DNA from: a phage
Direction: 5' to 3' (one strand)
DNA length: 51,253 bases
Sequence record: NC_105436.1
In this document: one piece after another, positions 1-51,253 of the stretch
How positions within the stretch are numbered: position 1 is the stretch's first letter
How the letters are laid out: the number at the start of each line of letters is the position of its first letter
The notes under the pieces: model-generated
Databases searched by the model: none
Told to the model about the DNA's origin: nothing
The model's input: only the letters and a program-made list of their open reading frames with translations
Position numbers and translations under genes: made by a program

Positions 1-1
1 A

Positions 2-727
2 ATGGCTAAAGATATTTTAGATAAAGACACCCATGACGCATTCGTTAGCTTTGAGCAGTTGGAGAGAGAAACGTTTATAGGGAATGCCCTTGCAACTGGA
101 GGCCATTACCAGGCAGTAAAGCCAAATCAATATTATAAGGTAAGCGGCAACAGATACGCTGGAAGCACCACGCCGGACGTTGTGCGCGATATGTGGAGCA
201 CGCCTCAAGAGATCGTGGAGTGGATGGAATCAGAATTTGGTGAATACGATCTCGACGCGGCAGCAAGCCAGGAAAACGCAGTTTGCGAGAAGTTCTATAG
301 CAAGGAAACAAACTGCTTAAAGCGTTGGTGGGGTAGCAACAAGCACGTATGGCTTAACCCGCCGTACAGCAACCCAACTCCATTTATCAAGAAAGCAATT
401 GAGCAAATGGAGCACAACAACCAAATTGATGTTTTGTTGCCAGCCGACAACTCTACAGCATGGTTTTATGAGGCGCAGAAAAACGCGGCTGAAATCATCT
501 GGATCACTGGCGAGGTTTACGAAGAGGGTGGAGTAGAATACTCCCGCACCGGAAGAATCGCCTTTGTGTCTGGATTGACTGGCGAGCCTGTACAGGGCAA
601 CAACAAGGGGAGCGTGATTTTTGTCATGCGAAAACTTAAAGAAGGCGAGGAGCAGAAAACGCGATACGTTAAGATCAGCGATATTTGCCCTTCTGTAACC
701 GAACGCCGCGCGCGCAAACGGAGCTAA
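2..727 (+). CDS. DNA N6-adenine methyltransferase (phage Dam-like)
   Basis: 241-aa ORF with NPPY motif (motif IV of N6-adenine MTases); RBS and box promoter appear to be supplied by the window end if the genome is circular. Confidence 0.75.
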   Translation: MAKDILDKDTHDAFVSFEQLERETFIGNALATGGHYQAVKPNQYYKVSGNRYAGSTTPDVVRDMWSTPQEIVEWMESEFGEYDLDAAASQENAVCEKFYSKETNCLKRWWGSNKHVWLNPPYSNPTPFIKKAIEQMEHNNQIDVLLPADNSTAWFYEAQKNAAEIIWITGEVYEEGGVEYSRTGRIAFVSGLTGEPVQGNNKGSVIFVMRKLKEGEEQKTRYVKISDICPSVTERRARKRS

Positions 728-731
728 CACG

Positions 732-989
732 ATGAAAAAAGAGAGAAGCGTTTATTTAAATGAAACTGGCGAATGGTTGTTATTTCGCGCTATGGTGTGC
801 GATGCACTTGATAAAAATCCTAACGTGAAAAAGATGATTGATTGCGATCCGTGGGAATTTTCAAGCGCATTAGATATGAGCTTTGAGGAGACAAGAAAAC
901 TCCCGCTTGAAAAATGGCACGAACAAATCAGAAATGACATGCAAGAGTTTGTTGATTCGTGGAATTTTCAGCACGGAATGATCCACTAA
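732..989 (+). CDS. hypothetical protein
   Basis: 85-aa ORF starting 4 nt after the Dam stop; no recognisable motif. Confidence 0.5.
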   Translation: MKKERSVYLNETGEWLLFRAMVCDALDKNPNVKKMIDCDPWEFSSALDMSFEETRKLPLEKWHEQIRNDMQEFVDSWNFQHGMIH

Positions 990-1032
990 TATCATTTTTT
1001 GTTAAAACGCCCGGCATTTTGTCGGGCATAAT
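988..1032 (+). promoter_or_regulatory. box cassette: 21-bp box + hairpin spacer + -10-like CATAAT
   Basis: ATCATTTTTTGTTAAAAC then inverted repeat GCCCGGC...GTCGGGC, then CATAAT 22 nt after TTGTTA. Confidence 0.55.
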
Positions 1033-1058
1033 TATTTCATAGAAACGAACGTGAGGAA

Positions 1059-1244
1059 ATGAAAATGGTAGTATATAGCAAGAAAGCATTTGACCAGGCG
1101 CAACAAACCGCACGCGAGGCGGTAAAAGGTGGAACGAAAAACAATATGCAGCTTGATTGGGGCGCTGCAATGATTCTACTTCGCGTTGCATATGGTCACT
1201 ACCCATTAGAATTTGCGGAGGCATATTATAAGCATGAAGGTTGA
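1059..1244 (+). CDS. hypothetical protein
   Basis: 61-aa ORF preceded by box cassette and conserved leader; alternative ATG at 1065 has better RBS spacing. Confidence 0.5.
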   Translation: MKMVVYSKKAFDQAQQTAREAVKGGTKNNMQLDWGAAMILLRVAYGHYPLEFAEAYYKHEG

Positions 1245-1476
1245 GCAAGGTAGAGATGCGGTATGGAATCACGCTAAAGAATGCGGAATAGCCGACGATA
1301 TAAAGAAGATCGCGCAATACTTTGATATTGCAGATGTGAGCATAATTAGCGGCGATAAGATGACTTTCCTCAAGGAAAGGCCGCGAAAAATGGTAAGAGT
1401 TCCAGCAGTTCCAACAAAAATTGATTTCAAAGAGGCAATGGCTAAAATCCGAGAGCCTCGCAAATATTATAAATGA
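1234..1476 (+). CDS. hypothetical protein
   Basis: ORF starting at internal ATG 1234, overlapping the upstream stop by 11 nt. Confidence 0.45.
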   Translation: MKVEQGRDAVWNHAKECGIADDIKKIAQYFDIADVSIISGDKMTFLKERPRKMVRVPAVPTKIDFKEAMAKIREPRKYYK

Positions 1477-1570
1477 GGATAGTTATCATGTGGCGCTTGT
1501 TTGTTCTACCGTTACCAGTTATCATCGCTGTTACAGTTATGTACCATATAGTAATGAGATAGGTATCAGA

Positions 1571-2686
1571 ATGAAAAATGTAAAAATTACAGATGAGCAA
1601 TTCAAGATCGAACGGGCGGCAGGTAAGACATATAAACAGATCGCTCAAGAGTACGGAATGAATGTGAGAAGCGTCGAGCGTCGCGCGGCGCGCCTTGCAA
1701 AACAAGGACAGCTATCAACCATCGGAGCGCCTGGTTTTGGTGTTCATGGTGAGTCAGTAATGACTGACAAAGAAGGAAATATAATCCTCAAGTGGACCAA
1801 AACCAGCAAGGATAAAGAGCAATTAGAGGCATTGATGCGCGCAGCAATGGAGGCGTTTAGCGAGGAAGTGCCGCGATTAGATCCAGTTCCATTGCAGGAG
1901 CGTAATTATAATGAAACGCTTTCATTGTATCCGATCTTTGACATGCACTTAGGCGCTATGGCCCATAAGCACGAATGCGGCGAAAATTGGGATACTGCGA
2001 CGGCAGAGCGCGTTATGAATAACTTTATCGACTATGCTTTGATGTGCGCGCCGGACAGCGAAAAGGCTGTTATCCTGATTGGTGGAGATATGCTGCATAG
2101 CGACGGCCTGGAGGCGGTGACACCTGCAAGCGGTCACGTACTTGATCAAGATAGCCGATATGCAAAATTGGTTTACGTTGCAATACGTGCAATGCGCCGC
2201 GCAATTAATAAAATGCTGTTAAAGCATAAACATGTTGAGGTCCAGATCGTAGAGGGGAATCACGACCAATCAGGAATGATTTGGCTACGCGCAGCAATGG
2301 CGGCAGCATATGAGAACGATCCGCGCGTTTACGTTGATGTTTCTCCTCGCGTTGTTCACCACACGCAATACGGAAAAACTTTCCTTGCGTACCATCACGG
2401 GCACACAGTGCGTAAACCTGAGACTTTGCTAATGATGTGCGCGTCAGATTGGCGGGAGGACTTCGGAAACTCAAAAACGATGTATGCGCACGTAGGGCAC
2501 TGGCATCACCAGACTGTGACGGAAACGTCGCTTGGCATCGTGGAGGTGCATAGCACCCTGGCGGCAAAAGACGCATACGCCGCGCGCGGTGGCTGGAGAT
2601 CTCGACGCCGTGCAGCGGTTATCATTTACGACAAAGAGCATGGAGAAGTTGGGCGATTTGTTCACTATCCAGAAATGATGAATTGA
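1571..2686 (+). CDS. HTH domain fused to calcineurin-like metallophosphoesterase
   Basis: Start taken at ATG 1571 (MKNVKITDEQ); N-terminal helix-turn-helix-like segment (KTYKQIAQEYGMNVRSVERRAARLAKQ); phosphoesterase motifs D-x-H (FDMHLG), GDxxD (GGDMLHSDG), GNHD (EGNHDQ), and His clusters HHGH and GHWHH. Confidence 0.65.
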   Translation: MKNVKITDEQFKIERAAGKTYKQIAQEYGMNVRSVERRAARLAKQGQLSTIGAPGFGVHGESVMTDKEGNIILKWTKTSKDKEQLEALMRAAMEAFSEEVPRLDPVPLQERNYNETLSLYPIFDMHLGAMAHKHECGENWDTATAERVMNNFIDYALMCAPDSEKAVILIGGDMLHSDGLEAVTPASGHVLDQDSRYAKLVYVAIRAMRRAINKMLLKHKHVEVQIVEGNHDQSGMIWLRAAMAAAYENDPRVYVDVSPRVVHHTQYGKTFLAYHHGHTVRKPETLLMMCASDWREDFGNSKTMYAHVGHWHHQTVTETSLGIVEVHSTLAAKDAYAARGGWRSRRRAAVIIYDKEHGEVGRFVHYPEMMN

Positions 2687-2733
2687 TGAATTTTTATTTA
2701 AATCAATGACAAATTAAATCAAAAACTTGCAAA

Positions 2734-2761
2734 GGGGCGGCGTTTGTCGCCTCTTTTTTTT
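2734..2761 (+). terminator. rho-independent terminator candidate
   Basis: GC-rich stem GGGGCGGC/GTCGCCTC followed by T8. Confidence 0.55.
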
Positions 2762-2833
2762 GTTTAAATTTTTATCATGTGCGTTTATTATGCGGTTAAT
2801 ATATTGACTTTTAATTAATATGGAGCATTAAAA

Positions 2834-3049
2834 ATGAAAGATTTTATTAACGCAGCTACCGCCGGATCTGGCGGTTCATCTATCGCAAGCGCCGCTACAG
2901 GTCAGTTAACCATTGCTATTGCCAGCTTTGTTTTAATGGCTGCATTCGGTGCGTGGGGCGCTTACCTTCGCTGGCGTGATAGTAAAAAATTCCACGAGGC
3001 GATAGAAAAAGGTGATATTCAAAAAGCTATTGAGATCAGGGGCAAGTAA
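2834..3049 (+). CDS. holin
   Basis: 71-aa protein with hydrophobic transmembrane segment and charged C-terminus, immediately upstream of the endolysin with TAATG overlap. Confidence 0.7.
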
Positions 3050-3540
3050 TGAGCATAAAGAACAGGGTAGCGGCTGCGGCATTTGGCGTTGCGGTTGCCT
3101 TGACTTCTCCACTTCTTGAAGAGATCGAAGGGGTAAGATACAAGCCATACAAAGATATTGCTGGAGTATGGACGGTTTGCGCAGGAATCACCGGACCAGA
3201 TGTTATCCTGGGGAAAACGTACACTAAAAAAGAGTGTGATGCTTTGTTGGCTAAACATATCCAGGTTGCTAAAAAAGAAGTTGACAAGCAGGTTAAGGTT
3301 GACATTCCTGATAGTATGCGTGCAGCAATGTACTCATTCACTTATAATGCAGGTGTGGGAGCTTTCAGAAATTCAACAATGCTGAAACTCATCAACCAGG
3401 GGAAATTAAACGAGGCTTGCGATCAGCTTTATCGTTGGACGTATTACCATAACCCCAAAACAGGAAAGCGCGAGAAGTCTAAAGGCTTACTTAACAGGCG
3501 CAAGGTCGAATACAAATATTGCACGATGGATCTGAAATGA
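3049..3540 (+). CDS. SAR endolysin (T4-lysozyme/GH24 family)
   Basis: N-terminal signal-anchor-release-like hydrophobic segment; E-x8-D-x5-T catalytic triad ([19 protein letters not shown]). Confidence 0.8.
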
Positions 3541-3932
3541 TGAAGAAATTTTTACTTACACCAATCGCAATGGCGGTGATCTTGTCTGGATGTTCAACCG
3601 TTACGCCACTGACCGGATTAATCGGCAGTAAGCCGGAAATCACAGCACAGGCTGGCGCGGAGAACGTGAAGCAGACAGTTGGCATTACAGCAAAGCAGGA
3701 CGCCAGCACAAAACAGGAAACCACAATAAAGGAATCTGCGGTTGACAAGGTGGACACGTCCAGCAAGAAGGATTTCACAACATCAACCATTCAGGCCAAT
3801 ACCATCAAGGCAGACAAAATTCAGGTCGTGCAGGGTAATAACGGCAGATGGTACGATCCGGTAATCATATGCGTGGTTGTGTTAATTGTGCTGATTTGTC
3901 TTTACTGGAGAGAAAAGAAAAAGGAGGCTTAA
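3537..3932 (+). CDS. unimolecular spanin (outer-membrane lipoprotein with C-terminal TMD)
   Basis: Lipobox LSGC after signal peptide plus C-terminal transmembrane helix ([16 protein letters not shown]); ATGA overlap with the endolysin stop; matches the T1-type u-spanin architecture. Confidence 0.7.
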
Positions 3933-3946
3933 TGCCTCCTTTATTT

Positions 3947-4171
3947 TTATGCGTCGGGCCACATATGAGTTTCGTTTGTTGGCTTGTTCGATTCGTCGTA
4001 CTGCCTTACTTCAATGCTGCAAGTGTCGCCATACATTTCTGCAATCTTGCGCTCATTTTCAACAGCCGATTGCTCACTCCATCCAAAATCCCTGTCATAA
4101 ATTGTCGGGATTTCAGCAGAAGATCCGTTGTCATGATTATATACGCGAACTACTAAAAACTTGCTGGACAT
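3947..4171 (-). CDS. hypothetical protein
   Basis: 74-aa ORF with box cassette and conserved leader upstream on the minus strand. Confidence 0.5.
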   Translation of the reverse strand: MSSKFLVVRVYNHDNGSSAEIPTIYDRDFGWSEQSAVENERKIAEMYGDTCSIEVRQYDESNKPTNETHMWPDA

Positions 4172-4205
4172 AATTTTACCTTTTGGTTGTTTCGTTTCGA
4201 TGAAA

Positions 4206-4253
4206 CAAATATACCCGACACTAGGCCGGGCGTTTTAACAAAAAATGCTATTC
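4206..4253 (-). promoter_or_regulatory. box cassette (minus strand)
   Basis: Minus strand reads ATAGCATTTTTTGTTAAAAC + hairpin + TATATT at 22-nt spacing, then conserved leader. Confidence 0.55.
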
Positions 4254-4442
4254 CATACGCTTTACCGTAACCAGTAATACACCATCATCATTGCATAAAA
4301 CATGTTCAGTGGTGCTAAAAGCGCGCATATCTGAATAAAGTAGCGTAAGTAAAGCATGAATAAAATCCTCATGTGATATTGAATTTACGGCGCAGTGCTT
4401 CAAGATCTTGTCTATTAGCTTTTGCCTGGAACAATTCATCAT
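4248..4442 (-). CDS. hypothetical small protein (uncertain start)
   Basis: ORF whose TAG stop is embedded in the box at 4232-4253, as for other genes; overlaps upstream gene, so start uncertain. Confidence 0.25.
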   Translation of the reverse strand: MMNCSRQKLIDKILKHCAVNSISHEDFIHALLTLLYSDMRAFSTTEHVLCNDDGVLLVTVKRME

Positions 4443-4764
4443 CGCCCATCTCCCCTATTCTAGCCATATCCCTGATCCAGTCGTTGCGCATACCATCCAG
4501 GCTATACAATTCGAATCCGAAAGGCCGCTTTGACGATCCTTTGGACCAGTATTTACCGCAGACCCCATCTATATAACCAGCCGTCATCATTCTTGCGCAA
4601 AATTCCTTAGATGCAAGGCTGGCGAACATTCGCGGCGTAAGTCCGGCGGCCCGTGCGAGCCGCTCGCATTCTCTATGCTGATAGATAAATTTGGCTATGT
4701 GCTGCCTGTTAAACCAGTCGTATGACTCACACCATTTATACAGATCAAGCAAAAACATAATCAT
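4369..4764 (-). CDS. hypothetical protein
   Basis: 131-aa ORF, ATGA overlap with the upstream ATPase gene stop. Confidence 0.5.
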   Translation of the reverse strand: MIMFLLDLYKWCESYDWFNRQHIAKFIYQHRECERLARAAGLTPRMFASLASKEFCARMMTAGYIDGVCGKYWSKGSSKRPFGFELYSLDGMRNDWIRDMARIGEMGDDELFQAKANRQDLEALRRKFNIT

Positions 4765-6341
4765 CCCAGCAGTATTGGATTGACAAAAATAACACCATTA
4801 ATCACACAAACATAATTTCTTTCTTCCAGCATTGGCAGCAAGTGCCCTTCTATCCTCTTCATTACGCCAGCTTGACCAACGAAAGGTTTTACCTTTCTCG
4901 CTGATTCGTACAGTGCGCGAATATTCAGAATCCCTTTATTAGCCTTGCCGTGTCTAGTGATCAATTCAATCAATTTACCCATTTCAGCATCATCACCAGC
5001 ATAACCAGAAGCATTGGCGGCGCTAATGTATGTTTTGCTCAATTCCTGAAACATGATCAGCGCCTCTTGCATTGTTTCCACGTCGATCTCTTTCGACTTC
5101 TGCGGGTATCCGGCAGGATTAAACCAGTTGCGGATAACATGCAGTACGGAAGCAAGCCTGATCACCTGTTTATCCATTTTACCCAGCGCACCGCGTAACA
5201 TTGTATGAGAATACTTTCCGCCGTCTGCAAGATGCGGTTCCATATCCTGGCGAGCAATGTTGAGCACTCGCATAGCTGAACGGCTTATTTTCAGCGATAC
5301 ATTTGATTCGCTCATGATGTTATGCACCAACTGATAATATTGGGCCTTCAATTCAGAATCCACCGCCTCATAGGTAGAATCACCATTTTCATCAATGAAT
5401 GAGCGACGGCCTAAGAATGATTCCTCGCGGACCAACAAAAAGCGCTCACTCACACCGATACCGCGCGATCCAGCGTCCATGATTCCGCTTATCGTTTCAT
5501 CCTGGGCTATAACGCTCATACATCCAAGCGCGCGAAAACTCATGTTATTGTCAGCATTAGCACGGGCAATTGATACGTGACCATTATCCCACGCCTTAAG
5601 CACTAGCTCACTGTTAGTCTTCCTTTCGCTATTTGCATAGGTCAAGCCTAACAGGCTGTTAATACTTGTTGCTTCGTCAGATATTACGGCAAAGTTACCT
5701 TGCTTGTTGTTGATTTTCGCCAAGCCTTCTGGAGTTGTATCTGAAACAGGGAAAGTTATATCACACATCTTTTCCAGCTTCTCCTCCAGATCCTCTTTTT
5801 CCTGGTATAGAGATTCCATATCAGCGCCTGACCTTTCGCTTTTCATCTCCTTTGAAAGACCTGCCAACTTTGCCTGTATTTTCTTTCTTTCCTTGCGGCG
5901 TTGCTCGTTGATCTTCTCAACTTCCGCAATCATCGGAGCAATAGCCATGCTGTTGATCGCAGATTTACCAGTTGATGGCGGCTGGCTTGTAACGACGTAA
6001 AGCGCAGTCGGCTGATCTGTTCCGTGATAGTCAACCGTAAAGCGTCCAAGCATAGCGGCAGAAATGCAGCCGATAAAGTGCATGTAAGCCGATGATTCAG
6101 GGAATTGAACGGATCGCGCAATGCTGCGTGATAGCTTGCCGACAACATCAATATCATTACCAAGAGAAATTACGGGGTAGCGATCGTGACCGCTATTTAC
6201 ATCCTTCACGTCGCCCCAAAAGCTGGACGACTGGCGATAGCCGTTAGCCTGAATTGATACGCGAACTGGCGAAAGGTTCTGGCTTTCAGCCATAGCGATT
6301 ATTTGCTGTGGAGTTAATTTGTTCGTTTCTAATGAAAACAT
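4761..6341 (-). CDS. putative P-loop NTPase (replication-associated?)
   Basis: 526-aa ORF with Walker A-like PPSTGKS and Walker B-like FAVISDE; coiled-coil K/E-rich stretch; family assignment (DUF3987-like) is a guess from motif pattern. Confidence 0.4.
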   Translation of the reverse strand: MFSLETNKLTPQQIIAMAESQNLSPVRVSIQANGYRQSSSFWGDVKDVNSGHDRYPVISLGNDIDVVGKLSRSIARSVQFPESSAYMHFIGCISAAMLGRFTVDYHGTDQPTALYVVTSQPPSTGKSAINSMAIAPMIAEVEKINEQRRKERKKIQAKLAGLSKEMKSERSGADMESLYQEKEDLEEKLEKMCDITFPVSDTTPEGLAKINNKQGNFAVISDEATSINSLLGLTYANSERKTNSELVLKAWDNGHVSIARANADNNMSFRALGCMSVIAQDETISGIMDAGSRGIGVSERFLLVREESFLGRRSFIDENGDSTYEAVDSELKAQYYQLVHNIMSESNVSLKISRSAMRVLNIARQDMEPHLADGGKYSHTMLRGALGKMDKQVIRLASVLHVIRNWFNPAGYPQKSKEIDVETMQEALIMFQELSKTYISAANASGYAGDDAEMGKLIELITRHGKANKGILNIRALYESARKVKPFVGQAGVMKRIEGHLLPMLEERNYVCVINGVIFVNPILLG

Positions 6342-6371
6342 TCGTTAGCTTCTCCTTTGTGGGCCGTAAAT

Positions 6372-6416
6372 TTTAACGGCCCAATACTACCCCGTTTTGT
6401 CAAAAAGTGCTATTTG
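6372..6416 (-). promoter_or_regulatory. box cassette variant (TTGACA in place of TTGTTA)
   Basis: Minus strand AATAGCACTTTTTGACAAAAC, hairpin GGGCCGT/ACGGCCC with TAAAAT in the loop. Confidence 0.5.
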
Positions 6417-6631
6417 ATCCGCTCTATTGCAACCAGAAGTCGATCAGGCTGGCGGTCGCTGTAGCATTCTCCTGTAATCCCATCCTTAAACGTAAAGTAA
6501 AGCGCCTTATGATATGAAAAACCAATCAGCCAACCTACCGCCGTTTTTTTGATGGGCCTGACTATATCGCCAGGCTTGAAAGTCTTTGTGGTAGAATGCG
6601 TTACTTTGTAACGGTTTTCACTGTTTATCAC
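6410..6631 (-). CDS. hypothetical protein
   Basis: 73-aa ORF, overlapping stop/start with neighbour. Confidence 0.45.
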   Translation of the reverse strand: MINSENRYKVTHSTTKTFKPGDIVRPIKKTAVGWLIGFSYHKALYFTFKDGITGECYSDRQPDRLLVAIERIK

Positions 6632-7014
6632 AGATATTTGCCCTCAAACAGATAACAGCCGCCAGCAGAGAATCCGACCTCTTCACGGTACAGGTTCCAG
6701 CGGTCGCCGCACTCATCAAAAACATAACCCGCAACGCTTCCAAGCGGTCGCCCTTTCTCGATCTGGTATCGCTTGCCCTGCTTAAAGTGCTTTTTGCACG
6801 GCATGTTATGATCTACAAACGTGCAAAGAACGGTTTTTGTGTTAATGGCGCGGTAATCATCTCGGTTTGCTGGAAGCCAGCGGCTACCCTTAACAAGCGT
6901 CTTAACCTGGAACTCTTCCACCTCGATCACATCATCACTTCCTGCAATCTTCTGATAAACCGTTTTAAAACGGCCTTTCATCAATACGTTGGTTTCATTA
7001 CAGATAACATTCAT
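6628..7014 (-). CDS. hypothetical protein
   Basis: 128-aa ORF with box cassette, hairpin, CATAAT and RBS GGAG upstream. Confidence 0.5.
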   Translation of the reverse strand: MNVICNETNVLMKGRFKTVYQKIAGSDDVIEVEEFQVKTLVKGSRWLPANRDDYRAINTKTVLCTFVDHNMPCKKHFKQGKRYQIEKGRPLGSVAGYVFDECGDRWNLYREEVGFSAGGCYLFEGKYL

Positions 7015-7043
7015 GATCAGATCTCCTTTGTTTGTTCGATGTG

Positions 7044-7088
7044 ATTATGCCAGGTTTTTACACCTGGCTTTTAACAAAAAGTGCTATT
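7044..7088 (-). promoter_or_regulatory. box cassette (minus strand)
   Basis: Box + hairpin GCCAGG/CCTGGC + CATAAT at 22-nt spacing. Confidence 0.55.
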
Positions 7089-7794
7089 TTGAGTTTGACT
7101 CAAAGACGGCGCGAGCAAAGCCGCGCGGAGTGAGGGAGCGGATCATCTTTGTGCGCGATGACTTACCGCCAGTTTTGGCCCAGCCTGGATTATCTTTGTC
7201 TTCCTCTTTCGGCAGGATTAAAGCGCGCGGAGGAATAACAAAGCCGTTGCCAGTCCAGAGGCACGTTTTCTTAAAATAGCGATCCCGTGCCGGAATAATA
7301 TCAGGGAAGTCGGGATGTTTATCATCTTCCGGCAGATAGCCAGCGTAATCGCACGGATGGAACGTATAATCAGGCTTTCGCCATAACGTTGACAACTTGC
7401 CAACCGGATTTTCGATCATGTAAGGAACACCGAAATAATCAGCTATATCAGCCGCGATTCTGCAAGTGTCGGCGGCCTCATCCTGGAACGATGGATTCTC
7501 AAGGCGTTTTTTGGCCCAATGGCGAGATCCGCTATTTGCAAGGTCGGTGCACGGCGGAAATGCCATAATAAAGTCAGGAATGCCCCATTCCTCCCAGCGC
7601 GCGCGGTGGTAAAATCTTTCATCAATCCAGACGTTAACGTATTCGATATTCTCATGCTGTATGCGCACTGACTGGTAATCACCGTGATCGCCGCCGTCAG
7701 CATTAAAGCAAATGCACTTATAGCCATTATCAGCCCAATCTTTAACAGCTTTACCAGATCCATCAAATAGGGAGAATATTAAACCTTTATACAT
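7084..7794 (-). CDS. DNA cytosine-C5 methyltransferase-like protein (short)
   Basis: Start taken at ATG 7794 (MYKGLIFSLFDGSG); motif I-like FSLFDGSG, PC catalytic motif (FPPCTDLANSG), ENV-like motif (YMIENPVG); unusually short at about 237 aa. Confidence 0.5.
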   Translation of the reverse strand: MYKGLIFSLFDGSGKAVKDWADNGYKCICFNADGGDHGDYQSVRIQHENIEYVNVWIDERFYHRARWEEWGIPDFIMAFPPCTDLANSGSRHWAKKRLENPSFQDEAADTCRIAADIADYFGVPYMIENPVGKLSTLWRKPDYTFHPCDYAGYLPEDDKHPDFPDIIPARDRYFKKTCLWTGNGFVIPPRALILPKEEDKDNPGWAKTGGKSSRTKMIRSLTPRGFARAVFESNSK

Positions 7795-7804
7795 CGTAAT
7801 TACC

Positions 7805-8029
7805 TCAAAACGGAAAACAGCGCGCACAACCAGGATCGAAATCGCATCCACAATCATTAACAATCATAGTGGGATCTGCAAATATTGCGCTTGATTCAAG
7901 ATCCATATCCATATCACCTAAAGCCTCATCAAGAGTCTTAATTTTATATGCCACTTCAAGCGCCGCCTCTTTATTTAGTCCGGCATCTTCTGCCATTTGA
8001 AGGCGCTCAAAAAAACCGTCCTGACTCAT
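7805..8029 (-). CDS. hypothetical acidic protein
   Basis: 74-aa ORF, strongly acidic (D/E-rich) with a C-terminal Cys cluster. Confidence 0.45.
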   Translation of the reverse strand: MSQDGFFERLQMAEDAGLNKEAALEVAYKIKTLDEALGDMDMDLESSAIFADPTMIVNDCGCDFDPGCARCFPF

Positions 8030-8142
8030 CGCATAATCTCCTTAATAACAACCAAGATAATAGCCAGGCCAGCAGCAGTAACCAAAAAGCCAGCCGCGCC
8101 AATAATCGAATAAAAAAAGAAATCAATAGCTTTATCCATCAT
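8026..8142 (-). CDS. hypothetical small membrane peptide
   Basis: 38-codon ORF (MMDKAIDFFFYSIIGAAGFLVTAAGLAIILVVIKEIMR) with RBS GAGGTGA; below the ORF-track size cutoff. Confidence 0.3.
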   Translation of the reverse strand: MMDKAIDFFFYSIIGAAGFLVTAAGLAIILVVIKEIMR

Positions 8143-8184
8143 TTTTCACCTCATTTAAAAGGCGGCAAAACGCCGCCAGATTAA

Positions 8185-8412
8185 TTAAAGAGCGCGCCAA
8201 CTTTGAATATAGAAAGCGTTTTCTTCCAGTAATTCTTTTAACTGATCTTTATTGTATTTGCGCACCTTACCGCCTGGATGGATGCCAATAAGATAGCCTC
8301 CTTTGCCCTCGGTGATAGTGATTTGGCTAATTCCGCAAGACTTATCAAGTTTTACAGACACGCGGTGATGAGCGTCAATAGTTGCCATAATGTTTAAAAC
8401 TTTTGCTTTCAT
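8185..8412 (-). CDS. hypothetical protein
   Basis: 75-aa ORF. Confidence 0.45.
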   Translation of the reverse strand: MKAKVLNIMATIDAHHRVSVKLDKSCGISQITITEGKGGYLIGIHPGGKVRKYNKDQLKELLEENAFYIQSWRAL

Positions 8413-8520
8413 TTAAATATCCTCAATTGAAATATGAATGACGTGGCGCTCTTTTTCCGTCGCCGCCGTAATGGTCATTTGCAACCGCTACCATCCAGGC
8501 ATTTTTGAAAATAAATAGCC

Positions 8521-8733
8521 TCATTTCTTATTTTTCATCTTAAATTTATGGCCTGGAACACCAGCGCCAATATAGCCATCGTTGTATTCCATTAAATAAA
8601 GGTGAAGACCATTGTCTGAAATTACATGGGGATCTTCTTTGGGATTTCCCATTAGTGGATATTCTTTTCCGCGCGTAAATCTCCAAGCTGAGTTATAAGT
8701 TTCTACGCATTTAAGTTTTAATTGCTTTGCCAT
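8521..8733 (-). CDS. hypothetical protein
   Basis: 70-aa ORF. Confidence 0.45.
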   Translation of the reverse strand: MAKQLKLKCVETYNSAWRFTRGKEYPLMGNPKEDPHVISDNGLHLYLMEYNDGYIGAGVPGHKFKMKNKK

Positions 8734-9014
8734 TATGCGATCCCAGTTACGTTAAAACTTACAGCCCTTGTTGCGCTAAATACATAAGCATCAACAGCGC
8801 CGCCAAATACACGAATTTTACCCTGGCCGTACTGCGCATTCATATTTCGCCAAACCGTTCTATTAGAGCAGAATGCGCTACCAGTCTTAATAAGCGTATC
8901 CATCTCTTTTCTTAGATCGCGATAGTCCAGCCAGAATCTAAAGGCACGCTGTTTAATTCGCGCCGCCTTGATTTTTTCTCTTGCGCTATTGAAATCATTC
9001 TTTTCGTATGCCAT
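8733..9014 (-). CDS. hypothetical protein
   Basis: 93-aa ORF, start/stop overlap with neighbours. Confidence 0.45.
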   Translation of the reverse strand: MAYEKNDFNSAREKIKAARIKQRAFRFWLDYRDLRKEMDTLIKTGSAFCSNRTVWRNMNAQYGQGKIRVFGGAVDAYVFSATRAVSFNVTGIA

Positions 9015-9211
9015 TAAATGATCTCCATGTATGTTTCAAAGCCATTTAACTTGAACAGGCCGTTTTCACATTTGCGCACGTTCCAAGTTAGCCCTGAGTG
9101 GTACGCCTCCATATCATCAAGGTCAATGGTGATTTCAGCACCTTTCTTAAACAAACCTTTTTCGTGAGACTTGTCGCGCTTAACAACTTTAACATCAACC
9201 TGATTTTCCAT
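9014..9211 (-). CDS. hypothetical protein
   Basis: Start at ATG 9211 (MENQVDVK) directly after conserved leader GAGGATTTAAAG. Confidence 0.5.
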   Translation of the reverse strand: MENQVDVKVVKRDKSHEKGLFKKGAEITIDLDDMEAYHSGLTWNVRKCENGLFKLNGFETYMEII

Positions 9212-9241
9212 CTTTAAATCCTCGTTTGTTGTCGATGGGTG

Positions 9242-9288
9242 TAATATACCATTCAGGAGCACATCGTTTTTAACAAAAAGTGCTATTC
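9242..9288 (-). promoter_or_regulatory. box cassette (minus strand)
   Basis: Box + 22-nt spacer + TATATT + leader CCCATCGACAACAAACGAGGA. Confidence 0.55.
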
Positions 9289-9573
9289 AACAACTTTTCC
9301 AGTTAAAGAGATAAGTTGCCTTGTAATCTTGTGGCGTCGATACTTACGCGCAACAACCGGAAGATTTTCACCGCTTTGATGACCAAAACAGATCGGCAAT
9401 TCACCTTCAATGGAGCGGAAGCCACCAAATTCAAGATCCCGCACTGGCTTAGCGCGCCAGGCTTCAATAAATCCGCGCTCGTCACGAGTGATATAGCGGT
9501 ATATATTCGGGAGGGGCAATTGTATCCCCTCAAAATCCACGGTATCGGTATAGCTATAAAACTTAGAACTCAT
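9283..9573 (-). CDS. hypothetical protein
   Basis: Start at ATG 9573 (MSSKFYSY), overlapping the upstream small gene stop. Confidence 0.45.
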   Translation of the reverse strand: MSSKFYSYTDTVDFEGIQLPLPNIYRYITRDERGFIEAWRAKPVRDLEFGGFRSIEGELPICFGHQSGENLPVVARKYRRHKITRQLISLTGKVVE

Positions 9574-9713
9574 AGTCAACAACTCCAAACTCATTGACGA
9601 TTTGCGCCTTATAGAATCCGCCATTTTTCGCCATGTTGTAACAAGCGGCTACGGTTTCAAATTCGCGCGCTTCCGGCTGGCTGTTTTCGTGTTCCCAGGT
9701 AATCAGAGTAACC
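9563..9713 (-). CDS. hypothetical small protein
   Basis: 49-codon ORF (MVTLITWEHENSQ...) preceded by box cassette and conserved leader CATCGACAACGA...GAGGATTTGAAA; not in the ORF track (under 60 aa). Confidence 0.4.
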
Positions 9714-9734
9714 ATTTTCAAATCCTCGCATTCG

Positions 9735-9785
9735 TTGTCGATGCGTGTAATGTACAGGAATACGAGGATTGAGTTTTAACAAAAA
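9735..9785 (-). promoter_or_regulatory. box cassette (minus strand)
   Basis: Box + 22-nt spacer + TACATT + conserved leader. Confidence 0.55.
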
Positions 9786-9792
9786 GTGCTAT

Positions 9793-10056
9793 TTAGTCCA
9801 GGAATTCGATTTCACGCTCTCCAGTTAACGGATCTACAAGCCAGAATCCGAGCGGTTCGCCGTGAACACCGCCATAGAATCCAAGCGCCGTCAGATCTTC
9901 ACCTTTAACGAATACCAGATTCCCGCTACGGCTTACGTGAGACACGTTAACGATAACCGGAAATGTGCGATCCTTAAATGCAGGCCGCAGGGCGTAACAT
10001 CCGTTGTTGAGCAAACGTGCTTTGCGCTTAACTGGAATAGGTGCATTAATTTTCAT
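9793..10056 (-). CDS. hypothetical protein
   Basis: 87-aa ORF with RBS AAGGAG. Confidence 0.5.
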   Translation of the reverse strand: MKINAPIPVKRKARLLNNGCYALRPAFKDRTFPVIVNVSHVSRSGNLVFVKGEDLTALGFYGGVHGEPLGFWLVDPLTGEREIEFLD

Positions 10057-10282
10057 GGTTATTACTCCTTATCGTAAAGATTTAAAGACGTATAGTTTAT
10101 TGCGGTAACTATATATCCGCATTGTTATTTCTCGCAGTACAATATATTCCTTCCTGTTTTCCGGCAGACTGGCGAGCAACAACAGGCAGTATTTATAAGC
10201 GCGGTCAAGATTCCTTTCCGTGCCCCTGCAATATCCCTTGTTGCGCCTGGAGCGGTACAGCAATAACAATTTCTTGAACATT

Positions 10283-10492
10283 TCAGATACGCCCATACAG
10301 ATCACAGACTTCGTTGATAAAACAGCGTTGAGACTCTTTATCCTGCTTCTCAAACATCGCACGGCATTCAAACTTATGATTATGCACGATGACTACAACC
10401 ATGTTTTCAGGCATTGAGCGGTTATAGCGTTGCGCATCACTGATTGAAACGTCCATACCCATCTCATGTGCTTTCTTGATCACATCCAACAT
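10283..10492 (-). CDS. hypothetical protein
   Basis: Start at ATG 10492 (MLDVIKK), 11-nt overlap with upstream gene. Confidence 0.4.
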   Translation of the reverse strand: MLDVIKKAHEMGMDVSISDAQRYNRSMPENMVVVIVHNHKFECRAMFEKQDKESQRCFINEVCDLYGRI

Positions 10493-10746
10493 TTTTTCTT
10501 CTCCTGCAATAAGCAAACATCATTGATAAAATCAGCACGGCCCTTAATGTTGCTGATGTGGAACGTCTTTTCAGCGTACAGGCCATCACCTTCAATCACG
10601 ATCATTACGCGAGTCGGTTTATTCACGGGCGCACACGAAAAGAGTGGTCGCACCGGAAGAAATTTAGTAGCCACATCCAGGTTAGCCCTGGCGGCCCTGC
10701 AAAATGCCTCCGCCAGATCCAAATCATTTTCGGTAATCACCGCCAT
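10480..10746 (-). CDS. hypothetical protein
   Basis: 88-aa ORF, overlapping start with the upstream gene stop. Confidence 0.45.
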   Translation of the reverse strand: MAVITENDLDLAEAFCRAARANLDVATKFLPVRPLFSCAPVNKPTRVMIVIEGDGLYAEKTFHISNIKGRADFINDVCLLQEKKKCWM

Positions 10747-11018
10747 TACTTCTTGATCTCCTCACTGATAAATTTCAGCACCTGACGCAAGAAAACCTCG
10801 TTGTTGATAGTCGCTGGCAATTCTTCTTTCACTTCTTGCGGCAGATAGATATTGCCGTGCCAGGTCAAGCAATCGTAGTTGATACGATAAGAGCAAAGCC
10901 ACTCGCAATCGTTATCTGCTTCCCAAATACAGAGTTGCAGAACATCGCCAAAATCTTCAACAGTCAGATCCAGACCGTGACGCTTAGCGAAATTGAAAGT
11001 GGTTTTGCTGATGTTCAT
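10746..11018 (-). CDS. hypothetical protein
   Basis: 90-aa ORF, first gene of the leftward block, with box cassette and leader upstream. Confidence 0.5.
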   Translation of the reverse strand: MNISKTTFNFAKRHGLDLTVEDFGDVLQLCIWEADNDCEWLCSYRINYDCLTWHGNIYLPQEVKEELPATINNEVFLRQVLKFISEEIKK

Positions 11019-11047
11019 TGCTATCTCCTGAGCGGTTCGTTTCGATG

Positions 11048-11097
11048 TGTGTAATGTACCCGATCAGGCGGCCTGAGTTTTAACAAAAAGTGCTATT
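11048..11097 (-). promoter_or_regulatory. box cassette (minus strand)
   Basis: Box + hairpin TCAGG/CCTGA + TACATT at 22-nt spacing + leader CATCGAAACGA. Confidence 0.55.
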
Positions 11098-11127
11098 TGA
11101 CGGTTAGCGCCAGGATTGTGATCGAAA

Positions 11128-11215
11128 TAATCAGAAGTAATCATTCGTAATCAAATCACGTCAAAATGATGATTGCCTTTGCAAATTTGATGAGAAAAGT
11201 AATCACGTTTAATCA
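11128..11215. repeat. iteron-like array of five TAATCA repeats
   Basis: TAATCA at 11128, 11138, 11148, 11200 and 11210, with 10-bp phasing within each group; in the divergent non-coding region. Confidence 0.5.
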
Positions 11216-11651
11216 TTGGTTGCAGGGGAGATAGTGAAACCTTCCCCTCTTGCCTCACTTTTCCGCCTGGCTGTCAGTGGTTGTTGTCTTTTGTTCACCC
11301 CTGTTACCGATTTCAGGCGGCGTGTTTCCGCGCGGTTTTCCGGTGTAGCGAAAACGGAAAAAACAAAGAAAATCCTCTATAATACATTGAAAATAAAGAT
11401 TATTTATTTATATATATCTATAATGTTTTCTTTTTGTTCTCACTGTTACAGTGCTTTTTGTTGGGTGTGGTGTGGTTGTGTGTTGGTATATATGGATAGT
11501 TGCGCGCGCGGCGGATTGCATATGTATATATACTTTTTCCGGCGGATTGCGTTAACAGCGTGAACAGAAAAATAACAGCCCTGAAATCAATAACTTGCGC
11601 ATGATTTTGTAGTTTTTCGATATTGGTAACGTTTTGAATACAACAAAAACA

Positions 11652-11680
11652 TTGACACGCACCAAATAGCTTTTATAATG
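11652..11680 (+). promoter_or_regulatory. consensus sigma70-type promoter (TTGACA-17-TATAAT)
   Basis: TTGACA at 11652-11657, 17-bp spacer, TATAAT at 11675-11680; 30 nt upstream of the first rightward gene. Confidence 0.7.
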
Positions 11681-11710
11681 CGCCAACAGTCAACAACCGG
11701 AGGAAAGGAA

Positions 11711-12175
11711 ATGGAACAGAAAACCACTAAGGACTATTGCGATTGGCTTCGCGAGCTTGGTCGCCGCCTGGCTAGTGGCGATATTGAAGAGTATAAAATG
11801 TCACTAATTGACCTGGCCGGAATGTTAAGCGGTGACGACTGCTACAAGATCACGCGCAGTTCATCCTACAGCCGGACCATTATCAACCGCGTTCCAGAAG
11901 TAAGGGCCGCAGGTCGGGTAAGTATCAAGGTCGAGGAAACGGAAGATGATAAATTTTACGTTTTCCGCATGGTCCACGAATCGAAAAGGAAAATCATCAC
12001 ACCCGAAGAATTGCCAGCCATCAAGGCAAGGGCGATCAAAAAGTTTGCCGATCGCTTACTGGCAGCAATCCCGAACATCGTGGACCTGGAAGGGGATAAA
12101 CTGGCTGGAGCTTGTGAGGGCGTAAGCCGCTACCAGGATATGATCCGCGAAATCATCAAAGAGGAGGAGCAATAA
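11711..12175 (+). CDS. hypothetical protein (first gene downstream of consensus sigma70 promoter)
   Basis: Start at ATG 11711 with RBS GGAGG; sits 30 nt downstream of the TTGACA-17-TATAAT promoter. Confidence 0.55.
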   Translation: MEQKTTKDYCDWLRELGRRLASGDIEEYKMSLIDLAGMLSGDDCYKITRSSSYSRTIINRVPEVRAAGRVSIKVEETEDDKFYVFRMVHESKRKIITPEELPAIKARAIKKFADRLLAAIPNIVDLEGDKLAGACEGVSRYQDMIREIIKEEEQ

Positions 12176-12435
12176 TGAAAAAGGCATTAATCGGCGTTTT
12201 GGCGGCAATGGCACTCCTGACCGGATGCGAAAAGGCATCAGAATCAACGGTTGTCGTAGGCGTGGAGTCAGATTTCAAAGTCGGTCGCCTGTTCACTGTT
12301 GACGGATGCACAGCATACAGATTCTATGATAACGGTCGCGCGATCTATTACACCAATTGCAAAGGCGCAACGGATAGCACGTACAACAGCGGAAAGAACG
12401 TAATGCACCAGCAAGTCACAACAGATATTAAATAG
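12175..12435 (+). CDS. putative lipoprotein
   Basis: Signal peptide with lipobox LTGC; 86 aa, two further Cys in the mature part. Confidence 0.6.
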   Translation: MKKALIGVLAAMALLTGCEKASESTVVVGVESDFKVGRLFTVDGCTAYRFYDNGRAIYYTNCKGATDSTYNSGKNVMHQQVTTDIK

Positions 12436-12475
12436 CACTTTTTGTTAAAACGCCAGGCGCAAAGCCTGGCATAAT
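12431..12475 (+). promoter_or_regulatory. box cassette
   Basis: AATAGCACTTTTTGTTAAAAC + hairpin GCCAGG/CCTGGC + CATAAT. Confidence 0.55.
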
Positions 12476-12507
12476 AGCCTCATCGAAACGAGATTGAGGA
12501 AACAAAA

Positions 12508-12693
12508 ATGGCACGTCGCATCACCAAAGACCTTAAAGTCCTGAACAAAGAAAACGTAGTTAAAATCCTGGTTATCTGGGGCTACAACGAAGAAACAGCA
12601 AAGCAGAAGGTAGAGGCAGGTTATGATCTTGCTGTAAAAGCAATGCCAAACGACGACGCCAAAGGCATTGCAAACTATGTAGCGTTCTTTTAA
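12508..12693 (+). CDS. hypothetical protein
   Basis: 61-aa ORF after box cassette. Confidence 0.45.
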   Translation: MARRITKDLKVLNKENVVKILVIWGYNEETAKQKVEAGYDLAVKAMPNDDAKGIANYVAFF

Positions 12694-12708
12694 TTAGCAG
12701 GTGAATAA

Positions 12709-12894
12709 ATGAAAACGAAATTAGTCCATAAATCAGAAATCAAGATTGGCGATACCGTGATTCACAACGGCGAGCTTAGAACGGTTGGCAAAGAGTCAAT
12801 AAGCCACGATGAATTTATGGGGATCTTGTTGTTCGGTGACTCTTATCGTCTTGGTTACAAGATGGTTGAGCTTGTGGAAGAGGTAAAATTCTAA
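12709..12894 (+). CDS. hypothetical protein
   Basis: 61-aa ORF. Confidence 0.45.
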   Translation: MKTKLVHKSEIKIGDTVIHNGELRTVGKESISHDEFMGILLFGDSYRLGYKMVELVEEVKF

Positions 12895-12938
12895 ATAGCA
12901 CTTTTTGTTAAAACTCGAAAACGATAACCAGGCATAAT
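12895..12938 (+). promoter_or_regulatory. box cassette
   Basis: Box + 22-nt spacer + CATAAT. Confidence 0.55.
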
Positions 12939-12993
12939 AAATCACATAGGGCGGCACGGCGTCGCCCAGTTAAACAAATCAGGAGAAAGCACC

Positions 12994-13887
12994 ATGTTAA
13001 AACTTGCTGACATTAAATTCCCGATCACCTTCGAATCTCGCGGCATTGGTCATTACACTTTTACCGATGAAAAAACATGCCATAAGGTTGATATGAATAG
13101 CGACAAATTAAGCCCATCAACAATGGAGATTGAACACTTTATTGATGCGCACAATACGCATTACAACGCACTTAAAGACTACGGCTACGCAATGCCAGGC
13201 TACACATGCTTGCACTACAAGCCATATAAGGGCCAGGTGTTACCAGTGCGCTCACCGGAACGCGCAGAGATTCCGATGGTCCATATGAAAACCTGCGACT
13301 ACAAAAAACTGTGGTGCTTAAGTCTGGACAATATCAAGTATCCGATCACGTTCCACACGACTGGTAAGTCAACGATTCGCTACACATCGCGCGACAATGG
13401 CGTTTATAGCGATGGTACGAAATCAGAGTTGAAAGTCGATTTCTTTGTCAATGGTCACAACAAATTCAATCCGCACAACGAAGAGGATAAAGTGTATTAC
13501 GTGGAAGACATTACAAAACACTTGTTTGGAGAAACTCCATTCGGCGGCGGGAAGACGGCAATTCAGAAAATCATTGGCGAGGAGATCCATAAAGCGGCTG
13601 TCGAAATGAAAGCGCCTGGAGGCTGGCGTATTGACAAGAGCGCCTTTGCCTATCAAGAAATCGTAACGCAGGGCGCGATTGAAGATATGCCAGTTACAGC
13701 CACGCTAAAAGGAGTCCGGCTTGATGACGGCAGTTGGTATGAATTAACGGCTACACCAAAGACGATCGAAATTCATGATGATGTTGTTATCCTTCTGCTT
13801 CACTACGGCGGCACTAAAAACCGGACTGTTGCAGGTGAGATCAGCATCAAGCGCGGAACGATGGTTAAGTGGAAGGTGAAGATTTGA
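12994..13887 (+). CDS. hypothetical protein with internal tandem duplication
   Basis: 297 aa; two related segments (DIKFPITFES...HFIDAHNTHYN and NIKYPITFHT...FFVNGHNKFNPHN). Confidence 0.55.
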   Translation: MLKLADIKFPITFESRGIGHYTFTDEKTCHKVDMNSDKLSPSTMEIEHFIDAHNTHYNALKDYGYAMPGYTCLHYKPYKGQVLPVRSPERAEIPMVHMKTCDYKKLWCLSLDNIKYPITFHTTGKSTIRYTSRDNGVYSDGTKSELKVDFFVNGHNKFNPHNEEDKVYYVEDITKHLFGETPFGGGKTAIQKIIGEEIHKAAVEMKAPGGWRIDKSAFAYQEIVTQGAIEDMPVTATLKGVRLDDGSWYELTATPKTIEIHDDVVILLLHYGGTKNRTVAGEISIKRGTMVKWKVKI

Positions 13888-13963
13888 GTTTGTTCACTGC
13901 GGCGCACGTCGCCGCATGGATCGGATTGTTTGCCTACCTGTTTAGCTTTTATTGAGGTGAGAG

Positions 13964-14116
13964 ATGGCTACATGGATTTTGCTGATTCTTATGATTGATG
14001 GCGGCGTTGACCATATCGAAATGAATAGCCAGCAATCTTGCATTGAGGCACGAGAGCAGATCAAGAACAACAACAGGTTTTATGCGTACACTCGCACGCT
14101 ATGTATTAAGAAATAG
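13964..14116 (+). CDS. hypothetical small protein
   Basis: 50-codon ORF with RBS GAGGTGAGAG; its TAG stop is embedded in the next box. Confidence 0.3.
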   Translation: MATWILLILMIDGGVDHIEMNSQQSCIEAREQIKNNNRFYAYTRTLCIKK

Positions 14117-14155
14117 CACTTTTTGTTAAAACTCAAATGTGGGGCCAGGTATAAT
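14112..14155 (+). promoter_or_regulatory. box cassette
   Basis: Box + hairpin GGCC/GGCC with TATAAT in the loop. Confidence 0.55.
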
Positions 14156-14185
14156 GGCCTCACTTTCAACGAAGGAGATAAAACG

Positions 14186-14416
14186 ATGTACATTAAAAAG
14201 AAGATGAAATGCGTTTCCGTTAACTATGCTTGCTCTGGCATGTTCAAGCCTGGCGAAATCTATACGGCGCAAAAACTGAAAACATCAACCGGATCTTTTT
14301 ACGTGAGCAATAGTAAGGGACATCGCATGTTCCTGAACGGCGGCGAAGGCACTAAGGTTATGGCACACGCTATGGTAATGGCTGAATTTGAGGAGGTGAA
14401 AGATGAAAACAAATAA
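14186..14416 (+). CDS. hypothetical protein
   Basis: Start at ATG 14186 after RBS AAGGAG. Confidence 0.5.
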   Translation: MYIKKKMKCVSVNYACSGMFKPGEIYTAQKLKTSTGSFYVSNSKGHRMFLNGGEGTKVMAHAMVMAEFEEVKDENK

Positions 14417-14624
14417 TCGCGTCAAGCACAGGTTTACTGATAACCAAGGAGACGCGATTGATGTATACAAGTTCGGCGATCGCGTGTTTATTGATGGCAC
14501 GTTTGAAGGTGGTCGCAGGCCGGATTTTAGGTCGATACTTACCGTTGACCAAGTGCGCAAGCTGGCAGATAAGTTAAATGATCTGGCAGATGAAATAGAA
14601 TACAGGCAAATCCATTTTAATTGA
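14403..14624 (+). CDS. hypothetical protein
   Basis: 73-aa ORF with RBS GAGGAGG. Confidence 0.45.
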   Translation: MKTNNRVKHRFTDNQGDAIDVYKFGDRVFIDGTFEGGRRPDFRSILTVDQVRKLADKLNDLADEIEYRQIHFN

Positions 14625-14635
14625 TAGGTTTGATA

Positions 14636-15346
14636 ATGAAAAAATACACTTTCGAACTGTGGGGCAAGAAGTACGAATTAATCACCAGCAAGCCGATTGT
14701 TATCGTTGACCTGGACGGAACACTATCGGACGGTTCGCATCGTTTGCATTTGCTGCCAACTGAAAACTTGCACCTTACGGAATCGTGGCGCGAGTTTAAC
14801 AGGGCCGCCGCCGGAGATTCACCGATTAAAAGCACGATCGCGGTTATTAACGGTTTATGGGTGTCGGGATTTGCCATCGTCATCTTGACCGGACGCAGCG
14901 ACGAGGTTCGCTATGAAACCTGCAAATGGTTGAATGAGAACGGCGTGAAGTTTGACGAAATCATCATGCGCCGCCAGGAGGACAACCGAAAGGATACTGT
15001 TATTAAAGAAGAAGCCTTGCGCGCTATTGGCCTGGACAACATTGTTTGCGCCTTTGACGATTCGCCGAACGTGGTTAAGCACTTCCGCAGCTTGGGGATC
15101 ACAACCTATCAGGTCACGGAATACGACAAGCCACACGCTCACATACAATCTCACGGCGTGGAATCAATAAAGATCACGAAGCGCGCCCGATTCGTCGGCA
15201 GCAAAGACAGCCTGGTCAATGCCAGCTTTATCAAAGGCAAGGTTTATGATGTTCATAGCCATGATAAAAACCGATTCTTTTTGTGGGATGAAAAAGGTTT
15301 TGGCTGGTGCTTTGAACACGACGACGGCGATTTTGTTAATGCGTAA
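14636..15346 (+). CDS. HAD-superfamily phosphatase (nucleotidase or polynucleotide 3'-phosphatase-like)
   Basis: DxDGT motif (VIVDLDGTLSDG) near the N-terminus; start taken at ATG 14636. Confidence 0.6.
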   Translation: MKKYTFELWGKKYELITSKPIVIVDLDGTLSDGSHRLHLLPTENLHLTESWREFNRAAAGDSPIKSTIAVINGLWVSGFAIVILTGRSDEVRYETCKWLNENGVKFDEIIMRRQEDNRKDTVIKEEALRAIGLDNIVCAFDDSPNVVKHFRSLGITTYQVTEYDKPHAHIQSHGVESIKITKRARFVGSKDSLVNASFIKGKVYDVHSHDKNRFFLWDEKGFGWCFEHDDGDFVNA

Positions 15347-15388
15347 TAGCACTTTTTGTTAAAACATCTTAACGGGCTTGCGGTATAG
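15345..15388 (+). promoter_or_regulatory. box cassette
   Basis: Box + hairpin GGGCTT/AAGCCC with TATAGT in the loop + leader CCCATCGACAACGAAAGAGGA. Confidence 0.55.
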
Positions 15389-15420
15389 TAAGCCCATCGA
15401 CAACGAAAGAGGAAACAACG

Positions 15421-15720
15421 ATGTTAGTACGCAATGCGATGTATAAAATCAAATCTGATGAGCGTGTCCACCTGTTTCATGTGAACGAGCACGGCGACCT
15501 TTCGATCGCGATGTACCGTAACGACCGAGGCGGTTGCGAGGAATCAACAGGCGGTAAAGTGCATCCAATGTTTTTCATGTTCCGCCACAAGGCCGATCAA
15601 TACAGCCATCACAACCACTGGATCGGTGACTTGCTGCAATATGGGAAATTGGTTGCGTCGCACGTTGTAGATCCTGGCAAGTTAACCAGCCGCCAGCTTC
15701 GCAAAATGGCGCGCAAATAG
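15421..15720 (+). CDS. hypothetical protein
   Basis: 99-aa ORF after box cassette and conserved leader. Confidence 0.5.
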   Translation: MLVRNAMYKIKSDERVHLFHVNEHGDLSIAMYRNDRGGCEESTGGKVHPMFFMFRHKADQYSHHNHWIGDLLQYGKLVASHVVDPGKLTSRQLRKMARK

Positions 15721-15759
15721 CACTTTTGTTAAAATCAACTTTACGGCCTGCGGTATAGT
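15716..15759 (+). promoter_or_regulatory. box cassette (near-duplicate of 15345-15388)
   Basis: Box (one T shorter) + TATAGT + leader CCCATCAACAACAAACGAGGA. Confidence 0.55.
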
Positions 15760-15790
15760 AAGCCCATCAACAACAAACGAGGATTAAATC

Positions 15791-16054
15791 ATGGCTAACA
15801 AGATCGAATTTTTTAAAGCGGTAGACATTATCGACGGCGCGCCTAGCTTCTTCGCTATCCATTCTATTGACGGCAAGGATATTGGGTACAACGTTATCCG
15901 TCGAGATGGAATATCAAAACTTAGTGACCTGGTAGGCCATATTGTGTCAATCGGGAAATGCGCATGGCCCGATTCGCCACGAGAGCCACGCCGCCGCGAC
16001 ATGGTAGAGCCTGTTCTGCTTTACACTCTGGTAGTAGAAGGAGAAAATAAATGA
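15791..16054 (+). CDS. hypothetical protein
   Basis: 87-aa ORF after near-duplicate box cassette and leader. Confidence 0.5.
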   Translation: MANKIEFFKAVDIIDGAPSFFAIHSIDGKDIGYNVIRRDGISKLSDLVGHIVSIGKCAWPDSPREPRRRDMVEPVLLYTLVVEGENK

Positions 16055-16236
16055 TTTGGTTACTTGCTTTTTTGGTTGTTTTTCTTTACATTTCAGGCTT
16101 GTTTACGTTCCGCGCGTTGGTGAAATATTCTGACACGACAGACAAAGACGATAAAATCGTTCTCGCTTTCTGGTTTGTTTGGGTGTGGTTAGCAATTTAC
16201 GAGATCATCAGAGACAAACAGAAATTTGAGTGGTGA
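16051..16236 (+). CDS. hypothetical membrane protein
   Basis: 61 aa with two hydrophobic helices. Confidence 0.45.
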   Translation: MIWLLAFLVVFLYISGLFTFRALVKYSDTTDKDDKIVLAFWFVWVWLAIYEIIRDKQKFEW

Positions 16237-16293
16237 TTCTTGCTATGGCGCATTCATGCAGTGCGCCATGTTGAGAAAACCTAAAGGGGGGAA

Positions 16294-16446
16294 ATGATGC
16301 GTAACTTTGAAAAAATCATTACCAAAAAGAAGCGTCGCGGGTACGATGAGCATGTGGAGCTTGTGAAAAAGCAACGCAAGAAGCGCAACGAAGACAAGAA
16401 GCGCGGGAAAAAATTTAATGCGATTTTTCGCTATGGAGATCATTAA
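16294..16446 (+). CDS. hypothetical small basic protein
   Basis: 50-codon K/R-rich ORF with RBS AAAGGGGGG. Confidence 0.3.
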   Translation: MMRNFEKIITKKKRRGYDEHVELVKKQRKKRNEDKKRGKKFNAIFRYGDH

Positions 16447-16448
16447 TC

Positions 16449-17039
16449 ATGAAACGAGACATTATTATCCTTAATGGGCCGCCTGGCTGTGGAAAGGACA
16501 CTATTGCAGCTTACCTAACGGGCCATCGTTACCCAGCGGTTAAGGCGTCATTCAAGCAGCCGATGTTCGATATTGCGTTTTCCATGCTGGGCGTGTACAG
16601 ATACGATGAATTTATGGACCTGTACAACGACCGAGAACAAAAAGAAAAGCCTCAAGTTATTTTGGGCGGCAAGTCACCGCGACAATTCATGATCTGGATT
16701 AGTGAGGAGGTCATGAAGCCAGTTTTTGGTGATCACTATTTCGGGCGTCGAATGGTTGAAGAAATTCACGAGATGTACCGAGATTTGGCAGTTGTGATCA
16801 GTGATGGCGGATTCCCCGAAGAAATCAAGCCGCTCGTTAAGGCGGGGCATGAGGTGCATATTTGCCGATTGCATCGCGACGGCTTCACGTTTGCTGGCGA
16901 TTCGCGAAACTATATTGACCTGAGCGGTTATCACTATCGAATCCATCACTATGATTTCCACTTGCAGGATGGCAAGCCTGAACTGGCTGTAAACGAGATC
17001 GTCAATGCTGTCAAATGGAAGCACACAAAGATTAAATAG
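16449..17039 (+). CDS. P-loop nucleotide/nucleoside kinase-like protein
   Basis: Walker A at the N-terminus (ILNGPPGCGKDT); size and motif placement resemble phage dNMP kinases or polynucleotide kinase domains. Confidence 0.55.
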   Translation: MKRDIIILNGPPGCGKDTIAAYLTGHRYPAVKASFKQPMFDIAFSMLGVYRYDEFMDLYNDREQKEKPQVILGGKSPRQFMIWISEEVMKPVFGDHYFGRRMVEEIHEMYRDLAVVISDGGFPEEIKPLVKAGHEVHICRLHRDGFTFAGDSRNYIDLSGYHYRIHHYDFHLQDGKPELAVNEIVNAVKWKHTKIK

Positions 17040-17079
17040 CACGAATTGCTAAACGCGGGGCGCAATGCCTCGCTATAAT
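17035..17079 (+). promoter_or_regulatory. box cassette variant
   Basis: AATAGCACGAATTGCTAAAC + 22-nt spacer + TATAAT. Confidence 0.5.
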
Positions 17080-17109
17080 GCAAACACCAATCAACGAGAG
17101 GAAATCACA

Positions 17110-17490
17110 ATGGTTAACATCCGAAAAATCCGCGTCGGCACTAAATTCTTAGTTACTTACGCAATTCCAGAGAGCGGAATGAAGAAGGGCCAGATTGTTA
17201 AGGTTGATAGCAAAAGGTTCGGAATCCCTGGTATCAATGGCTATCTAATCAATAGAGATCTTGGATTCGACGGATTCGCTATCCGTGCGCTTGAGGGTAT
17301 TGTTGCCACTCTTAAACGAATCACTAATCATCGCGGCTGCCCAATCAAGACGATTAAAGCGCCAGTAAATTACGGCAAACTGGATAATCGTCGAATCCGC
17401 CGCCTGGCGCGTAACGCGTTAAAATTCCGTGGCGTAGGCGATGATTTCTACTGTGGATACAAGAGGATTGCGCGCAATGCTGGGAAATAA
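17110..17490 (+). CDS. hypothetical protein
   Basis: Start at ATG 17110 after RBS GAGAGGA. Confidence 0.45.
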   Translation: MVNIRKIRVGTKFLVTYAIPESGMKKGQIVKVDSKRFGIPGINGYLINRDLGFDGFAIRALEGIVATLKRITNHRGCPIKTIKAPVNYGKLDNRRIRRLARNALKFRGVGDDFYCGYKRIARNAGK

Positions 17491-17516
17491 CAATAACGCA
17501 ACGAATCCTAAGCCAC

Positions 17517-17565
17517 CTTTTGATTTTCATTCCGCAATGATTGCGGTATTATCAATGCTACTTTT
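17517..17565 (+). promoter_or_regulatory. degenerate box cassette
   Basis: CACCTTTTGATTTTC + palindrome CCGCAATGATTGCGG + TATTAT. Confidence 0.35.
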
Positions 17566-17589
17566 TCTTTATAGCATGAGGGCGCTACT

Positions 17590-17853
17590 ATGGTTTTTAA
17601 CGCATTGAAACGACTGTTTAAGCCGGAATACCGGATCGTTGCTTGCACAGAATGCAAGATTTATTATCTGCAACGCCGCCGCGTTATTAGTGGGGATTGG
17701 GAATATCTGACGGATGATGCTTTCGGCTTTTGGGCTATGGAGTTCAATAGCTACAGCGAAGCGCGCGAATACGCTAAAAAGTTGCACAAGTTCAGACCTT
17801 ACAAGCTGCGTTTGCTGGTTGTCAAAAAGTGCGACGTATGGGATCACGAATGA
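17590..17853 (+). CDS. hypothetical protein
   Basis: 87-aa ORF. Confidence 0.45.
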   Translation: MVFNALKRLFKPEYRIVACTECKIYYLQRRRVISGDWEYLTDDAFGFWAMEFNSYSEAREYAKKLHKFRPYKLRLLVVKKCDVWDHE

Positions 17854-18026
17854 AAAGAGTAATTATCACCTTTATTGCCATTATCGCTGGTTCCCACTTG
17901 GCATATGGGTATAGCGGCATTGTTGAGTCAATCGGCGGAATGATTATCTTCCTAGCTGGCGCATGTTACGGCTACGGCGATGGATTTAAAAACGGCAAGC
18001 GTTACATCCTGACCGGGAAGAAATAA
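17850..18026 (+). CDS. hypothetical membrane protein
   Basis: ATGA overlap with upstream stop; two hydrophobic segments. Confidence 0.4.
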   Translation: MKRVIITFIAIIAGSHLAYGYSGIVESIGGMIIFLAGACYGYGDGFKNGKRYILTGKK

Positions 18027-18069
18027 TGTTTAATCGCGCCGCTTCGGTGGCGCTAAAAGGAGGAAAAAA

Positions 18070-18357
18070 ATGGCTAAAAGCAATCGTAAGATGTTGATTA
18101 ACGCATTCGAAAAGGCAGCGCTTGAGCGTGGTTGGAATGACTCATTTCACACGGCAAACTGTATCCGCAGTTACGGATTCAAGAATTGCCGCTCATGGGC
18201 ACGTGAAATGGCGTCATGGTATGATTTTGATGCTCATTACCTTGATATGGATTGCGCCCTGGTTGAAATGATTGAACAGGCAGCATTAGAGGATCGACCA
18301 TTAACGCAATCTGATTTTGACGATTTTGTGCGCGATGAGCTTTACTATCTGAGCTAA
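18070..18357 (+). CDS. hypothetical protein
   Basis: 95-aa ORF with RBS AGGAGG. Confidence 0.5.
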   Translation: MAKSNRKMLINAFEKAALERGWNDSFHTANCIRSYGFKNCRSWAREMASWYDFDAHYLDMDCALVEMIEQAALEDRPLTQSDFDDFVRDELYYLS

Positions 18358-18399
18358 TAGCACTTTTTGTTAAAACTTCCGCAAGGGCATTTGGTAAAG
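18356..18399 (+). promoter_or_regulatory. box cassette
   Basis: Box + hairpin AAGGGCA/TGCCCTT with TAAAGT in the loop. Confidence 0.5.
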
Positions 18400-18432
18400 T
18401 GCCCTTATTGAAGCGAAACAGAGGAAAGCGCA

Positions 18433-18645
18433 ATGAAAATCAAAATCACCAAAATCGACACTATCAACGGCGACGGATCAATCACTCTTGAGCAATGCGG
18501 TTTGGTTGTTGGTGATGTGCTGGAAGTTGATGGACATTTCAGTGACGGATCTTATTGTGTTATTGCGCCGCGTAACAGCGAGTTTATCAAGGCTGGCGAC
18601 AATATTAGTGTTAACCATGACGAATGCGAGGTAGTAGAAGAATGA
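18433..18645 (+). CDS. hypothetical protein
   Basis: 70-aa ORF after box cassette. Confidence 0.45.
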   Translation: MKIKITKIDTINGDGSITLEQCGLVVGDVLEVDGHFSDGSYCVIAPRNSEFIKAGDNISVNHDECEVVEE

Positions 18646-18905
18646 TCACGATTAACCTGTCAGAGCAGCAAGCGCGCATTATGTTAGCGGCCTTTGGCTG
18701 GCGAGATGATGACGGCATCCAGGCAACGGTTAAAATTCCTGAGCCAGTTGCGCGTGAAGTTTTCAGCCAGCTAGAACACGCATTTGATCCTGCTGGGACT
18801 GAGCAAGCGGAAACTGCCGCATGGTTCGGAGAGAACGGATACAGAGATCAGCAAATCGAAAACTGGAAGCGCATAAACGAGACTATGGAGGAATCAGGTT
18901 TATGA
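18642..18905 (+). CDS. hypothetical acidic protein
   Basis: ATGA overlap with upstream stop. Confidence 0.45.
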   Translation: MITINLSEQQARIMLAAFGWRDDDGIQATVKIPEPVAREVFSQLEHAFDPAGTEQAETAAWFGENGYRDQQIENWKRINETMEESGL

Positions 18906-19216
18906 TTTACATTCACTACTACCAAATCGGAACTAACGAGAACAAAAAAGAGCATCGTTTCATCCACGATGATTTGGACAAGGCAAAGGCACAGCAACAG
19001 GTTTTAGGCGGCGTCATTCAGGCTTTTGAGCCTGTAGAAGATATTGAGTACCGCGAGCATTTAAAAGATGTTGTTATTGATGAGATCTCTTGCTTGATTG
19101 ATGATATGACAAATCACGGCCCTGGTTCCCCGTGGGAAGATGCAGGATCTGTAACGTGGGACAAGGCCAAAGTTAAGACGCTAAACAACTTTCGAGAGAT
19201 TCTCGACGGTTTTTAA
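18902..19216 (+). CDS. hypothetical protein
   Basis: ATGA overlap with upstream stop. Confidence 0.45.
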   Translation: MIYIHYYQIGTNENKKEHRFIHDDLDKAKAQQQVLGGVIQAFEPVEDIEYREHLKDVVIDEISCLIDDMTNHGPGSPWEDAGSVTWDKAKVKTLNNFREILDGF

Positions 19217-19286
19217 TTAAAAACGCATAGCCGTTAGAGCGCCTCAATCGCATTCTAACGAGCTATTTTTCTGGTAAGGTGATTTA

Positions 19287-19415
19287 ATGGATGAGTACAA
19301 ACAACCTTCGCAGTGGTGCAAAGAGAAGCAAGAAGAGGCACTGGAGCGCGGAGATGTGGAAGAAGCTATGAACTATTTCAAACTTGCGGAAGAATGGAAG
19401 GGGAGAGGATACTGA
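19287..19415 (+). CDS. hypothetical small protein
   Basis: 42-codon ORF (MDEYKQPSQW...) with RBS AAGGTGA. Confidence 0.3.
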   Translation: MDEYKQPSQWCKEKQEEALERGDVEEAMNYFKLAEEWKGRGY

Positions 19416-19645
19416 TGTTCGGCATGAATGAGGCGCAATTCAACGCAGCTAAACGCCAGGCTAAAAAGTGCGGCGAGGCGATGAAAGCGGATGTGGAAAA
19501 GCGCGGGAAGTATGTTGATGAAGTAATGAAGGGCATCATTGCAGAACACTACCAGCCAATCGCGCCAATGTTGACGATCACTCAATTCATTTGGCTATGT
19601 GGTTACTTGCGTGGACGTTGGGGGAACGCTTTCGACAGGGAATGA
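19415..19645 (+). CDS. hypothetical protein
   Basis: Start at ATG 19415 overlapping the upstream TGA. Confidence 0.4.
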   Translation: MFGMNEAQFNAAKRQAKKCGEAMKADVEKRGKYVDEVMKGIIAEHYQPIAPMLTITQFIWLCGYLRGRWGNAFDRE

Positions 19646-19807
19646 TTGACAACTCTTTCCTGATTGGTTAGCATGGCGTCGTTTACATAAGAGCGGCTTA
19701 GTCCGAACGCGTGACGCGATAGTCACACAACAACGGCGATATGCAGGAGGTTTTTGCAATGCAAAATAATCCGTAAGACGTATCGCCTTTTTTAATGGAG
19801 ATCCAAA

Positions 19808-20041
19808 ATGATTAAATACAAATTAACCGTTTCTTTCCGTGATACCGTTATCCATCCTTTTCTCAAGAGCTTTGTTAAATGCTTTACGGTAGAAGCTACA
19901 GAGGATCAGCTAGACGGTGACGAAACTTGCATTTCTATTGGAAATGTTGCTTACCCGATTCACAACATTACCAGCATTAAGCGTGAGGTTGTCGCTGATG
20001 AATTACAAAGTGAAGATGACGATCCGGCGAATGGGGCGTAA
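19808..20041 (+). CDS. hypothetical protein
   Basis: 77-aa ORF. Confidence 0.45.
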   Translation: MIKYKLTVSFRDTVIHPFLKSFVKCFTVEATEDQLDGDETCISIGNVAYPIHNITSIKREVVADELQSEDDDPANGA

Positions 20042-20179
20042 TTGCCAATCATGCAAACAGGAATATGAATGCGTAGTTGATGCTCTTGATGAACTGGAAG
20101 CAGTAGCAAAAGCAAAAGAGCAATCGGGCGCTAATCCTGAAACACATCAATTTTCAATTAATCTTGTGAGGGCTTTACA

Positions 20180-20404
20180 ATGATCGCATTATCTTTCTGC
20201 ATTGGTTTTATCATGGCTATCATTATCTTTTCCGTTGTCATGCGCTTTGCTTATAAGTTCGTGATTAATAAAGGTTGGTACGCTTCTGCAATCTGGAGCG
20301 AAAAACAAAAGAAATGGCTTGTACGTGGTCAATACCTGATGATCGGTAGCAAGATCCTAAATTCCATTCGAGCCAAAGATGGGAAAGTAAAATATACAGC
20401 TTAA
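20180..20404 (+). CDS. hypothetical membrane protein
   Basis: 74 aa with N-terminal transmembrane helix. Confidence 0.45.
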   Translation: MIALSFCIGFIMAIIIFSVVMRFAYKFVINKGWYASAIWSEKQKKWLVRGQYLMIGSKILNSIRAKDGKVKYTA

Positions 20405-20410
20405 AAATCA

Positions 20411-20432
20411 CCCGCCGCACGGCGGGTTTTTT
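20411..20432 (+). terminator. rho-independent terminator candidate
   Basis: CCCGCCGCACGGCGGG hairpin + T6, between early block and terminase. Confidence 0.65.
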
Positions 20433-20482
20433 ATTGCCCGTTGTTTGGTATAATCAGGCATCTAACCAAAGGAGGATTAACA

Positions 20483-21010
20483 ATGGCTAAAAACGTTGAG
20501 CCTGCTGTAAAGGCATTAAATTTCAAAGAGTTATACAATAAAACTTATGGAGATATTGTTACGCTAAACAACCGCCACAAGTACACGCCGGAACAGGTTT
20601 TTGATATGGCGATCCGCTATTTCACTTGGGCCGAAGAGAATCACATCCAGGCGGCTGAAACTGCTTCCTTTCAGGGTGACGTGTACGAGAGCAGAGTTTA
20701 CAAGCCTCGCGTTTTCACGGTTAACGGATTCAGCTTGTATCTCGGCGTGACTGAGGCCGCCGTAAGCAAATGGCGTAAAGAGCCTGGATTCTGCGATGTG
20801 ATGGAGTTTGTTGATAAAGTAATTTACGAGCAAAAATTCCAGCTTGCGGCAAACAACATGATTAATGCTGGATTCATCGGTAAAGAGATCGGCGTAGAGA
20901 AACCAGCAACAGTGAGCGTTGAAGCGAGCGCGGCAGCTAATGCAAGCATTGACGCAGTAACTGCCGATGAGGTGAAAGAGGCTGTGATTGATATTCTGGA
21001 GCAACTTTAA
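20483..21010 (+). CDS. terminase small subunit
   Basis: Start at ATG 20483 with RBS AAAGGAGG; about 175 aa, immediately upstream of and overlapping the large terminase (TAATG). Confidence 0.6.
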   Translation: MAKNVEPAVKALNFKELYNKTYGDIVTLNNRHKYTPEQVFDMAIRYFTWAEENHIQAAETASFQGDVYESRVYKPRVFTVNGFSLYLGVTEAAVSKWRKEPGFCDVMEFVDKVIYEQKFQLAANNMINAGFIGKEIGVEKPATVSVEASAAANASIDAVTADEVKEAVIDILEQL

Positions 21011-22578
21011 TGATCATATGGGAAGATTTGACGGCGGCGCAAAAGCGAGCCATTAAAGAAATCAGTGAGCATTCATTCGAAAAGATGATCAGGATCTGGT
21101 TCCAGTTATTGCAGGGGCAAAAATTCCAGAGCAACTGGCATTTTAGCTTATTGTGCAGTGAGGTAGAGAAGATCATCAATGGAGAGTCGCAGAATGTGAT
21201 TTTCAACATTACGCCAGGTAGCGGCAAGACTGAGATTTTCTCGATCCACATGTCACCCTACGCGTCATTGAAAAGCCGGAAAGTGAGAAACCTTAACCTT
21301 TCGTTTAGTGATGGCCTTGTGCAGCAAAACAGCAACCGGATAAAGGAGATTATTGGTTCTCCTGAGTGGCAAGAGCTATGGCCTGGAAAACTGGCAAAGG
21401 CGAGCGCTAAAGATCTGATAGTCACCGAAGGCGGCAAGGTTAAATTGCAGGTTAACTCACGTTCTATTGGCGGCCAGGTAACAGGTTTGCGTGGCGGCTA
21501 TATGGATGATGGTTTTACTGGTATGCTGGTTCTTGACGATCCAGACAAGCCGGATGATATGCTTTCTAAGGTCAAGCGCGAGGCTATTCACATGCGGTTA
21601 AAAAACACAGTGCGATCGCGTCGAATGAAAGACACAACGCCGATTGTTATGGTGCAACAGCGACTACACGTTAATGATTCCACATGGTTCATGCTTAATG
21701 GCGGAATGGGTGGTATTGAGTTTAAAGTCGTGAGCATTCCTGCGCTGGTTACGAAAGAATACCGCGAAACGCTTCCTGATTGGTTGAAGCCTGAATTTGA
21801 TCGTGATGTGCTGTCAAGTAAGCCAGTGATGATAGATGGCGTTGCTCATTATTCATTTTGGCCTGCGAAGGAAAGCGCGGAGGAGTTGCTTGCATTGCGC
21901 AATGCAGATCCTTACACGTTCGCCAGCCAATACCAACAGCAACCAATCGCGCTTGGCGGGAACGTGTTTAAAACAGAGTGGTTCCAGTATTACGGCAGCG
22001 GAGAAAAGTGCGCACTACCAAAACCGGATCGCTTTGAATACACATTTATTACTGGAGATACCGCGCAGAAGGCCGGAGAGCTTAACGACTATTCAGTTTT
22101 TTGTTATTGGGGGATGTATAAGAATCGCGTTTACTTCATTGATGGCATTCGCGGAAAGTGGGAAGCGCCGGATCTTGAATTAAATTTTATTGCCTTCGTT
22201 AACCAGTGCTGGAAGCGCAATAAGGAGTGTGGCAGCTTGCGACGTATCCACATTGAAGATAAGGCCAGCGGCACGGGTTTGATTCAGGGGGCCAAAAAGA
22301 AGATCCCGATTGATATAAATCCCGTTCAGCGAAGCAATGACAAGGTGACGCGAGCAATGGACGCCGCGCCAGTAATGAGGGCCGGACGTGTGGCGCTGCC
22401 AGAAAATCACCCCATGCTGCCTGAGATACTGGCAGAGGTTGCAGCATTCACTTTTGATGATTCTCATCCCCATGATGATATTGTCGATAATATAGTTGAT
22501 GCTGTTAACGTCGAAATGAACTTGGCAGATGATCCGGTGGCAAGGATGAAAAAGCTGGCTGGTCTACGCAATAAATAG
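21010..22578 (+). CDS. terminase large subunit
   Basis: Walker A (NITPGSGKTEIFS), Walker B-like (LVLDDPDKPDD), 522 aa. Confidence 0.85.
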   Translation: MIIWEDLTAAQKRAIKEISEHSFEKMIRIWFQLLQGQKFQSNWHFSLLCSEVEKIINGESQNVIFNITPGSGKTEIFSIHMSPYASLKSRKVRNLNLSFSDGLVQQNSNRIKEIIGSPEWQELWPGKLAKASAKDLIVTEGGKVKLQVNSRSIGGQVTGLRGGYMDDGFTGMLVLDDPDKPDDMLSKVKREAIHMRLKNTVRSRRMKDTTPIVMVQQRLHVNDSTWFMLNGGMGGIEFKVVSIPALVTKEYRETLPDWLKPEFDRDVLSSKPVMIDGVAHYSFWPAKESAEELLALRNADPYTFASQYQQQPIALGGNVFKTEWFQYYGSGEKCALPKPDRFEYTFITGDTAQKAGELNDYSVFCYWGMYKNRVYFIDGIRGKWEAPDLELNFIAFVNQCWKRNKECGSLRRIHIEDKASGTGLIQGAKKKIPIDINPVQRSNDKVTRAMDAAPVMRAGRVALPENHPMLPEILAEVAAFTFDDSHPHDDIVDNIVDAVNVEMNLADDPVARMKKLAGLRNK

Positions 22579-22603
22579 CACTAATTGCTAAAAAGTTATA
22601 TAA
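22573..22603 (+). promoter_or_regulatory. box variant upstream of portal gene
   Basis: AATAGCACTAATTGCTAAAAAG followed by TATATAAT at shorter spacing, then terminator-like hairpin. Confidence 0.4.
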
Positions 22604-22607
22604 TCAA

Positions 22608-22632
22608 GGCTGGATTTTTCCAGCCTTTTTTA
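22608..22632 (+). terminator. terminator-like hairpin + T-run
   Basis: GGCTGG/CCAGCC stem + T6, immediately followed by ATTATGGAG. Confidence 0.5.
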
Positions 22633-22648
22633 TTATGGAGATTTGACT

Positions 22649-23941
22649 ATGAGCGAAAAAACAAGGCTAGTTAAGGCCGATGGATACAACGAGATTTTCA
22701 AGGGTAGCAAGGGCAATGGGCGTGTGGAGTTGCCTTTCTTTATGCAAGGGTTCGAATACACCACGCACGCTGATTTTTACATTCGCGACGGCCTAGCAAA
22801 ACGAATTATCGACGTTGTTCCAGAAGAAATGGTGACGCCTGGATTTAATATTGATGGCGTGGAAGATGAGGAGGGTTTTAGATCTTTGTGGGATGAGAAG
22901 CGACTAAACGATAAAATCATTGATGCGCTTTGCTGGTCGCGTCTTTTTGGTGGCGCTGCAATCGTGGCAATCGTTCAGGATGGCAGGGCATTAAAGTCAC
23001 CTGTAGCGCCTGGTGCAATCCTTGAAGATGTTCGCGTTTACGATCGCTTTCAGGTTCGCGTAGAGAAGCGAGAAACTAATCCGCGCAAGGTGCGATATGG
23101 TGAGCCATTGATTTACACCATTACACCTGGTGCTGACCTGCCAGAATACCAGGTTCACTATTCGCGAGTCTGTATTATCGACGGTGAGCGGCTACCAAAT
23201 CAGCGACGTCAGTCAAATGATGGTTGGGGTGAGTCGATCCTGAATAAGCGACTTGTTGAGGCCATTTGTGATTATAACTACTGCGAAAACTTAGCAACTC
23301 AATTGTTGCGACGTAAGCAACAGGCGGTATGGAAAGCTAAAGGTCTTGCTGATCTTTGTGATGATGATGATGGTGTTAACGCCGCACGTTTGCGCCTTGC
23401 TCAAGTTGATGATGAGGGTGGCGTGGGCCGTGCGATCGGCATTGATGCGGAAGATGAGGAATATGATGTTTTAAATTCTGATATTTCCGGCGTCGATTCA
23501 TTCCTTGAAAAGAAGATGGATCGAATTGTATCTCTTTCCGGCATCCATGAAATCATCCTCAAAAACAAGAACGTTGGCGGTGTTAGCGCGAGCCAAAACA
23601 CGGCGCTTGAAACCTTCTACAAGCTGATCGATCGAAAGCGAAAGGAAGAATACAAACCAATCCTTGAATTTCTGATCCCGTTCCTGATTCAAGAGGAAGA
23701 ATGGAGTATTCAGTTTGCGCCGTTAAGCGTTCCCAGCGAAAAGGACCAGGCCGAGATCTTGAACAAGAATATTGATTCTTTGAGCAAGGCTATTGACGGT
23801 CAATTCATGGATACAGAGGAGGCGCGCGACACATTGCGAGCCATTGCGCCTAACGTTAAACTAAAGGACGGCAATAACATTAAATTACCTGAGCAGGACG
23901 TAGAGCCGGAGCCAGGAACAACCGAGGGTAGCAATCAATGA
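22649..23941 (+). CDS. portal protein
   Basis: About 430 aa directly downstream of the large terminase; call by size and synteny. Confidence 0.65.
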   Translation: MSEKTRLVKADGYNEIFKGSKGNGRVELPFFMQGFEYTTHADFYIRDGLAKRIIDVVPEEMVTPGFNIDGVEDEEGFRSLWDEKRLNDKIIDALCWSRLFGGAAIVAIVQDGRALKSPVAPGAILEDVRVYDRFQVRVEKRETNPRKVRYGEPLIYTITPGADLPEYQVHYSRVCIIDGERLPNQRRQSNDGWGESILNKRLVEAICDYNYCENLATQLLRRKQQAVWKAKGLADLCDDDDGVNAARLRLAQVDDEGGVGRAIGIDAEDEEYDVLNSDISGVDSFLEKKMDRIVSLSGIHEIILKNKNVGGVSASQNTALETFYKLIDRKRKEEYKPILEFLIPFLIQEEEWSIQFAPLSVPSEKDQAEILNKNIDSLSKAIDGQFMDTEEARDTLRAIAPNVKLKDGNNIKLPEQDVEPEPGTTEGSNQ

Positions 23942-24693
23942 TAGTGAAAGGCGTCGTTAAACAATGGCGCTTTCCTGAAGCAAGCGAGCGGCAATTGCGC
24001 CGCTCAATTCAGGAGGCGATAAGGGATCTTGTTGTGCTGATGCGCAGCAAAACAAAGGAAATGAAATTTGACGCGGACACCGAAGAAATCAACGCCGCAG
24101 AGGATGAGATTAGTAGCTTCGCGTTAAAGCTAATAGCTGGCATCGCAGCATCACTTCCGGTTATCGGCCTTGCTGTTTATAAATTCAACGCAAAGCAATT
24201 TATTAACGTAGCGAAATCAACGGGAGGCAAGTCAAATTCAGCCGTTATCATCCTTATGGCTATTGGGGCCAATGCGAATGAGAGTTGGTATAGGGCGCTA
24301 TACGGTCAATGGCATGACATGACGATCGCATCTCTTCAAAAACTATTTGGAAACATTGTGTCTGACTGGTCAACCAATATCAGATCGGCAAACTTTCGCG
24401 GAATGAGAGATAGTCAGGTTAATGAATTGGCTGGTAAGAGGTTCGCAGTTTATAGCTCTTGGGGTAAGACAAGGGCGGAAAACATCATAGGCGCTTGGAA
24501 TAGTAGACTCATGCGCCAGCGTCTGTATGATGCAAAAGTAACTCATTATTTTTGGCATGGTATGCTTGATGACAGAGAGCGATTGCAGCATGTACAATGG
24601 GAAGGTAAGCGCATTGCGCTAGATTCTGAACATGATTTTCCTGGTGAGCCTTTCGGTTGTCGTTGTTGGGCCATACCAGATTGGAACAGTTAA
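23938..24693 (+). CDS. head morphogenesis protein (SPP1 gp7 / Mu F-like)
   Basis: Position after portal; C-terminal GxxxGCRC-type motif (GEPFGCRCWAIP). Confidence 0.55.
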   Translation: MIVKGVVKQWRFPEASERQLRRSIQEAIRDLVVLMRSKTKEMKFDADTEEINAAEDEISSFALKLIAGIAASLPVIGLAVYKFNAKQFINVAKSTGGKSNSAVIILMAIGANANESWYRALYGQWHDMTIASLQKLFGNIVSDWSTNIRSANFRGMRDSQVNELAGKRFAVYSSWGKTRAENIIGAWNSRLMRQRLYDAKVTHYFWHGMLDDRERLQHVQWEGKRIALDSEHDFPGEPFGCRCWAIPDWNS

Positions 24694-24703
24694 GAGGTAT
24701 TAA

Positions 24704-25819
24704 ATGAAAGCAAAACAAAGATTTGATAGCGCCAAAGTAAAGGCGCACTTTGATGATAACGGGTTTTTAGTTGATCGCCCTATCGTGGCGCGAATTGGTT
24801 TGCAAGTCTATCAGACTCCTTTCGGTGAGCGCAGAGAATTTCGTCCTGCGTCCGAAGTATTCAAGGCCGACTCACTCGCCACCTTCGCAGGGAAGCCAGT
24901 CACGGTTGGTCACGTTACGGTAACTCCAGAAAACGCCGAAAAGGTTGTGGTTGGTTCTTGTGCTGGTGCTGGTGTGCCGAACGGGATCGGCGTAGAGGTT
25001 CCGTTAAGCATTTACTCAAAACGAGCAATCGAAAGCGCGAAGAAGCGAGACACGGCGGAAATTTCAGTTGGTTATACATCGGTTGATATTGATAAACCAG
25101 GCTGGGGCAATAATAAAACTGGTGAGTACGTTTTCGATGAGGATGTTAGCGAAGACTGGAAACCGGATTCTCCTGATTGGGTTAAGTTTGATGCAATCCA
25201 GACTGAAATCAAGGTAAACCACATCGCGTTAGTTTTCCGAGGTCGGGCTGGTATTGCGAAATTAAACCTTGATAGTCAGCAAGATTTTCCGTATAGTGAC
25301 GAAGTTATTAACAACAAAGAGGATCAAATCATGACTGTAAAAATTAAACTGGATGGCGCTGTAGAATTTGATGTTCCGAAAGCAGTTGCGGATCACATTG
25401 AATCACTGAAAGCTGATGCCAAAGCGCAGAAAGAAAAGGCGGACGGCCTGGAGGCTGAGCGCGATGCGCTGCAATCCAAAGTAGATGGCATTCAGGATCA
25501 GATTGATGCCGCAGTCAAGAAAGCCAAAGAAGATGCCGCGCAACATGCTCAATTAGTAGCAGACGCTAAAGAGTTAGGCATCAAGTGCGACGGCCTGGAT
25601 GCGAAAGCAATCAAGGTTGCATACATCAAAGAAGTTATGGGTAATGACGTTTCTGATAAAACTGATGCCTATATCGAAACAGCTTTCGACATCGCCAAAA
25701 ACTCTGATAAAATGGCGGCACAGCGTAAGAGCATTAAAGGTGACTCTTTCGCGAATGAAAAACAGGATGAAGCAGGTTCTAAGCTGAATCCTAACGCTCG
25801 TTTTGAGAAACTGAAATAA
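24704..25819 (+). CDS. putative prohead protease/scaffolding protein
   Basis: Position between morphogenesis and capsid genes; C-terminal coiled-coil-rich region; function by synteny only. Confidence 0.4.
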   Translation: MKAKQRFDSAKVKAHFDDNGFLVDRPIVARIGLQVYQTPFGERREFRPASEVFKADSLATFAGKPVTVGHVTVTPENAEKVVVGSCAGAGVPNGIGVEVPLSIYSKRAIESAKKRDTAEISVGYTSVDIDKPGWGNNKTGEYVFDEDVSEDWKPDSPDWVKFDAIQTEIKVNHIALVFRGRAGIAKLNLDSQQDFPYSDEVINNKEDQIMTVKIKLDGAVEFDVPKAVADHIESLKADAKAQKEKADGLEAERDALQSKVDGIQDQIDAAVKKAKEDAAQHAQLVADAKELGIKCDGLDAKAIKVAYIKEVMGNDVSDKTDAYIETAFDIAKNSDKMAAQRKSIKGDSFANEKQDEAGSKLNPNARFEKLK

Positions 25820-25831
25820 GGAGTAATTAAA

Positions 25832-26341
25832 ATGGCTAAAATTGGAGCAAGTTATTTTGACACTATGGCGCGTGCGCTTCCTGGTCAGGTATCCGACACG
25901 TCAGCATATAACATCGACGGCGCTTGCGTTCTTGACAAGGAAGACGGCATCCCAATCCTGGTTGGCGTGGCTGTTAAGCTAAAAGGCGTTGACTCAATGG
26001 GTAATAAGCTGATCGACGCTATTTCTGGTGGTGGTGATGTTCCTTATGGCGTTGGCGTTCGTTCGCACTTTCAAACTACGGCTGATAATGGTCGAATGGT
26101 TTATGAGGCTGGCGGCGGAATCAACGTTATGACTGAGGGCCGTGTCTGGATGATTGGCGATGATTCAGATAAAAGCAAAAAGCCAGAATATCGTAAGCCT
26201 GTAAAAATTGATGAAAACTCTGGCAAGGTGAAAAGTGCTGGCGCTATCAATACAAACTGGGTTTACACTGGCGATAAAACCACTTTTGGAACTGGCAATA
26301 ATATGTTGACTTTGTTTGAAGTTCAGGTCTTCCCAAGCTAA
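25832..26341 (+). CDS. putative head decoration/structural protein
   Basis: Paralogous to the next ORF (shared YNIDG and GRVW segments); in head module. Confidence 0.4.
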   Translation: MAKIGASYFDTMARALPGQVSDTSAYNIDGACVLDKEDGIPILVGVAVKLKGVDSMGNKLIDAISGGGDVPYGVGVRSHFQTTADNGRMVYEAGGGINVMTEGRVWMIGDDSDKSKKPEYRKPVKIDENSGKVKSAGAINTNWVYTGDKTTFGTGNNMLTLFEVQVFPS

Positions 26342-26347
26342 AATCAA

Positions 26348-26371
26348 GGCGCTCGCTTGAGCGCCTTTTTT
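26348..26371 (+). terminator. terminator-like hairpin + T-run
   Basis: GGCGCTC/GAGCGCC stem + T6 + ATTATG. Confidence 0.55.
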
Positions 26372-26391
26372 ATTATGTAAGGAGAAATGAA

Positions 26392-27180
26392 ATGGCTAAA
26401 GATTATTCATCTGTTATGGGTCTTTCTTGCCCTGGTTGTTTGGTTGATTCTACTCGCTACAATATTGATGGTACTGGCGTTTGTGGTTCTGAATCGATCA
26501 TTGCTGGTAAGGTTGTTTTCTTCAAAGAGAGAGTAGAAGGTTATAACATATTTGTTGATCAAAAAGAGGCTGATGCAGTAGTTGCTGGTATTGCGCTAAG
26601 GAGCAACATAACAACAACAGTTAACGAGGAGGACGGGTACTCTGACTACAAAGAAGGTGATCCTATTAGCGTTGTAACTCGTGGTCGCGTGTGGGTGTTA
26701 ACTGAAAGTATTGACGAAGCTCCTTCACACGGTGAAAAAGTATATGTTAATAACGATGGATTTGTTGGTAAGTCCGGCGACCAGGTTGTTGATGGGTGGA
26801 TTTTTACAGGTGATTTTATGAAATTTGACAGTAGCATTAACATTGTAGGGATTCATATCAAACCTGTAATAGTACATGTTCAAAAGTTAACAGCGGCTAT
26901 TATTGAAGATGTTGATGGTAACAAGCCTGATGGAAACAGACCAAACAATGAGCCTGTTAATCTCAAGGTTACTGTAGAGCCTGAATATGCAACAGATAAA
27001 ACTGGAACATGGGAGATTTCATTAGGAGGAGAATACGCATCAATTTCGCCAAGTGGTGAAACGGCGCAAGTAACGCCATCAAGCAATGGTGATGTATATG
27101 TAAACTGGATGGCAAATGACGGATCTGGTGTATCTGACACATTTATCATCAACTTTGTAGATCCAGATCCTGGTCCTTAA
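26392..27180 (+). CDS. putative head decoration/structural protein with C-terminal Ig-like extension
   Basis: Paralogue of 25832-26341 plus a beta-rich C-terminal domain. Confidence 0.4.
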   Translation: MAKDYSSVMGLSCPGCLVDSTRYNIDGTGVCGSESIIAGKVVFFKERVEGYNIFVDQKEADAVVAGIALRSNITTTVNEEDGYSDYKEGDPISVVTRGRVWVLTESIDEAPSHGEKVYVNNDGFVGKSGDQVVDGWIFTGDFMKFDSSINIVGIHIKPVIVHVQKLTAAIIEDVDGNKPDGNRPNNEPVNLKVTVEPEYATDKTGTWEISLGGEYASISPSGETAQVTPSSNGDVYVNWMANDGSGVSDTFIINFVDPDPGP

Positions 27181-27192
27181 CATAAAAACATC

Positions 27193-27220
27193 TTGCACGT
27201 TTAACAAAAAGTGCTATCAT
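27193..27220 (+). promoter_or_regulatory. sigma70-like promoter (TTGCAC-16-TATCAT) with inverted box as spacer
   Basis: Spacer GTTTAACAAAAAGTGC is the reverse complement of the box core; upstream of the major capsid gene. Confidence 0.5.
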
Positions 27221-27261
27221 CTAGGCCGTTACATTTAACGGCCTTTTATGGAGGAAACAAA

Positions 27262-28233
27262 ATGGCTAAAAAATATGATGAACTAGATGCTACGATTGTA
27301 GCGAATCATTTGCAGATTCAGGGTGTTAAGACCGACGCTTCTGATATGGGTATTTGGACCGCTCAAGAGCTACACAAGATCCGCTCTACCGCATACGAGA
27401 AAGAGTATCCGGCAGGTTCCGCGCTTCGCGTATTCCCTGTAACAAACGAACTTTCTGATACTGACAAGACTTTCGAATATCAGACTTTTGATAAGGTTGG
27501 CTACGCGAAAATTATCGCCGACTACACCGATGATCTGCCGACTGTTGACGCGTTGATGACTTCTGAGTTTGGCAAAGTGTTCCGCCTGGGTAACGCTTAT
27601 CTGATCTCCATTGATGAGATTAAAGCAGGTCAGCGAACTGGCAAGAGCCTGTCAACTCGCAAGGCTAACGCTGCGCAAAATGCGCATGATCAGTTGATTA
27701 ACTTCTTGGTGTTCAAAGGTTCTAAGCCTCATAAGATCGTTTCCGTTTTCGATCATCCTAACCTTACGAAAATTGCATCCAAAGGCTGGATGAGCAATGA
27801 CGGCAATACCAAGTTCCCGCAGGTAGCAAGCGATGAACTGGAGGCCGCAATCGAAACGATCGAGGAAGTAACAAAAGGCCAGCACCGCGCGACTAACATC
27901 CTGATCCCGCCGTCCATGCGCAAAGTCCTGACGGTTCGAATGGAAAATACCACTGAAAGTTATCTGGAATACTTCCAGAAGCAAAACGGCGGTATCACTA
28001 TCGACTCTATCGCAGAGCTTGAGGATATTGACGGCAAAGGTACGAAAGGTTGCTTGGTTTACGAAAAAGATCCAATGAACATGAGCATTGAGATTCCAGA
28101 AGCGTTTAACATGCTTCCGGCGCAGCCAAAAGACCTACATTTCAAGGTTCCTTGCACTTCCAAGTGTACTGGCCTTACGATTTATCGTCCGTTTACGATG
28201 GTGCTAATTACTGGCTTGAAAAAAGCTGAGTAA
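27262..28233 (+). CDS. major capsid protein
   Basis: Start at ATG 27262 (RBS GGAGG); about 323 aa; own promoter TTGCAC-16-TATCAT; call by size and synteny. Confidence 0.6.
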   Translation: MAKKYDELDATIVANHLQIQGVKTDASDMGIWTAQELHKIRSTAYEKEYPAGSALRVFPVTNELSDTDKTFEYQTFDKVGYAKIIADYTDDLPTVDALMTSEFGKVFRLGNAYLISIDEIKAGQRTGKSLSTRKANAAQNAHDQLINFLVFKGSKPHKIVSVFDHPNLTKIASKGWMSNDGNTKFPQVASDELEAAIETIEEVTKGQHRATNILIPPSMRKVLTVRMENTTESYLEYFQKQNGGITIDSIAELEDIDGKGTKGCLVYEKDPMNMSIEIPEAFNMLPAQPKDLHFKVPCTSKCTGLTIYRPFTMVLITGLKKAE

Positions 28234-28244
28234 TTAGATAACAT

Positions 28245-28271
28245 GGGGAGCCTTAAGGGTTCCCCTTTTTT
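28245..28271 (+). terminator. terminator-like hairpin + T-run
   Basis: GGGGAGCC/GGGTTCCCC imperfect stem + T6, after the major capsid gene. Confidence 0.55.
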
Positions 28272-28289
28272 ATTTATGGAGTACGCAAA

Positions 28290-28556
28290 ATGAGCAAAAA
28301 TTTAAAACTTAAAGTAACTGGCGTTTGCATGATCATTATGAACGGTAAGCGTTATCATCCTGGTGATGAAATTGAAATTGAATCCGATCGCATTAATGAT
28401 TCCGCAATTGAATACCTGATCGCTCGCGGTGATGTGGAAGTTAAAGACAATTCCGAAATTAACGAGCAAATCAAGGCGAAAGCGGAGAAGAAGCGCAAAA
28501 AAGATCCTACCGAGGGTAAGAGCCGCAAAGAGCTAGAGGACGGCGGCGAATATTAA
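28290..28556 (+). CDS. hypothetical structural-module protein
   Basis: 88 aa, Lys/Glu-rich C-terminus. Confidence 0.4.
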
Positions 28557-28562
28557 TAATTG

Positions 28563-28583
28563 GGGCGCTTATGCGCCCTTTGT
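28563..28583 (+). terminator. terminator-like hairpin
   Basis: GGGCGC/GCGCCC stem followed by TTTGT. Confidence 0.4.
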
Positions 28584-28602
28584 CACATCTGGAGAAAACA
28601 AA

Positions 28603-29022
28603 ATGGTAGATGAATTTTACACAGACGCTGAAATCATGCAGCAAATCGTAAAGTTAGCGCCGCCAATGCAACAGGTTGATCCCGATTTAATTGTGGCATG
28701 GATTGAGCTTGCTAAAGAGTTTGTTTGCAAAAAACGGTTTAAAAACTCATACCCTAAAGCGGTTGCGCTTTACACTCTTCACCTTATGACCTTAGACGGG
28801 GCAATGAAACAGGAAGGTGAAAGCGTAGAAAGCTATTCCCGCCGCGTTGCTTCGTTCACTCTGACTGGTGAGTTTAGTCAGACGTTTGATCGAATTTCTT
28901 CCGATGCAAGCGGAAAGCAGATCCGACAAACGCCGTGGGGCAAAATGTACGAAGTGTTAAACCGTAAGCACGGTGGCGGCTTTGGCCTTGTAACTGGATT
29001 GCGCCGGAGGTGCTGCCGATGA
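28603..29022 (+). CDS. putative head-tail connector protein
   Basis: Position between capsid and tail genes; synteny only. Confidence 0.35.
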
Positions 29023-29390
29023 ATTACAATGAGATTGCAAGAATGGCTACGGCTGGGATTAACTTTTTCAGTGATGGCAACGGTGAGTTTAAGTGCATAA
29101 CGCAGCGTGGAAGCGTTGAAATCGTCGGTGGCGAAGAAGTAGAAAAGCCAGAGATCAGCGTAATGATCAAGGGTTTAATCCGCTCCCCAAAAGTCCGCGA
29201 GGTTGATGGCGAGACAATACGAGTAACCGATAAGTTGGGGATATTCACCAATGAAACTGAGATCAAAAATGGTTATCAGATTGAAATTGATGGCGAACGT
29301 TATGTTGTCGTTGAAGCAAGGCCAGTCAGGCAGACTAACATCACGGCGGCTTATCGTCCGATATTAAGGAGGATTGCTGTGCATGGCTGA
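29010..29390 (+). CDS. putative head-tail joining protein
   Basis: Synteny only. Confidence 0.35.
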
Positions 29391-29826
29391 TAACTATAAG
29401 ATCAGGGAATTTCACGGTGATATAAGCAGGTGGATTGATTCAGTAAGCAGCGGCCTTGTTGATTGCGTTGAAATGTTCGCGACAAACGTCCACGAGGATC
29501 TTGTAAATCGCTCGCCAGTTGATACGGGCCGATATAAAGCCAACTGGCAGATAACAGCAAACAAGCCGCCGCTATATGCGCTCAACCAATACGATCGCGA
29601 TGGTGGTAAAACCATTGCAGAAGGCAAGCGAGCAATATATGCAATCATGCGTGGCGGTGGCGCGGTGCGGTCAATCTATTTTTCAAACATGCTTATTTAC
29701 GCCAACGCGCTTGAATACGGTCATTCAAAACAAGCGCCGTCCGGCGTACTTGGAATCGTGGCGGTAAAGCTGCGATCCTATATGGCTAAAGCAATAAAGG
29801 ATTCGAGGGCAAAAAATGCACTATGA
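29383..29826 (+). CDS. putative neck/tail-completion protein (HK97 gp10-like)
   Basis: Start at ATG 29383; position and size; sequence resemblance is my recollection only. Confidence 0.35.
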   Translation: MADNYKIREFHGDISRWIDSVSSGLVDCVEMFATNVHEDLVNRSPVDTGRYKANWQITANKPPLYALNQYDRDGGKTIAEGKRAIYAIMRGGGAVRSIYFSNMLIYANALEYGHSKQAPSGVLGIVAVKLRSYMAKAIKDSRAKNAL

Positions 29827-30217
29827 TTTAATGTTGGCGGCAAGAAAGGCGCTGGCGTCGGAATATGAATCACGATTCAGGATCTCCTATGAAAACGTTG
29901 ATTTTGTACCGCCTGGCGACGGTTCTATGTGGTTAAAATTTGACTACATGGAAGCAGACACGGTTCGCATATCTCTTGATAGAAAATGTGTTTCTTATAT
30001 CGGTTTGGTTCAGGTTGGAATTGTCATTCCTCCTGGCGGCGGCACTGATAAAGCGCGTTTGCTGGCTAAAGAGATTGCGAGATTTTTCTATGATGGTAGA
30101 ATGTTTGAAACTGGCTATATTAGCGAGGGAGCAAACGTCCACGCATTACTAAAAAGTGAAACAGGTTGGTTCTTGCCGATCCGTTTCAGTGTTAGGCTTG
30201 ATACAAAGGAGGAATAA
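29816..30217 (+). CDS. putative tail terminator/completion protein
   Basis: Synteny immediately upstream of the tail tube gene. Confidence 0.35.
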   Translation: MHYDLMLAARKALASEYESRFRISYENVDFVPPGDGSMWLKFDYMEADTVRISLDRKCVSYIGLVQVGIVIPPGGGTDKARLLAKEIARFFYDGRMFETGYISEGANVHALLKSETGWFLPIRFSVRLDTKEE

Positions 30218-30219
30218 TC

Positions 30220-30882
30220 ATGCACTTGCCTAATGGTTCTCAAATTTTCATCGGCGTTAATATGGGTGAGCCAATTAGCGCGACTCAAATCAGCAATGCT
30301 GATAATCCTGTTTTTACAACCGAAAACACTCAAAGCATCAAAAAAGGCGCTTATGTTCTTATTGAAACATCTTCTTGGGGCAAACTTGTTAGTCGAGTGC
30401 TTCGAGTTAAGGAAGTATCAGATAATGCAAGTGTTACTCTTGAGGGTGTTAGCACTAAAGATACAAACGTATTTCCAGAAGGACAGAACACAGCAACTTT
30501 CCGAGAAGTGAAATCTTGGGTAGAGGTTCCTTGCGTACAGGATCTTGCGCAGGACGGCGGCGAGCAACAGTATTACACTTATCAGTGTTTGGCTGATGAC
30601 CAGGAACAGCAGTTGCCGACCTACAAGAGCGCCGTTTCTCTTACCTATACTTTCGCGCATGAATATGATAATCCGATTTATCCGATCTTGCGCGAGGCTG
30701 AGGAATCCGGCGACGTAACAGCTTTGCGTATGTACGTGCCGAAAGCTAAAGAGATGCGTTGCTGGGCTGGCGTATTGTCTTTTAATGACATTCCGCAAAC
30801 CACTATGAACGAAATGGAAACTGTTTCCCTTTCCGTATCTCTGAAAGGTCGATTCACGTTCTTACCTTCTGACGTTAAGTAA
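30220..30882 (+). CDS. major tail (tube) protein
   Basis: 220 aa with RBS AGGAGG, followed by terminator and then the tail chaperone pair. Confidence 0.55.
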   Translation: MHLPNGSQIFIGVNMGEPISATQISNADNPVFTTENTQSIKKGAYVLIETSSWGKLVSRVLRVKEVSDNASVTLEGVSTKDTNVFPEGQNTATFREVKSWVEVPCVQDLAQDGGEQQYYTYQCLADDQEQQLPTYKSAVSLTYTFAHEYDNPIYPILREAEESGDVTALRMYVPKAKEMRCWAGVLSFNDIPQTTMNEMETVSLSVSLKGRFTFLPSDVK

Positions 30883-30885
30883 AAC

Positions 30886-30908
30886 AAGGGGCGTTGCGCC
30901 CCTTTTTT
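30886..30908 (+). terminator. rho-independent terminator candidate
   Basis: AAGGGGCG/CGCCCCTT stem + T6, after the tail tube gene. Confidence 0.65.
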
Positions 30909-30942
30909 CATTCCTGTAAAATCAATCTATCAAATAAATTAA

Positions 30943-30968
30943 TTCCACTTTTAACAAAAAGTGCTATA
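30943..30968 (+). promoter_or_regulatory. inverted box copy upstream of tail chaperone gene
   Basis: CACTTTTAACAAAAAGTGCTATAAGGAG: reverse-orientation box abutting the RBS. Confidence 0.4.
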
Positions 30969-30981
30969 AGGAGATCTTGAG

Positions 30982-31299
30982 ATGGCAAAGATGAAACTAA
31001 CGTTAGGCCCACTGCCTGATTTTAAACTGCCTGTTTCTTTCGTGCTTCCAAATGGTGATGAGCAAGTTATTGTTTTCACTGTGCGCCACAAGAAGGCAAG
31101 CGAGATTCACGAACGATACACGGCAGAAAAGCCGATGAGCGACGTAGAAATGATCACCTTCCTTGCTTCCGGTTGGGATCTGGAAGATGAATTTAACGAG
31201 GAAAACGTTGCTAAATTGCTGGATTATTACCCTTCTGCGTCATTATCGCTGACTGGTCATTATATGAAAGCACTTGCGGGGCAGCGGGTAAAAAACTAA
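30982..31299 (+). CDS. tail assembly chaperone (gpG-like)
   Basis: 105-aa ORF ending at slippery A-AAA-AAC directly before its stop; immediately upstream of tape measure. Confidence 0.7.
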   Translation: MAKMKLTLGPLPDFKLPVSFVLPNGDEQVIVFTVRHKKASEIHERYTAEKPMSDVEMITFLASGWDLEDEFNEENVAKLLDYYPSASLSLTGHYMKALAGQRVKN

Positions 31300-31616
31300 A
31301 GCGGGCGGTTTACCTGTTTTACCTCAAGCCGCCAACTGACGCACAATTAGAGGCCGTCGGCCTATCCCGCTCAGACTACGAAGGGGAGGAGCCGCCGGAG
31401 GTAATTTTTGATGAATCAATGTTTCAATCTTGGGATCTGTTTTGCGCCATGCAGACGCAATGGAGATCGACTAGCGGCAGCGTGTATGGGTTCGACTATA
31501 ACGTTTTGCCTATGCTTTTTGACATTTACAAGATTGAGGATCGGGAGATGGCGCTAAATGATTTGCGCATCATGGAACAAAAGGCGCTAGAAATGATTCA
31601 TTCAAACAAAACATAA
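30982..31616 (+). CDS. tail assembly chaperone frameshift product (gpGT-like)
   Basis: -1 shift at AAAAAAC (31290-31296) opens a continuous frame to the TAA at 31614-31616; conserved arrangement in siphoviruses. Confidence 0.65.
31290..31296 (+). promoter_or_regulatory. -1 programmed ribosomal frameshift slippery heptamer (A AAA AAC)
   Basis: Canonical X XXY YYZ heptamer immediately before the chaperone stop codon; the -1 frame is open to 31616. Confidence 0.7.
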
Positions 31617-31636
31617 GCGCCGCGAGGCGCTTTTTT
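31616..31636 (+). terminator. terminator-like hairpin + T-run
   Basis: AGCGCC/GGCGCT stem + T6, between chaperone and tape measure. Confidence 0.5.
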
Positions 31637-31655
31637 AATATCTGGAGGTTTTAAA

Positions 31656-34337
31656 ATGGCTGAAAAATACGCTGGCCTAACGCTAGGCGTTGACGTGTCG
31701 CAGGTCAACAATGCTGTTAAATCATTGCAGCAATTCAAGAAGGCAAACGACGACGCAAAAAAAAGCGTTAATGAATTTGTTGATTCTGAGGTTGTGGCCC
31801 GACAGCAAGCAAAACAGCTTGCCGAAGAACTGGCGCGCCAGAAAGCAGAATTTAAGAAAATCCAGGAGTCAATTGATCCCACTGCATCAAAGATGGATAA
31901 GCTGCGAAAGGCAGCGACACAGCTTGATGCGCTATGGAAAAAGGGCGTTGTTCCTGATCAGACTTTTTTTGAGCTTGGGGCAATTCTTGAGACGCAGCAA
32001 AACAAGCTGATCGCAACCAAAAAAGCGATGACAGAGGAAGGCCGCGCTGCGCTTGAGGAATCAAAGAACAAGGCGCGCGCAGCGGAAGAGGCTAAAAAAT
32101 TCGTCCAGGCTTTGCGTGAGCAGGAAGAAGCAGCAGGAAAAAGCAAGTCTGAATTGCTGGAAATGAAAGCGGCACAGCTTGGAGTTAGCCAGGAGGCAGC
32201 ACCTTACATCGCAAGGCTGAAAGAGCAGGAAAAGCAGATCCAGAAACTTGGTATTTCTACAGGCCAATACAAACAAGCAATGCAGCAATTGCCAATGCAG
32301 ATCACAGACGTGGTGACTTCACTTGCTTCTGGTATGCCCGTTTGGTTGGTCGCAGTCCAGCAGGGTGGACAGATCAAGGATTCTTTTGGTGGTGCATCCA
32401 ATGCTTTAAAAGCGTTGCTATCTTTCCTGAATCCGGTAAACGTGGCGTTTGGTTTGCTTTCCGGCACGCTGGCAATTGCTGCATATAATGCCCACAAAGC
32501 ACAGACAGAGCTTGAGGCAATTAAAAAAACCGTTCAGGAAACAACTGGCTTGAGTGGTGAGTTTGCCGAAAAGATTGCTATAGGAATCCAGGAGCTTTCC
32601 GACAAGACAGGCGAAAGCGCCGAAGATCTGGCAAAGGCTTACATCACCACGAAAGACGGCGCGAGCGAGGCGATTAAAAAACTGGTTGACGTTGGAATGA
32701 CTTATGATGACGCGAAAAAGAAAGTCAACGAGTACAAGGGCGCGTCTAGCTTTGTCAGCTTGAATAACGAAATTGCAAACCACAAAAACAAAGTCCTTGA
32801 GTTGGGAGAGTCGTGGTATGAAGTTTTGAAAGCTAAGCGTGATTACGCTTCCCCGTCCGGCGGCCTGTTAGGTAAAGAGCTTGGCTATGTTAATCCTATG
32901 CTTAAGTTTGCACTTAACACTTATGAAGACATTGGAAAGGTCGTAAAGGATGCGAATAAGGACATGGCGGAGCGAGCGGAGCGAATCGACAAAGAAAACC
33001 TTTCATTAAACAGAGTGAGAGCGGCGCAAGAGGCTTTAAACAAAGCCATTGAGGATCAGAAGGGCGTGGCGCGTTCGGCTGATGAAGAACTGAAAAAGCG
33101 CGCGGCTGAAAACGTGGAGTTCAGACGCAAAGAGCTTGAGGAGATCAAGAAGCAGGAGCAGAAAAAGAAAGAGGCTAAAGGCGGAATAGTTCGCGGCCCA
33201 ACTGAGCAGCTTGATAAAGAGTTGTACGTTTTAAAAGCGCAACTGGAAACTCTTAAAGAGCATCGCACTGTTAATGATGTTATTTCTCGCCAGCGTAAAT
33301 CTTTATGGAGCATCGAAAAGCAGATCGAGATCCTGGAGGATGCGCAGAGCAAGCGTAAATTGACCGGAGCGGAACAGGCGCTACTAAACGAGCAAAAAGC
33401 CGTTTTGGAAATGGCAAGGCAAAAGGCTGAATTAGGGGATCAGATTGTTTTGCAGGAGCGCAAAAACAAGCTGGAGCAAGATAGCATTAAGTTTATCCGT
33501 GAAACGCAGGCGGCTATTGATGTGCTTGGCCTTAAGCAACTTGGCTACACTGAAAAACAGATCGAGCGTGAGCTAGAGTTACGCAAGCTGCGCACCGACT
33601 ACGAGGCACAAGGCGGAAGCGTTAACGATGAAGTTTTTCAGCAAATGGAGGAGAAACTTAAGCTGTATTACCAGGCGCAAGACGATGCGCAAAGCAACTG
33701 GTTAGCAGGAGCAAAGAACGCATGGGAGCTATTCGCGGAAGATGCAAACAATGCCTATGGCAATGTTCAGCAGATCGCAAGCGAGGCGTTAAACGGCATT
33801 ACAAACCAATTAGCGAATTTTATCGCTACTGGCAAGGCAAACTTTAAAGACTTCTCGACGGCTATCATCAAAATGATTATTCAGATGATCACGAAAATGG
33901 TTGTCTTTAATGCGTTATCTGGCCTGATGGGTGGTCAAACCTGGACGATGGGGAGCTTGCTTAAGAACATTGGCGGATTTGCTGGCGGTGGATACACTGG
34001 CGACGGCGGGAAGTATGAGCCAGCCGGAATTGTTCATAAGGGCGAATTTGTCATGACGAAGGAGGCAACGCAGCGTATCGGGGTAGGCAACTTGTACCGC
34101 ATGATGCGAGGCTATGCTAACGGCGGAGTTGTTGGTGGTTCCGGCTATACTGGCGGTGGCGCTGTCACTGGTGGAGCACCTCAATTTAACATCGGTGGGA
34201 TTGATGTTAGCATCACTAACGGCAACGATCCGAAGGGCATCGAAACTGGTGTTAAGATGATCTTTACTGATATGATTAAGCGTTCCTGTATGCAGGGCGG
34301 CGAGGTTTACGAATTTGTTATGAGCAAGCGAGGTTGA
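31656..34337 (+). CDS. tape measure protein
   Basis: 893 aa, long coiled-coil K/E/A/Q-rich region, Gly-rich C-terminal part, immediately upstream of M/L/K/I/J homologues. Confidence 0.85.
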   Translation: MAEKYAGLTLGVDVSQVNNAVKSLQQFKKANDDAKKSVNEFVDSEVVARQQAKQLAEELARQKAEFKKIQESIDPTASKMDKLRKAATQLDALWKKGVVPDQTFFELGAILETQQNKLIATKKAMTEEGRAALEESKNKARAAEEAKKFVQALREQEEAAGKSKSELLEMKAAQLGVSQEAAPYIARLKEQEKQIQKLGISTGQYKQAMQQLPMQITDVVTSLASGMPVWLVAVQQGGQIKDSFGGASNALKALLSFLNPVNVAFGLLSGTLAIAAYNAHKAQTELEAIKKTVQETTGLSGEFAEKIAIGIQELSDKTGESAEDLAKAYITTKDGASEAIKKLVDVGMTYDDAKKKVNEYKGASSFVSLNNEIANHKNKVLELGESWYEVLKAKRDYASPSGGLLGKELGYVNPMLKFALNTYEDIGKVVKDANKDMAERAERIDKENLSLNRVRAAQEALNKAIEDQKGVARSADEELKKRAAENVEFRRKELEEIKKQEQKKKEAKGGIVRGPTEQLDKELYVLKAQLETLKEHRTVNDVISRQRKSLWSIEKQIEILEDAQSKRKLTGAEQALLNEQKAVLEMARQKAELGDQIVLQERKNKLEQDSIKFIRETQAAIDVLGLKQLGYTEKQIERELELRKLRTDYEAQGGSVNDEVFQQMEEKLKLYYQAQDDAQSNWLAGAKNAWELFAEDANNAYGNVQQIASEALNGITNQLANFIATGKANFKDFSTAIIKMIIQMITKMVVFNALSGLMGGQTWTMGSLLKNIGGFAGGGYTGDGGKYEPAGIVHKGEFVMTKEATQRIGVGNLYRMMRGYANGGVVGGSGYTGGGAVTGGAPQFNIGGIDVSITNGNDPKGIETGVKMIFTDMIKRSCMQGGEVYEFVMSKRG

Positions 34338-34690
34338 TAATGAAGCTGGATCAGTTTAAGTGGTGTACGCAGGTTCAGAATGGTGGCGGGGCCATGACGT
34401 CATCGAATAACGATCGAGAGATTGCATTCGGTAACGGATACACACAGGTAGCATCTGGAGGTTTTAACACAATCCGGCGAGAGTTTAGCATTGTTTACGC
34501 TGGGCTTGATTACAGAGATGTTGTCAAGTTCCTGAATGAGCACAGGCTAAAACCTTTCTTGTGGATCATGCCAGATGGAAGCCCTGGATTGTTTAGGGTG
34601 AAAAGCGGTAGCGTCGGCCTTACTCCATTGTCGCCAACCGTTCAGGAAGTAAAAGCCACTTTTACGGAACAATTTACATCAATGCAGTAA
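34334..34690 (+). CDS. minor tail protein (lambda gpM-like)
   Basis: 118 aa, position after tape measure. Confidence 0.65.
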   Translation: MIMKLDQFKWCTQVQNGGGAMTSSNNDREIAFGNGYTQVASGGFNTIRREFSIVYAGLDYRDVVKFLNEHRLKPFLWIMPDGSPGLFRVKSGSVGLTPLSPTVQEVKATFTEQFTSMQ

Positions 34691-34694
34691 TTTA

Positions 34695-34718
34695 AAGCCG
34701 CCTTTGTGCGGCTTTTTT
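34695..34718 (+). terminator. terminator-like hairpin + T-run
   Basis: AAGCCGC/GCGGCTT stem + T6. Confidence 0.55.
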
Positions 34719-34752
34719 CTTGATGTTACAATGAGCAAAAAGGAGGTAGAAA

Positions 34753-35514
34753 ATGACTAATAAAGAATCAGGTAGAGTTGAATTTGAGAACTGCCTACAA
34801 AGTTTGTACCCAGGTGAAATTATAACGCTTGTAGAGATTGACGGGACGAAGTTTGGGGCAAATATTTACCGATTTCACAATGAAAACATCTCTTATACTG
34901 CCGAAGAATTAATGCAAGCGCAGCAAACTGGAATCTTGCCGCCGAAAGATATTATTTTCCAGGGTGAGGTTTACGGAGCGCGGCCTTTCGGTGTGAGCGG
35001 GATTAACTTCACAAGTAACGGCAGGGCAGATAAGCCTCAGCTTATAGTGTCAAACCTTGACAGCAGGGTTAGCGCCATGATCAGAAACTACAATGGCATG
35101 ATGCAAGCAAAGGTGACTTTCTGGATTACGGCAAAGGAATTTATAGGAGAAGGCGGAGCAATCAAAGATGGCGCTTACAGAAAATTGGTTTATTACATTG
35201 AGCGCCCAAGCCAGTATAATAGAGAGGTGGCGAAATTTGATCTGACATCGCCTTACGATATGGATGGATTAATGATCCCGCCGCGCATCACTCAAAGCGT
35301 TTGCTATTGGGCGCAAAGGGGGTGGTACAGGAGCGGAAAGGGTTGCTCTTATAACGGATCGGCAATGTTCGATAAAGACAATAAGCCAGTAACAGATCCA
35401 TCACAAGACTATTGCGCCGGAACTGTAACGGCTTGCAAATTGAGATTCGGTCAGCAAAACGAGTTGGATTTCGGCGGTTGCGCGGTGGCGTCACTGCTAC
35501 GGAGGAATCAATAA
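34753..35514 (+). CDS. minor tail protein (lambda gpL-like)
   Basis: 253 aa, Cys-containing C-terminal part, synteny. Confidence 0.65.
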   Translation: MTNKESGRVEFENCLQSLYPGEIITLVEIDGTKFGANIYRFHNENISYTAEELMQAQQTGILPPKDIIFQGEVYGARPFGVSGINFTSNGRADKPQLIVSNLDSRVSAMIRNYNGMMQAKVTFWITAKEFIGEGGAIKDGAYRKLVYYIERPSQYNREVAKFDLTSPYDMDGLMIPPRITQSVCYWAQRGWYRSGKGCSYNGSAMFDKDNKPVTDPSQDYCAGTVTACKLRFGQQNELDFGGCAVASLLRRNQ

Positions 35515-36245
35515 TGATTAGTGCAAAAATTAAACTTGAAATAATGCAGCACGTTAAAGAGGAATACCCTAAAGAGGCTTGCGGCGTCATAACTCAAAAA
35601 TCACGGGTACAGAAATATCACCGCATAACCAACGTGCATGACGATCCAGAAAATCATTTTGAAATGGAAGCCGTAGAATACGCTGAATCGCTCGACAAAG
35701 GCGAATTAATCGCGGTGGTGCATTCCCATTGCGGGGATGGTGCTAGTACGATACCGAGCGCGCACGACTCATGTATGTGCGATGAAATGGGTGTGTCGTG
35801 GATTATAGTATCATGGCCCGAAGGTGATATGAGAATTGTCGAGCCGCAGGAGAGGCCGCTTATCGGTCGCCCGTGGTCGCTGGGGTCGTTCGATTGCTGG
35901 GGTCTTATCATGGCGTGGCATAAACAGCACGGAGTAGTATTGAATGACTTCCGAAAACCTTACGAGTGGTGGAAGTCAGAATATGGTGAAAATCTTTACC
36001 AGGATAATTATTTGAAAGAGGGATTTGTTGAAACTAACGAGCCTCCAAAACCTGGTGATATGGTGATTATGCAACTATCATCGCCAGTCTGGAATCATGC
36101 GGGGATTTATTTGGGTAACAACCAGCTATTACATCATGCGTTTGGAAAGCTATCTCGCATCGACTTGTATTCTGGATGGTATCAGGAGCACACTGTAAAA
36201 ATTTGCCGACATAAGGATCTGAAATATGACATTGAAAGTAATTAA
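35515..36245 (+). CDS. tail tip assembly protein (lambda gpK-like; JAB/MPN + NlpC/P60)
   Basis: JAMM motif HSHxxxxxxxSxxD (VVHSHCGDGASTIPSAHD); NlpC/P60-like Cys/His (GSFDCWGLIMAWH ... HAGIY). Confidence 0.75.
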
Positions 36246-36822
36246 GCTATCTGGTTCCCTGGGTCGTAGATTTGGCGTCTTTCACAAAATGGCGGTTGAC
36301 TCATACCCCGAAGCAATACGCGCGTTATCTTCCCAGGTTGAAGGGTTCAAGGACTACATGCAAAGCGAAGTAGGATCGCGAATGAAGTATGCTGTATTCG
36401 TTGATGGAAAAAACGTTGGTCAGCATGATGAAAAATCATGGAAGTGCGCGCGAGAGGTTCGAATAGTTCCTGTTCCAACTGGTTCTAAGTCCGGCGGCCT
36501 GTTCAATGTTGTTTTTGGTGCTGTAATTATGGCTACTGCGTTCATTACTGGCGGTGCAAGCCTGGCGGCTATGGGCGCTTTTGCATCTTCCGCATTTATG
36601 ATGGGTGGTGCTATCGCGCTTGGCGGTGTCATGCAAATGATCTCGCCGCAGCAGGGCGGAATGAAACTGCAAAGCCAATCAGCAGAAAATAAGCCTTCTT
36701 ACGCTTTCGGCGGCGCAGTAAATACCACGGCGGCAGGTTATCCGGTTCCTTTGCCATATGGATATAGGACAGTAGGCGGCGCGATCTGGTCGGCTGGCAG
36801 CTACGCAGAAGATAAAGCATAA
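36226..36822 (+). CDS. tail assembly protein (lambda gpI-like)
   Basis: 198 aa with Gly/Ala-rich hydrophobic C-terminal half; overlaps the gpK-like gene end. Confidence 0.6.
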   Translation: MTLKVIKLSGSLGRRFGVFHKMAVDSYPEAIRALSSQVEGFKDYMQSEVGSRMKYAVFVDGKNVGQHDEKSWKCAREVRIVPVPTGSKSGGLFNVVFGAVIMATAFITGGASLAAMGAFASSAFMMGGAIALGGVMQMISPQQGGMKLQSQSAENKPSYAFGGAVNTTAAGYPVPLPYGYRTVGGAIWSAGSYAEDKA

Positions 36823-36828
36823 AAAAAT

Positions 36829-36851
36829 ACCCGCCTTGCGCGGGTTTTTTT
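36829..36851 (+). terminator. terminator-like hairpin + T-run
   Basis: ACCCGC/GCGGGT stem + T7, followed by TTTATAATG upstream of the gpJ-like gene. Confidence 0.55.
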
Positions 36852-36900
36852 GTGCCTTTATAATGTGCAAACCAAGAAACAGCACAAAAGGTTAAAAGTC

Positions 36901-39900
36901 ATGGCTAAATATATGATAAGTGGCAGTAAAGGTGGCGGTCAAAAGCCCTACGTGCCAAAAGAGATGGAAGATAACCTAATCTCGATAAATAAGATTAAAG
37001 TTTTGCTTGCTGTATCTGACGGCGAGTGCGATCCAAATTTCACGTTGCGCGATCTTTATCTTGATGATGTTCCGGTTATTGCCAGCGATGGCACTGTTAA
37101 CTACGAGGGAGTTACGGCTGAATATCGACCAGGTACGCAGACGCAAGATTACATCCAGGGGTTTACTGACACATCAAGCGAGGTGACAGTTTCGCGAGAT
37201 ATTACAGCAGACAATCCTTATGTTATATCTGTGACAAACAAAAATCTTTCTGCAATCAGAATCAAGATTCTGATGCCAGTTGGCATGAAGCAGGAGGATA
37301 ACGGCGATCTTGTTGGCGTAAGGGTTCAATATGCCGTAGATATGGCTGTTGATGGCGGTTCTTATAACGAGGTTATGAGAGATGTAATTGACGGCAAGAC
37401 GAGATCAGGATATGACCGCAGCAGAAGGATTGATCTTCCTAAGTTTGATGAGCGCGTTTTAATCAGGGTCAAGCGACTGACTCCAGACAGCACATCTTCA
37501 AAGGTGACTGATAAAATCAAACTGCAAAGTTACGCTGAGGTTGTGGATGCAAAATTCCGTTATCCTCTGACTGGCCTTGTATTCGTAGAATTTGACAGCG
37601 AATTGTTTCCTACGCAAATCCCTAACATTTCTATAAAAAAGAAATGGAAGATTATTAATGTGCCAAGCAACTATGATCCAATATCAAGAGAATATCACGG
37701 GTCATGGGATGGGACTTTTAAAAAAGCGTGGTCAAATAATCCTGCTTGGGTTCTTTATGATCTGGTAACGAATCAGCGTTATGGGCTTGACCAGCGAGAG
37801 TTAGGAATACAGATCGACAAGTGGAGCTTATACGAGGCAGGCGTTTACTGCGATCAGAAAGTTCCAGACGGTAAGGGCGGTACAGAGCCTCGCTACCTAT
37901 GCGATGTGGTGATTCAGAATCAAGTTGAGGCTTATCAGCTAATCCGTGACATTTGCTCAATCTTTCGCGGAATGAGCTTTTGGAATGGTGAGAGCTTATC
38001 AATCGTGATTGATAAGCCGCGCGATCCATCATACGTGTTTACTAATGAAAACGTCATCAACGGTGATTTTCAGTACACAACCGCAAGCGAAAAAAGCATG
38101 TACACGCAATGTAATGTGACGTTTGACGACGAACAAAACATGTATCAACAGGACGTCGAGGGGGTTTTTGATACTGAGGCTGCATTGCGATTTGGATACA
38201 ATCCAACAAGCATTACAGCGATCGGGTGTACACGCAGGAGCGAAGCGAATCGTCGCGGTCGGTGGGTTTTGAAAACAAACCTTAGAAGCACTACTGTAAA
38301 CTTTGCTACCGGACTAGAGGGGATGATTCCATCCATAGGTGATGTGATTGCTATCGCTGATAATTTTCAGAGCAGCAATCTAACGTTAAATCTTTCGGGC
38401 CGAGTAATGGAAGTTTCAGGCTTGCAAGTTTTCGTTCCGTTTAAAGTTGATGCGCGTCCTGGTGATTTTATTATCATCAATAAGCCGGACGGCAAGCCAG
38501 TTAAGCGAACGATCTCAAAGGTGAGCGCAGACGGAAAAACCATTGAGTTAAATATTGGCTTTGGTTTTGATGTTAAGCCTGATACTGTTTTTGCGATTGA
38601 CCGTACTGACCTTGCGTTGCAGCAATACGTTGTGACAACTATCAGCAAGGGTGATGACGAAAACGAGTTTACCTATTCAATCACGGCTGTAGAGTACGAT
38701 CCGAACAAATACGACGAGATTGATTATGGAGTAAACATTGATGACAGGCCAACTTCAATTGTTCAGCCTGACGTGATGGCAGCGCCTGAGAACGTGCAGA
38801 TCTCTTCTTATTCTCGCGTCGTGCAGGGTGTAAGCGTTGAAACTATGGTTGTGTCGTGGGAAAAAGTTCCTTATGCGTCACTGTATGAAATGCAATGGCG
38901 AAAAGGTGATGGCAACTGGCTGAATACGCCGCAGACAGCTAACAAAGAGATAGAGGTAGAAGGGATTTACTCGGGGAACTATCAAGTAAGGGTTAGATCT
39001 GTTTCTGCAAGTGGGAACACCTCCCCGTGGTCAAAGATTGCAACCGCCACACTGACAGGTAAAGTTGGCGAGCCAGGGGCGCCGATTAATCTTACAGCTT
39101 CTGATAATGAAGTTTTTGGCATTCGTGTCAAATGGGGTATGCCGGAAGGATCAGGCGATACGGCTTACATTGAGCTTCACCAATCGCCAGACGGAACGGT
39201 TGAAAACTCAAGCCTGCTTACGCTGATTCCATATCCTCAATATGAGTATTGGCATAGCACGTTACCAGCGGGTCAAGTTGTATGGTATAGAATCCGTAGC
39301 GTTGACAGGATCGGCAACGTTTCCGGCTGGACTGACTTTGTTCGTGGCATGGCGTCAGATGATGTTGAATCTGTTTTAGGCGACATTCTGGACAAGATTT
39401 TTGATACCGAAGCGGGTCAAGAAATCAAAGAGAACGCCATAGACAGTGCCAACAAAATCAAAGACCAAGCGCAATCAATCATCCAGAACGCATTAGCAAA
39501 CGATGCTGATGTGAAGTGGACGCGAGTACAAAACGGAAAGCGTAAGGCTGAATATGGTCATGCTCTTGAGCTTATCGCCAACGAAACTGAGGCGCGCGTA
39601 ACTCAAATCGAAGAGTTAAGGGCGTCAATTGATGAAGATATAGTTTCAAGTATCAAAACCGTTCAGGAAGCGATTGCCAACGAATCAGAGACGCGAGCTA
39701 CTCAAGTTCAGCAGCTTGATTCTAAATTTACGAAGGAAATAGACGGCGTAAAACGAGATACGGCTGCAAGTATTGGTGAGGTAAGGCAAACCATTACCAA
39801 TGAATCAGAAGCGCGCGCTCAGGCCGTTCAGCAGCTTGACGCTAAGTTCACGAAAGAGATAAACGACCTTGACGGAGTTATCAAAACAGAAGTCGAGGCT

Positions 39901-40479
39901 AACATCTCAGAAGTGAAACAGGCGATCGCCAATGAGACAGAGGCAAGGGTTCAGGCTGACCAGTCTTTAACAGCTAAATTCGGAGACGTTGAATCAGCAC
40001 TAGCAGAAAAACTTGATTCGTGGGCTAACGTTGATTCGGTTGGCGCTAAGTACGCTATGAAATTGGGCCTTACTTACAATGGGCAGAAGTACAGCGCAGG
40101 AATGGTAATGCAGCTATCGCAATCGTCGCAGGGGTTGATCTCACAAATCCTTTTCGATGCTAACCGATTTGCAATTATGACCAGTTCGTCAGGTGGCGTT
40201 TACACATTGCCGTTTGTAGTAGAAAATAACCAGGTTTTTATCAACAGTTTGTTGGTGAAAAACGGGTCCATTACTAACGCAATGATTGGCAACGTTATTC
40301 AGTCAAATAACTTTGTTCAGAATCAGCAAGGATGGAGGCTTGATAAAAATGGTAACTTTGAGAACTACGGAACTAGAGCGGGAGAAGGAGCTACAAAATT
40401 CACTAACGAAGGCTTAAAGGTGAAAGATGCAAATGGACGATTGAGAGTTGAGATAGGGAGAATAACCGGAAGTTGGTAA
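36901..40479 (+). CDS. central tail fibre / host specificity protein (lambda gpJ-like)
   Basis: About 1192 aa, start at ATG 36901; position after K/I; C-terminal coiled-coil repeats. Confidence 0.8.
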   Translation: MAKYMISGSKGGGQKPYVPKEMEDNLISINKIKVLLAVSDGECDPNFTLRDLYLDDVPVIASDGTVNYEGVTAEYRPGTQTQDYIQGFTDTSSEVTVSRDITADNPYVISVTNKNLSAIRIKILMPVGMKQEDNGDLVGVRVQYAVDMAVDGGSYNEVMRDVIDGKTRSGYDRSRRIDLPKFDERVLIRVKRLTPDSTSSKVTDKIKLQSYAEVVDAKFRYPLTGLVFVEFDSELFPTQIPNISIKKKWKIINVPSNYDPISREYHGSWDGTFKKAWSNNPAWVLYDLVTNQRYGLDQRELGIQIDKWSLYEAGVYCDQKVPDGKGGTEPRYLCDVVIQNQVEAYQLIRDICSIFRGMSFWNGESLSIVIDKPRDPSYVFTNENVINGDFQYTTASEKSMYTQCNVTFDDEQNMYQQDVEGVFDTEAALRFGYNPTSITAIGCTRRSEANRRGRWVLKTNLRSTTVNFATGLEGMIPSIGDVIAIADNFQSSNLTLNLSGRVMEVSGLQVFVPFKVDARPGDFIIINKPDGKPVKRTISKVSADGKTIELNIGFGFDVKPDTVFAIDRTDLALQQYVVTTISKGDDENEFTYSITAVEYDPNKYDEIDYGVNIDDRPTSIVQPDVMAAPENVQISSYSRVVQGVSVETMVVSWEKVPYASLYEMQWRKGDGNWLNTPQTANKEIEVEGIYSGNYQVRVRSVSASGNTSPWSKIATATLTGKVGEPGAPINLTASDNEVFGIRVKWGMPEGSGDTAYIELHQSPDGTVENSSLLTLIPYPQYEYWHSTLPAGQVVWYRIRSVDRIGNVSGWTDFVRGMASDDVESVLGDILDKIFDTEAGQEIKENAIDSANKIKDQAQSIIQNALANDADVKWTRVQNGKRKAEYGHALELIANETEARVTQIEELRASIDEDIVSSIKTVQEAIANESETRATQVQQLDSKFTKEIDGVKRDTAASIGEVRQTITNESEARAQAVQQLDAKFTKEINDLDGVIKTEVEANISEVKQAIANETEARVQADQSLTAKFGDVESALAEKLDSWANVDSVGAKYAMKLGLTYNGQKYSAGMVMQLSQSSQGLISQILFDANRFAIMTSSSGGVYTLPFVVENNQVFINSLLVKNGSITNAMIGNVIQSNNFVQNQQGWRLDKNGNFENYGTRAGEGATKFTNEGLKVKDANGRLRVEIGRITGSW

Positions 40480-40480
40480 A

Positions 40481-40505
40481 AAAAAGGGGGCATAGCCCCC
40501 TTTAA
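40481..40505. terminator. bidirectional terminator candidate
   Basis: A-run, GGGGGC/GCCCCC stem, T-run; between convergent gpJ-like gene and minus-strand genes. Confidence 0.7.
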
Positions 40506-40507
40506 TT

Positions 40508-41122
40508 TTAATCATAGTGTGATGAATTTATAACCAAAACAGATGAAGCCGTGTAAATACCAACAGGACCAGAAGTTTGTGCAACCTGCCTAGATAAAGA
40601 ATATACCCCGTTGCCATACGCGGCAGCTTGAGACTCAAATATCATGAATCCACCTAAAGACGGATTACGCACAGAGTTTAAAGCTGTTAGTGATGGCATG
40701 ATGGCGCAAGGGTATCCCAAGTTAACGTCAAAAGTGATCCCGCTTACAGATACAAGTTTTGCATCTAAAGGCTTCATCTTTCCATGATAAACCATCTCAC
40801 CATTAGCATTATAAAAAGCTATTCCGTGACTACCAGGAGGAGTAACAATATTGCTAAAAGCATAAACAAATACCTCACCTTGATTGTCGGACTTTTCTAT
40901 CTTTATTGCGTGCTTACCACCATTATTAAATTGAGTAAATGCTATGTATGATTTTGATGTTAACCTTACAAAAAAGAAGCACGGTCTATTTATTGGTATA
41001 GAAGTATTAAAAACGGTTCCTGTTTTTGCTGATATTTTACCTTTATCTATAAGGTTAACAGGAGTGAAATCTGGACTTAACCACAATGATCCGTCTGGTT
41101 TTTTTATGCTCATCCCGTACAT
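40508..41122 (-). CDS. hypothetical protein (tail/receptor-binding locus)
   Basis: Start at ATG 41122 with RBS GGGGG; convergent with the gpJ-like gene; no motif recognised. Confidence 0.45.
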   Translation of the reverse strand: MYGMSIKKPDGSLWLSPDFTPVNLIDKGKISAKTGTVFNTSIPINRPCFFFVRLTSKSYIAFTQFNNGGKHAIKIEKSDNQGEVFVYAFSNIVTPPGSHGIAFYNANGEMVYHGKMKPLDAKLVSVSGITFDVNLGYPCAIMPSLTALNSVRNPSLGGFMIFESQAAAYGNGVYSLSRQVAQTSGPVGIYTASSVLVINSSHYD

Positions 41123-41124
41123 TA

Positions 41125-41403
41125 TTACCCCCAAAAAGTATATATATATCTTGAGTCAGATCCAGAAAGTCCGCTCCATGTAACGGTATCACCACTTACA
41201 CCTAAACTTGGAGCGCCTGGATCGCCTCCGCGCCACGAACTCATTCCAACATATATTGCTTTCAACGACTTACCTGGCGGCCTGTTTGAGTAGGTCTTAC
41301 TGCCAGATGATTGAGTAAATTTATCCAAGAAAAAAACTGGAGTTAAAAGGCCAGTAACATTTCTACCTTGCTCATCATATATTGCATACCCATATTCAGC
41401 CAT
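41125..41403 (-). CDS. hypothetical protein
   Basis: 92-aa ORF, Gly/Ser-rich. Confidence 0.4.
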   Translation of the reverse strand: MAEYGYAIYDEQGRNVTGLLTPVFFLDKFTQSSGSKTYSNRPPGKSLKAIYVGMSSWRGGDPGAPSLGVSGDTVTWSGLSGSDSRYIYTFWG

Positions 41404-41677
41404 TTTTGCACCTCAAATCAATGAATTTTCTTTCATCTTGCCAACGGTTGATAAATTTAACTTCTTTATTGTCAACGCTCAACCTGTATTGCTTTTGGCT
41501 GAATCTGTTTTCGCGGACCGCATTAATTTTAACTTCATGGAATCCGTTAACAGGGAATGTTTTAACGTTAAATTTTGCCGTGCAATCGATCTCCTTGAAG
41601 TTGCCAGTAGGCGAAGAAGAACATCCGGTCAGAGCGGCTACGGTGGCTATAACTGCGATTAATTTTTTCATCTTCAA
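41396..41677 (-). CDS. putative lipoprotein (candidate superinfection-exclusion factor)
   Basis: Signal peptide with lipobox LTGC; mature part with 3 Cys; RBS AAGGAG; box cassette upstream. Confidence 0.55.
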   Translation of the reverse strand: MKMKKLIAVIATVAALTGCSSSPTGNFKEIDCTAKFNVKTFPVNGFHEVKINAVRENRFSQKQYRLSVDNKEVKFINRWQDERKFIDLRCKNG

Positions 41678-41702
41678 TACTCCTTAGTTGTTGTTGACTG
41701 TA

Positions 41703-41746
41703 ACTATACACGATCCGGCAAGCCGAGTTTAGCAAAAAGTGCTACT
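41703..41746 (-). promoter_or_regulatory. box cassette variant (minus strand)
   Basis: Minus strand AGTAGCACTTTTTGCTAAAC + 21-nt spacer + TATAGT; upstream of the lipoprotein gene. Confidence 0.5.
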
Positions 41747-42114
41747 TGTTATTTTTTGTTTTCCGGTGTTATCTGATTTAAGACGGCGTAAATTTAGCGC
41801 AAATTTTAGCCAACATAAGAACAATAAATAATCAATAAAATAGGTATATACATATAAAATCAATAGTTTATTTATTTATGTATGTGTATTTGTTTTTTCT
41901 TGTTATCTGTGTTTCTTGTGGTTTTGGTTGTTTGTGGTGATTTTTCTTTCTGAGTATCTGTATGTGCCATCATTCATGTGTATGTATATAATCCGGCGTA
42001 TCTGAGAGAACAAGGGAACAAGAAAAATAACATATATTAATCATTAACTTACGCGTCAAATTTGTTTTATTGCCATCTTAGAACGTTTAGAAAACAGAAA
42101 AAACAAAACAACTA

Positions 42115-42142
42115 TTGACTAAATCAACCAAATGGCTACAAT
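42115..42142 (+). promoter_or_regulatory. near-consensus sigma70-type promoter (TTGACT-16-TACAAT)
   Basis: TTGACT at 42115-42120, 16-bp spacer, TACAAT at 42137-42142; upstream of the exonuclease/Erf/SSB operon; shares ACCAAAT.GC spacer core with the 11652 promoter. Confidence 0.65.
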
Positions 42143-42172
42143 GCACACACAAAGCAACGAGGAGCATTAAAG

Positions 42173-43228
42173 ATGAGTGATTTTAACGCCTACACTAGCG
42201 AAGAAATGAGCAACGAGCTTTATCATGATCCTAACGCATGGACGGCTGAATATGTCAGCGGTTCCAGCCTGGCGGAGATTTACAGCACTTGCCCGGCGTA
42301 CTGGAAGTACAAGCCTCGCCAGGAAACCAAAGCACTTGTTTTCGGTACGCAGTCGCATACCAATTTTGAAAGCAAGGAGTTATTCGAAAAAACATATCGC
42401 CGCGCACCGTCGCAGGATGATTTTAAAGATCTGATCACAAGTCAAACGGCGTTGGCCTCAAAGCTGAAATCTTTTGGCCTGAAAGGTACAACGGGTAAGC
42501 AATACCCCGAATTGCTGGAAATGCTGTACAAGTGCGGTGAGGATCTCAATGTATGGTGGCTTATCGAAATGATGGCAGAATGCCAGGCCGCAGCGGACGG
42601 CGTGCAGTTAATCGACGCGAAAGATTATGATGCCTGTGTAGCGATGCGGCGCGTACTTGAGGCAATACCTGAGCATAATGCTTGCATGAATAGCCCAACC
42701 GCGCAGCGTGAAATGTCAATATTCGGGATCATCAATGGCGTAAAAGTTAAAGTGCGCCTTGATCACGTTGACGTAAACAAGGATGTAAAGGCCACAATCA
42801 TTAACGGTTACGACGAAAAAGGCCGACCGATTTATGAAGAAGTCATCTATCCAGAAGCTGTGATTATCACTGACTATAAAACAACGGTTAGCGCAAATCC
42901 GGTTGACTTCCAGCGCCTGGCTTACAATCACGGCTATTATCTCAAAATGGCTTTGCAGCATGATTTATTTAAAAAGGCGTATCCAGACGAGGAAAGGCCA
43001 GTAATTGTGAGATTGCTTGCTCAAGAGAAGAAAGAGCCTTACTTGCCGCTCGCATTCCGCATGAACATTGAGCAATTGAAGATCGGTCGCATCCAGTACA
43101 TGAGCGTGATCAACAAGTTCAACGTTTGCCAACAGTTAGATGAATGGCCTTCGTATGCAAACGGGCAACCAGAAATTGATCTTGATACTCCTGATTGGGT
43201 ACGCGCTCAATTCAGGCAGTATCTATGA
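42173..43228 (+). CDS. PD-(D/E)XK recombination exonuclease
   Basis: D ... (D/E)xK arrangement (RLDHVDV ... ITDYKTT); first gene of the recombination module. Confidence 0.6.
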   Translation: MSDFNAYTSEEMSNELYHDPNAWTAEYVSGSSLAEIYSTCPAYWKYKPRQETKALVFGTQSHTNFESKELFEKTYRRAPSQDDFKDLITSQTALASKLKSFGLKGTTGKQYPELLEMLYKCGEDLNVWWLIEMMAECQAAADGVQLIDAKDYDACVAMRRVLEAIPEHNACMNSPTAQREMSIFGIINGVKVKVRLDHVDVNKDVKATIINGYDEKGRPIYEEVIYPEAVIITDYKTTVSANPVDFQRLAYNHGYYLKMALQHDLFKKAYPDEERPVIVRLLAQEKKEPYLPLAFRMNIEQLKIGRIQYMSVINKFNVCQQLDEWPSYANGQPEIDLDTPDWVRAQFRQYL

Positions 43229-43289
43229 CAAACCAAATAAATAGATAAACTTTTATAATGGTTGGTGATATAATTCGCCAACCAGATAA

Positions 43290-43958
<669 letters not shown>

Positions 43959-43963
43959 TAAAC

Positions 43964-43983
43964 GGGGCGCTTGCGCCCCTTTT
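43964..43983 (+). terminator. terminator-like hairpin
   Basis: GGGGCGC/GCGCCCC stem + TTTT between Erf-like and SSB genes. Confidence 0.45.
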
Positions 43984-44001
43984 GTCATAGGAGAAAACAA
44001 A

Positions 44002-44454
44002 ATGCACGTTATTACAGGTGAGATCCGAAAAGAGCCAAAAGTAAAGCAAATGCCTAACGGCAGCACGCTATATGTTGTTGAGCTTTCCGAGCGATACAAA
44101 GACCGAGAAGGAAATTGGCAGTATACAAACTATGTGTTTTTCTTTAACGCGAAAACAGACGGCCTGAATGGTTGGTATGCTGAGGCTTTCCAAGTAGGAA
44201 AGGTTATTTCTGTTTCCTGCGATACCTTGCGAGTTGAAACGCGAGAATACAACGGAAAGATTTACAGCACCGTGCAGCCTGGCGGATTTGCAAACCTGCT
44301 ATTTAGCCAGCGCGGAGAAAGCCAGCAACAATATCAGCAGCGAACGCAAGGAGGCTGGGGGCAACCACAACAGCAACAGCAACAAAATACTCAACAGCAG
44401 CCACAGCAAAGCAATCAGCCGCCGATTGACTTTGACGATGATATACCATTCTAA
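44002..44454 (+). CDS. ssb: single-stranded DNA-binding protein
   Basis: OB-fold-sized N-terminal domain, Gln/Gly-rich linker, acidic C-terminal tail ending DFDDDIPF. Confidence 0.8.
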   Translation: MHVITGEIRKEPKVKQMPNGSTLYVVELSERYKDREGNWQYTNYVFFFNAKTDGLNGWYAEAFQVGKVISVSCDTLRVETREYNGKIYSTVQPGGFANLLFSQRGESQQQYQQRTQGGWGQPQQQQQQNTQQQPQQSNQPPIDFDDDIPF

Positions 44455-44456
44455 TA

Positions 44457-44485
44457 ACAAAAAGCCCCGCATATGCGGGGCATTT
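44457..44485. terminator. bidirectional terminator candidate
   Basis: A-run, GCCCCGC/GCGGGGC stem, T-run; between convergent SSB and fibre genes. Confidence 0.7.
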
Positions 44486-47104
44486 TTATTTGAGATCAAC
44501 AAGTTTTGCAACCATCGACTTTAATTCGTCAACCTCACTTCTTAGCGATCGCAATTCCTCCTCCTGCTCTTTGCAAACTTGCAATATGTATGCAGTTACC
44601 GCTGAGTAGTCAACTTGTAGAAATCTTTCCTTCCCAATAAGTTCGCTACCGTCTTTTGTTGGGCCATGCAATTGCTGATAATCCTCAAAAGAACTAATAG
44701 CCTCCGGCACAACCTCCATGATCTCTTGAGCTATAACTCCAGCATAAGGCATACCATCTTTCTTTAACGTGTATGTATACCCACTAACTTTCTCAAGACC
44801 TAGCCTTGCATTTTCAATTGGTTTAATGTCAGTTTTCAAATCTCTGTCTGACCCCTGGTTAAATGCTGTTGCGTTCACAGGTCCGTTAACTTGCAGGTGT
44901 TTAGAGTTATTTGAGTTTAACTGAGCATAGAACACCCATCCAGGGCCGTTATCGAAACCCCACTCAATAACCGACTGACGATCTGACCCGTTGCCCCACA
45001 ACTTGAAGGTTGCCGGGTGTGACGAGTTGCCATCGTTCAGCATTTTGAAATACTTACCACTCGGTCGGTCTATCTCCAAACTCGCCGCCTGTACATATGC
45101 TTTCCCCGCGAAATTCTTAGTTCCGAGTACGACGCCGTCGGTGATCAACTCAACCTTAGAAGACGTGATGTCGTTCAGAAACAGCGCGCTCGTTCCGGTG
45201 TCCTTCCCTAAAAACCAAAGACGTGTGCCAGCGGAGTTGTACCCTGTTACGTGCAGTGGTTGGTTGTTTGTTGACGCTGTTCCGTCGATACGAAAACCGC
45301 CATTAGCAGTTGTAACTTTAATGGTTGGTACGGTCATAGCGAATGCGCCACTGGCAGCAAGGCCGTTATACGCGATCAGCTTGTTGTCATACGCAAGCTC
45401 ACCATTGTCGCGCATTTGTAGCACTTTCTGCGACGTCCTGTTGCGAATGCCAACATCCGTGCCGCCTACAAACATTTCGACGATTCGATCACCGCTTTTA
45501 GCTCTCACGTAAGCGTTATATTCCGGCGACGACCCCGCGTTATACAACTCGTACCATTTCGACCAGATGCCAGTAGTCGCGTTACTAAGCCATCGCATAA
45601 AACGACGCCCGCTATTGTATCCTGTAAACGTCTGTATGCAGCTTTTAGGATCGTTAGCGCCAGTGCGCTGAACAAGTAGACAACCTGCTTCCTGAACGGG
45701 ATAATTACGCTCCGGCGTTGCGTTGGCAGATAAGCCAGTATAATAAAATCCAGCCTTATCACCCTGAAGGATGTTAAGGTCTTCGCTAACCAACGTTGCC
45801 CTGCGCTCATGCATGACCTGAAGGTTGGCGCGCGCTCCCTGGTCGTTCGATGCGCCTGTCCCACCGTCCCCGATCGCCACGTCACCGTTAGCACCCAGCT
45901 TCGCCAGTTCAATGGCGCCCACATTTCCAGATGAGCCGTTAATCGCGGCATTGTTTCCAGCGAAAACCTTCACGCGAGAGGTCTGGTAGTCAACGTTAAA
46001 CGCAAAAAATGTGTCACCAGCCCCGCCGCACACCCCTGGACCATACCTGAACGGCGTCATCTCGCCAGAAGGGAACTGCGTAATATCATCGACGCGCCAG
46101 AATCCTCCTTTGACAGTATCGCGCAACCGCTTGAGCATATCCCTTACGCCAGTCGGCGCAGGTAATGTTACACCCGCATACGGCACTCTATTTTGAGCCT
46201 CTGAACTTTCAGCAGCAGCCGCTGCGCGATCAGCCTCTGTTTTAGCCTTGCTTGCACTGTTTGCAGCATTAGTTTCAGATGTTTTGGCGTTTGTCTCAGA
46301 AGTCTTCGCGGCACTAGCCGAGTTAGCAGCATTAGTTTCCGATGTTTTAGCCGCATTCTTACTTGCATTAGCTGCATTTTCAGATGCTTTGGCATTAGTT
46401 TCCGATGTTTTAGCAGCAGATGCAGAATTAGCAGCAGCAGCCTTGTTTGCGCTTGAGTTTGTCTCTGATTCCTTTGCGTTAGCTGCCGCGACTGAAGCCT
46501 CATTCCTGAAATTTTCAGACTCGTATCTATACCTTTGGGCGTCTGTTTTGCTGGTATTTGCTGCATTTTCAGATGCTTTGGCATTAGTTTCCGATGTTTT
46601 AGCCGCATTCTTACTTGCATTAGCTGCATTTTCAGATGCTTTGGCATTAGTTTCCGATGTTTTAGCGTTTGTCTCAGAAGTCTTCGCAGCGCTGGCGCTT
46701 TGTTTTGCTGATTCAGCGCCTTGTTTCACCTGATTTACAAGATCTTTCAACCCATCAAGATCGAAATCTCTAAAAAATTCAAGTGCGTCAGCGATCTCCG
46801 TTTCCTTGCTTTGATAGTAACGCAGTGTTTCCGCTACGTCCTGCGCCAGCCCGTCAACCGTTAACGAGTCATGAAGCAAGATCAGGTAATTTGTCTTTTG
46901 GACTACCGCGCCGCCAGTAGTAATTGCGCGAATGCTTGTATCGCTAATCACCTCTGTAATCACAGCAGCTTGCAAAGGTTGAGTAAGAAAGAAAATAGTT
47001 GCACCTGGGCGAATTAATGTTAATTGCTCACGCCATTTTGTATCGTAACCAGTTACATAACCTTGCGCGTCCATAGACGCTTGGCCTTGTCTGTAAATCG
47101 CCAT
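44486..47104 (-). CDS. lateral tail fibre with C-terminal intramolecular chaperone (peptidase S74-like) domain
   Basis: Start at ATG 47104 (RBS AGGAGG); tandem Ala/Ser/Thr/Asn-rich repeats; C-terminal segment ([30 protein letters not shown] ... [12 protein letters not shown]) typical of the auto-cleaving fibre chaperone domain. Confidence 0.8.
46250..46700. repeat. tandem and dispersed direct repeats inside the tail fibre gene
   Basis: Units such as GCATTAGTTTCCGATGTTTTAGC and GTTTGTCTCAGAAGTCTTCGC recur several times; they encode the A/S/T/N-rich protein repeats. Confidence 0.8.
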
Positions 47105-47120
47105 TTGTAAAATCCTCCTA

Positions 47121-47154
47121 AATAGCACTTTTTGCTAATGACAATGCAGATAAT
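47121..47154 (+). promoter_or_regulatory. box copy facing away from adjacent fibre gene
   Basis: AATAGCACTTTTTGCTAA on the plus strand directly abutting the minus-strand fibre gene RBS; no plus-strand gene downstream. Confidence 0.35.
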
Positions 47155-47170
47155 AGCATTTTCAAGTGTA

Positions 47171-47194
47171 AAAAAAACCCCCGCATAAGCGGGG
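47171..47194 (-). terminator. rho-independent terminator candidate (minus strand)
   Basis: Minus strand CCCCGCTTATGCGGGG + T7, downstream of the primase gene. Confidence 0.6.
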
Positions 47195-47210
47195 CAATAC
47201 TAGCGGAGTT

Positions 47211-48140
47211 TTATAGCAGTGATTCAGGCTTGTAGATTTTTCTTTCTACACCCTGTTTAAAATTATCGTTAACAGGCATCATTATGTCAAGCCCTCTTTC
47301 CTCTGCCGCGATTATCACATCACGATCATCTTTCCGGCATACTACGCGCATTCTTCTTTCTCCTTTATATCTATGCGCAACCATTTCAAGATTTGAAGGT
47401 GTAAAGCAGGCCCACACCTCTTGACCAGTTGATAAATGAACATGTTGGGAGTCAACCCAATCAAGGCACAAATAGATCGTCTTATCCGTGCTACCTGTTT
47501 TAACAACAGATCCGCGCGTGTAGTCGCGAGCTAAAAACCAATCCTTTCCATCCTCATCAATGAAAAGCACGTTACACATTTCATCATCCAGCCCGTCATC
47601 ATGCACCAGGTGACAAGGTAGCGCGTGAATGTATCGACCATTCTTGACGCCGCAATCATAATGACAATCTTCCGGCGGATATATCCCCTCATAAACGCTT
47701 AAGGGTGTGCGATCGAATTTTAATGTTTTTGCCATCACTTTTTCGCAGCATTCATGACTTGCCTGTTTCCCGAACGAGTAGCCAGAAGAACGTGAAGCGC
47801 GCTTGTTTGCTCTGATCCTGTAATCTTGTGGCACTTTGCCGAGAAAGCGGCCCAAAATGTTGATGGCCTCGCTGTAAGGTTCGCCAGTTAATTTCATTAA
47901 CCAACCGATCCCCGTGTCGTTACCGCATACGTTGCAGATAGCGCCGCCGTCGCCCTCTTCATTTAGCTTATCGGTCCATCTAAAACGATCCTTACCGCCG
48001 CAGTGTGGGCAAGGCTGATGCTTTTTGTTGAAAACATCGCTATGCAGTCCGCAAATGCTTTGTAGCGCTTCACGCCATAACCCCTTCATATATGGCAAAA
48101 CGTCTTCTTTCTGATAGGTCATAAAGTTTTCAGTATTCAT
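47211..48140 (-). CDS. DNA primase (zinc-ribbon type)
   Basis: Cys4 zinc ribbon CPHCGGKDRFRW ... CNVCG; start at ATG 48140. Confidence 0.6.
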   Translation of the reverse strand: MNTENFMTYQKEDVLPYMKGLWREALQSICGLHSDVFNKKHQPCPHCGGKDRFRWTDKLNEEGDGGAICNVCGNDTGIGWLMKLTGEPYSEAINILGRFLGKVPQDYRIRANKRASRSSGYSFGKQASHECCEKVMAKTLKFDRTPLSVYEGIYPPEDCHYDCGVKNGRYIHALPCHLVHDDGLDDEMCNVLFIDEDGKDWFLARDYTRGSVVKTGSTDKTIYLCLDWVDSQHVHLSTGQEVWACFTPSNLEMVAHRYKGERRMRVVCRKDDRDVIIAAEERGLDIMMPVNDNFKQGVERKIYKPESLL

Positions 48141-48152
48141 AGCAACCTCAAT

Positions 48153-48187
48153 AAAAAAGCCCAGCAAATATTATCATTTCGCTGGGC
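48153..48187 (-). terminator. terminator-like hairpin (minus strand)
   Basis: Minus strand GCCCAGC...GCTGGGC stem + T6 between the HTH gene and primase. Confidence 0.45.
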
Positions 48188-48194
48188 CTTATCA

Positions 48195-48671
48195 TTAGCT
48201 ATTCGTGCTGTTATCACCTTTGTAGAATCGTCCGCCTGGTTCGTAGTCTGAATTTTTGACTACGCGCAACATTTCGTATTTGTCGCAACGTGTAGTAAGA
48301 GGCTTGCCGTTAGAATCAAACCGCAGATCTGGACGACAAAACGAGGCGCGGTATCCTTTGCATCCATTATATTTGTAGTCGTTATGCACCTTTTGTGCTC
48401 CAGCGGCTGAAATCATACCACGCTTTCGCCACTGGTTAACGACTTGCTGAGATACGCGCAGACGTCGAGCCATAGCAGGAACACCGCCGTAATACTCGAT
48501 CAGAATGTCAAGGCGAGATTTCAGGCTTGCTTTTACCTCATCTCGCAGGATAAGAAATCCGGTTCGGTGTTTTCGTGGCTTTTTGTCTTTACCTCGTCGC
48601 GTTCCGTTGTTACCGTTAATAGTGCGCTTGTCGATCTCACCCGTAGACACTGCAATTCGTGCATCTTTCAT
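48195..48671 (-). CDS. putative HTH DNA-binding protein
   Basis: Helix-turn-helix-like segment (GGVPAMARRLRVSQQVVNQWRKRG); Cys-containing C-terminal region; divergent from the helicase gene. Confidence 0.45.
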   Translation of the reverse strand: MKDARIAVSTGEIDKRTINGNNGTRRGKDKKPRKHRTGFLILRDEVKASLKSRLDILIEYYGGVPAMARRLRVSQQVVNQWRKRGMISAAGAQKVHNDYKYNGCKGYRASFCRPDLRFDSNGKPLTTRCDKYEMLRVVKNSDYEPGGRFYKGDNSTNS

Positions 48672-48680
48672 CTAGTCACC

Positions 48681-48726
48681 TCATAGCATTTTTTGTTAAA
48701 ACAGTTTATTGTAATGAGTCTATTAT
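48681..48726 (+). promoter_or_regulatory. box cassette upstream of helicase
   Basis: CATAGCATTTTTTGTTAAAAC + 22-nt spacer + TATTAT. Confidence 0.55.
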
Positions 48727-48758
48727 ATACTCCAAATGGCATTTTTTAAAGGTTTAAG

Positions 48759-50756
48759 ATGATTCCAAATATCGAAAAACAAATATCAGCGTTAGGCGAG
48801 GCAGTAATAAAAAGCATCCAAGAGCGATTCACGGTTGGCAATATAGTGCCTTATCCTTATCAGTGCGTTGCGTATGCCGAGATCGCAAAGCGCATGAAAA
48901 ACTATGAGCATCCTTTCTTTGTTAAGGCTTCTGTGTCGGCTGGCAAAACATTGATGTTTGCAATGGTTGCGGCGCAATGCCGCAAAATGGGATTGAAAAT
49001 GATGGTCCTTGCTCGCCAGGCTGAAATTGTTGATCAGGATTCGGAAGAGATCAGCAATCTTGGCGTGCCAAACTCAATCTATTGCGCCGGACTGAAAACA
49101 AAAAGCGCATACTTTCCGATCGTAGTCGGTTCTGAGGGCACTGTAGTAAACGGATTGTTTAAGTCGTTAGGTGATTATGTTCCGCACGTTATCGGTATTG
49201 ATGAATGTCACCAGGTGGATTGGGAGGATCTCGCCGACGCGATAGAAAATAATGAATCTTACCAGCAGATGACCACTAAGAAGGATTTGCCTGTACTGAT
49301 TGGAGAAGAACAGCAATTTGATTCCAATGGCGATCCAATGTTCGGAACAGGGCGCACACAGTACACCGTAATAATCATGGAAATGATGCGCAGGTGTCGC
49401 GAGGCATACGGGCACGAATTGCGAATATTCGGTATGACTGGATCTGAGTTTCGCGGCGTTGTTCCAATACTGGTTGAAGATAAGAACAAAAAGGGATTCT
49501 GGCGTGAGCAGGTGACTAACATAGACACAAACTACTTAATCAAATTTGGTTCGGTAGTGCCAACAAATTTCGGCGACGTAGGCGACCTGGGGTATGACCT
49601 TTCAGAGTTCGAAGCCAGTAGCGAGGATGGCGTTTCAGACTTTGACGCTAAAACATTGCGCAAGATGGAAGAAAAAATCCATCAAGACGCAACAATGACA
49701 CAGAAAATCATGGCTAAAGTCCATGAGATATGCAAAGACAGGAACGGAGTTTTAGTTACATGCGCAGGGGAAAGACACTGCAAGGAGGCCGCCGCCGCAC
49801 TGCCGCAAGGCGTTGAATACAGGATCATAACTGGAAAAACTGGAGATAATCAGCGTAAAGAGTGGCTTAGGGAGGCATACGAGGGGAAAGTAAAATACAT
49901 CTTCCAGGTACAGGCGCTTACCACTGGCGTTAACGTTCCGTTTTGGGATACTTCGGTAATACTGAGAAAGATAGGATCTCTAACATTGCTTATCCAGCTT
50001 TTGGGGCGCGGTATGCGACTGCTTAAGCAATGGCACATTGAGCAGGGATTCAAGAAAAAAGATCATCTTGTATTGGATTTTGCAGGTACTATGGATGAGT
50101 TAGGGGATTTGTATTTCGATCCAATACTTGAGCAAGCGCAATTTCAAAAGAGATTTACAAACGGGAAAGAGCCTAAGACTTGCCCGATATGTGGAACGCT
50201 AAACAGCTTTTACGCTCGCCGATGTATGCACGTAGACGATAACGGGAAACGATGTGAGCATTTTTGGACTTACAGAATTTGCGAGGACCAGGTAGATCCG
50301 AGAACGAAAAAGATAATCAAGCGCGGTTGCGGAACAAAAAACGACGTAGTGGCGAGAGTATGCCGTTGTTGCGATATTTCTCTTGTCGATCCTAACGAGA
50401 AGTTAAGCGGCAAGCACTACACAAAAAACGATTGGTGCAACGTTAAATCTTTCCGCGTTGATATGACGAAAAACCAGAAAGGAATTGTTTTTTGCTATGA
50501 GCTTGAGGCAAACGGCGACACGTTCAAGGCATACGAAAGATTTTTCCCTGAGTCAGAAAGCAACATTTGCCGGACGATATGGAGAAAAATAGCATTGCAG
50601 CACATACCGGATCGCAAGATTGCTGGTATGGTGGCGAGCTATAGAAATGCGCGTAAAATAATGTCATACGCTCATCACATCATGCCTCCTGTACGCGTAA
50701 CGCATCGCAAGAACGGCAAAGGTGAGGATAACATTGCAAAACGGGAGTTTGTTTAA
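48759..50756 (+). CDS. SF2 helicase (DEAH-type) with C-terminal zinc ribbon
   Basis: Walker A (SVSAGKT), DEAH-like box (IGIDECHQ), helicase C-domain-like motifs, CxxC...C...C cluster. Confidence 0.75.
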   Translation: MIPNIEKQISALGEAVIKSIQERFTVGNIVPYPYQCVAYAEIAKRMKNYEHPFFVKASVSAGKTLMFAMVAAQCRKMGLKMMVLARQAEIVDQDSEEISNLGVPNSIYCAGLKTKSAYFPIVVGSEGTVVNGLFKSLGDYVPHVIGIDECHQVDWEDLADAIENNESYQQMTTKKDLPVLIGEEQQFDSNGDPMFGTGRTQYTVIIMEMMRRCREAYGHELRIFGMTGSEFRGVVPILVEDKNKKGFWREQVTNIDTNYLIKFGSVVPTNFGDVGDLGYDLSEFEASSEDGVSDFDAKTLRKMEEKIHQDATMTQKIMAKVHEICKDRNGVLVTCAGERHCKEAAAALPQGVEYRIITGKTGDNQRKEWLREAYEGKVKYIFQVQALTTGVNVPFWDTSVILRKIGSLTLLIQLLGRGMRLLKQWHIEQGFKKKDHLVLDFAGTMDELGDLYFDPILEQAQFQKRFTNGKEPKTCPICGTLNSFYARRCMHVDDNGKRCEHFWTYRICEDQVDPRTKKIIKRGCGTKNDVVARVCRCCDISLVDPNEKLSGKHYTKNDWCNVKSFRVDMTKNQKGIVFCYELEANGDTFKAYERFFPESESNICRTIWRKIALQHIPDRKIAGMVASYRNARKIMSYAHHIMPPVRVTHRKNGKGEDNIAKREFV

Positions 50757-51175
50757 TGGCTATAACTGATAAAGGCGATTATCTTGAGTTTTACGAAAGA
50801 GATCCAACCGACACGAGAAGGGAAGTTAATCACCAGATAGATAGTTTTCAGTGGTTGACTTATGCTCATCCTTATTTGCTGGCGTGGCATACGGTAAACG
50901 AGAATGAGAAGTCTAAAGCAACGGCGATGATTGATCAGCAGTCAGGCTTGGTTAAGGGTGTAAGCGATTTCATCATCCTGATTGGTTTAAACGGAAAATA
51001 CCCATTTGCAGCGATTGAGATCAAGCGAGTTAATAAATCAGGCAAGGGGAAAGCATCACCAGTCAGCGATGAACAAAAGGCTTTTTTGCGTCGAGTTCGC
51101 AGCTTAGGAGGATTCGCTGCGGTCGCCTACGGATTTAATCAGTTTAAGTTGGCTATTGAATACATGCTTAAATAG
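50756..51175 (+). CDS. VRR-NUC domain nuclease
   Basis: PD-(D/E)XK-like core (SDFIIL ... AIEIKR) in a 139-aa protein directly after the helicase. Confidence 0.6.
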   Translation: MAITDKGDYLEFYERDPTDTRREVNHQIDSFQWLTYAHPYLLAWHTVNENEKSKATAMIDQQSGLVKGVSDFIILIGLNGKYPFAAIEIKRVNKSGKGKASPVSDEQKAFLRRVRSLGGFAAVAYGFNQFKLAIEYMLK

Positions 51176-51214
51176 CACTTTTTGTTAAAACTGGCGCGAT
51201 GGATTGCGCCATAA
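51171..51214 (+). promoter_or_regulatory. box cassette at window end
   Basis: Box + hairpin GGCGC/GCGCC + CATAAT; followed by GGAGAAATGA at the very end of the window. Confidence 0.55.
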
Positions 51215-51253
51215 TTCAATAACACGAGATGGCTTTTAATAGCGGAGAAATGA

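Follow-up and report, generated by a model that had tools for sequence, protein, structure and literature searches.

A repeated box in a T1-like coliphage as a candidate marbox of class II MarA/SoxS/Rob promoters

The box repeated through the genome of a Warwickvirus coliphage (T1-like, Drexlerviridae) is most likely a marbox and, judged by its sequence, a candidate binding site of the host regulators MarA, SoxS and Rob (RamA in Klebsiella). The match to the marbox consensus, the micF geometry, the pattern of variation among the copies and the failure to find a phage AraC gene together make class II promoters the most likely assignment, neither phage-specific nor MotA-like. The repeated modules are probably sigma70 promoters of the class II MarA/SoxS/Rob type, served by the host and at the same time providing homology for gene cassettes. 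Since the marbox match stands at micF-type placement, the phage probably switches on its early genes via host factors.

The repeat itself has been described before. In a 2024 publication 21-nt direct repeats were reported in phage TLS and also in T1, Rtp and Rogue1; they are the identical element (aaATAGCACnnnTTGnTAAAA), intergenic and co-oriented with the genes, lying ~76 nt ahead of start codons and falling into A, T and G subgroups, while their function was left as an open question with a stoperator, an enhancer or a UP element as suggestions (PMC11447400). The fixed distance to a -10 hexamer and the marbox identity are new beyond that paper, neither being noted there.

Box copies and promoter modules in the window

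In the window, which is the whole 51,253-nt stretch of DNA analysed, the search with AATAGCACTTTTTGTTAAAAC gave 16 copies at ≤3 mismatches, against 0 expected in 100 shuffles, and 20 copies at ≤5 mismatches, while consensus searches added two more, 17036(+), a GAA/TTGCTA variant, and 36879(+). The total of 22 agrees with the approximately 20 copies of the preliminary description. In 18 of the 22 a TATAAT-like hexamer is located 21-22 nt downstream of TTGYTA and a usable -35 is absent; the spacing to the best hexamer is 22 nt in 16 copies and 21 nt in copies 14112 and 41726, and marbox and -10 are separated by 18 bp in 16 copies and by 17 bp in two. As had been stated, TTGTTA lies about 5 bp too far upstream to serve as a sigma70 -35; AAAACN stands at the true -35 position. 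The same spacing had been claimed for every copy counted, which is correct for these 18 but not for 22574(+), 27198(-), 36879(+) and 47121(+), where no such hexamer is present. The -10 of the modules is YAYAWT, often with G or TG directly before it; -10 and +1 are predictions here, and positions relative to +1 rest on predicted starts. The stop codon of the upstream ORF lies within the box or at its edge in at least 14 copies, as compared by ORF ends and box coordinates, so that the earlier remark that the box begins in or at this codon holds.

The leftward early operon has its first marbox promoter at 11053..11097 (-), with the -10 TACATT. Other minus-strand modules are found at 4208..4252 (GCATTTTTTGTTAAA, -10 TATATT, stem-loop in the gap), 6370..6414 (TTGACA variant, -10 TAAAAT, stem-loop across the -10), 7044..7088 (TGG-CATAAT, an extended -10, stem-loop in the gap), 9243..9287, whose upstream edge at 9287 is a synteny breakpoint, 9749..9793, with a synteny breakpoint at 9774 within the box, and 41703..41746 (GTAGCACTTTTTGCTAAAC, 17-bp gap, TATAGT). 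On the plus strand, the box AATATCATTTTTTGTTAAAAC at 988..1032, with a weak RE1, is followed by an 18-bp gap with a GC stem-loop, scored as terminator-like, and then by CATAAT; further modules are located at 12431..12475 (TGG-CATAAT, perfect 7-bp stem in the gap), 12894..12938 (CATAAT), 14112..14155 (17-bp gap, TATAAT, stem-loop across the -10, breakpoint 14111), 15345..15389 (TATAGT, stem-loop across the -10, breakpoint 15345), 18356..18400 (TGG-TAAAGT, stem-loop across the -10) and 51171..51215 (CATAAT, stem-loop in the gap). The module at 48682..48726 (+), again GCATTTTTTGTTAAA but with TATTAT, stands ahead of the helicase gene and overlaps the divergent promoter of a Cro-like gene. At 15716..15759 (+) the marbox is defective, copy 15716 having a 1-bp deletion between GCAC and TTG; a breakpoint falls at 15716, and the -10 TATAGT is found 22 nt past TTGTTA. 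The module at 17035..17079 (+), of GAA/TTGCTA type (ATAGCACGAATTGCTAAAC, TATAAT), was overlooked by the ≤5-mismatch box search and recovered only with the marbox consensus.

The box had been described as always oriented with transcription; this does not hold strictly, as copies 27198(-), 30948(-) and 47121(+) are antisense to the adjoining late genes. At 27198..27218 (-) the arrangement TTGTTA-17-TATGTT has canonical spacing and recurs in T1 (15069 minus). The box at 30924..30968 (-) in the late region has class II spacing (TAGATT) and a bidirectional terminator ~40 nt downstream, an arrangement also recurring in T1 (18833 minus), while the degenerate box at 47121..47141 (+), antisense to tail-fibre and primase genes, has its T1 counterpart at 34902. 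A box of TAA/TTGCTA type at 22574..22594 (+), flanked by the genes of the terminase large subunit and the portal, has no -10 at class II distance and is followed by a terminator-like hairpin. The degenerate box ACAGCACAAAAGGTTAAAA at 36879..36897 (+), ahead of the tail-tip J-like gene, has counterparts in T1 (25021) and TLS (DR8).

Marbox match and class II geometry

The marbox consensus 5'-gcannwwntgnnaaa-3' (GCANNWWNTGNNAAA) originates from an unrelated E. coli study (PMC12052159). Used unaltered, it matched exactly at 18 places in the window, where 1.5 were expected (at most 5 in any of 100 shuffles), at 20 in T1 against 0.76 and at 14 in the Klebsiella Webervirus KLPN7 against 0.73. An older and longer consensus, AYNGCACNNWNNRYYAAAY (AYnGCACnnWnnRYYAAAYn), is reportedly that of Martin et al. 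1999; it matched the window 19 times at ≤1 mismatch, 1.2 matches being expected.

Promoters of class II carry a forward marbox that overlaps the -35 and is clustered near -41, the centre of the micF soxbox being -41.5, and they retain a canonical -10 while a recognisable -35 is absent (PMC12052159, PMC10268841, PMC9638938, PMC8811837); the forward orientation is the rule for this class (PMC12052159, PMC10268841). The layout of E. coli micF is marbox ACAGCACTGAATGTCAAAAC, 18 bp, TAGAAT, 7 nt and +1, and that of the phage module is ATAGCACTTTTTGTTAAAAC, 18 bp and YATAAT; the two marboxes are identical in 15 of 20 bases with equal orientation and spacing, and the Klebsiella-phage modules (n=14) align to micF without gaps through marbox and -10. 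In fumC the marbox stands 17-19 bp from an ambiguous -10. The phage modules combine the marbox match with the forward orientation, GCAC being distal and AAA proximal to the core promoter as in micF, with an overlap of the -35 at the micF distance, and with a poor -35 beside a canonical -10. In these features, including the centre near -41 and the 18 bp to the -10, they resemble the class II promoters micF (the paradigm), fumC, lpxC P2, lpxL P1 and rfaY P1, all with a consensus, forward marbox. The earlier proposal of an activator-dependent architecture with a protein site in place of the -35 agrees with this geometry, whereas the label of a phage-specific promoter class is not supported, the box matching the host consensus in full at micF-type placement. 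Unlike chromosomal class II promoters, the modules are located in a virulent phage, where activator binding is putative, and occur about 18-20 times per 51 kb as near-identical, near-consensus copies; many contain a GC stem-loop, which lies in the gap or spans the -10, and they possess a conserved A/C-rich leader and an upstream stop codon within the marbox.

The positions varying among phage copies (TTT/GAA/TAA/AAA/CTT/GAT, and TTGTTA versus TTGCTA) coincide with the N, W and Y positions of the marbox, while no variation occurs in GCAC, TG and AAA. The dyad partners of G4 and C7 vary although these two do not, and this asymmetric conservation fits a monomeric binder with two HTH motifs rather than a dimeric HTH protein. 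Enterobacteria, which carry the MarA/SoxS/Rob regulator family, account for nearly all hosts of phages with the box (Escherichia, Klebsiella, Shigella, Salmonella, Citrobacter, Enterobacter, Cronobacter and Pantoea), and a few records name others (Campylobacter, Vibrio).

Proposed mechanism and competing explanations

In the proposed mechanism the 20-bp ATAGCAC-NNW-TTGYTAAAAC would act as a forward consensus marbox which, because it ends 18 bp before the -10, would cover about -50 to -31 with its centre at about -41 and stand in for the -35 hexamer. It would be bound by a monomer of a host two-HTH activator, the candidates being Rob, which is constitutively made, MarA or SoxS once induced, and RamA in Klebsiella; on the model of the solved micF complexes the activator would touch the alpha-CTD and sigma region 4 and recruit RNA polymerase, with a predicted transcription start ~7 nt past the hexamer, on the A of the CATCGAAACGA leader, which is conserved. 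As a motif, however, the marbox is degenerate, unstressed cells contain little MarA and SoxS, and Rob, though abundant, is for the most part inactive unless inducers are present; given the good plaquing of these phages on laboratory K-12, the promoters may have substantial activator-independent activity. A TGn extended -10 is found in many of them, especially in T1.

A bolder and more tentative extension, which appears quite possible to us, is that virulent T1-like phages run most early transcription through class II marbox promoters of consensus type, ~20 in each genome, so that early expression reads the mar/sox/rob state of the host. The early programme of T1-like Drexlerviridae of Escherichia, Klebsiella and other enterobacteria would then be wired to the host antibiotic and stress activators MarA/SoxS/Rob/RamA and possibly titrate the mar/sox/rob state too. 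The TTT, GAA and AAA subtypes of the box could serve to tune how the promoters respond to one activator or another, and permissiveness towards these phages would differ in hosts where MarA or RamA is constitutive, for example in multidrug-resistant clinical isolates.

The alternative that a phage DNA-binding protein, made from one or more consensus sigma70 promoters, reads the box and activates the promoters in a MotA-like cascade, or represses them late according to the stoperator idea of the TLS authors, is unlikely. An activator cascade of this kind had been suggested in the preliminary description on the basis of two host-type consensus promoters. That at 11652..11679 (+; TTGACA-16-TATAAT, no box) is indeed a 12/12 consensus and the sole perfect sigma70 promoter, driving the DUF7174 gene (11711-12175), while for 42115..42142 (+; TTGACT-16-TACAAT), ahead of recombination genes, the word consensus is overstated, since only 10/12 positions agree. 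A scan for TTGACA-N16-18-TATAAT revealed no enrichment in 1-20000 (35 found, 35.3 expected) or in 40000-51253 (19 found, 20.4 expected). In the AlphaFold model of DUF7174 (pLDDT 83) one segment, helix-helix-helix with a beta-hairpin, has winged-helix-like matches that are weak and not significant, the fold search giving no match at E ≤ 0.001. Adjoining a box promoter on the minus strand is a conserved gene (48195-48671), annotated as a "regulator", that encodes a Cro/YdaS-type HTH, and the TTGCTA variants contain the inverted repeat TAGCA-N6-TGCTA; however, the imperfect TTGTTA variant predominates in the window, and the asymmetric conservation misfits a dimeric Cro-type HTH. No AraC/XylS homologue was found among six-frame ORFs by tblastn and HMM searches with MarA/SoxS/Rob queries (best E 0.22), nor was there a Pfam match to MotA or AsiA among the eight early proteins scanned, and the TLS authors reported no sigma factor gene and no RNA polymerase gene (PMC11447400). 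With these results the suggested cascade is not supported; moreover, the full marbox match, the micF-identical spacing and the marbox-like variation would all be coincidence, and the leftward operon and most rightward genes would hang on one consensus promoter at the start of infection. A phage protein of another fold could have evolved to read the box sequence, DUF7174 and the Cro-like HTH protein being candidates.

The T4 middle promoters, with the MotA box and sigma appropriation by AsiA, are similar in that a box replaces the -35 at a sigma70-type -10. The MotA box, (a/t)(a/t)(a/t)TGCTTtA, has its centre near -30, lies 11-13 bp upstream of the -10 and depends on phage MotA and AsiA. The phage box differs in sequence, 18 bp separate its end from the -10, and its centre lies near -41, so that sequence and position support neither a MotA-type middle promoter nor the analogy drawn earlier. 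The stoperators of mycobacteriophage L5 are sets of asymmetric sites at which a bound phage repressor blocks elongation; the boxes described here resemble them in being asymmetric, numerous and co-oriented with genes, but are locked to a -10 at promoter distance. We know of no repressor with specificity for the box; a Cro-like HTH gene is present.

It is distinctly unlikely that the holoenzyme alone uses the modules as extended -10 promoters, with the box as a UP-like or upstream enhancer element for the alpha-CTD as the TLS authors suggested, although a nearly invariant G at -14, frequent TGn, above all in T1, the resemblance of the TTTTT-GTT-AAAA variant to T/A tracts, the growth of box phages on unstressed K-12 and the strength of the PeSL promoters of T4-like phages in uninfected cells (PMC2839356) favour it. 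Only some of the copies, about a quarter to a half, show TGn, the T-tract is lost in GAA, GAT and CTT variants where GCAC, TG and AAA stay fixed, and the invariant GCAC speaks for base-specific major-groove reading. UP elements are A/T tracts at about -59 to -38, read by the alpha-CTD with no base-specific need for G/C, and the box at about -50 to -31 is off this position; with GCAC and TG invariant, the T-tract replaceable and the box reaching -31, the box does not qualify as a UP element.

Stem-loops and cassette junctions

A stable stem-loop (z < -1.5) was found in 11 of the 18 modules, whose mean MFE is -9.6 kcal/mol as against -5.5 kcal/mol for random 40-mers. In the class II marbox reading the 18-bp gap would be free of sequence constraint, which would explain why the phage often puts a GC-rich stem-loop there or across the -10, where it would probably attenuate read-through out of the upstream gene. 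The near-identical modules, extending from the upstream stop codon to the next start codon, would also serve as homology for gene-cassette swaps. In comparison with two close relatives, 5 of 18 synteny breakpoints fall no more than 2 nt from the edge of a box (~0.1 expected), which suggests that the modules double as cassette junctions, like the PeSLs of T4-like phages; with the stop codon inside the box, this supports the compaction and cassette modularity proposed before.

That the repeats are mainly PeSL-like recombination or mobility signals for gene cassettes, the marbox resemblance being without regulatory meaning, is very improbable, since these breakpoints and the recurrence of the module, box and leader included, in RB43, an unrelated T4-like phage, favour it but the fixed 18-bp distance to the -10 across variable spacers, the co-orientation with genes and the confinement of variation among subfamilies to marbox-unspecified positions are left unexplained, and a recombination role is compatible with promoter function rather than an alternative to it.

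The likeness of the putative marbox promoters to PeSLs includes the order of stop codon, promoter, stem-loop, SD and start codon, the placing of the stem-loop, which lies over the -10 or between the positions of -35 and -10, and the repetition of a composite module ahead of small early genes and at the junctions of indels and replacements (PMC2839356, PMC4122927). PeSL promoters consist of a consensus sigma70 -35 and -10 with an AT-rich upstream region (PMC2839356, PMC4122927), while the phage modules have the marbox for the -35, 5 bp further upstream than the normal spacing.

The repeat and its distance to the -10 hexamer

By megablast, the window falls among the Warwickvirus phages (Drexlerviridae, Tempevirinae; T1-like), with an identity of approximately 96-97% to Poky, vB_EcoS-95, tonijn, and FritzSarasin. 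The early genes run leftward from ~11100 and rightward from ~11650, the late genes occupy ~20400-40500, and the replication and recombination genes lie at ~42000-51253. The divergent early operons are separated by 550 bp without coding sequence (11100-11650), a candidate origin or regulatory region that contains AATCA/TAATCA repeats at 11125-11220, two exact copies of CGGCGGATTGC at 11509 and 11540, TATATA-rich palindromes, and G/T-rich runs.

The repeat itself is already known. The re-annotation of TLS published in 2024 described a direct repeat of 21 nt with the consensus aaATAGCACnnnTTGnTAAAA in 18 intergenic copies of this phage, which are oriented with transcription, are located ~76 nt ahead of start codons, and form three subgroups that differ in the central triplet (TTT, GAA, and AAA); T1, Rtp, and Rogue1 also possess it (PMC11447400). 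Only three sigma70-like promoters were found in TLS, and the authors proposed stoperators, enhancer sites, or UP elements as the role of the repeat, its function being one of four open questions on T1-like phages (PMC11447400). No fixed distance from the box to a -10 element was reported in that study. The literature was also searched for mapped start sites or RNA-seq of Drexlerviridae, and nothing relevant came up.

In the window the 21-mer AATAGCACTTTTTGTTAAAAC is present in 16 copies at ≤3 mismatches, versus 0 in 100 shuffles, and in 20 copies at ≤5 mismatches, and consensus searches added 17036(+) and 36879(+). The best TATAAT-like hexamer (CATAAT, TATAAT, TATATT, TATAGT, TACATT, TAAAGT, TAAAAT, TATTAT, or TAGATT), usually preceded by GG or TGG, lies downstream of TTGYTA at a distance of 22 nt in 16 copies and of 21 nt in the two others; the copy at 15716 carries a 1-bp deletion. 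The preliminary description had ascribed this geometry to every copy counted, which holds for these 18 but not for 22574+, 27198-, 36879+, and 47121+, where the hexamer is absent at that spacing. Similarly, most copies are oriented with transcription, as had been claimed for all, with the exception of 27198-, 30948-, and 47121+, which are antisense to neighbouring genes. The placement of the upstream stop codon within the box or at its edge was found in at least 14 copies, in agreement with the earlier observation.

The scan for TTGACA-N16-18-TATAAT revealed no enrichment of canonical promoters (35 observed versus 35.3 in shuffles, and 19 versus 20.4), and of the two consensus promoters noted before, 11652 is perfect while 42115 matches at 10/12 positions only. 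The proposal that the box replaces the -35 element is borne out. TTGTTA was rejected as a -35, since it stands too far from the hexamer at 21-22 nt. TTAAAA, which lies at 19 nt, or at 18 nt in two copies, may be a weak residual -35, but this would leave the conserved ATAGCAC unexplained.

Two of the antisense copies have counterparts in T1. At 30870-30968 (-), within the late tail-gene block, a box with class II spacing is followed ~40 nt downstream by a bidirectional terminator and could give a small RNA of ~35-45 nt; box and terminator are kept in T1 at ~18740-18850 (-). At 27170-27218 (-) 17 nt separate the TTGTTA of the box from TATGTT; this spacing is canonical and gives a putative antisense promoter immediately ahead of the gene for the major capsid protein. 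The arrangement is also kept in T1 at ~15040-15086 (-).

Likeness of the box to the marbox

Across T1, TLS, and the window ATAGCAC, TTG, and TAAA are invariant, and the central triplet and the base following TTG are variable. In T1 the pattern ATAGCACNNNTTGNTAAA matches 23 times versus 0.5 expected, and the aligned T1 modules show the 22 nt spacing of the window, mostly with a TGn extended -10. Judged by sequence, this pattern appears to equal the marbox, the asymmetric site to which MarA, SoxS, and Rob, or RamA in Klebsiella, bind as monomers. All ten specified positions of the Grainger laboratory consensus 5'-gcannwwntgnnaaa-3' (PMC12052159) are satisfied by GCACTTTTTGTTAAA and GCACGAATTGCTAAA. 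Used unchanged, this consensus gave 18 exact matches in the window versus 1.5 expected (maximum 5), 20 versus 0.76 in T1, and 14 versus 0.73 in the Klebsiella Webervirus KLPN7. A longer marbox consensus, reportedly due to Martin et al. in 1999, gave 19 matches at ≤1 mismatch in the window versus 1.2 expected. With a pattern that corresponds to a host consensus, the label "phage-specific" given to these promoters before is not supported. In the part of the literature that could be searched no paper linking the marbox to phages or phage promoters was found.

Among other candidates, the sites of IHF, Fis, CRP, DnaA, ArcA, and OmpR, compared by eye, did not fit the box, and a dimeric operator TAGCA-N6-TGCTA was rejected because the conservation is asymmetric and TTGTTA predominates in the window.

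The geometry can be compared with class II promoters, where a forward marbox overlaps the -35 position. Class II sites cluster near -41, with an essentially nil -35 match (mean 1.9/6) and a canonical -10 (PMC10268841); in micF the soxbox is centred at -41.5 (PMC9638938) and RamA is bound at about -41 (PMC8811837). In MG1655 micF consists of ACAGCACTGAATGTCAAAAC, 18 bp, TAGAAT, and 7 nt to the annotated 5' end, and the phage modules consist of ATAGCACTTTTTGTTAAAAC, 18 bp (17 in two copies), and YATAAT; 15/20 marbox bases including the AAAAC end are in common, and polarity and gap are equal. Fourteen KLPN7 modules are alignable with micF gap-free through marbox and -10. In the fumC promoter 17-19 bp lie between a perfect marbox, ATGGCACGAAAGACCAAACA, and a -10 that is AT-rich and ambiguous, and the mar marbox CCACGTTTTGCTAAA (S2 of PMC12052159) differs by one base from the Webervirus box GCACGTTTTGCTAAA. 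The best explanation of the boxes is that they are class II marbox promoters, which would be served by host MarA, SoxS, or Rob.

Candidate binding proteins

Neither the analogy with T4 MotA nor the earlier scheme in which a phage activator turns on the box promoters was supported. No homologue was detected in six-frame ORFs by tblastn and a small HMM with MarA, SoxS, and the N-terminal domain of Rob as queries (best E 0.22). The DUF7174 gene (11711-12175) is the first behind the only perfect sigma70 promoter; its AlphaFold model, which is confident (pLDDT 83), gave no significant fold match in the PDB by Foldseek, with weak winged-helix-like similarities only. The annotated "transcriptional regulator" at 48195-48671 (-) is a Cro/YdaS-type single HTH protein, and Pfam on eight early proteins, PDB sequence searches, and AlphaFold with Foldseek of DUF7174 provided no convincing DNA-binding assignment beyond it. 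A dimeric HTH protein as the binder is disfavoured by the asymmetric conservation of the box. The Cro/YdaS-like gene has its own promoter, TTTAAA-17-TATAAT, which at 48671-48760 is back to back with the marbox promoter ahead of the helicase gene (48682+) and overlaps it, a possible regulatory switch.

A phage protein mimicking marbox specificity might bind the box; the most parsimonious interpretation is that the phage would use activators of the host. Rob is constitutive, and MarA and SoxS are inducible. Induced SoxS reaches ~2,500 molecules per cell (PMC9638938).

The marbox identification makes the open TLS question experimentally simple. If confirmed, it would be unusual for a virulent phage to have its early programme under a host stress and antibiotic-resistance regulon, and infection would be predicted to interact with salicylate, bile, oxidative stress, or mar/ramA resistance mutations; this would be relevant to the therapeutic use of Klebsiella Webervirus phages and of Drexlerviridae phages of E. 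coli, and would offer a source of very strong natural marboxes.

Stem-loops, cassette junctions, and distribution

In 11 of the 18 modules (z < -1.5) the 40 nt that follow the box form a GC-rich stem-loop, which either lies within the 18-bp gap or reaches across the -10; two of the 11 are terminator-like. The mean MFE is -9.6 versus -5.5 kcal/mol for random window 40-mers. A conserved leader, CATCGAAACGA, starts at the predicted start site, with GAGGA and ATG after it. This anatomy matches the PeSL of T4-like phages, where the stop codon and the promoter, a stem-loop placed between the promoter elements or over them, and then SD and ATG serve read-through termination and modular shuffling (PMC2839356, PMC4122927).

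The leader CATCGA(A/C)AACGA is A/C-rich, lies ~7-20 nt after each -10 hexamer (for example, 12482-12493 and 11034-11046 (-)), is common to three Drexlerviridae subfamilies, including the T1 and KLPN7 modules, and to a copy in RB43, and might act as the initial transcribed sequence or enhance translation.

Comparison of the early regions of the window with FritzSarasin and SECphi27 gave 18 distinct breakpoints, five of which (9287, 9774, 14111, 15345, and 15716) fall ≤2 nt from a box edge versus ~0.1 expected by chance, and entire box-to-box cassettes are swapped or missing; the cassette-like modularity suggested before was thereby supported. That marbox promoters double as attenuators and recombination junctions is the best explanation, and it extends the PeSL idea of promoter plus stem-loop as a cassette-exchange junction from T4-like myoviruses to siphoviruses.

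A 75-nt module query retrieved 1033 phage records, nearly all Drexlerviridae of enterobacteria, from Klebsiella (504), Escherichia (337), Shigella, Salmonella, Citrobacter, Enterobacter, Cronobacter, and Pantoea; the same geometry is found in a Jhansiroadvirus recorded on Vibrio. The Rfam gathering scan of the window gave no matches. Enterobacter phage N5822 (78 kb, 14 matches) looked like a second family but was uninformative, since it belongs to Drexlerviridae and its assembly is duplicated: in the record MW032452.1 ("circular") a large block is present in duplicate and many genes are in fragments, so that it looks like a misassembled Drexlerviridae genome of ~50 kb. In T4-like RB43 (AY967407 57679-57778) one box with leader precedes the small ORF096w, with a true terminator hairpin between them and a box-to-(-10) distance that is not class II, which suggests that the module moves between phage families.

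What the first reader, a model, noticed from the sequence alone, without database searches (positions are those of the whole stretch)
1477..2686. HTH-metallophosphoesterase fusion with its own repeat-containing control region
The 372-aa product combines an N-terminal helix-turn-helix-like segment with a complete calcineurin-like phosphoesterase motif set. Unlike its neighbours it has no box cassette; instead the upstream region (1477-1570) has three direct repeats of AGTTAT (TAGTTATCATG, CAGTTATCATCG, ACAGTTATGTACC). A DNA-binding phosphoesterase could be a self-regulating protein phosphatase, a nuclease, or a nucleotide-signal phosphodiesterase; the last would be relevant to cyclic-nucleotide-based host defences, but the sequence alone gives no evidence for that.
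Basis: partly seen in the sequence, partly recalled or inferred. Interest (0 to 1): 0.55.

Follow-up and report, generated by a model that had tools for sequence, protein, structure and literature searches.

The report
T1-like phage HTH-phosphoesterase gene plus micro-ORF
The gene is the common but functionally untested "putative phosphoesterase / DNA repair exonuclease" of T1-like phages, a DNA-binding helix-turn-helix fused to an Mre11/SbcD-like metal-dependent phosphoesterase, and the "repeat-containing control region" in front of it is really a conserved gene for a 24-29-residue membrane peptide.

Summary
The window is a T1-like coliphage (Drexlerviridae, Warwickvirus; 97.7% identical to vB_EcoS-95).

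**The gene.** The ORF at 1571-2686 is real and encodes 371 aa.
- Residues 8-44 form a LuxR/sigma-70-region-4-type HTH.
- Residues 56-98 form an invariant beta-hairpin and helix.
- Residues 114-371 form a metallophosphoesterase with every metal ligand invariant in 135 homologues.

It belongs to PHROG 704. That family occurs in 2030 of 50,697 phage records and is reported as core in 508 of 522 Drexlerviridae. I found no paper that tested its function.

**The upstream region.** The "control region" reading fails.
- 1473/1488-1562 is a small hydrophobic ORF, kept in 41 of 46 T1-like loci with a coding-type substitution pattern.
- The three AGTTAT copies are Val-Ile and Val-Met codons (GTT ATC, GTT ATG). 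All three occur only in this phage and one near-identical relative.
- The likely promoter is a box cassette at 993-1033, and a terminator follows at 2731-2756.

**Context.** The gene closes the helicase/VRR-NUC/Dam operon. In 37 of 37 lambdoid prophage loci a DnaB-like helicase gene follows it.

**Reading.** Most likely a stand-alone, HTH-tethered DNA nuclease of phage DNA metabolism (inferred, confidence about 0.45). Ordinary and already catalogued; interest is low to moderate.

The parts
993..1033 (+). Box cassette: CATTTTTTGTTAAAA (993-1007), a GC-rich hairpin (1009-1027), then CATAAT (1027-1032). It is the likely promoter and boundary element of the transcription unit that ends with the phosphoesterase gene.
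   Evidence: The 15-mer CAYTTTTTGWYAAAA occurs 16 times in the window against 0.41 expected. Three aligned copies share the box, a hairpin and an A/T-rich hexamer. The hairpin is also picked up as terminator-like. Its function is inferred.
1059..1244 (+). First cistron of the unit: 61 aa, unknown function.
   Evidence: ORF; PHROG 2180, E 7e-14; annotated CDS in relatives.
1234..1476 (+). Second cistron: 80 aa, unknown function. Its TGA stop overlaps the ATG at 1473 of the micro-ORF.
   Evidence: PHROG 2817, E 2e-34; annotated CDS in relatives.
1473..1562 (+). Conserved micro-ORF. From ATG 1473 it gives 29 aa (MRIVIMWRLFVLPLPVIIAVTVMYHIVMR). The start conserved across lineages is ATG 1488, giving 24 aa, with GAGGA 8 nt upstream. 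It is predicted to be a single-pass membrane peptide. It contains all three AGTTAT copies (1481, 1517, 1535).
   Evidence: It is present in frame and in register in 41 of 46 T1-like loci, with 31 distinct DNA versions. Summed column entropy by codon position 1/2/3 is 24.7/15.4/31.3. It is annotated as a CDS in OR896819. It has no PHROG family.
1571..2686 (+). HTH-metallophosphoesterase CDS (371 aa plus stop), a member of PHROG 704.
1592..1702 (+). Residues 8-44: three-helix HTH of the LuxR/GerE or sigma-70-region-4 type.
1736..1864 (+). Residues 56-98: beta-hairpin plus helix. G60, S62, W75 and K77 are invariant across the family. No recognisable known fold.
1910..2683 (+). Residues 114-371: binuclear metallophosphoesterase core. 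The loop at residues 180-193 (TPxSxHxLD) is invariant but modelled with low confidence.
2731..2766 (+). Intrinsic terminator (11-bp stem followed by a T-run) that closes the unit. The lysis cassette starts at 2834.
   Evidence: holin PHROG 2877 at 2834-3049.

Best explanation
The gene encodes a stand-alone, Mre11/SbcD-like, two-metal phosphodiesterase. An N-terminal LuxR/sigma-70-region-4-type helix-turn-helix holds it on DNA. It most likely cuts or trims DNA (endo- or exonuclease) as part of the phage's own DNA metabolism: replication- or recombination-linked end processing, or breakdown of host DNA. It needs no Rad50/SbcC-type partner.

In this phage it is the last cistron of the rightward DNA-metabolism transcription unit (helicase, VRR-NUC, Dam, small genes). 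It is probably transcribed from the box cassette at 993-1033 and terminated at 2731-2756. Its translation follows directly on that of a tiny membrane-peptide gene.

Shown here: the architecture, the conserved catalytic residues, the fold class, the operon layout and the coding nature of the upstream region.

Inferred: DNA as the substrate, nuclease activity, and the role in replication or recombination.
For: - **Catalytic residues.** All metal-ligand and catalytic residues are invariant in 135 homologues sharing 34-85% identity with it, so this is an active enzyme and not a scaffold.
- **Sequence.** The only solved metallophosphoesterases touched by the family profiles are T. maritima Mre11/SbcD and the PdeM-type 'Nuclease MPE'. 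In the Mre11/SbcD alignment, motif I (TDlHLGm against SDWHLGV) and motif II (GDfLHsD against GDLLHS) line up. E-values are 0.3-1.1, so this is weak. NCBIfam's best hit is the PdeM endonuclease, E 0.004.
- **DNA-binding domain.** A fused HTH is present.
- **Context.**
  - Here the gene ends the helicase/VRR-NUC/Dam operon.
  - In 37 of 37 lambdoid prophage loci a DnaB-like helicase follows on the same strand, 28-34 nt after the last aligned codon in 34 of them, and an O-like initiator lies upstream in 36.
  - In other lineages it sits beside PolA, an Enc34-type ssDNA-binding protein, PD-(D/E)XK, ERF or SSB genes.
- **Core gene.** It is present in 508 of 522 Drexlerviridae (PMC13164509).
Against: - No biochemical or genetic test of any family member was found.
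- Sequence similarity to Mre11/SbcD is not significant.
- In several lineages the gene lies next to lysis or terminase genes, or inside a tail-gene cluster, not among replication genes.
- No neighbour is conserved across 83 diverse loci.
- There is no Mre11 capping domain and no Rad50/SbcC partner.
Confidence: 0.45

Rival explanations
1. End-healing or nucleotide-pool phosphoesterase. The enzyme removes 3'-phosphate or 2',3'-cyclic phosphate ends from damaged DNA or RNA, or hydrolyses (deoxy)nucleotides, and works with the phage kinases. It does not cleave DNA backbones.
For: - In Drexlerviridae that lack the SH3 gene, the genes most often found directly after this one are polynucleotide kinase and dNMP kinase (PMC13164509).
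- This phage family also carries a PNK-like gene and a cytidylate-kinase-like gene.
- One relative is followed by a dGTP-diphosphohydrolase-like gene.
Against: - A sequence-type HTH fused to the enzyme is hard to explain for a nucleotide-pool enzyme.
- The kinase neighbours are found only in part of one family, and no neighbour is conserved across the wider protein family.
Confidence: 0.15
2. Transcription factor first. The HTH binds phage promoters (for example the late/lysis promoter just downstream, or the 16 box cassettes) and controls the early-to-late switch. The enzyme domain is secondary or acts as a sensor.
For: - The HTH is of the LuxR/sigma-70-region-4 type.
- The gene abuts the lysis cassette in T1-like phages, Dhillonvirus and two metagenomic lineages.
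- A 15-bp box recurs 16 times in this genome, and no binding protein has been assigned to it.
Against: - Across the family the HTH is the least conserved part, whereas the catalytic residues and the hairpin are invariant.
- Some members have two HTHs, and some apparently have none.
- In lambdoid prophages the gene sits in the replication module, far from the late genes.
Confidence: 0.12
3. Counter-defence phosphodiesterase that destroys cyclic (oligo)nucleotide or other nucleotide alarm signals (CBASS, Pycsar, type III CRISPR, Thoeris).
For: - The gene is expressed with early or middle genes.
- In Jerseyvirus it lies in a small opposite-strand island with a superinfection-immunity-like membrane protein and an anti-repressor.
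Against: - It is a persistent core gene (508 of 522 Drexlerviridae), not patchy like known anti-defence genes.
- The HTH has no role in this model.
- Nuclease-type folds rank higher.
- There is no match to any PADLOC defence-system model. That is expected for an anti-defence gene, so it is uninformative.
- No literature link was found.
Confidence: 0.1
4. Ser/Thr/Tyr protein phosphatase like lambda phosphatase (NinI) that acts on host or phage phosphoproteins.
For: It belongs to the same superfamily. In lambdoid phages the lambda-phosphatase gene lies in the nin region between the replication genes and the late genes, which is a broadly similar position.
Against: - Motif II is GDxLHxD, not GDxVDRG, and motif III is GNHD, not GNHE.
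- No Pfam or NCBIfam PPP model matches.
Confidence: 0.04

Closest known systems
PHROG 704 ('DNA repair exonuclease'), i.e. the 'putative phosphoesterase' of T1-like phages
   Same: Full-length profile match, E 2e-148. Annotated proteins that are 99.7% identical exist, for example in phage Kalemo. The position, upstream of holin-endolysin-spanin, matches the published Drexlerviridae core module.
   Different: Nothing differs; this is a member. The family name is an annotation transferred from similarity to SbcD, not a tested function.
Mre11 / SbcD nucleases (PDB 3qg5, 7dog, 2q8u)
   Different: Sequence identity is 14-16% and there is no significant sequence match. There is no capping domain. 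No Rad50/SbcC ATPase is encoded in the genome or next to the gene in relatives. An N-terminal HTH and a hairpin module are added.
PdeM / 'Nuclease MPE' of the bacterial Lig-Lhr-MPE-Exo repair clusters (PDB 6nvo)
   Same: A stand-alone metallophosphoesterase that acts on DNA without Rad50. It gives the best NCBIfam hit (TIGR04123, E 0.004) and a weak profile hit in the PDB.
   Different: The hits cover only about 25 residues around motif III and lie far below the family cut-off (16.6 against 150 bits). There is no ligase or Lhr neighbour. PdeM has no HTH.
PolD small subunit DP1 and the B-subunits of eukaryotic polymerases
   Different: There is no OB domain and no DP2-like catalytic partner. 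The resemblance is at fold level only.
Lambda Ser/Thr phosphatase (NinI) and class III cyclic-nucleotide phosphodiesterases (Rv0805/CpdA)
   Same: Same superfamily and the same two-metal chemistry.
   Different: The PPP signature motifs are absent, and the structural scores are lower (9.6 and 11.7).

Membership tests
Calcineurin-like metallophosphoesterase superfamily (Pfam PF00149 / PF12850) | Five motifs that supply the ligands of a two-metal site: DxH, GDxx[DH], GNH[DE], H, GHxH. | tested here: met
   D124/H126, D173/H176, N230/H231/D232, H276/H278 and H310/H312 are invariant in 40- and 135-sequence alignments.
Calcineurin-like metallophosphoesterase superfamily (Pfam PF00149 / PF12850) | Four-layer alpha/beta sandwich fold. 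| tested here: met
Calcineurin-like metallophosphoesterase superfamily (Pfam PF00149 / PF12850) | Score above Pfam's gathering threshold. | tested here: not met
   16.9 bits against a cut-off of 21.5 for this protein. Some relatives pass, for example P0127 at 27.0 bits. The family is a divergent branch of the superfamily.
PHROG 704 | Full-length match to the family profile. | tested here: met
   E 2.2e-148, residues 5-370 against profile positions 3-389 of 390.
Mre11/SbcD nucleases | Catalytic core with GDxxH in motif II and GNHD in motif III. | tested here: met
Mre11/SbcD nucleases | C-terminal capping domain. | tested here: not met
Mre11/SbcD nucleases | Rad50/SbcC ATPase partner, usually encoded next to it. 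| tested here: not met
   None among the 89 genes of the near-identical annotated genome. No conserved neighbour in 83 diverse loci.
Mre11/SbcD nucleases | Mn2+-dependent exo/endonuclease activity on DNA. | not testable with these tools
   Needs purified protein.
LuxR/GerE and sigma-70 region 4 HTH domains | Helix-turn-helix fold with matching sequence profile. | tested here: met
PPP protein phosphatases (lambda phosphatase type) | GDxVDRG and GNHE motifs. | tested here: not met
Class III cyclic-nucleotide phosphodiesterases (CpdA/Rv0805/Icc) | Closest relationship to this clade, and activity on cyclic nucleotides. | tested here: inconclusive

The most novel reading that the evidence does not exclude
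PHROG 704 would be a previously unrecognised class of replication-associated nuclease. It would be an Mre11-like enzyme that works without Rad50 and is aimed at DNA by its own HTH. It would be functionally coupled to the phage replicative helicase: the two genes are adjacent in 37 of 37 lambdoid prophage loci and share an operon in T1-like phages. For example, it could create or process the DNA ends that start recombination-dependent replication, or carry out T1's classical host-DNA breakdown. In enterobacterial lineages it would be co-translated with a 24-29-aa membrane peptide that places or restrains it. The family occurs in about 4% of sequenced phages, so this would assign a role to thousands of 'hypothetical' genes.
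Probability: 0.2. Interest if true: 0.55.

Novelty: already known. Interest (0 to 1): 0.27.

Why it matters
This protein family is among the more widespread phage genes with no tested function. It has 2030 matching phage records, 4628 cluster representatives at 50% identity, and is a core gene of Drexlerviridae. Finding out what it does would improve the annotation of many genomes of therapeutic and contaminant phages.

Two practical corrections follow from this work. The RefSeq start of the vB_EcoS-95 gene (398 aa) is too far upstream and overprints a real micro-ORF. That conserved membrane micro-protein is missing from PHROGs and from many annotations.

Nothing here points to a new kind of system.

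Tried and rejected
- **PDB by sequence.** The single protein gave only chance hits. Family profiles gave HTH proteins and non-significant Mre11/PdeM hits.
- **PADLOC.** No match.
- **Rfam on 900-3000.** Only sub-threshold chance hits: MicX at 25.8 bits against a gathering score of 75 over the terminator, and BTnc060.
- **afdb50 fold library.** Not available.
- **Distant-locus search with the 40-sequence alignment.** Replaced by single-protein scans.
- **Membrane micro-ORF as a family-wide partner.** Rejected. A small hydrophobic ORF lies upstream in T1-like phages. An unannotated 26-aa one lies upstream in Dhillonvirus slur05, and a 59-aa Imm-like protein in Jerseyvirus. In 80 diverse environmental loci only 3 have one, which is likely noise.
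- **An obligate conserved neighbour.** Rejected. The largest neighbour cluster covers 7 of 83 loci.
- **The 398-aa upstream-extended start.** Rejected.
- **Literature.** Seven searches found no experimental work on this protein. One paper treats it only as a landmark of the lysis locus. A link to T1 'gene 2.5' (host-DNA degradation) is my recollection of the older T1 genetics and could not be checked.

Full report
**What the window is.** A megablast of 1-4200 finds 114 phage records that cover at least 80% of it. The best is Escherichia phage vB_EcoS-95 at 97.7% identity (Drexlerviridae, Tempevirinae, Warwickvirus). The 51-kb window is essentially a whole T1-like phage genome.

**The observation: the ORF.** The ORF runs from ATG 1571 to the stop at 2684-2686 and encodes 371 aa. 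The reading frame stays open upstream to 1421. RefSeq starts the vB_EcoS-95 gene at the GTG equivalent to 1490, giving 398 aa. That extension is not conserved: in 38 of 46 T1-like loci an in-frame stop lies 0-6 codons before the ATG. Homologue N-termini also align with MKNVKITDEQ. So 1571 is the start.

**The observation: the upstream region.** The three AGTTAT copies are at 1481, 1517 and 1535, but they do not mark a control region.
- The stretch 1473-1562 is a small ORF, MRIVIMWRLFVLPLPVIIAVTVMYHIVMR. Its first ATG overlaps the TGA of the preceding gene.
- A second ATG at 1488, preceded by GAGGA, is the start shared by other lineages.
- An ORF of 21-31 aa with the pattern P-x8-[MVI]-Y-xx-[IV]-[IV]-M, ending 1-15 nt before the phosphoesterase start, is present in 41 of 46 T1-like loci. 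The phosphoesterases in those loci are only 59-100% identical to this one.
- Across 31 distinct DNA versions of the 23-codon core there are no indels. Summed column entropy by codon position 1/2/3 is 24.7, 15.4 and 31.3, which is the signature of a coding sequence for a hydrophobic peptide.
- One GenBank record already annotates it as a CDS. PHROGs has no family for it.
- The AGTTAT copies are the codon pairs GTT-ATC, GTT-ATC and GTT-ATG. All three occur only here and in vB_EcoS-95. Relatives whose protein is 99.7% identical have lost the middle copy through a synonymous CCA-to-CCC change. More distant phages have none or one.
- Some hexamer occurs three or more times in 3.9% of the 94-nt windows of this genome.
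- No Rfam family matches.

**Transcription unit.** CAYTTTTTGWYAAAA occurs 16 times in the window against 0.41 expected. Each copy aligned here is followed by a GC hairpin and an A/T-rich hexamer. One copy lies at 993-1007, upstream of the 61-aa gene at 1059. None lies between there and 2686. A strong intrinsic terminator sits at 2731-2756, and the holin gene starts at 2834. The phosphoesterase is therefore the fourth and last cistron of a unit made of a 61-aa gene, an 80-aa gene, the micro-ORF and the HTH-phosphoesterase. That unit follows helicase, VRR-NUC and Dam on the same strand. This operon layout is inferred from sequence only.

**The protein: sequence.**
- Pfam gives only sub-threshold hits: Sigma70_r4_2, HTH_28, HTH_23 and Metallophos.
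- PHROG 704 ('DNA repair exonuclease') matches end to end at E 2e-148.
- A full scan of 1.84 billion cluster representatives finds 4628 relatives at E of 0.001 or better, and 1044 at 1e-30 or better. Those listed are mostly 360-420 aa.
- tblastn finds the family in 2030 of 50,697 phage records. These include Drexlerviridae, Dhillonvirus, Kagunavirus, Jerseyvirus, and Vibrio, Rhodobacter, Flavobacterium and Campylobacter phages.
- In alignments of 40 and 135 sequences the canonical metal ligands are invariant: D124, H126, D173, N230, H276/H278, H310 and H312. So are H176, D178 and H231.
- Family-specific positions are also invariant: T184, P185, D192 and R196 in a loop after motif II, and G60, S62, W75 and K77 in the linker module.
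- The HTH segment is the least conserved part. In relatives it still matches Sigma70_r4_2 (E 1.5e-9) and GerE (E 2.4e-8), and the family profile hits GerE 1fse at E 0.006.

**The protein: structure.**
- The AlphaFold model, built on the 135-sequence alignment, has mean pLDDT 83.7 and pTM 0.74. It shows three helices at 8-44, a beta-hairpin at 56-80, a helix at 82-98 and the phosphoesterase sandwich from 114. Only the conserved loop at 180-193 is modelled with low confidence.
- A profile of the catalytic domain alone hits, among all solved metallophosphoesterases, only T. maritima Mre11/SbcD. The hit is not significant (E 1.1), but motifs I and II are in register, with GDfLHsD against GDLLHS.
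- NCBIfam's best hit is the PdeM endonuclease at E 0.004, far below its cut-off.
- The BFVD viral fold library returns only uncharacterised or auto-annotated phage proteins.

**Genomic context elsewhere.**
[quoted passage not shown] It treats the gene as a persistent core gene, without any functional test (PMC13164509).
- E. coli lambdoid prophages (mEp013, mEp010 and relatives) carry a homologue at 64-67% identity in the replication module, in the order cI, cro-like, O-like initiator, variable genes, HTH-phosphoesterase, DnaB-like helicase, NinB.
- In all 37 such loci the helicase gene follows on the same strand. In 34 of them it starts 28-34 nt after the last aligned codon. The genes between the O-like gene and the phosphoesterase vary.
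- Other lineages place it after PolA and an Enc34-type ssDNA-binding protein and before an endolysin. Others place it among PD-(D/E)XK, ERF, helicase and primase genes, after an OB-fold protein, or between the lysis cassette and the terminase (Dhillonvirus).
- It is also found after an endolysin at a prophage end. In Jerseyvirus it sits in a small opposite-strand island inside the tail genes.
- Clustering the neighbours in 83 diverse loci shows no conserved partner.
- The near-identical annotated genome has no Rad50/SbcC-like gene.

**Interpretation.** The enzyme is almost certainly catalytically active and is fused to a DNA-binding domain. Its nearest structural relatives are DNA nucleases. 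It keeps company mainly with replication and recombination genes. I therefore favour a stand-alone, HTH-tethered DNA nuclease that serves phage DNA metabolism (confidence about 0.45). The substrate and the pathway are inferences.

The fold scores do not separate nucleases from small-molecule phosphoesterases, so an end-healing or nucleotide-directed enzyme remains a serious rival (0.15). A primarily regulatory role (0.12) and a signal-degrading counter-defence role (0.10) are not excluded. A lambda-phosphatase-like protein phosphatase is unlikely (0.04), because the PPP motifs are absent.

The protein works like an Mre11/SbcD core. It is not a member of that family, because the capping domain and the Rad50 partner were looked for and not found.

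**The micro-ORF.** It is a genuine, conserved, mostly unannotated gene for a single-pass membrane peptide. In many relatives its stop codon overlaps the phosphoesterase Shine-Dalgarno sequence (TAAGGAG), so translational coupling is likely. Small membrane-protein genes also precede the homologues in Dhillonvirus slur05 (an unannotated 26-aa ORF) and in Jerseyvirus LSPA1 (59 aa, Imm-like). They do not precede the gene in 80 environmental loci. I regard the pairing as a lineage-level habit, not a family-wide two-component system.

**Novelty and score.** Near-identical proteins are already in GenBank under the names 'putative phosphoesterase' and 'DNA repair exonuclease', and the family has a PHROG. 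The finding is therefore already known as an object, and its function is open. The overturned part, a control region that is in fact a coding micro-ORF, is a useful correction to annotation but not a surprise to a phage specialist. Interest 0.27.

Noticed in passing
window 993-1007, 4233-4247, 6395-6409, 7069-7083, 9268, 9774, 11078, 12436, 12899, 14117, 15350, 18361, 27199, 30949, 48687, 51176: A 15-bp box, CAYTTTTTGTTAAAA, occurs 16 times against 0.41 expected. In the three copies aligned on the minus strand, and in the plus-strand copy at 993, it points the same way as the gene that follows. In those four copies it is followed by a GC-rich hairpin and a CATAAT/TATATT-like hexamer. The spacing between TTGTTA and the hexamer (about 22 nt) is too long for a plain sigma-70 promoter. 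It could be a combined terminator and promoter, or the binding site of a phage regulator.
   Followed up: partly
L039-L075 and L082 (lambdoid prophage loci), 35 nt upstream of the phosphoesterase ATG; e.g. L045 3960-4000: The leader [AG]TATACAwwwTGTAAAC-c/a-GGAGGA-wwTAACrTT-ATG is conserved, although at least five different genes precede it. It looks like a conserved regulatory or translation-initiation element that travels with the phosphoesterase-helicase pair.
   Followed up: partly
L039-L075, L082, L172: In all 37 prophage-type loci a DnaB-like helicase gene follows the phosphoesterase gene on the same strand, 28-34 nt after the last aligned codon in 34 of them. An O-like initiator lies 0.4-1.6 kb upstream, with variable cargo (for example anti-repressor genes) in between.
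   Followed up: yes
L001 1990-3186 (NC_048132.1 5941-7137) and protein cluster P0001 (398 aa, 193 members): The RefSeq/GenBank start of this gene in vB_EcoS-95 and many cluster members is set 27 codons too far upstream. It overprints the conserved micro-ORF in another frame.
   Followed up: yes
L085 5845-5925 (Escherichia phage slur05, Dhillonvirus): An unannotated 26-aa hydrophobic ORF (MARKDIWVLAIWTTAAFIGMVICELI) has its own Shine-Dalgarno sequence. It lies between a terminator/promoter-like stretch and the homologous phosphoesterase gene. In Jerseyvirus LSPA1 the corresponding upstream gene is a 59-aa two-helix membrane protein annotated 'immunity to superinfection' (L084 5759-5938).
   Followed up: partly
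(database records, not the window): About 20 'Campylobacter phage' records (for example E6, 49.9 kb) and a 'Streptococcus phage MBBL140' protein are 77-85% identical to this T1-like coliphage gene. These are probably T1-like contaminants or mislabelled records.
   Followed up: no
window 1838-1854 and 2288-2304: A 17-nt direct repeat, CGCGCAGCAATGG[AC]GGC, lies inside the phosphoesterase gene. Both copies encode RAAMEA/RAAMAA, in the linker helix and in the helix after motif III. Probably chance or a small internal similarity.
   Followed up: no

What the first reader, a model, noticed from the sequence alone, without database searches (positions are those of the whole stretch)
7084..7794. Short cytosine-C5 methyltransferase-like gene alongside a Dam-like adenine methyltransferase
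The minus-strand ORF has motif I-like FSLFDGSG, a PC motif and an ENP/ENV motif, but is only about 237 aa with little room for a target-recognition domain. Together with the Dam-like enzyme (2-727) the phage may methylate its DNA at both adenine and cytosine, a classic anti-restriction strategy. Alternatively the short enzyme could act on a non-DNA substrate or have an atypical specificity.
Basis: partly seen in the sequence, partly recalled or inferred. Interest (0 to 1): 0.55.

Follow-up and report, generated by a model that had tools for sequence, protein, structure and literature searches.

The report
Known phage mini cytosine-C5 DNA methyltransferase
The gene is real and is the "Dcm-like" short cytosine-C5 DNA methyltransferase of T1-like coliphages, whose close ortholog has already been shown to make 5-methylcytosine and to set off the bacterial retron Ec86/Eco1 defence, so the finding is correct but already known.

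Summary
The minus-strand ORF 7084-7794 (711 bp, 236 aa) exists as described. It carries FSLFDGSG, PPC (Cys82) and ENP (Glu128), and these residues are invariant or nearly so across homologs. The window is a Drexlerviridae (T1-like, Warwickvirus) phage. The protein is 100% identical to atuna_78 and 91% identical, without gaps, to the "Dcm-like C5 cytosine methyltransferase" of phage KarlJaspers.

The equivalent 711-bp gene of KarlJaspers-like phage K42 was characterised by Wang et al. (bioRxiv 2023; Cell Rep 2024). It raises 5mC in retron Ec86 msDNA, a C82A/E128A/K175A/K176A mutant does not, and phages that escape the retron have lost the gene.

The Dam-like gene at 2-727 is confirmed. It lies 6.4 kb away on the other strand.

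An anti-restriction role is plausible but not shown. The CCWGG specificity was assumed in the paper, not mapped.

Verdict: ordinary and already known. Sequence specificity and the mode of DNA recognition remain open.

The parts
7084..7794 (-). Coding sequence of the Dcm-like mini cytosine-C5 DNA methyltransferase (236 aa plus stop)
   Evidence: ORF and translation. PHROG 757 'DNA methyltransferase' at 2e-84 over the full length. 100% identical to atuna_78 and 91% identical to KarlJaspers bas06_0055.
7803..7806 (-). Shine-Dalgarno GAGG, 8 nt upstream of the ATG, overlapping the TGA (7805-7807) of the upstream 74-aa ORF
   Evidence: Sequence. Conserved in KarlJaspers. [quoted passage not shown]
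7753..7779 (-). Motif I, IFSLFDGSG (residues 6-14), AdoMet-binding loop
   Evidence: D11-G14 invariant. Aligns with motif I of DNMT3B, M.HaeIII and E. coli Dcm.
7549..7560 (-). Motif IV, FPPC (residues 79-82), catalytic Cys82
   Evidence: P81 and C82 invariant. Aligns with the PC motif of DNMT3B and Dcm. C82 is one of the residues mutated in the inactive K42 Dcm.
7402..7416 (-). Motif VI, IENPV (residues 127-131), Glu128
   Evidence: E128, N129 and P130 invariant. E128 was mutated in the K42 Dcm mutant.
7264..7293 (-). Motif VIII-like segment, PARDRYFKKT (residues 168-177), leading into strand 177-182; includes K175 and K176
   Evidence: D171, Y173 and T177 invariant; R170, K175 and K176 at least 90% conserved. 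Strand 177-182 in the model. K175 and K176 are called substrate-binding residues in K42 Dcm. The assignment to motif VIII is my inference.
7159..7248 (-). Roughly 30-residue segment (183-212) where canonical enzymes carry the target-recognition domain
   Evidence: Lies between strand 177-182 and helix 213-220 of the AlphaFold model; pLDDT 66-86. Two sequence types occur among homologs, NPGWxK(T/L)GGK and GYSxQHxKLGGK.
7108..7143 (-). Invariant C-terminal motif IRSLTPRGFARA (residues 218-229), motif IX/X equivalent
   Evidence: I218-R224 invariant. The best local BLASTP match to E. coli Dcm falls on its RRLTPRECARLMGF segment (not significant). Helices 213-220 and 224-234.
2..727 (+).
   Evidence: PF05869 at 1e-61, TIGR01712 at 1e-53 above its cut-off, PHROG 111.

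Best explanation
The ORF encodes an active, orphan, S-adenosylmethionine-dependent DNA cytosine-C5 methyltransferase. It belongs to the 'Dcm-like' mini family that is widespread in enterobacterial and other phages.

The chemistry is inferred from the established C5-methyltransferase mechanism. The target cytosine is flipped out, Cys82 of the PPC motif attacks C6, Glu128 of the ENP motif protonates N3, and the methyl group of AdoMet, held by the FxGxG loop, is transferred to C5.

The enzyme consists almost entirely of the catalytic domain. DNA contacts must come from three places: the roughly 30-residue segment 183-212, the family-specific conserved insert 151-176 (including K175 and K176), and the invariant IRSLTPR helix. 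This part is inference.

The gene sits in the minus-strand gene block that also holds the helicase. The enzyme would methylate replicating phage DNA and any other accessible duplex DNA in the cell. The likely benefit is protection of short, frequent sites from host restriction, acting together with the phage Dam; this has not been shown.

The demonstrated cost is that methylation of the stem-loop of retron Ec86/Eco1 msDNA switches on that abortive-infection system. This phage is therefore predicted to be sensed by Eco1.
For: Identity: the protein is 100% identical to atuna_78 and 91% identical (214/236, no gaps) to KarlJaspers bas06_0055, 'Dcm-like C5 cytosine methyltransferase'. The flanking genes are the same: a DUF3987 helicase, two small ORFs downstream and a 74-aa ORF upstream.

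Published function of the ortholog in KarlJaspers-like phage K42: a 711-bp gene whose key residues are C82, E128, K175 and K176, the same positions and residues as here. Expression raises 5mC in Ec86 msDNA by LC-MS, while the quadruple mutant and the empty vector do not. Four retron escapers delete, frameshift or hit the ribosome-binding region of the gene. Later papers cite this as established.

Selection: the catalytic residues are invariant across homologs.

DNA substrate: a family member (P0260) is fused to a D12-class DNA adenine methyltransferase.
Against: Pfam PF00145 and NCBIfam give no hit at E <= 1 for this protein. Only 8 of 78 diverse relatives give sub-threshold PF00145 hits, the best at E 0.0039. 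A family profile against PDB sequences reaches only E 0.15, covering motifs I-IV. hhalign against E. coli Dcm gives about 1% probability.

No activity data exist for this exact protein, and I found no methylome of virion DNA for any Drexlerviridae phage.

The CCWGG target was assumed from host Dcm, not mapped. msDNA from dcm+ MG1655 carried little 5mC without the phage enzyme, which is odd if both enzymes modify the same site.
Confidence: 0.85

Rival explanations
1. The protein is a C5-methyltransferase-fold enzyme with different chemistry or a different substrate. It might methylate RNA as DNMT2 does, or transfer a group other than methyl (for example carboxymethyl from Cx-SAM), or serve as one step in a DNA hypermodification pathway.
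Against: The K42 ortholog yields 5mC in DNA by LC-MS. No hypermodification genes sit nearby; the neighbours are small unknown ORFs and a helicase. One relative is fused to a DNA adenine methyltransferase. All the structural hits share the same fold, so hitting 8yf3 or DNMT2 does not separate these chemistries.
Confidence: 0.05
2. The protein is a catalytically dead methyltransferase-like DNA-binding protein, or a decaying gene, that no longer methylates anything.
For: It is unusually short and standard C5-MTase profiles fail. The second arginine of the canonical QxRxR motif VIII is not conserved: the consensus is RDAY.
Against: The AdoMet-loop residues, Cys82 and Glu128 are invariant across hundreds of distinct relatives. 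The 210-260 aa length is the family norm rather than a truncation: 67 of 78 representatives are at most 270 aa, with a median of 241. The ortholog's activity depends on the catalytic residues.
Confidence: 0.03
3. The enzyme is an active DNA C5-methyltransferase, but its target is not the host-type CCWGG. It may recognise a shorter or relaxed motif, or depend on DNA structure, as the minimal recognition segment might suggest.
For: There is no detectable homology to E. coli Dcm or its recognition domain (BLASTP E 2.5, hhalign about 1%). Only about 30 residues occupy the recognition-domain position. The closest structural relatives are DNMT3 enzymes, which read CpG through short loops. In dcm+ MG1655 the msDNA had little 5mC until the phage enzyme was expressed, and the authors mention toxicity of the enzyme itself.
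Against: Changing the CCTGG of the msDNA stem to AATGG, ACTGG or CATGG abolished defence against K42. CCWGG is not depleted in this genome, 128 observed against 132 expected, which fits a protected site. A phage copy of each of the two host orphan specificities (Dam GATC and Dcm CCWGG) would be a coherent strategy; that point is inference.
Confidence: 0.3

Closest known systems
Dcm of phage K42 (KarlJaspers strain Hzau42), the trigger of retron Ec86/Eco1 (Wang et al., bioRxiv 10.1101/2023.08.16.553469; Cell Rep 2024;43:114857)
   Same: Same gene length (711 bp) and the same residues at positions 82, 128, 175 and 176. The window protein is 91% identical to the KarlJaspers Bas06 protein. Both are from subfamily Tempevirinae of Drexlerviridae (this window matches Warwickvirus, KarlJaspers is a Hanrivervirus), and the flanking genes are the same.
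   Different: About 9% of residues differ from KarlJaspers, almost all in the N-terminal half; residues 121-191 are identical. The K42 sequence itself was not available for comparison. No experiment has been done on this exact protein.
DNMT3A/DNMT3B catalytic domain (eukaryotic de novo CpG methyltransferases)
   Different: Only 14-18% identity. The DNMT3B catalytic domain is 291 aa against 236 here. DNMT3 works as a tetramer with DNMT3L or itself, and nothing is known about oligomerisation here. The resemblance is more likely convergent minimisation or distant common ancestry than specific relatedness; that is inference.
E. coli Dcm / M.EcoRII-type CCWGG methyltransferases
   Same: Same superfamily fold and chemistry. 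The K42 paper assigns the same CCWGG target. The public annotations 'dcm' and 'Dcm-like' refer to this enzyme.
   Different: Dcm is 472 aa. There is no significant sequence similarity (BLASTP E 2.5; hhalign probability about 1%). There is no homologous recognition domain, and no adjacent vsr.
Canonical bacterial type II C5-methyltransferases (M.HhaI, M.HaeIII, M.MpeI; Pfam PF00145)
   Different: Those enzymes are 327-388 aa with a large recognition domain between motifs VIII and IX (for the lengths; established knowledge for the architecture). This protein does not reach any PF00145 score and has no restriction-enzyme partner.

Membership tests
DNA cytosine-C5 methyltransferase superfamily | Motif I FxGxG AdoMet-binding loop after the first strand | tested here: met
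   FSLFDGSG at residues 7-14 follows strand 5-9. D11-G14 are invariant in 30 homologs. It aligns in register with DNMT3B, M.HaeIII and Dcm.
DNA cytosine-C5 methyltransferase superfamily | Motif IV Pro-Cys with the catalytic cysteine after strand 4 | tested here: met
   FPPC at 79-82 follows strand 75-78 and is followed by a flexible loop of low pLDDT. P81 and C82 are invariant.
DNA cytosine-C5 methyltransferase superfamily | Motif VI ENV with the glutamate that protonates N3 | tested here: met
   IENPV at 127-131 ends strand 125-128. E128, N129 and P130 are invariant.
DNA cytosine-C5 methyltransferase superfamily | Motif VIII QxRxR | tested here: inconclusive
   PARDRYFKKT lies before strand 177-182. 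R170 is at least 90% conserved and D171 is invariant, but the second Arg is Ala in most homologs (consensus RDAY). The assignment rests on position only.
DNA cytosine-C5 methyltransferase superfamily | Significant match to the curated sequence profile (Pfam PF00145 or NCBIfam models) | tested here: not met
   There is no hit at E <= 1. Of 78 relatives, 8 give sub-threshold hits, the best at E 0.0039.
DNA cytosine-C5 methyltransferase superfamily | Catalytic-domain fold closest to solved C5-methyltransferases | tested here: met
DNA cytosine-C5 methyltransferase superfamily | Sizeable target-recognition domain between motifs VIII and IX | tested here: not met
   Only about 30 residues (183-212) separate strand 177-182 from helix 213-220. 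The whole protein is 55-150 aa shorter than the solved enzymes it matches.
DNA cytosine-C5 methyltransferase superfamily | Formation of 5-methylcytosine in DNA | not testable with these tools
   This was reported for the K42 ortholog by LC-MS with a catalytic-mutant control. It has not been measured for this protein.
Phage 'Dcm-like' mini methyltransferases (PHROG 757; K42 Dcm family) | Full-length match to the family profile and family-typical length | tested here: met
   PHROG 757 matches at 2e-84 over residues 2-235. There are 3033 clusters at 90% identity and 1175 representatives at 50% identity, mostly 210-260 aa. Homologs occur in 1498 of 50,697 phage records.
Phage 'Dcm-like' mini methyltransferases (PHROG 757; K42 Dcm family) | Orthology to the characterised enzyme: high identity, the same key residues and the same gene neighbourhood | tested here: met
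   The protein is 91% identical to KarlJaspers bas06_0055 with no gaps, and C82, E128, K175 and K176 are in place. The helicase, small-ORF and upstream-ORF neighbours are the same.
Phage 'Dcm-like' mini methyltransferases (PHROG 757; K42 Dcm family) | Activates retron Ec86/Eco1 | not testable with these tools
   Shown for K42. For this phage it is a prediction only.
E. coli Dcm / EcoRII-type CCWGG methyltransferases | Sequence homology to Dcm, including its recognition domain | tested here: not met
   BLASTP E 2.5. hhalign of the family profiles against Dcm gives probability about 1%, aligned over motifs I-IV only.
E. coli Dcm / EcoRII-type CCWGG methyltransferases | Methylation of the inner cytosine of CCWGG | not testable with these tools
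   This was assumed for K42 Dcm and supported only indirectly by msDNA stem mutants.
Phage Dam (PF05869 / TIGR01712), for ORF 2-727 | Match above the curated cut-offs | tested here: met
   PF05869 scores 208 bits against a cut-off of 28. TIGR01712 scores 181 bits against a cut-off of 97.

The most novel reading that the evidence does not exclude
This 236-aa family may be a minimal cytosine-C5 DNA methyltransferase that recognises DNA without a canonical target-recognition domain. Its true specificity may not be the host-type CCWGG assumed in the literature. It could be a shorter, relaxed or structure-dependent target, read by the 183-212 loop, the conserved 151-176 insert and perhaps a DNMT3-like dimer. 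That would explain why the enzyme, and not host Dcm, activates retron Eco1 in dcm+ cells.
Probability: 0.3. Interest if true: 0.45.

Novelty: already known. Interest (0 to 1): 0.2.

Why it matters
As it stands this is confirmation of an annotated, experimentally anchored gene, and it adds little. Three practical points follow.

1. Standard profile libraries (Pfam PF00145, NCBIfam) miss this very common phage family, which occurs in about 3% of deposited phage genomes. Many records call it hypothetical.
2. A phage carrying it is predicted to be sensed by retron Eco1. That matters when choosing hosts or phages for therapy or defence-system assays.
3. The enzyme's specificity and its way of reading DNA without a recognition domain have not been mapped in anything I could read. 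A 27-kDa C5-methyltransferase with a defined short target could be a useful tool.

Tried and rejected
- Pfam and NCBIfam scans of the protein gave nothing at E <= 1.
- phmmer, and a 30-sequence family profile, against PDB sequences gave only non-significant DNMT3B and M.HaeIII hits at E 0.05-0.6.
- BLASTP and hhalign against E. coli K-12 Dcm were not significant, so 'Dcm-like' is not a homology statement about specificity.
- The afdb50 fold library was not available.
- The published Cell Reports version of the retron paper is not held. I relied on the preprint and on citing papers.
- Searches for a methylome or 5mC measurement of Drexlerviridae virion DNA found nothing relevant.
- My first guess at the KarlJaspers accession (MZ501071) was phage GottfriedDienst. 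MZ501090 was correct.
- I considered and rejected the longer TTG-initiated 259-aa ORF (7863) and the 257-aa gene call (P0001), for lack of a ribosome-binding site and because of overlap with the upstream ORF.
- I considered a restriction-modification pair. No nuclease-like neighbour was found, so the enzyme is an orphan.
- Plus-strand ORFs inside 7084-7794 (59, 48 and 50 aa) are mechanical.

Full report
**1. What is in the sequence**

On the minus strand an ORF runs from ATG at 7794 to TAG at 7084-7086. It is 711 bp and 236 aa. The mechanical ORF list extends it to a TTG at 7863, but the ATG at 7794 is the better start for three reasons:
- A GAGG Shine-Dalgarno at 7803-7806 precedes it, overlaps the TGA of the upstream 74-aa ORF (7805-8029), and is conserved in phage KarlJaspers.
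- The GenBank annotations of phages atuna and KarlJaspers both give 711 bp.
- Published retron-escape mutants of a related phage carry a substitution 9 bp upstream of this start.

The ORF at 2-727 (+) is a phage Dam, matching PF05869 at E 1e-61 and TIGR01712 above its cut-off. It lies 6.4 kb away on the opposite strand, so 'alongside' is loose.

**2. Where the window comes from**

The region is 98-99% identical to Escherichia phages vB_EcoS-95, atuna, SECphi27 and relatives. These belong to Drexlerviridae, Tempevirinae, Warwickvirus, the T1-like siphoviruses. The protein is 100% identical to atuna_78.

Public records annotate the gene variously as 'DNA-cytosine methylase', 'dcm', 'Dcm-like C5 cytosine methyltransferase', 'putative site specific DNA methylase' or 'hypothetical protein'.

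**3. The family**

- tblastn finds a homolog in 1498 of 50,697 phage records. These span Drexlerviridae, Dhillonvirus, rV5-like and Phapecoctavirus myoviruses, Klebsiella Webervirus, and Vibrio, Erwinia, Proteus and even Arthrobacter phages.
- The large protein collection holds 3033 clusters at 90% identity and 1175 representatives at 50% identity.
- Lengths are mostly 210-260 aa. Among 78 diverse representatives the median is 241 aa, and 67 are at most 270 aa. The short architecture is therefore the norm, not a truncation.
- In 30 homologs of 54-83% identity, the invariant residues are D11-G14, N31, H37-G38, P81-C82, E128-N129-P130, D171, Y173, T177, G209-G210 and I218-R224.
- In 78 representatives of 31-56% identity, C82, E128, N129, D171, K175, T177, R219 and P223 stay at least 90% conserved.

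This pattern is that of an enzyme under purifying selection.

**4. Is it a C5-methyltransferase?**

Sequence profiles say little:
- Pfam PF00145 and NCBIfam give no hit at E <= 1.
- Only 8 of 78 relatives give sub-threshold PF00145 hits, the best at E 0.0039.
- phmmer and a family profile against PDB sequences return only DNMT3B and M.HaeIII, at E 0.05-0.6 and over motifs I-IV.
- PHROG 757 ('DNA methyltransferase') matches at 2e-84, but that is the family's own profile.

Structure is clearer:
- The AlphaFold2 model has pLDDT 86 and pTM 0.86. It is an alternating strand-helix domain with a low-confidence loop right after the PPC motif. Inference from established structures: this corresponds to the mobile catalytic loop.
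- Foldseek ranks DNMT3B/3A first at E 4e-6, with modest TM-scores of 0.43-0.53.
- In the viral structure library, neighbours outside the family are again cytosine methyltransferases.

**5. Anatomy**

Reading the model against the conserved motifs:
- Strand 5-9 plus the FxGxG loop: motif I.
- Strand 26-30, CICFN: the motif II region.
- Strand 75-78 plus PPC: motif IV.
- Helix 103-121.
- Strand 125-128 plus ENP: motif VI.
- Strand 143-145.
- A family-specific conserved insert, 151-176 (GGYLPEDDxHPxFPDxIPxRDAYxKK).
- Strand 177-182.
- A segment of about 30 residues, 183-212.
- Helices 213-220 and 224-234, carrying the invariant IRSLTPR.

Canonical enzymes place a recognition domain of many tens of residues where 183-212 sits (established knowledge). 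The solved enzymes matched here are 291-388 aa, and E. coli Dcm is 472 aa.

The 183-212 segment comes in two sequence types among homologs, NPGWxK(T/L)GGK as here and GYSxQHxKLGGK. These may mark different specificities; that is inference.

**6. What is already known experimentally**

Wang et al. (bioRxiv 10.1101/2023.08.16.553469, published as Cell Rep 2024;43:114857) isolated four mutants of phage K42 that escape retron Ec86/Eco1. K42 is a KarlJaspers-like Drexlerviridae phage.
- All four mutants disrupt a 711-bp gene for a 'Dcm-like C5 cytosine methyltransferase'.
- Expressing the gene is toxic only in cells that carry the retron.
- The authors identified C82, E128, K175 and K176 from an AlphaFold model superposed on DNMT3A, and a quadruple alanine mutant is inert.
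- LC-MS showed high 5mC in msDNA with the wild-type enzyme and low 5mC with the mutant or the empty vector.
- Of 35 Ec86-sensitive phages, 34 encode the enzyme.

The window protein has the same residues at the same positions. It is 91% identical, without gaps, to the KarlJaspers Bas06 protein, with residues 121-191 fully identical. The gene neighbourhood is the same. It is therefore an ortholog of a characterised enzyme, and later literature treats the result as established.

**7. What is not settled**

a. Specificity.
- The paper takes CCWGG from host Dcm. The supporting evidence is that replacing the CCTGG in the msDNA stem abolishes defence. Such changes could also disturb contacts with the effector.
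- The phage protein has no detectable similarity to E. coli Dcm: BLASTP E 2.5, and hhalign probability about 1%. Specificity therefore cannot be inferred by homology.
- The experiments were done in dcm+ MG1655, where msDNA carried little 5mC until the phage enzyme was added.
- I put about 0.3 on a target other than host-type CCWGG.

b. Benefit to the phage.
- In this genome GATC (307 observed, 304 expected) and CCWGG (128, 132) are not depleted.
- By contrast, 27 of the 64 palindromic hexamers are entirely absent, against 2.4% of non-palindromic hexamers.
- This fits a division of labour in which long sites are avoided and short, unavoidable sites are masked by methylation. The fit is circumstantial, because other 4-mers such as GCGC are not depleted either.

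c. No measurement of 5mC in virion DNA was found for this group of phages.

**8. Rivals**

- A non-DNA substrate or a different transferred group is unlikely. The ortholog makes 5mC in DNA, one relative is fused to a D12-class DNA adenine methyltransferase (P0260), and other relatives are embedded in giant helicase-containing phage proteins.
- A dead enzyme is unlikely given the invariant catalytic residues.
- A restriction-modification pair is excluded because no nuclease-like neighbour is present.

**9. Verdict**

- The interpretation as a short C5-methyltransferase is right, and the anti-restriction role is plausible but unproven.
- The gene is already annotated in many public genomes and its ortholog is characterised, so the novelty class is 'already known' and the interest is low.
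- The residual open question is how a 236-aa enzyme without a recognition domain selects its target, and what that target really is.

Noticed in passing
window 1-51253: Strong avoidance of 6-bp palindromes. Of the 64 palindromic hexamers, 27 are absent and 31 occur at most once. Examples are AAGCTT, GGATCC, GATATC, CTGCAG, GTCGAC, and TCCGGA with about 21 expected. Only 2.4% of non-palindromic hexamers are absent. In total 548 palindromic hexamers are observed against about 828 expected. The 4-5-mers GATC, CCWGG and GCGC are not depleted.
   Followed up: partly
window 7049-7068 (-): A conserved hairpin, GCCAGGT-GTAAAA-ACCTGGC, lies in the 69-nt spacer between the methyltransferase stop and the next gene. 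Both arms are CCWGG sites. It is conserved in atuna and KarlJaspers, with one loop change. The spacer folds at -18.1 kcal/mol, z = -3.1, and no T-run follows. Its function is unknown; it may be an RNA stability or processing element.
   Followed up: partly
P0260 (563 aa, metagenomic relative): This is a natural fusion of the mini C5-methyltransferase domain (N-terminal) with a D12-class N6-adenine DNA methyltransferase (PF02086, residues 303-546, E 2.5e-48).
   Followed up: partly
BFVD entries A0A6J5SE15 (1397 aa) and A0A6J5NPY6 (1126 aa): Structural relatives of the mini methyltransferase (TMq 0.62, 26% identity) occur as domains inside very large phage proteins of uncultured Caudovirales; A0A6J5SE15 is annotated 'Helicase/UvrB, N-terminal' and A0A6J5NPY6 is uncharacterised.
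   Followed up: no
phage records MG0656xx ('Campylobacter phage' C15, A143, E6, A120 and others): Between 20 and 39 records labelled Campylobacter phage carry this T1-like or rV5-like E. coli phage region at up to about 80% nucleotide identity and 46-54% protein identity. The host labels look doubtful.
   Followed up: no
window 7084-7863 (-) versus P0001: Automated gene calls in the large protein collection use an upstream start. P0001 is 257 aa with 320 member sequences, and other clusters run 255-262 aa. This adds about 20 residues that overlap the upstream ORF, whereas curated phage records use the 236-aa form.
   Followed up: partly
window 7084-7794 versus SECphi27 LT961732.1 7085-7795: The gene's coordinates in the window are offset by a single base from those in the SECphi27 record. 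The window is therefore co-linear with, and starts at the same point as, that type of genome record, at the Dam gene.
   Followed up: no
window 8161-8177 (-): A GC-rich hairpin, GGCGGCG-TTT-TGCCGCC, followed by TTTT resembles a terminator. It lies on the minus strand about 130 nt upstream of the 74-aa ORF that precedes the methyltransferase. It may delimit the transcription unit.
   Followed up: no
window 1421-2686 (+) and 2834-3932 (+): A 421-aa protein shows weak, sub-threshold Pfam hits to N-terminal helix-turn-helix domains and to a metallophosphatase domain, and matches PHROG 704 'DNA repair exonuclease' at 3e-148. It is followed by a block of ORFs at 2834-3932 co-linear with the holin, endolysin and u-spanin genes annotated in KarlJaspers.
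   Followed up: no

What the first reader, a model, noticed from the sequence alone, without database searches (positions are those of the whole stretch)
11128..11215. Helically phased TAATCA iterons in the divergent early control region
Five TAATCA repeats in two groups, spaced 10 bp apart within each group (11128, 11138, 11148; then 11200, 11210), lie between the leftward and rightward early blocks, with inverted repeats nearby at 11220-11245 and 11298-11330. Phased iterons usually mark a replication origin or a multi-site operator.
Basis: seen in the sequence. Interest (0 to 1): 0.5.

Follow-up and report, generated by a model that had tools for sequence, protein, structure and literature searches.

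The report
Phased repeats beside phage packaging cut
The five evenly spaced TAATCA repeats are real and conserved, but they sit 19-106 bases from where this T1-like phage's DNA is most likely cut to start packaging, so they are more likely the packaging enzyme's docking site than a replication origin.

Summary
TAATCA occurs at 11128, 11138, 11148, 11200 and 11210 (+), and no shuffle gave more than three copies in 88 bp. There is also an in-phase inverted copy (TGATTG, 11170) and a degenerate one (AAATCA, 11153).

The window is a T1-like coliphage (Drexlerviridae, Warwickvirus). The array lies in the 659-bp divergent intergenic region and is ≥95% identical in 60 phage records.

The interpretation needs changing. 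In T1, TLS and Chapo this same intergenic region holds the pac site. Chapo's pac cut, mapped from read ends, falls at GGGGGGATTTA|GTGTTACC. The records of XY3 (same TAATCA type) and PHB17 break at the homologous junction. That puts the predicted cut at window 11233|11234, 18 bp right of the last repeat, with all repeats on one helical face.

Other lineages carry different phased short repeats at this position, often with an AATCA/TGATT core. The same 60 records carry both the array and this small-terminase allele, a P22 gp3 homologue.

Most likely (about 0.5) the array is the small-terminase recognition part of the pac site. An operator (0.2) or origin iterons (0.1) are not excluded. No binding was shown. 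Interest is modest.

The parts
11128..11153 (+). Distal cluster: three exact TAATCA hexamers starting at 11128, 11138 and 11148, at 10-bp spacing. They lie 106 to 81 bp left of the predicted pac cut.
   Evidence: Invariant in 9 compared TAATCA-type sequences. Phase relative to the cut is 0.10-0.19 turn.
11153..11158 (+). Degenerate copy AAATCA, overlapping the end of the third repeat and out of helical phase (7.71 turns from the cut).
   Evidence: Position 11158 varies among relatives.
11170..11175 (-). Inverted imperfect copy: TGATTG on the + strand, CAATCA on the - strand. It is in phase with the direct copies (6.1 turns from the cut). It sits inside a 1-mismatch IHF-like match at 11162-11174 (-).
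   Evidence: CAATCA is also the only variant seen inside a hexamer in relatives (EC167, 11200 T>C).
11200..11215 (+). Proximal cluster: two exact TAATCA hexamers starting at 11200 and 11210, lying 34 to 19 bp left of the predicted cut. The second is partly kept even in TATTCC-type relatives: WaterSpirit has the palindrome TGATTAATCA, and Hanrivervirus locus L059 has TAATCAGGTGATTA (phage vojen reads TAATCAGGTGATTAAC).
11225..11241 (+). Predicted pac cleavage motif GGGGAGATA|GTGAAACC, with the cut between 11233 and 11234. Packaging is inferred to proceed rightward.
   Evidence: The Chapo pac cut mapped from read ends is at GGGGGGATTTA|GTGTTACC (PMC7471380; sequence). The XY3 record ends ...GGGGAGATA and starts GTGAAACC. 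The PHB17 record ends GAGGGGAATC and starts GTGAAACC. T1's terminal repeat is annotated as 1-2800, running rightward from this region.
11078..11096 (-). The last leftward copy of the T1-family 21-nt direct repeat ATAGCACTTTTTGTTAAAA, a promoter-associated element. A candidate -10 (TACATT on the - strand) lies at 11058-11053. Together these form the putative leftward promoter, of which the array lies upstream.
   Evidence: 20 copies in the window against 0.23 expected. The element is described for TLS in PMC11447400. The -10 varies as TACATT, CATAAT or TATAGT in relatives. The promoter assignment is an inference.
20483..21010 (+). Small terminase (TerS), 175 aa, P22 gp3 family. It is the candidate protein that reads the array. 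TerL follows at 21010-22578.
   Evidence: Pfam GP3_package E = 3.8e-11. PDB 3P9A (P22 gp3) E = 1.7e-15. The allele is found in the same 60 records that carry the array.
11652..11679 (+). Rightward early promoter, a perfect sigma-70 consensus (TTGACA-16-TATAAT) directly before the first rightward gene. It bounds the control region and is not part of the array.

Best explanation
The TAATCA array is the recognition part of the phage's pac site, the place where headful DNA packaging starts.

Proposed mechanism (inferred, not shown): the small terminase, a P22-gp3-type ring oligomer encoded at 20483-21010, binds the phased hexamers. These comprise three distal, one inverted and two proximal copies, all on one face of the helix over about 90 bp. 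Binding bends or wraps the DNA and positions the large terminase to cut once at GGGGAGATA|GTGAAACC (11233|11234). DNA to the right of the cut is then threaded into the capsid. The array stays on the non-packaged side of that first cut.

Shown here: the repeats and their phasing, their conservation, their uniqueness in the genome, and their position next to the junction homologous to a mapped pac cut.

Inferred: the cut position in this particular genome, and that TerS is the protein that binds.
For: 1. Location. In T1 the annotated terminal repeat (1-2800) starts inside the homologous divergent intergenic region. The TLS pac site was restriction-mapped to the same region, and its record starts inside a run of TGATTG/TGATTT/TGATTA repeats. 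Chapo's pac cut was mapped from about 20% of the reads in that region sharing identical ends, at record position 68/69, which reads GGGGGGATTTA|GTGTTACC.

2. Exact junction. The XY3 record, which carries the same TAATCA-type region at 97.8% identity, is broken exactly at GGGGAGATA|GTGAAACC, which corresponds to window 11233|11234. The PHB17 record, from a different genus, is broken at GAGGGGAATC|GTGAAACC.

3. Geometry. The array ends 18 bp from that junction. The five hexamers and the inverted copy lie at 10.10, 9.14, 8.19, 6.10, 3.24 and 2.29 helical turns from it, so all are within 0.2 turn of one face.

4. Uniqueness. It is the only such cluster in the 51-kb genome, as expected for a pac site.

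5. Recurrence. In most other Drexlerviridae lineages the roughly 130 bp between the last leftward promoter element and the cut motif is also filled with short repeats. These often have the AATCA/TGATT core and 10-bp spacing. Counts against expectation: window 7 vs 0.67, L080 7 vs 0.59, L100 11 vs 1.09, T1 5 vs 0.79.

6. Co-distribution. The 60 phage records with the array (≥95% identity) are exactly the 60 with this TerS allele. In WaterSpirit, which lacks the distal triplet, TerS is only 66% identical while the adjacent TerL is 91%. The differences include the helix TEAAVSKWRKE versus SDSNIQRLRKL.

7. Other candidates. Other proteins that follow the same presence pattern have no recognisable DNA-binding domain. 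The two flanking genes do not follow it.

8. Variation. Among 9 array-bearing sequences, 13 sites vary in 144 nt, but only one lies inside a hexamer.
Against: No binding, cleavage or read-end data exist for this genome.

The cut position rests on homology and on where other people's records begin. XY3 and PHB17 may have been oriented after one another, so they are not certainly independent.

The 60/60 co-distribution is largely a clade signal. The core Warwickvirus group also shares TerL at ≥95% in 54 records.

Across the family the TerS tree does not sort by repeat type. Window versus Hanrivervirus TerS is 74% identical although the distal repeats differ. T1, Hanrivervirus and WaterSpirit share TATTCCA/TGGAATA although their TerS proteins are only 53-67% identical.

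The core motif faces the opposite way in T1, TLS and L076-L082 (TGATTG on the + strand) compared with the window (TAATCA on the + strand).

Three lineages (L062, L066, L098) show no enrichment of the core.

The closest solved relative, P22 gp3, uses a single 22-bp asymmetric site inside its own gene, not a repeat array (P22 pac sequence as quoted in PMC11447400).
Confidence: 0.5

Rival explanations
1. The array is a multi-site operator or upstream enhancer for early transcription. A phage regulator, or a host factor, would bind the phased sites and control the leftward early promoter (the 21-mer element at 11078-11096) or transcription across the region. The phage candidate is the weak Cro/YdaS-like HTH protein at 48195-48671.
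For: The array lies directly upstream of the last leftward 21-mer promoter element, about 82-170 bp from the putative start. Phased direct repeats are typical of cooperative regulator binding. A Cro-like HTH protein is encoded in the genome; it is 100% identical in EC167 (array present) and 78% in WaterSpirit (distal triplet absent). In T1, Hanrivervirus and WaterSpirit the equivalent position holds an inverted-repeat pair (TATTCCA ... TGGAATA) that looks like a dimer operator, and it persists despite divergent TerS.
Against: The array overlaps no -35 or -10 element. The other 19 copies of the same promoter element in the genome have no such array. The same 90-aa gene and its 21-mer occur in other phages with no array behind them (L013, L022, L027), so the array goes with the pac region rather than with the promoter. 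No TAATCA or TATTCC motif occurs in the regulator's own divergent promoter region in the window, T1, WaterSpirit, EC167 or Chapo. A single site in the genome would be unusual for a general regulator.
Confidence: 0.2
2. The array consists of iterons of the phage replication origin. An initiator would bind the phased repeats and open nearby DNA.
For: The repeats are direct and helically phased, lie in the only large non-coding region, and sit between divergent early transcription units. The origin of T1-like phages is unknown (PMC11447400; PMC7718038). Cumulative GC skew has its minimum here.
Against: The GC skew flips at every change of gene orientation, so it carries no information here. There is no DnaA box (the best match has one mismatch and lies outside the array), and only two GATC sites occur in the whole region. 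No AT-rich unwinding element abuts the array; the AT-rich core at 11360-11425 lies beyond the predicted cut and a GC-rich stretch. No Rep or initiator gene was found, although only 15 ORFs were scanned against Pfam. Neither flanking gene follows the repeat type. A second repeat family in the right half, flanking the AT-rich core, is a better origin candidate.
Confidence: 0.1
3. The repeats have no sequence-specific reader. They would be a by-product of local duplication (the 24-nt unit copied 72 bp away), or only give the DNA a bend or host architectural-protein sites (IHF/Fis-like) that help whatever happens at the cut.
For: The two clusters form a 75%-identical duplicated 24-nt unit. A 1-mismatch IHF-like site (11162-11174) and A/T tracts lie between the clusters. 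The region is 97-100% identical in all 60 records, so purifying selection on the hexamers themselves cannot be demonstrated statistically (1 of 13 variable sites in hexamers against about 2.7 expected).
Against: The hexamers are exact while the spacers between them differ. Independent lineages have built phased repeats of different sequence at the same place. That is hard to explain without a reader protein.
Confidence: 0.08

Closest known systems
pac region of phages T1, TLS and Chapo (Drexlerviridae)
   Same: Same family and same genome position: the divergent intergenic region between the leftward and rightward early blocks. They share the cut motif GGGG-N4-5|GTGWWACC. All have short repeats just left of the cut.
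   Different: None of the papers read here (PMC11447400, PMC7471380, PMC7718038, PMC8421802, PMC5238451, PMC13164509) defines recognition elements. The TLS authors assigned pac by a 6-bp resemblance to P22. T1 and TLS carry TGATTG-type repeats in the opposite orientation. T1 also has a TATTCCA/TGGAATA pair where the window has its TAATCA triplet.
Phage P1 pac site
   Same: From memory, not tested here: P1 has clusters of a repeated hexamer (TGATCA/G) near a short cleavage region, read by the recognition subunit of its packaging enzyme with IHF help. The resemblance is a multi-hexamer, two-cluster layout about 100-160 bp long.
   Different: In P1 the clusters flank the cut on both sides and contain GATC, so Dam methylation controls cutting. 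Here all copies lie on one side of the predicted cut. The hexamers contain no GATC, and only one GATC (11120) is nearby. The P1 enzyme is unrelated to P22 gp3-type TerS.
Phage SPP1 pacL / lambda cosB
   Same: From memory: these are repeated, phased small-terminase binding boxes beside the cut, on intrinsically bent DNA. SPP1 pacL lies on the non-encapsidated side, as this array does.
   Different: The terminase families and box sequences differ. SPP1 also has a pacR on the packaged side, whereas no TAATCA-like repeat occurs in the 100 bp right of the predicted cut here.
Phage P22 pac / gp3
   Same: The small terminase here is a clear homologue of P22 gp3 (PDB 3P9A, E = 1.7e-15; Pfam GP3_package).
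   Different: P22 pac is a single asymmetric 22-bp sequence inside gene 3 (as quoted in PMC11447400). Here the predicted site is intergenic, 9.2 kb from the TerS gene, and repeat-based.
Plasmid/phage origin iterons (e.g. lambda ori, P4 ori)
   Same: Direct repeats at helical spacing in a non-coding control region.
   Different: There is no adjacent unwinding element and no DnaA box, and no cognate initiator was found among the ORFs scanned.

Membership tests
pac site of a headful-packaging phage | Lies at or next to the DNA end made by the first packaging cut | tested here: met
   Met by homology only. The array ends 18 bp from the junction homologous to Chapo's read-end-mapped cut, and from the XY3 and PHB17 record breaks. 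There are no read-end data for this genome.
pac site of a headful-packaging phage | The phage encodes a headful-type terminase (TerS and TerL) and belongs to a group with terminally redundant, partly permuted DNA | tested here: met
   TerS is a GP3_package / P22 gp3 homologue, with TerL adjacent. Headful packaging of T1, TLS and Chapo is reported in PMC11447400 and PMC7471380.
pac site of a headful-packaging phage | Single preferred site per genome | tested here: met
   There is only one TAATCA cluster in 51,253 bases. Elsewhere TAATCA shows no cluster of more than two copies in 88 bp.
pac site of a headful-packaging phage | Bound by the small terminase and required for packaging initiation | not testable with these tools
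   This needs footprinting or EMSA, and plasmid-transduction or mutant-phage assays.
pac site of a headful-packaging phage | Site specificity changes together with the small terminase | tested here: inconclusive
   The 60 records with the array are the same 60 with this TerS allele. WaterSpirit TerS is 66% identical against TerL 91%. Family-wide, however, the TerS tree does not sort by repeat type.
Replication-origin iterons | Several direct repeats at helical spacing | tested here: met
   10-bp spacing within clusters; 72 bp between clusters.
Replication-origin iterons | Adjacent AT-rich unwinding element and/or DnaA boxes | tested here: not met
   No DnaA box is present. The nearest AT-rich core (11360-11425) is about 145 bp away, across the predicted cut and a GC-rich segment.
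Replication-origin iterons | Cognate initiator gene that follows the repeat type | tested here: not met
   No Rep-like domain was found among the 15 ORFs scanned. The flanking genes do not follow the repeat type: the 90-aa protein is 97% identical in WaterSpirit, and DUF7174 is 29% identical in EC167, which has the array.
Replication-origin iterons | Origin activity | not testable with these tools
   This needs marker-frequency or 2D-gel mapping.
Multi-site transcriptional operator | Sites overlap or abut the -35/-10 elements of a promoter | tested here: not met
   The array is about 440 bp from the sigma-70 consensus promoter and 82-170 bp upstream of the putative leftward start.
Multi-site transcriptional operator | Cognate regulator identified | tested here: inconclusive
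   A weak Cro/YdaS-like HTH protein exists. Its own promoter region has no TAATCA.
P1-type pac architecture | Hexamer clusters on both sides of the cut, containing Dam (GATC) sites | tested here: not met
   All copies are left of the predicted cut, and the hexamers lack GATC. The P1 features are recalled from memory.

The most novel reading that the evidence does not exclude
Drexlerviridae pac sites may be modular arrays of helically phased 5-6-bp elements (AATCA/TGATT core). Their number, orientation and exact sequence would be rebuilt lineage by lineage, and they would be read by a P22-gp3-type small-terminase ring that wraps about 90 bp and directs one cut at GGGG-N4-5|GTGWWACC. That would give the classical generalised transducer T1 and its relatives a defined, swappable packaging signal. 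The same array, sitting directly upstream of the last leftward early promoter, might also shut that promoter off once terminase accumulates.
Probability: 0.35. Interest if true: 0.45.

Novelty: new member of a known kind. Interest (0 to 1): 0.33.

Why it matters
T1-like phages are common laboratory contaminants, generalised transducers and therapy candidates. Their packaging signal is known only as a map position; the 2024 TLS paper still assigned it by a 6-bp resemblance to P22.

A concrete candidate recognition array plus a conserved cut motif would make pac specificity in this family directly testable. The tests would be plasmid transduction, TerS footprinting and array swaps between lineages. 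It would also help set biologically meaningful start coordinates for the many Drexlerviridae genome records, which are currently opened at arbitrary places.

It also cautions against reading every phased repeat in a phage control region as an origin. The result is not surprising in kind, because repeat-based terminase sites are well known in P1, SPP1 and lambda.

Tried and rejected
- **Rfam** on 10900-11800 at a permissive threshold gave only two chance snoRNA matches. No RNA element.
Rejected as meaningful structures.
- **GC skew as an origin marker** follows gene orientation at every strand switch. Uninformative.
- **DnaA, IHF and GATC scans** found no DnaA box, one 1-mismatch IHF-like site and two GATC sites.
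- **TerS tree against repeat type** across 19 lineages showed no clean partition. Covariation could not be used as proof.
- **Window ORFs against WaterSpirit, EC167, T1 and Chapo**: several proteins share the pattern 'high in EC167, low in WaterSpirit'. Apart from TerS, none has a recognisable DNA-binding domain.
- **Cro-like regulator**: its own promoter region contains neither TAATCA nor TATTCC in five phages.
- **AlphaFold2 of the adjacent DUF7174 protein** without an alignment gave pLDDT 47.5, which is unusable. It also has no PDB relative.
- **IMG/VR scan for TAATCA-N4-TAATCA-N4-TAATCA** returned at least 120 contigs, several holding runs of matches 30 bp apart. The loci were not examined further. 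Uninformative.
- **Literature**: I found no paper that defines T1-family pac recognition sequences. The Rtp genome paper is not held. I had no access to Roberts et al. 2004 on T1 or to the 1980s T1 pac papers, so an earlier description of these repeats cannot be excluded.
- **First Python simulation** timed out and was redone.

Full report
**1. What the window is.** The region 10700-11700 is 97-99.5% identical to many Escherichia phages of Drexlerviridae, Tempevirinae, genus Warwickvirus, such as JLBYU19, Poky, SECphi27, tonnikala and FritzSarasin. These are virulent T1-like siphoviruses. The 51,253-base window is about the size of a whole genome of this type. Its gene order matches T1:
- a leftward block of small early genes ends at 11018;
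- a rightward block starts at 11678 and runs through TerS (20483-21010), TerL (21010-22578) and the structural genes;
- replication genes lie near the far end, namely primase 47211-48167, a Cro-like HTH protein 48195-48671 and a helicase 48759-50756.

**2. The observation.** TAATCA occurs on the + strand at 11128, 11138, 11148, 11200 and 11210.
- The window holds 33 + strand copies, so five in 88 bp has a Poisson expectation of about 1e-5.
- In 1000 block shuffles the largest cluster was three.
- The only other hexamers reaching four or five copies in 88 bp all fall inside open reading frames.
- There is also a degenerate AAATCA (11153) and an inverted TGATTG (11170).
- The two groups form a duplicated 24-nt double unit 72 bp apart.
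- No ORF of 40 aa or more covers the array, and Rfam finds nothing.
- The nearby inverted repeats exist but fold no better than shuffled sequence.

**3. Surroundings.** The 659-bp intergenic region has four recognisable parts.
- **11019-11100:** a leader and the last leftward copy of a 19-21-nt element, ATAGCACTTTTTGTTAAAA (11078-11096, - strand). The window has 20 copies against 0.23 expected, mostly in the direction of transcription. This is the direct repeat described for TLS and noted in T1 and Rtp (PMC11447400). Downstream of it, relatives show TACATT, CATAAT or TATAGT at a fixed place, a likely -10.
- **11125-11220:** the TAATCA array.
- **11225-11241:** GGGGAGATAGTGAAACC.
- **About 11280-11650:** a second repeat family (a 25-nt element at 11282-11307 and 11424-11449, and inverted at 11553-11577) around an AT-rich core. 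It ends at a perfect sigma-70 consensus promoter at 11652-11679.

**4. Relatives.** An alignment of eight phages shows the array is virtually identical in FritzSarasin, Sip, JK16 and EC167, even though the last three have a quite different right half of the intergenic region.
- WaterSpirit (same genus) and the Hanriverviruses vojen and 2019SD1 have conserved flanks. In place of the distal triplet they carry TATTCCA twice (10 bp apart) followed by (G)GAATAA twice in inverted orientation.
- Near the proximal pair they keep TAATCA-like palindromes: TGATTAATCA in WaterSpirit and TAATCAGGTGATTA in Hanrivervirus locus L059.
- A survey of IMG/VR loci and GenBank records shows that in nearly every Drexlerviridae lineage the roughly 130 bp after the last leftward promoter element is packed with short lineage-specific repeats.
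- The AATCA/TGATT core is enriched there in most lineages: window 7 against 0.67 expected; T1 5 against 0.79; L076/L080/L082 6-7 against about 0.55, with 10-bp spacing; L100 11 against 1.09. It is not enriched in L062, L066 or L098.
- So the position is a repeat-bearing module whose sequence is rebuilt over time. The array is also in a different orientation in T1 and TLS than here.

**5. This is the pac region.**
- In the T1 reference record, position 1 is the start of the annotated 2800-bp terminal repeat. It lies inside the homologous intergenic region, 162 bp after the start codon of the last leftward gene.
- The TLS record also starts there, inside a run of TGATTG/TGATTT/TGATTA. Its authors mapped pac by restriction fragments and then chose the exact base by a 6-bp resemblance to P22.
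- For Chapo, the pac cut was placed between record positions 68 and 69, because about 20% of the reads in that region shared identical ends there (PMC7471380). The sequence reads GAGAGGGGGGATTTA|GTGTTACCC.
- The window has GCAGGGGAGATA|GTGAAACC at the matching place.
- The XY3 record, one of the 60 TAATCA-type phages, ends ...TTGCAGGGGAGATA and begins GTGAAACCTTCCCC. That is window 11233|11234.
- The PHB17 record (genus Changchunvirus) ends GAGGGGAATC and begins GTGAAACC.

XY3 and PHB17 may have been oriented after one another, so I count them as one or two supports rather than two. Even so, agreement to the base with the Chapo experiment is unlikely by chance.

I therefore place the first packaging cut at 11233|11234, with packaging proceeding rightward as in T1. 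The array then spans -106 to -19 on the non-packaged side. At 10.5 bp per turn, the five hexamers and the inverted copy lie at 10.10, 9.14, 8.19, 6.10, 3.24 and 2.29 turns from the cut, all on one face. The degenerate AAATCA lies at 7.71 turns and is out of phase.

**6. Who reads it?** The small terminase is a clear homologue of P22 gp3 (Pfam GP3_package; PDB 3P9A E = 1.7e-15).
- Exactly 60 records carry the 163-bp array region at ≥95% identity, exactly 60 carry this TerS gene at ≥95%, and the two lists are identical. This is partly a clade effect, because TerL is ≥95% in 54 records.
- The genes between the array and TerS are mosaic within the clade.
- In WaterSpirit, TerS is only 66% identical while the adjacent TerL is 91%. 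The differences include a helix-like segment, TEAAVSKWRKE against SDSNIQRLRKL.
- The neighbouring genes do not follow the repeat type. The 90-aa leftward protein is 97% identical in WaterSpirit, and the DUF7174 protein is 29% identical in array-bearing EC167.
- Other proteins with the same pattern as TerS have no recognisable DNA-binding domain.
- The Cro-like protein cannot be excluded, but its own promoter region has no such motif.

Against a simple TerS-code picture, the TerS tree does not sort by repeat type across the family. The TATTCCA/TGGAATA pair persists in T1, Hanrivervirus and WaterSpirit despite TerS identities of only 53-67%. That pair may be read by something else, and in the window lineage it was replaced by more TAATCA copies.

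**7. Origin and operator readings.**
- I found no DnaA box, only two GATC sites in the region and no abutting AT-rich element.
- No initiator gene was found among the 15 ORFs scanned.
- GC skew merely mirrors gene orientation.
- The origin of T1-like phages is reported as not found, so this reading cannot be excluded. The right-half repeat family around the AT-rich core looks more origin-like or operator-like than the TAATCA array. Its type (GTTC(A/G)C against GTTATC) changes together with the adjacent DUF7174 gene.
- As an operator, the array overlaps no promoter hexamers.
- The other 19 copies of the promoter element lack such an array.
- The same leftward gene and promoter element occur in other phages without it.

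**8. Verdict.** The repeats are real and almost certainly functional. The best-supported reading is that they form the recognition half of the pac site for a P22-gp3-type small terminase (confidence about 0.5). An early-promoter operator or enhancer (0.2), origin iterons (0.1) and a purely architectural or duplicative origin (0.08) are the rivals.

In kind this is familiar, since P1 pac, SPP1 pacL and lambda cosB are repeat-based terminase sites. I therefore file it as a new member of a known kind. The specific elements and the cut motif GGGG-N4-5|GTGWWACC are not described in any paper I could read, but I had no access to the 2004 T1 genome paper or the 1980s T1 pac papers. Interest is modest (0.33).

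Noticed in passing
window 11078-11096 (-) and 19 other sites (e.g. 7069, 9268, 9774, 12432, 12895, 14113, 15346, 18357, 51172): The 19-nt core ATAGCACnnnTTGnTAAAA occurs 20 times against 0.23 expected, mostly in the direction of transcription. It is the T1-family direct repeat described for TLS (PMC11447400), whose role as promoter, enhancer or 'stoperator' is still open. Two copies (27199 and 30949, - strand) face against the structural genes.
   Followed up: partly
L030, L031, L033 (IMG/VR loci, about 60-90 bp upstream of the homologue of window ORF 10746-11018): The same element, in the palindromic form TAGCA-N5-TGCTA (GTTTTAGCAAAAAGTGCTATT or GTTTTAGCAATTCGTGCTATT), is conserved upstream of the 90-aa Phi92_gp242-like gene even in GC-rich, apparently unrelated phage contigs. 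In the window it is centred about 42 bp upstream of the putative start, the usual place for a class II activator site.
   Followed up: no
window 11282-11307 (+), 11424-11449 (+), 11553-11577 (inverted); weaker inverted copies around 11357-11372 and 11626-11653: A second repeat family, TGTTnnCTTTTGTTC(A/T)CnnCTGTTA, brackets an AT-rich core (11360-11425). That core is the most widely conserved non-coding stretch across Drexlerviridae genera. EC167, Sip, JK16 and Hanrivervirus have TGTTATC-type repeats instead (four phased copies in 2019SD1 and L059). The type changes together with the adjacent DUF7174 gene (68% identity in WaterSpirit, 29% in EC167). This is a better candidate than the TAATCA array for an origin or for the operator of the rightward promoter.
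   Followed up: partly
window 11652-11679 (+): A perfect sigma-70 consensus promoter (TTGACA, 16 bp, TATAAT) lies immediately before the first rightward gene. Its -35 overlaps the last inverted copy of the right-half repeat.
   Followed up: no
window 19808-21010 compared with WaterSpirit (L112/L113) and EC167 (L114): TerS and the three small genes upstream of it form a mosaic patch. In WaterSpirit they are 70, 67, 40 and 66% identical while TerL next door is 91%. In EC167 the three small genes are absent but TerS is 99% identical. This indicates recombination junctions at both ends of TerS.
   Followed up: partly
L052 (T1) 103-160: T1 has a second leftward-facing copy of the 21-mer about 100 bp to the right of the pac region. 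It is followed by CGATTACGATTACGCTTGATTGCGTGTTAATCATTG, which is more GATTA-type repeats. If active it would drive transcription leftward across the pac cut. The window has no such second copy.
   Followed up: no
L115 (TLS NC_009540) 1-45: The TLS record starts at AGATTT, chosen by its authors for resemblance to P22 pac. That hexamer sits inside a run of TGATTG/TGATTT/TGATTA repeats, so it may simply be part of the repeat array rather than a P22-like signal. TLS lacks an obvious GGGG...GTGWWACC motif in the first 120 bases.
   Followed up: no
GenBank records MG0656xx ('Campylobacter phage' C4, A112a, A121, A131, A119, A15a, A14a ...): Between 15 and 21 records labelled Campylobacter jejuni phages match this T1-like coliphage region, TerS and TerL at 74-92% nucleotide identity. 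Most are unannotated and some are fragments. This may be contamination of phage preparations with T1-like coliphages or mislabelling.
   Followed up: no
record NC_048206.1 / LR027388.1 (mar001J1), TerL region: The TerL match drops to 87.5%, and an HNH endonuclease is annotated under the match. This suggests a homing-endonuclease insertion in or next to TerL in that relative.
   Followed up: no
window 48683-48740 and the homologous regions of T1, WaterSpirit, EC167 and Chapo: In the regulator-helicase divergent region the 21-mer is followed after about 19 nt by a conserved TATTAT. This gives a clean example of the element's fixed distance to a -10-like hexamer. The TTGnTA inside the element is 22 nt from that hexamer, too far to serve as a normal -35.
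   Followed up: no
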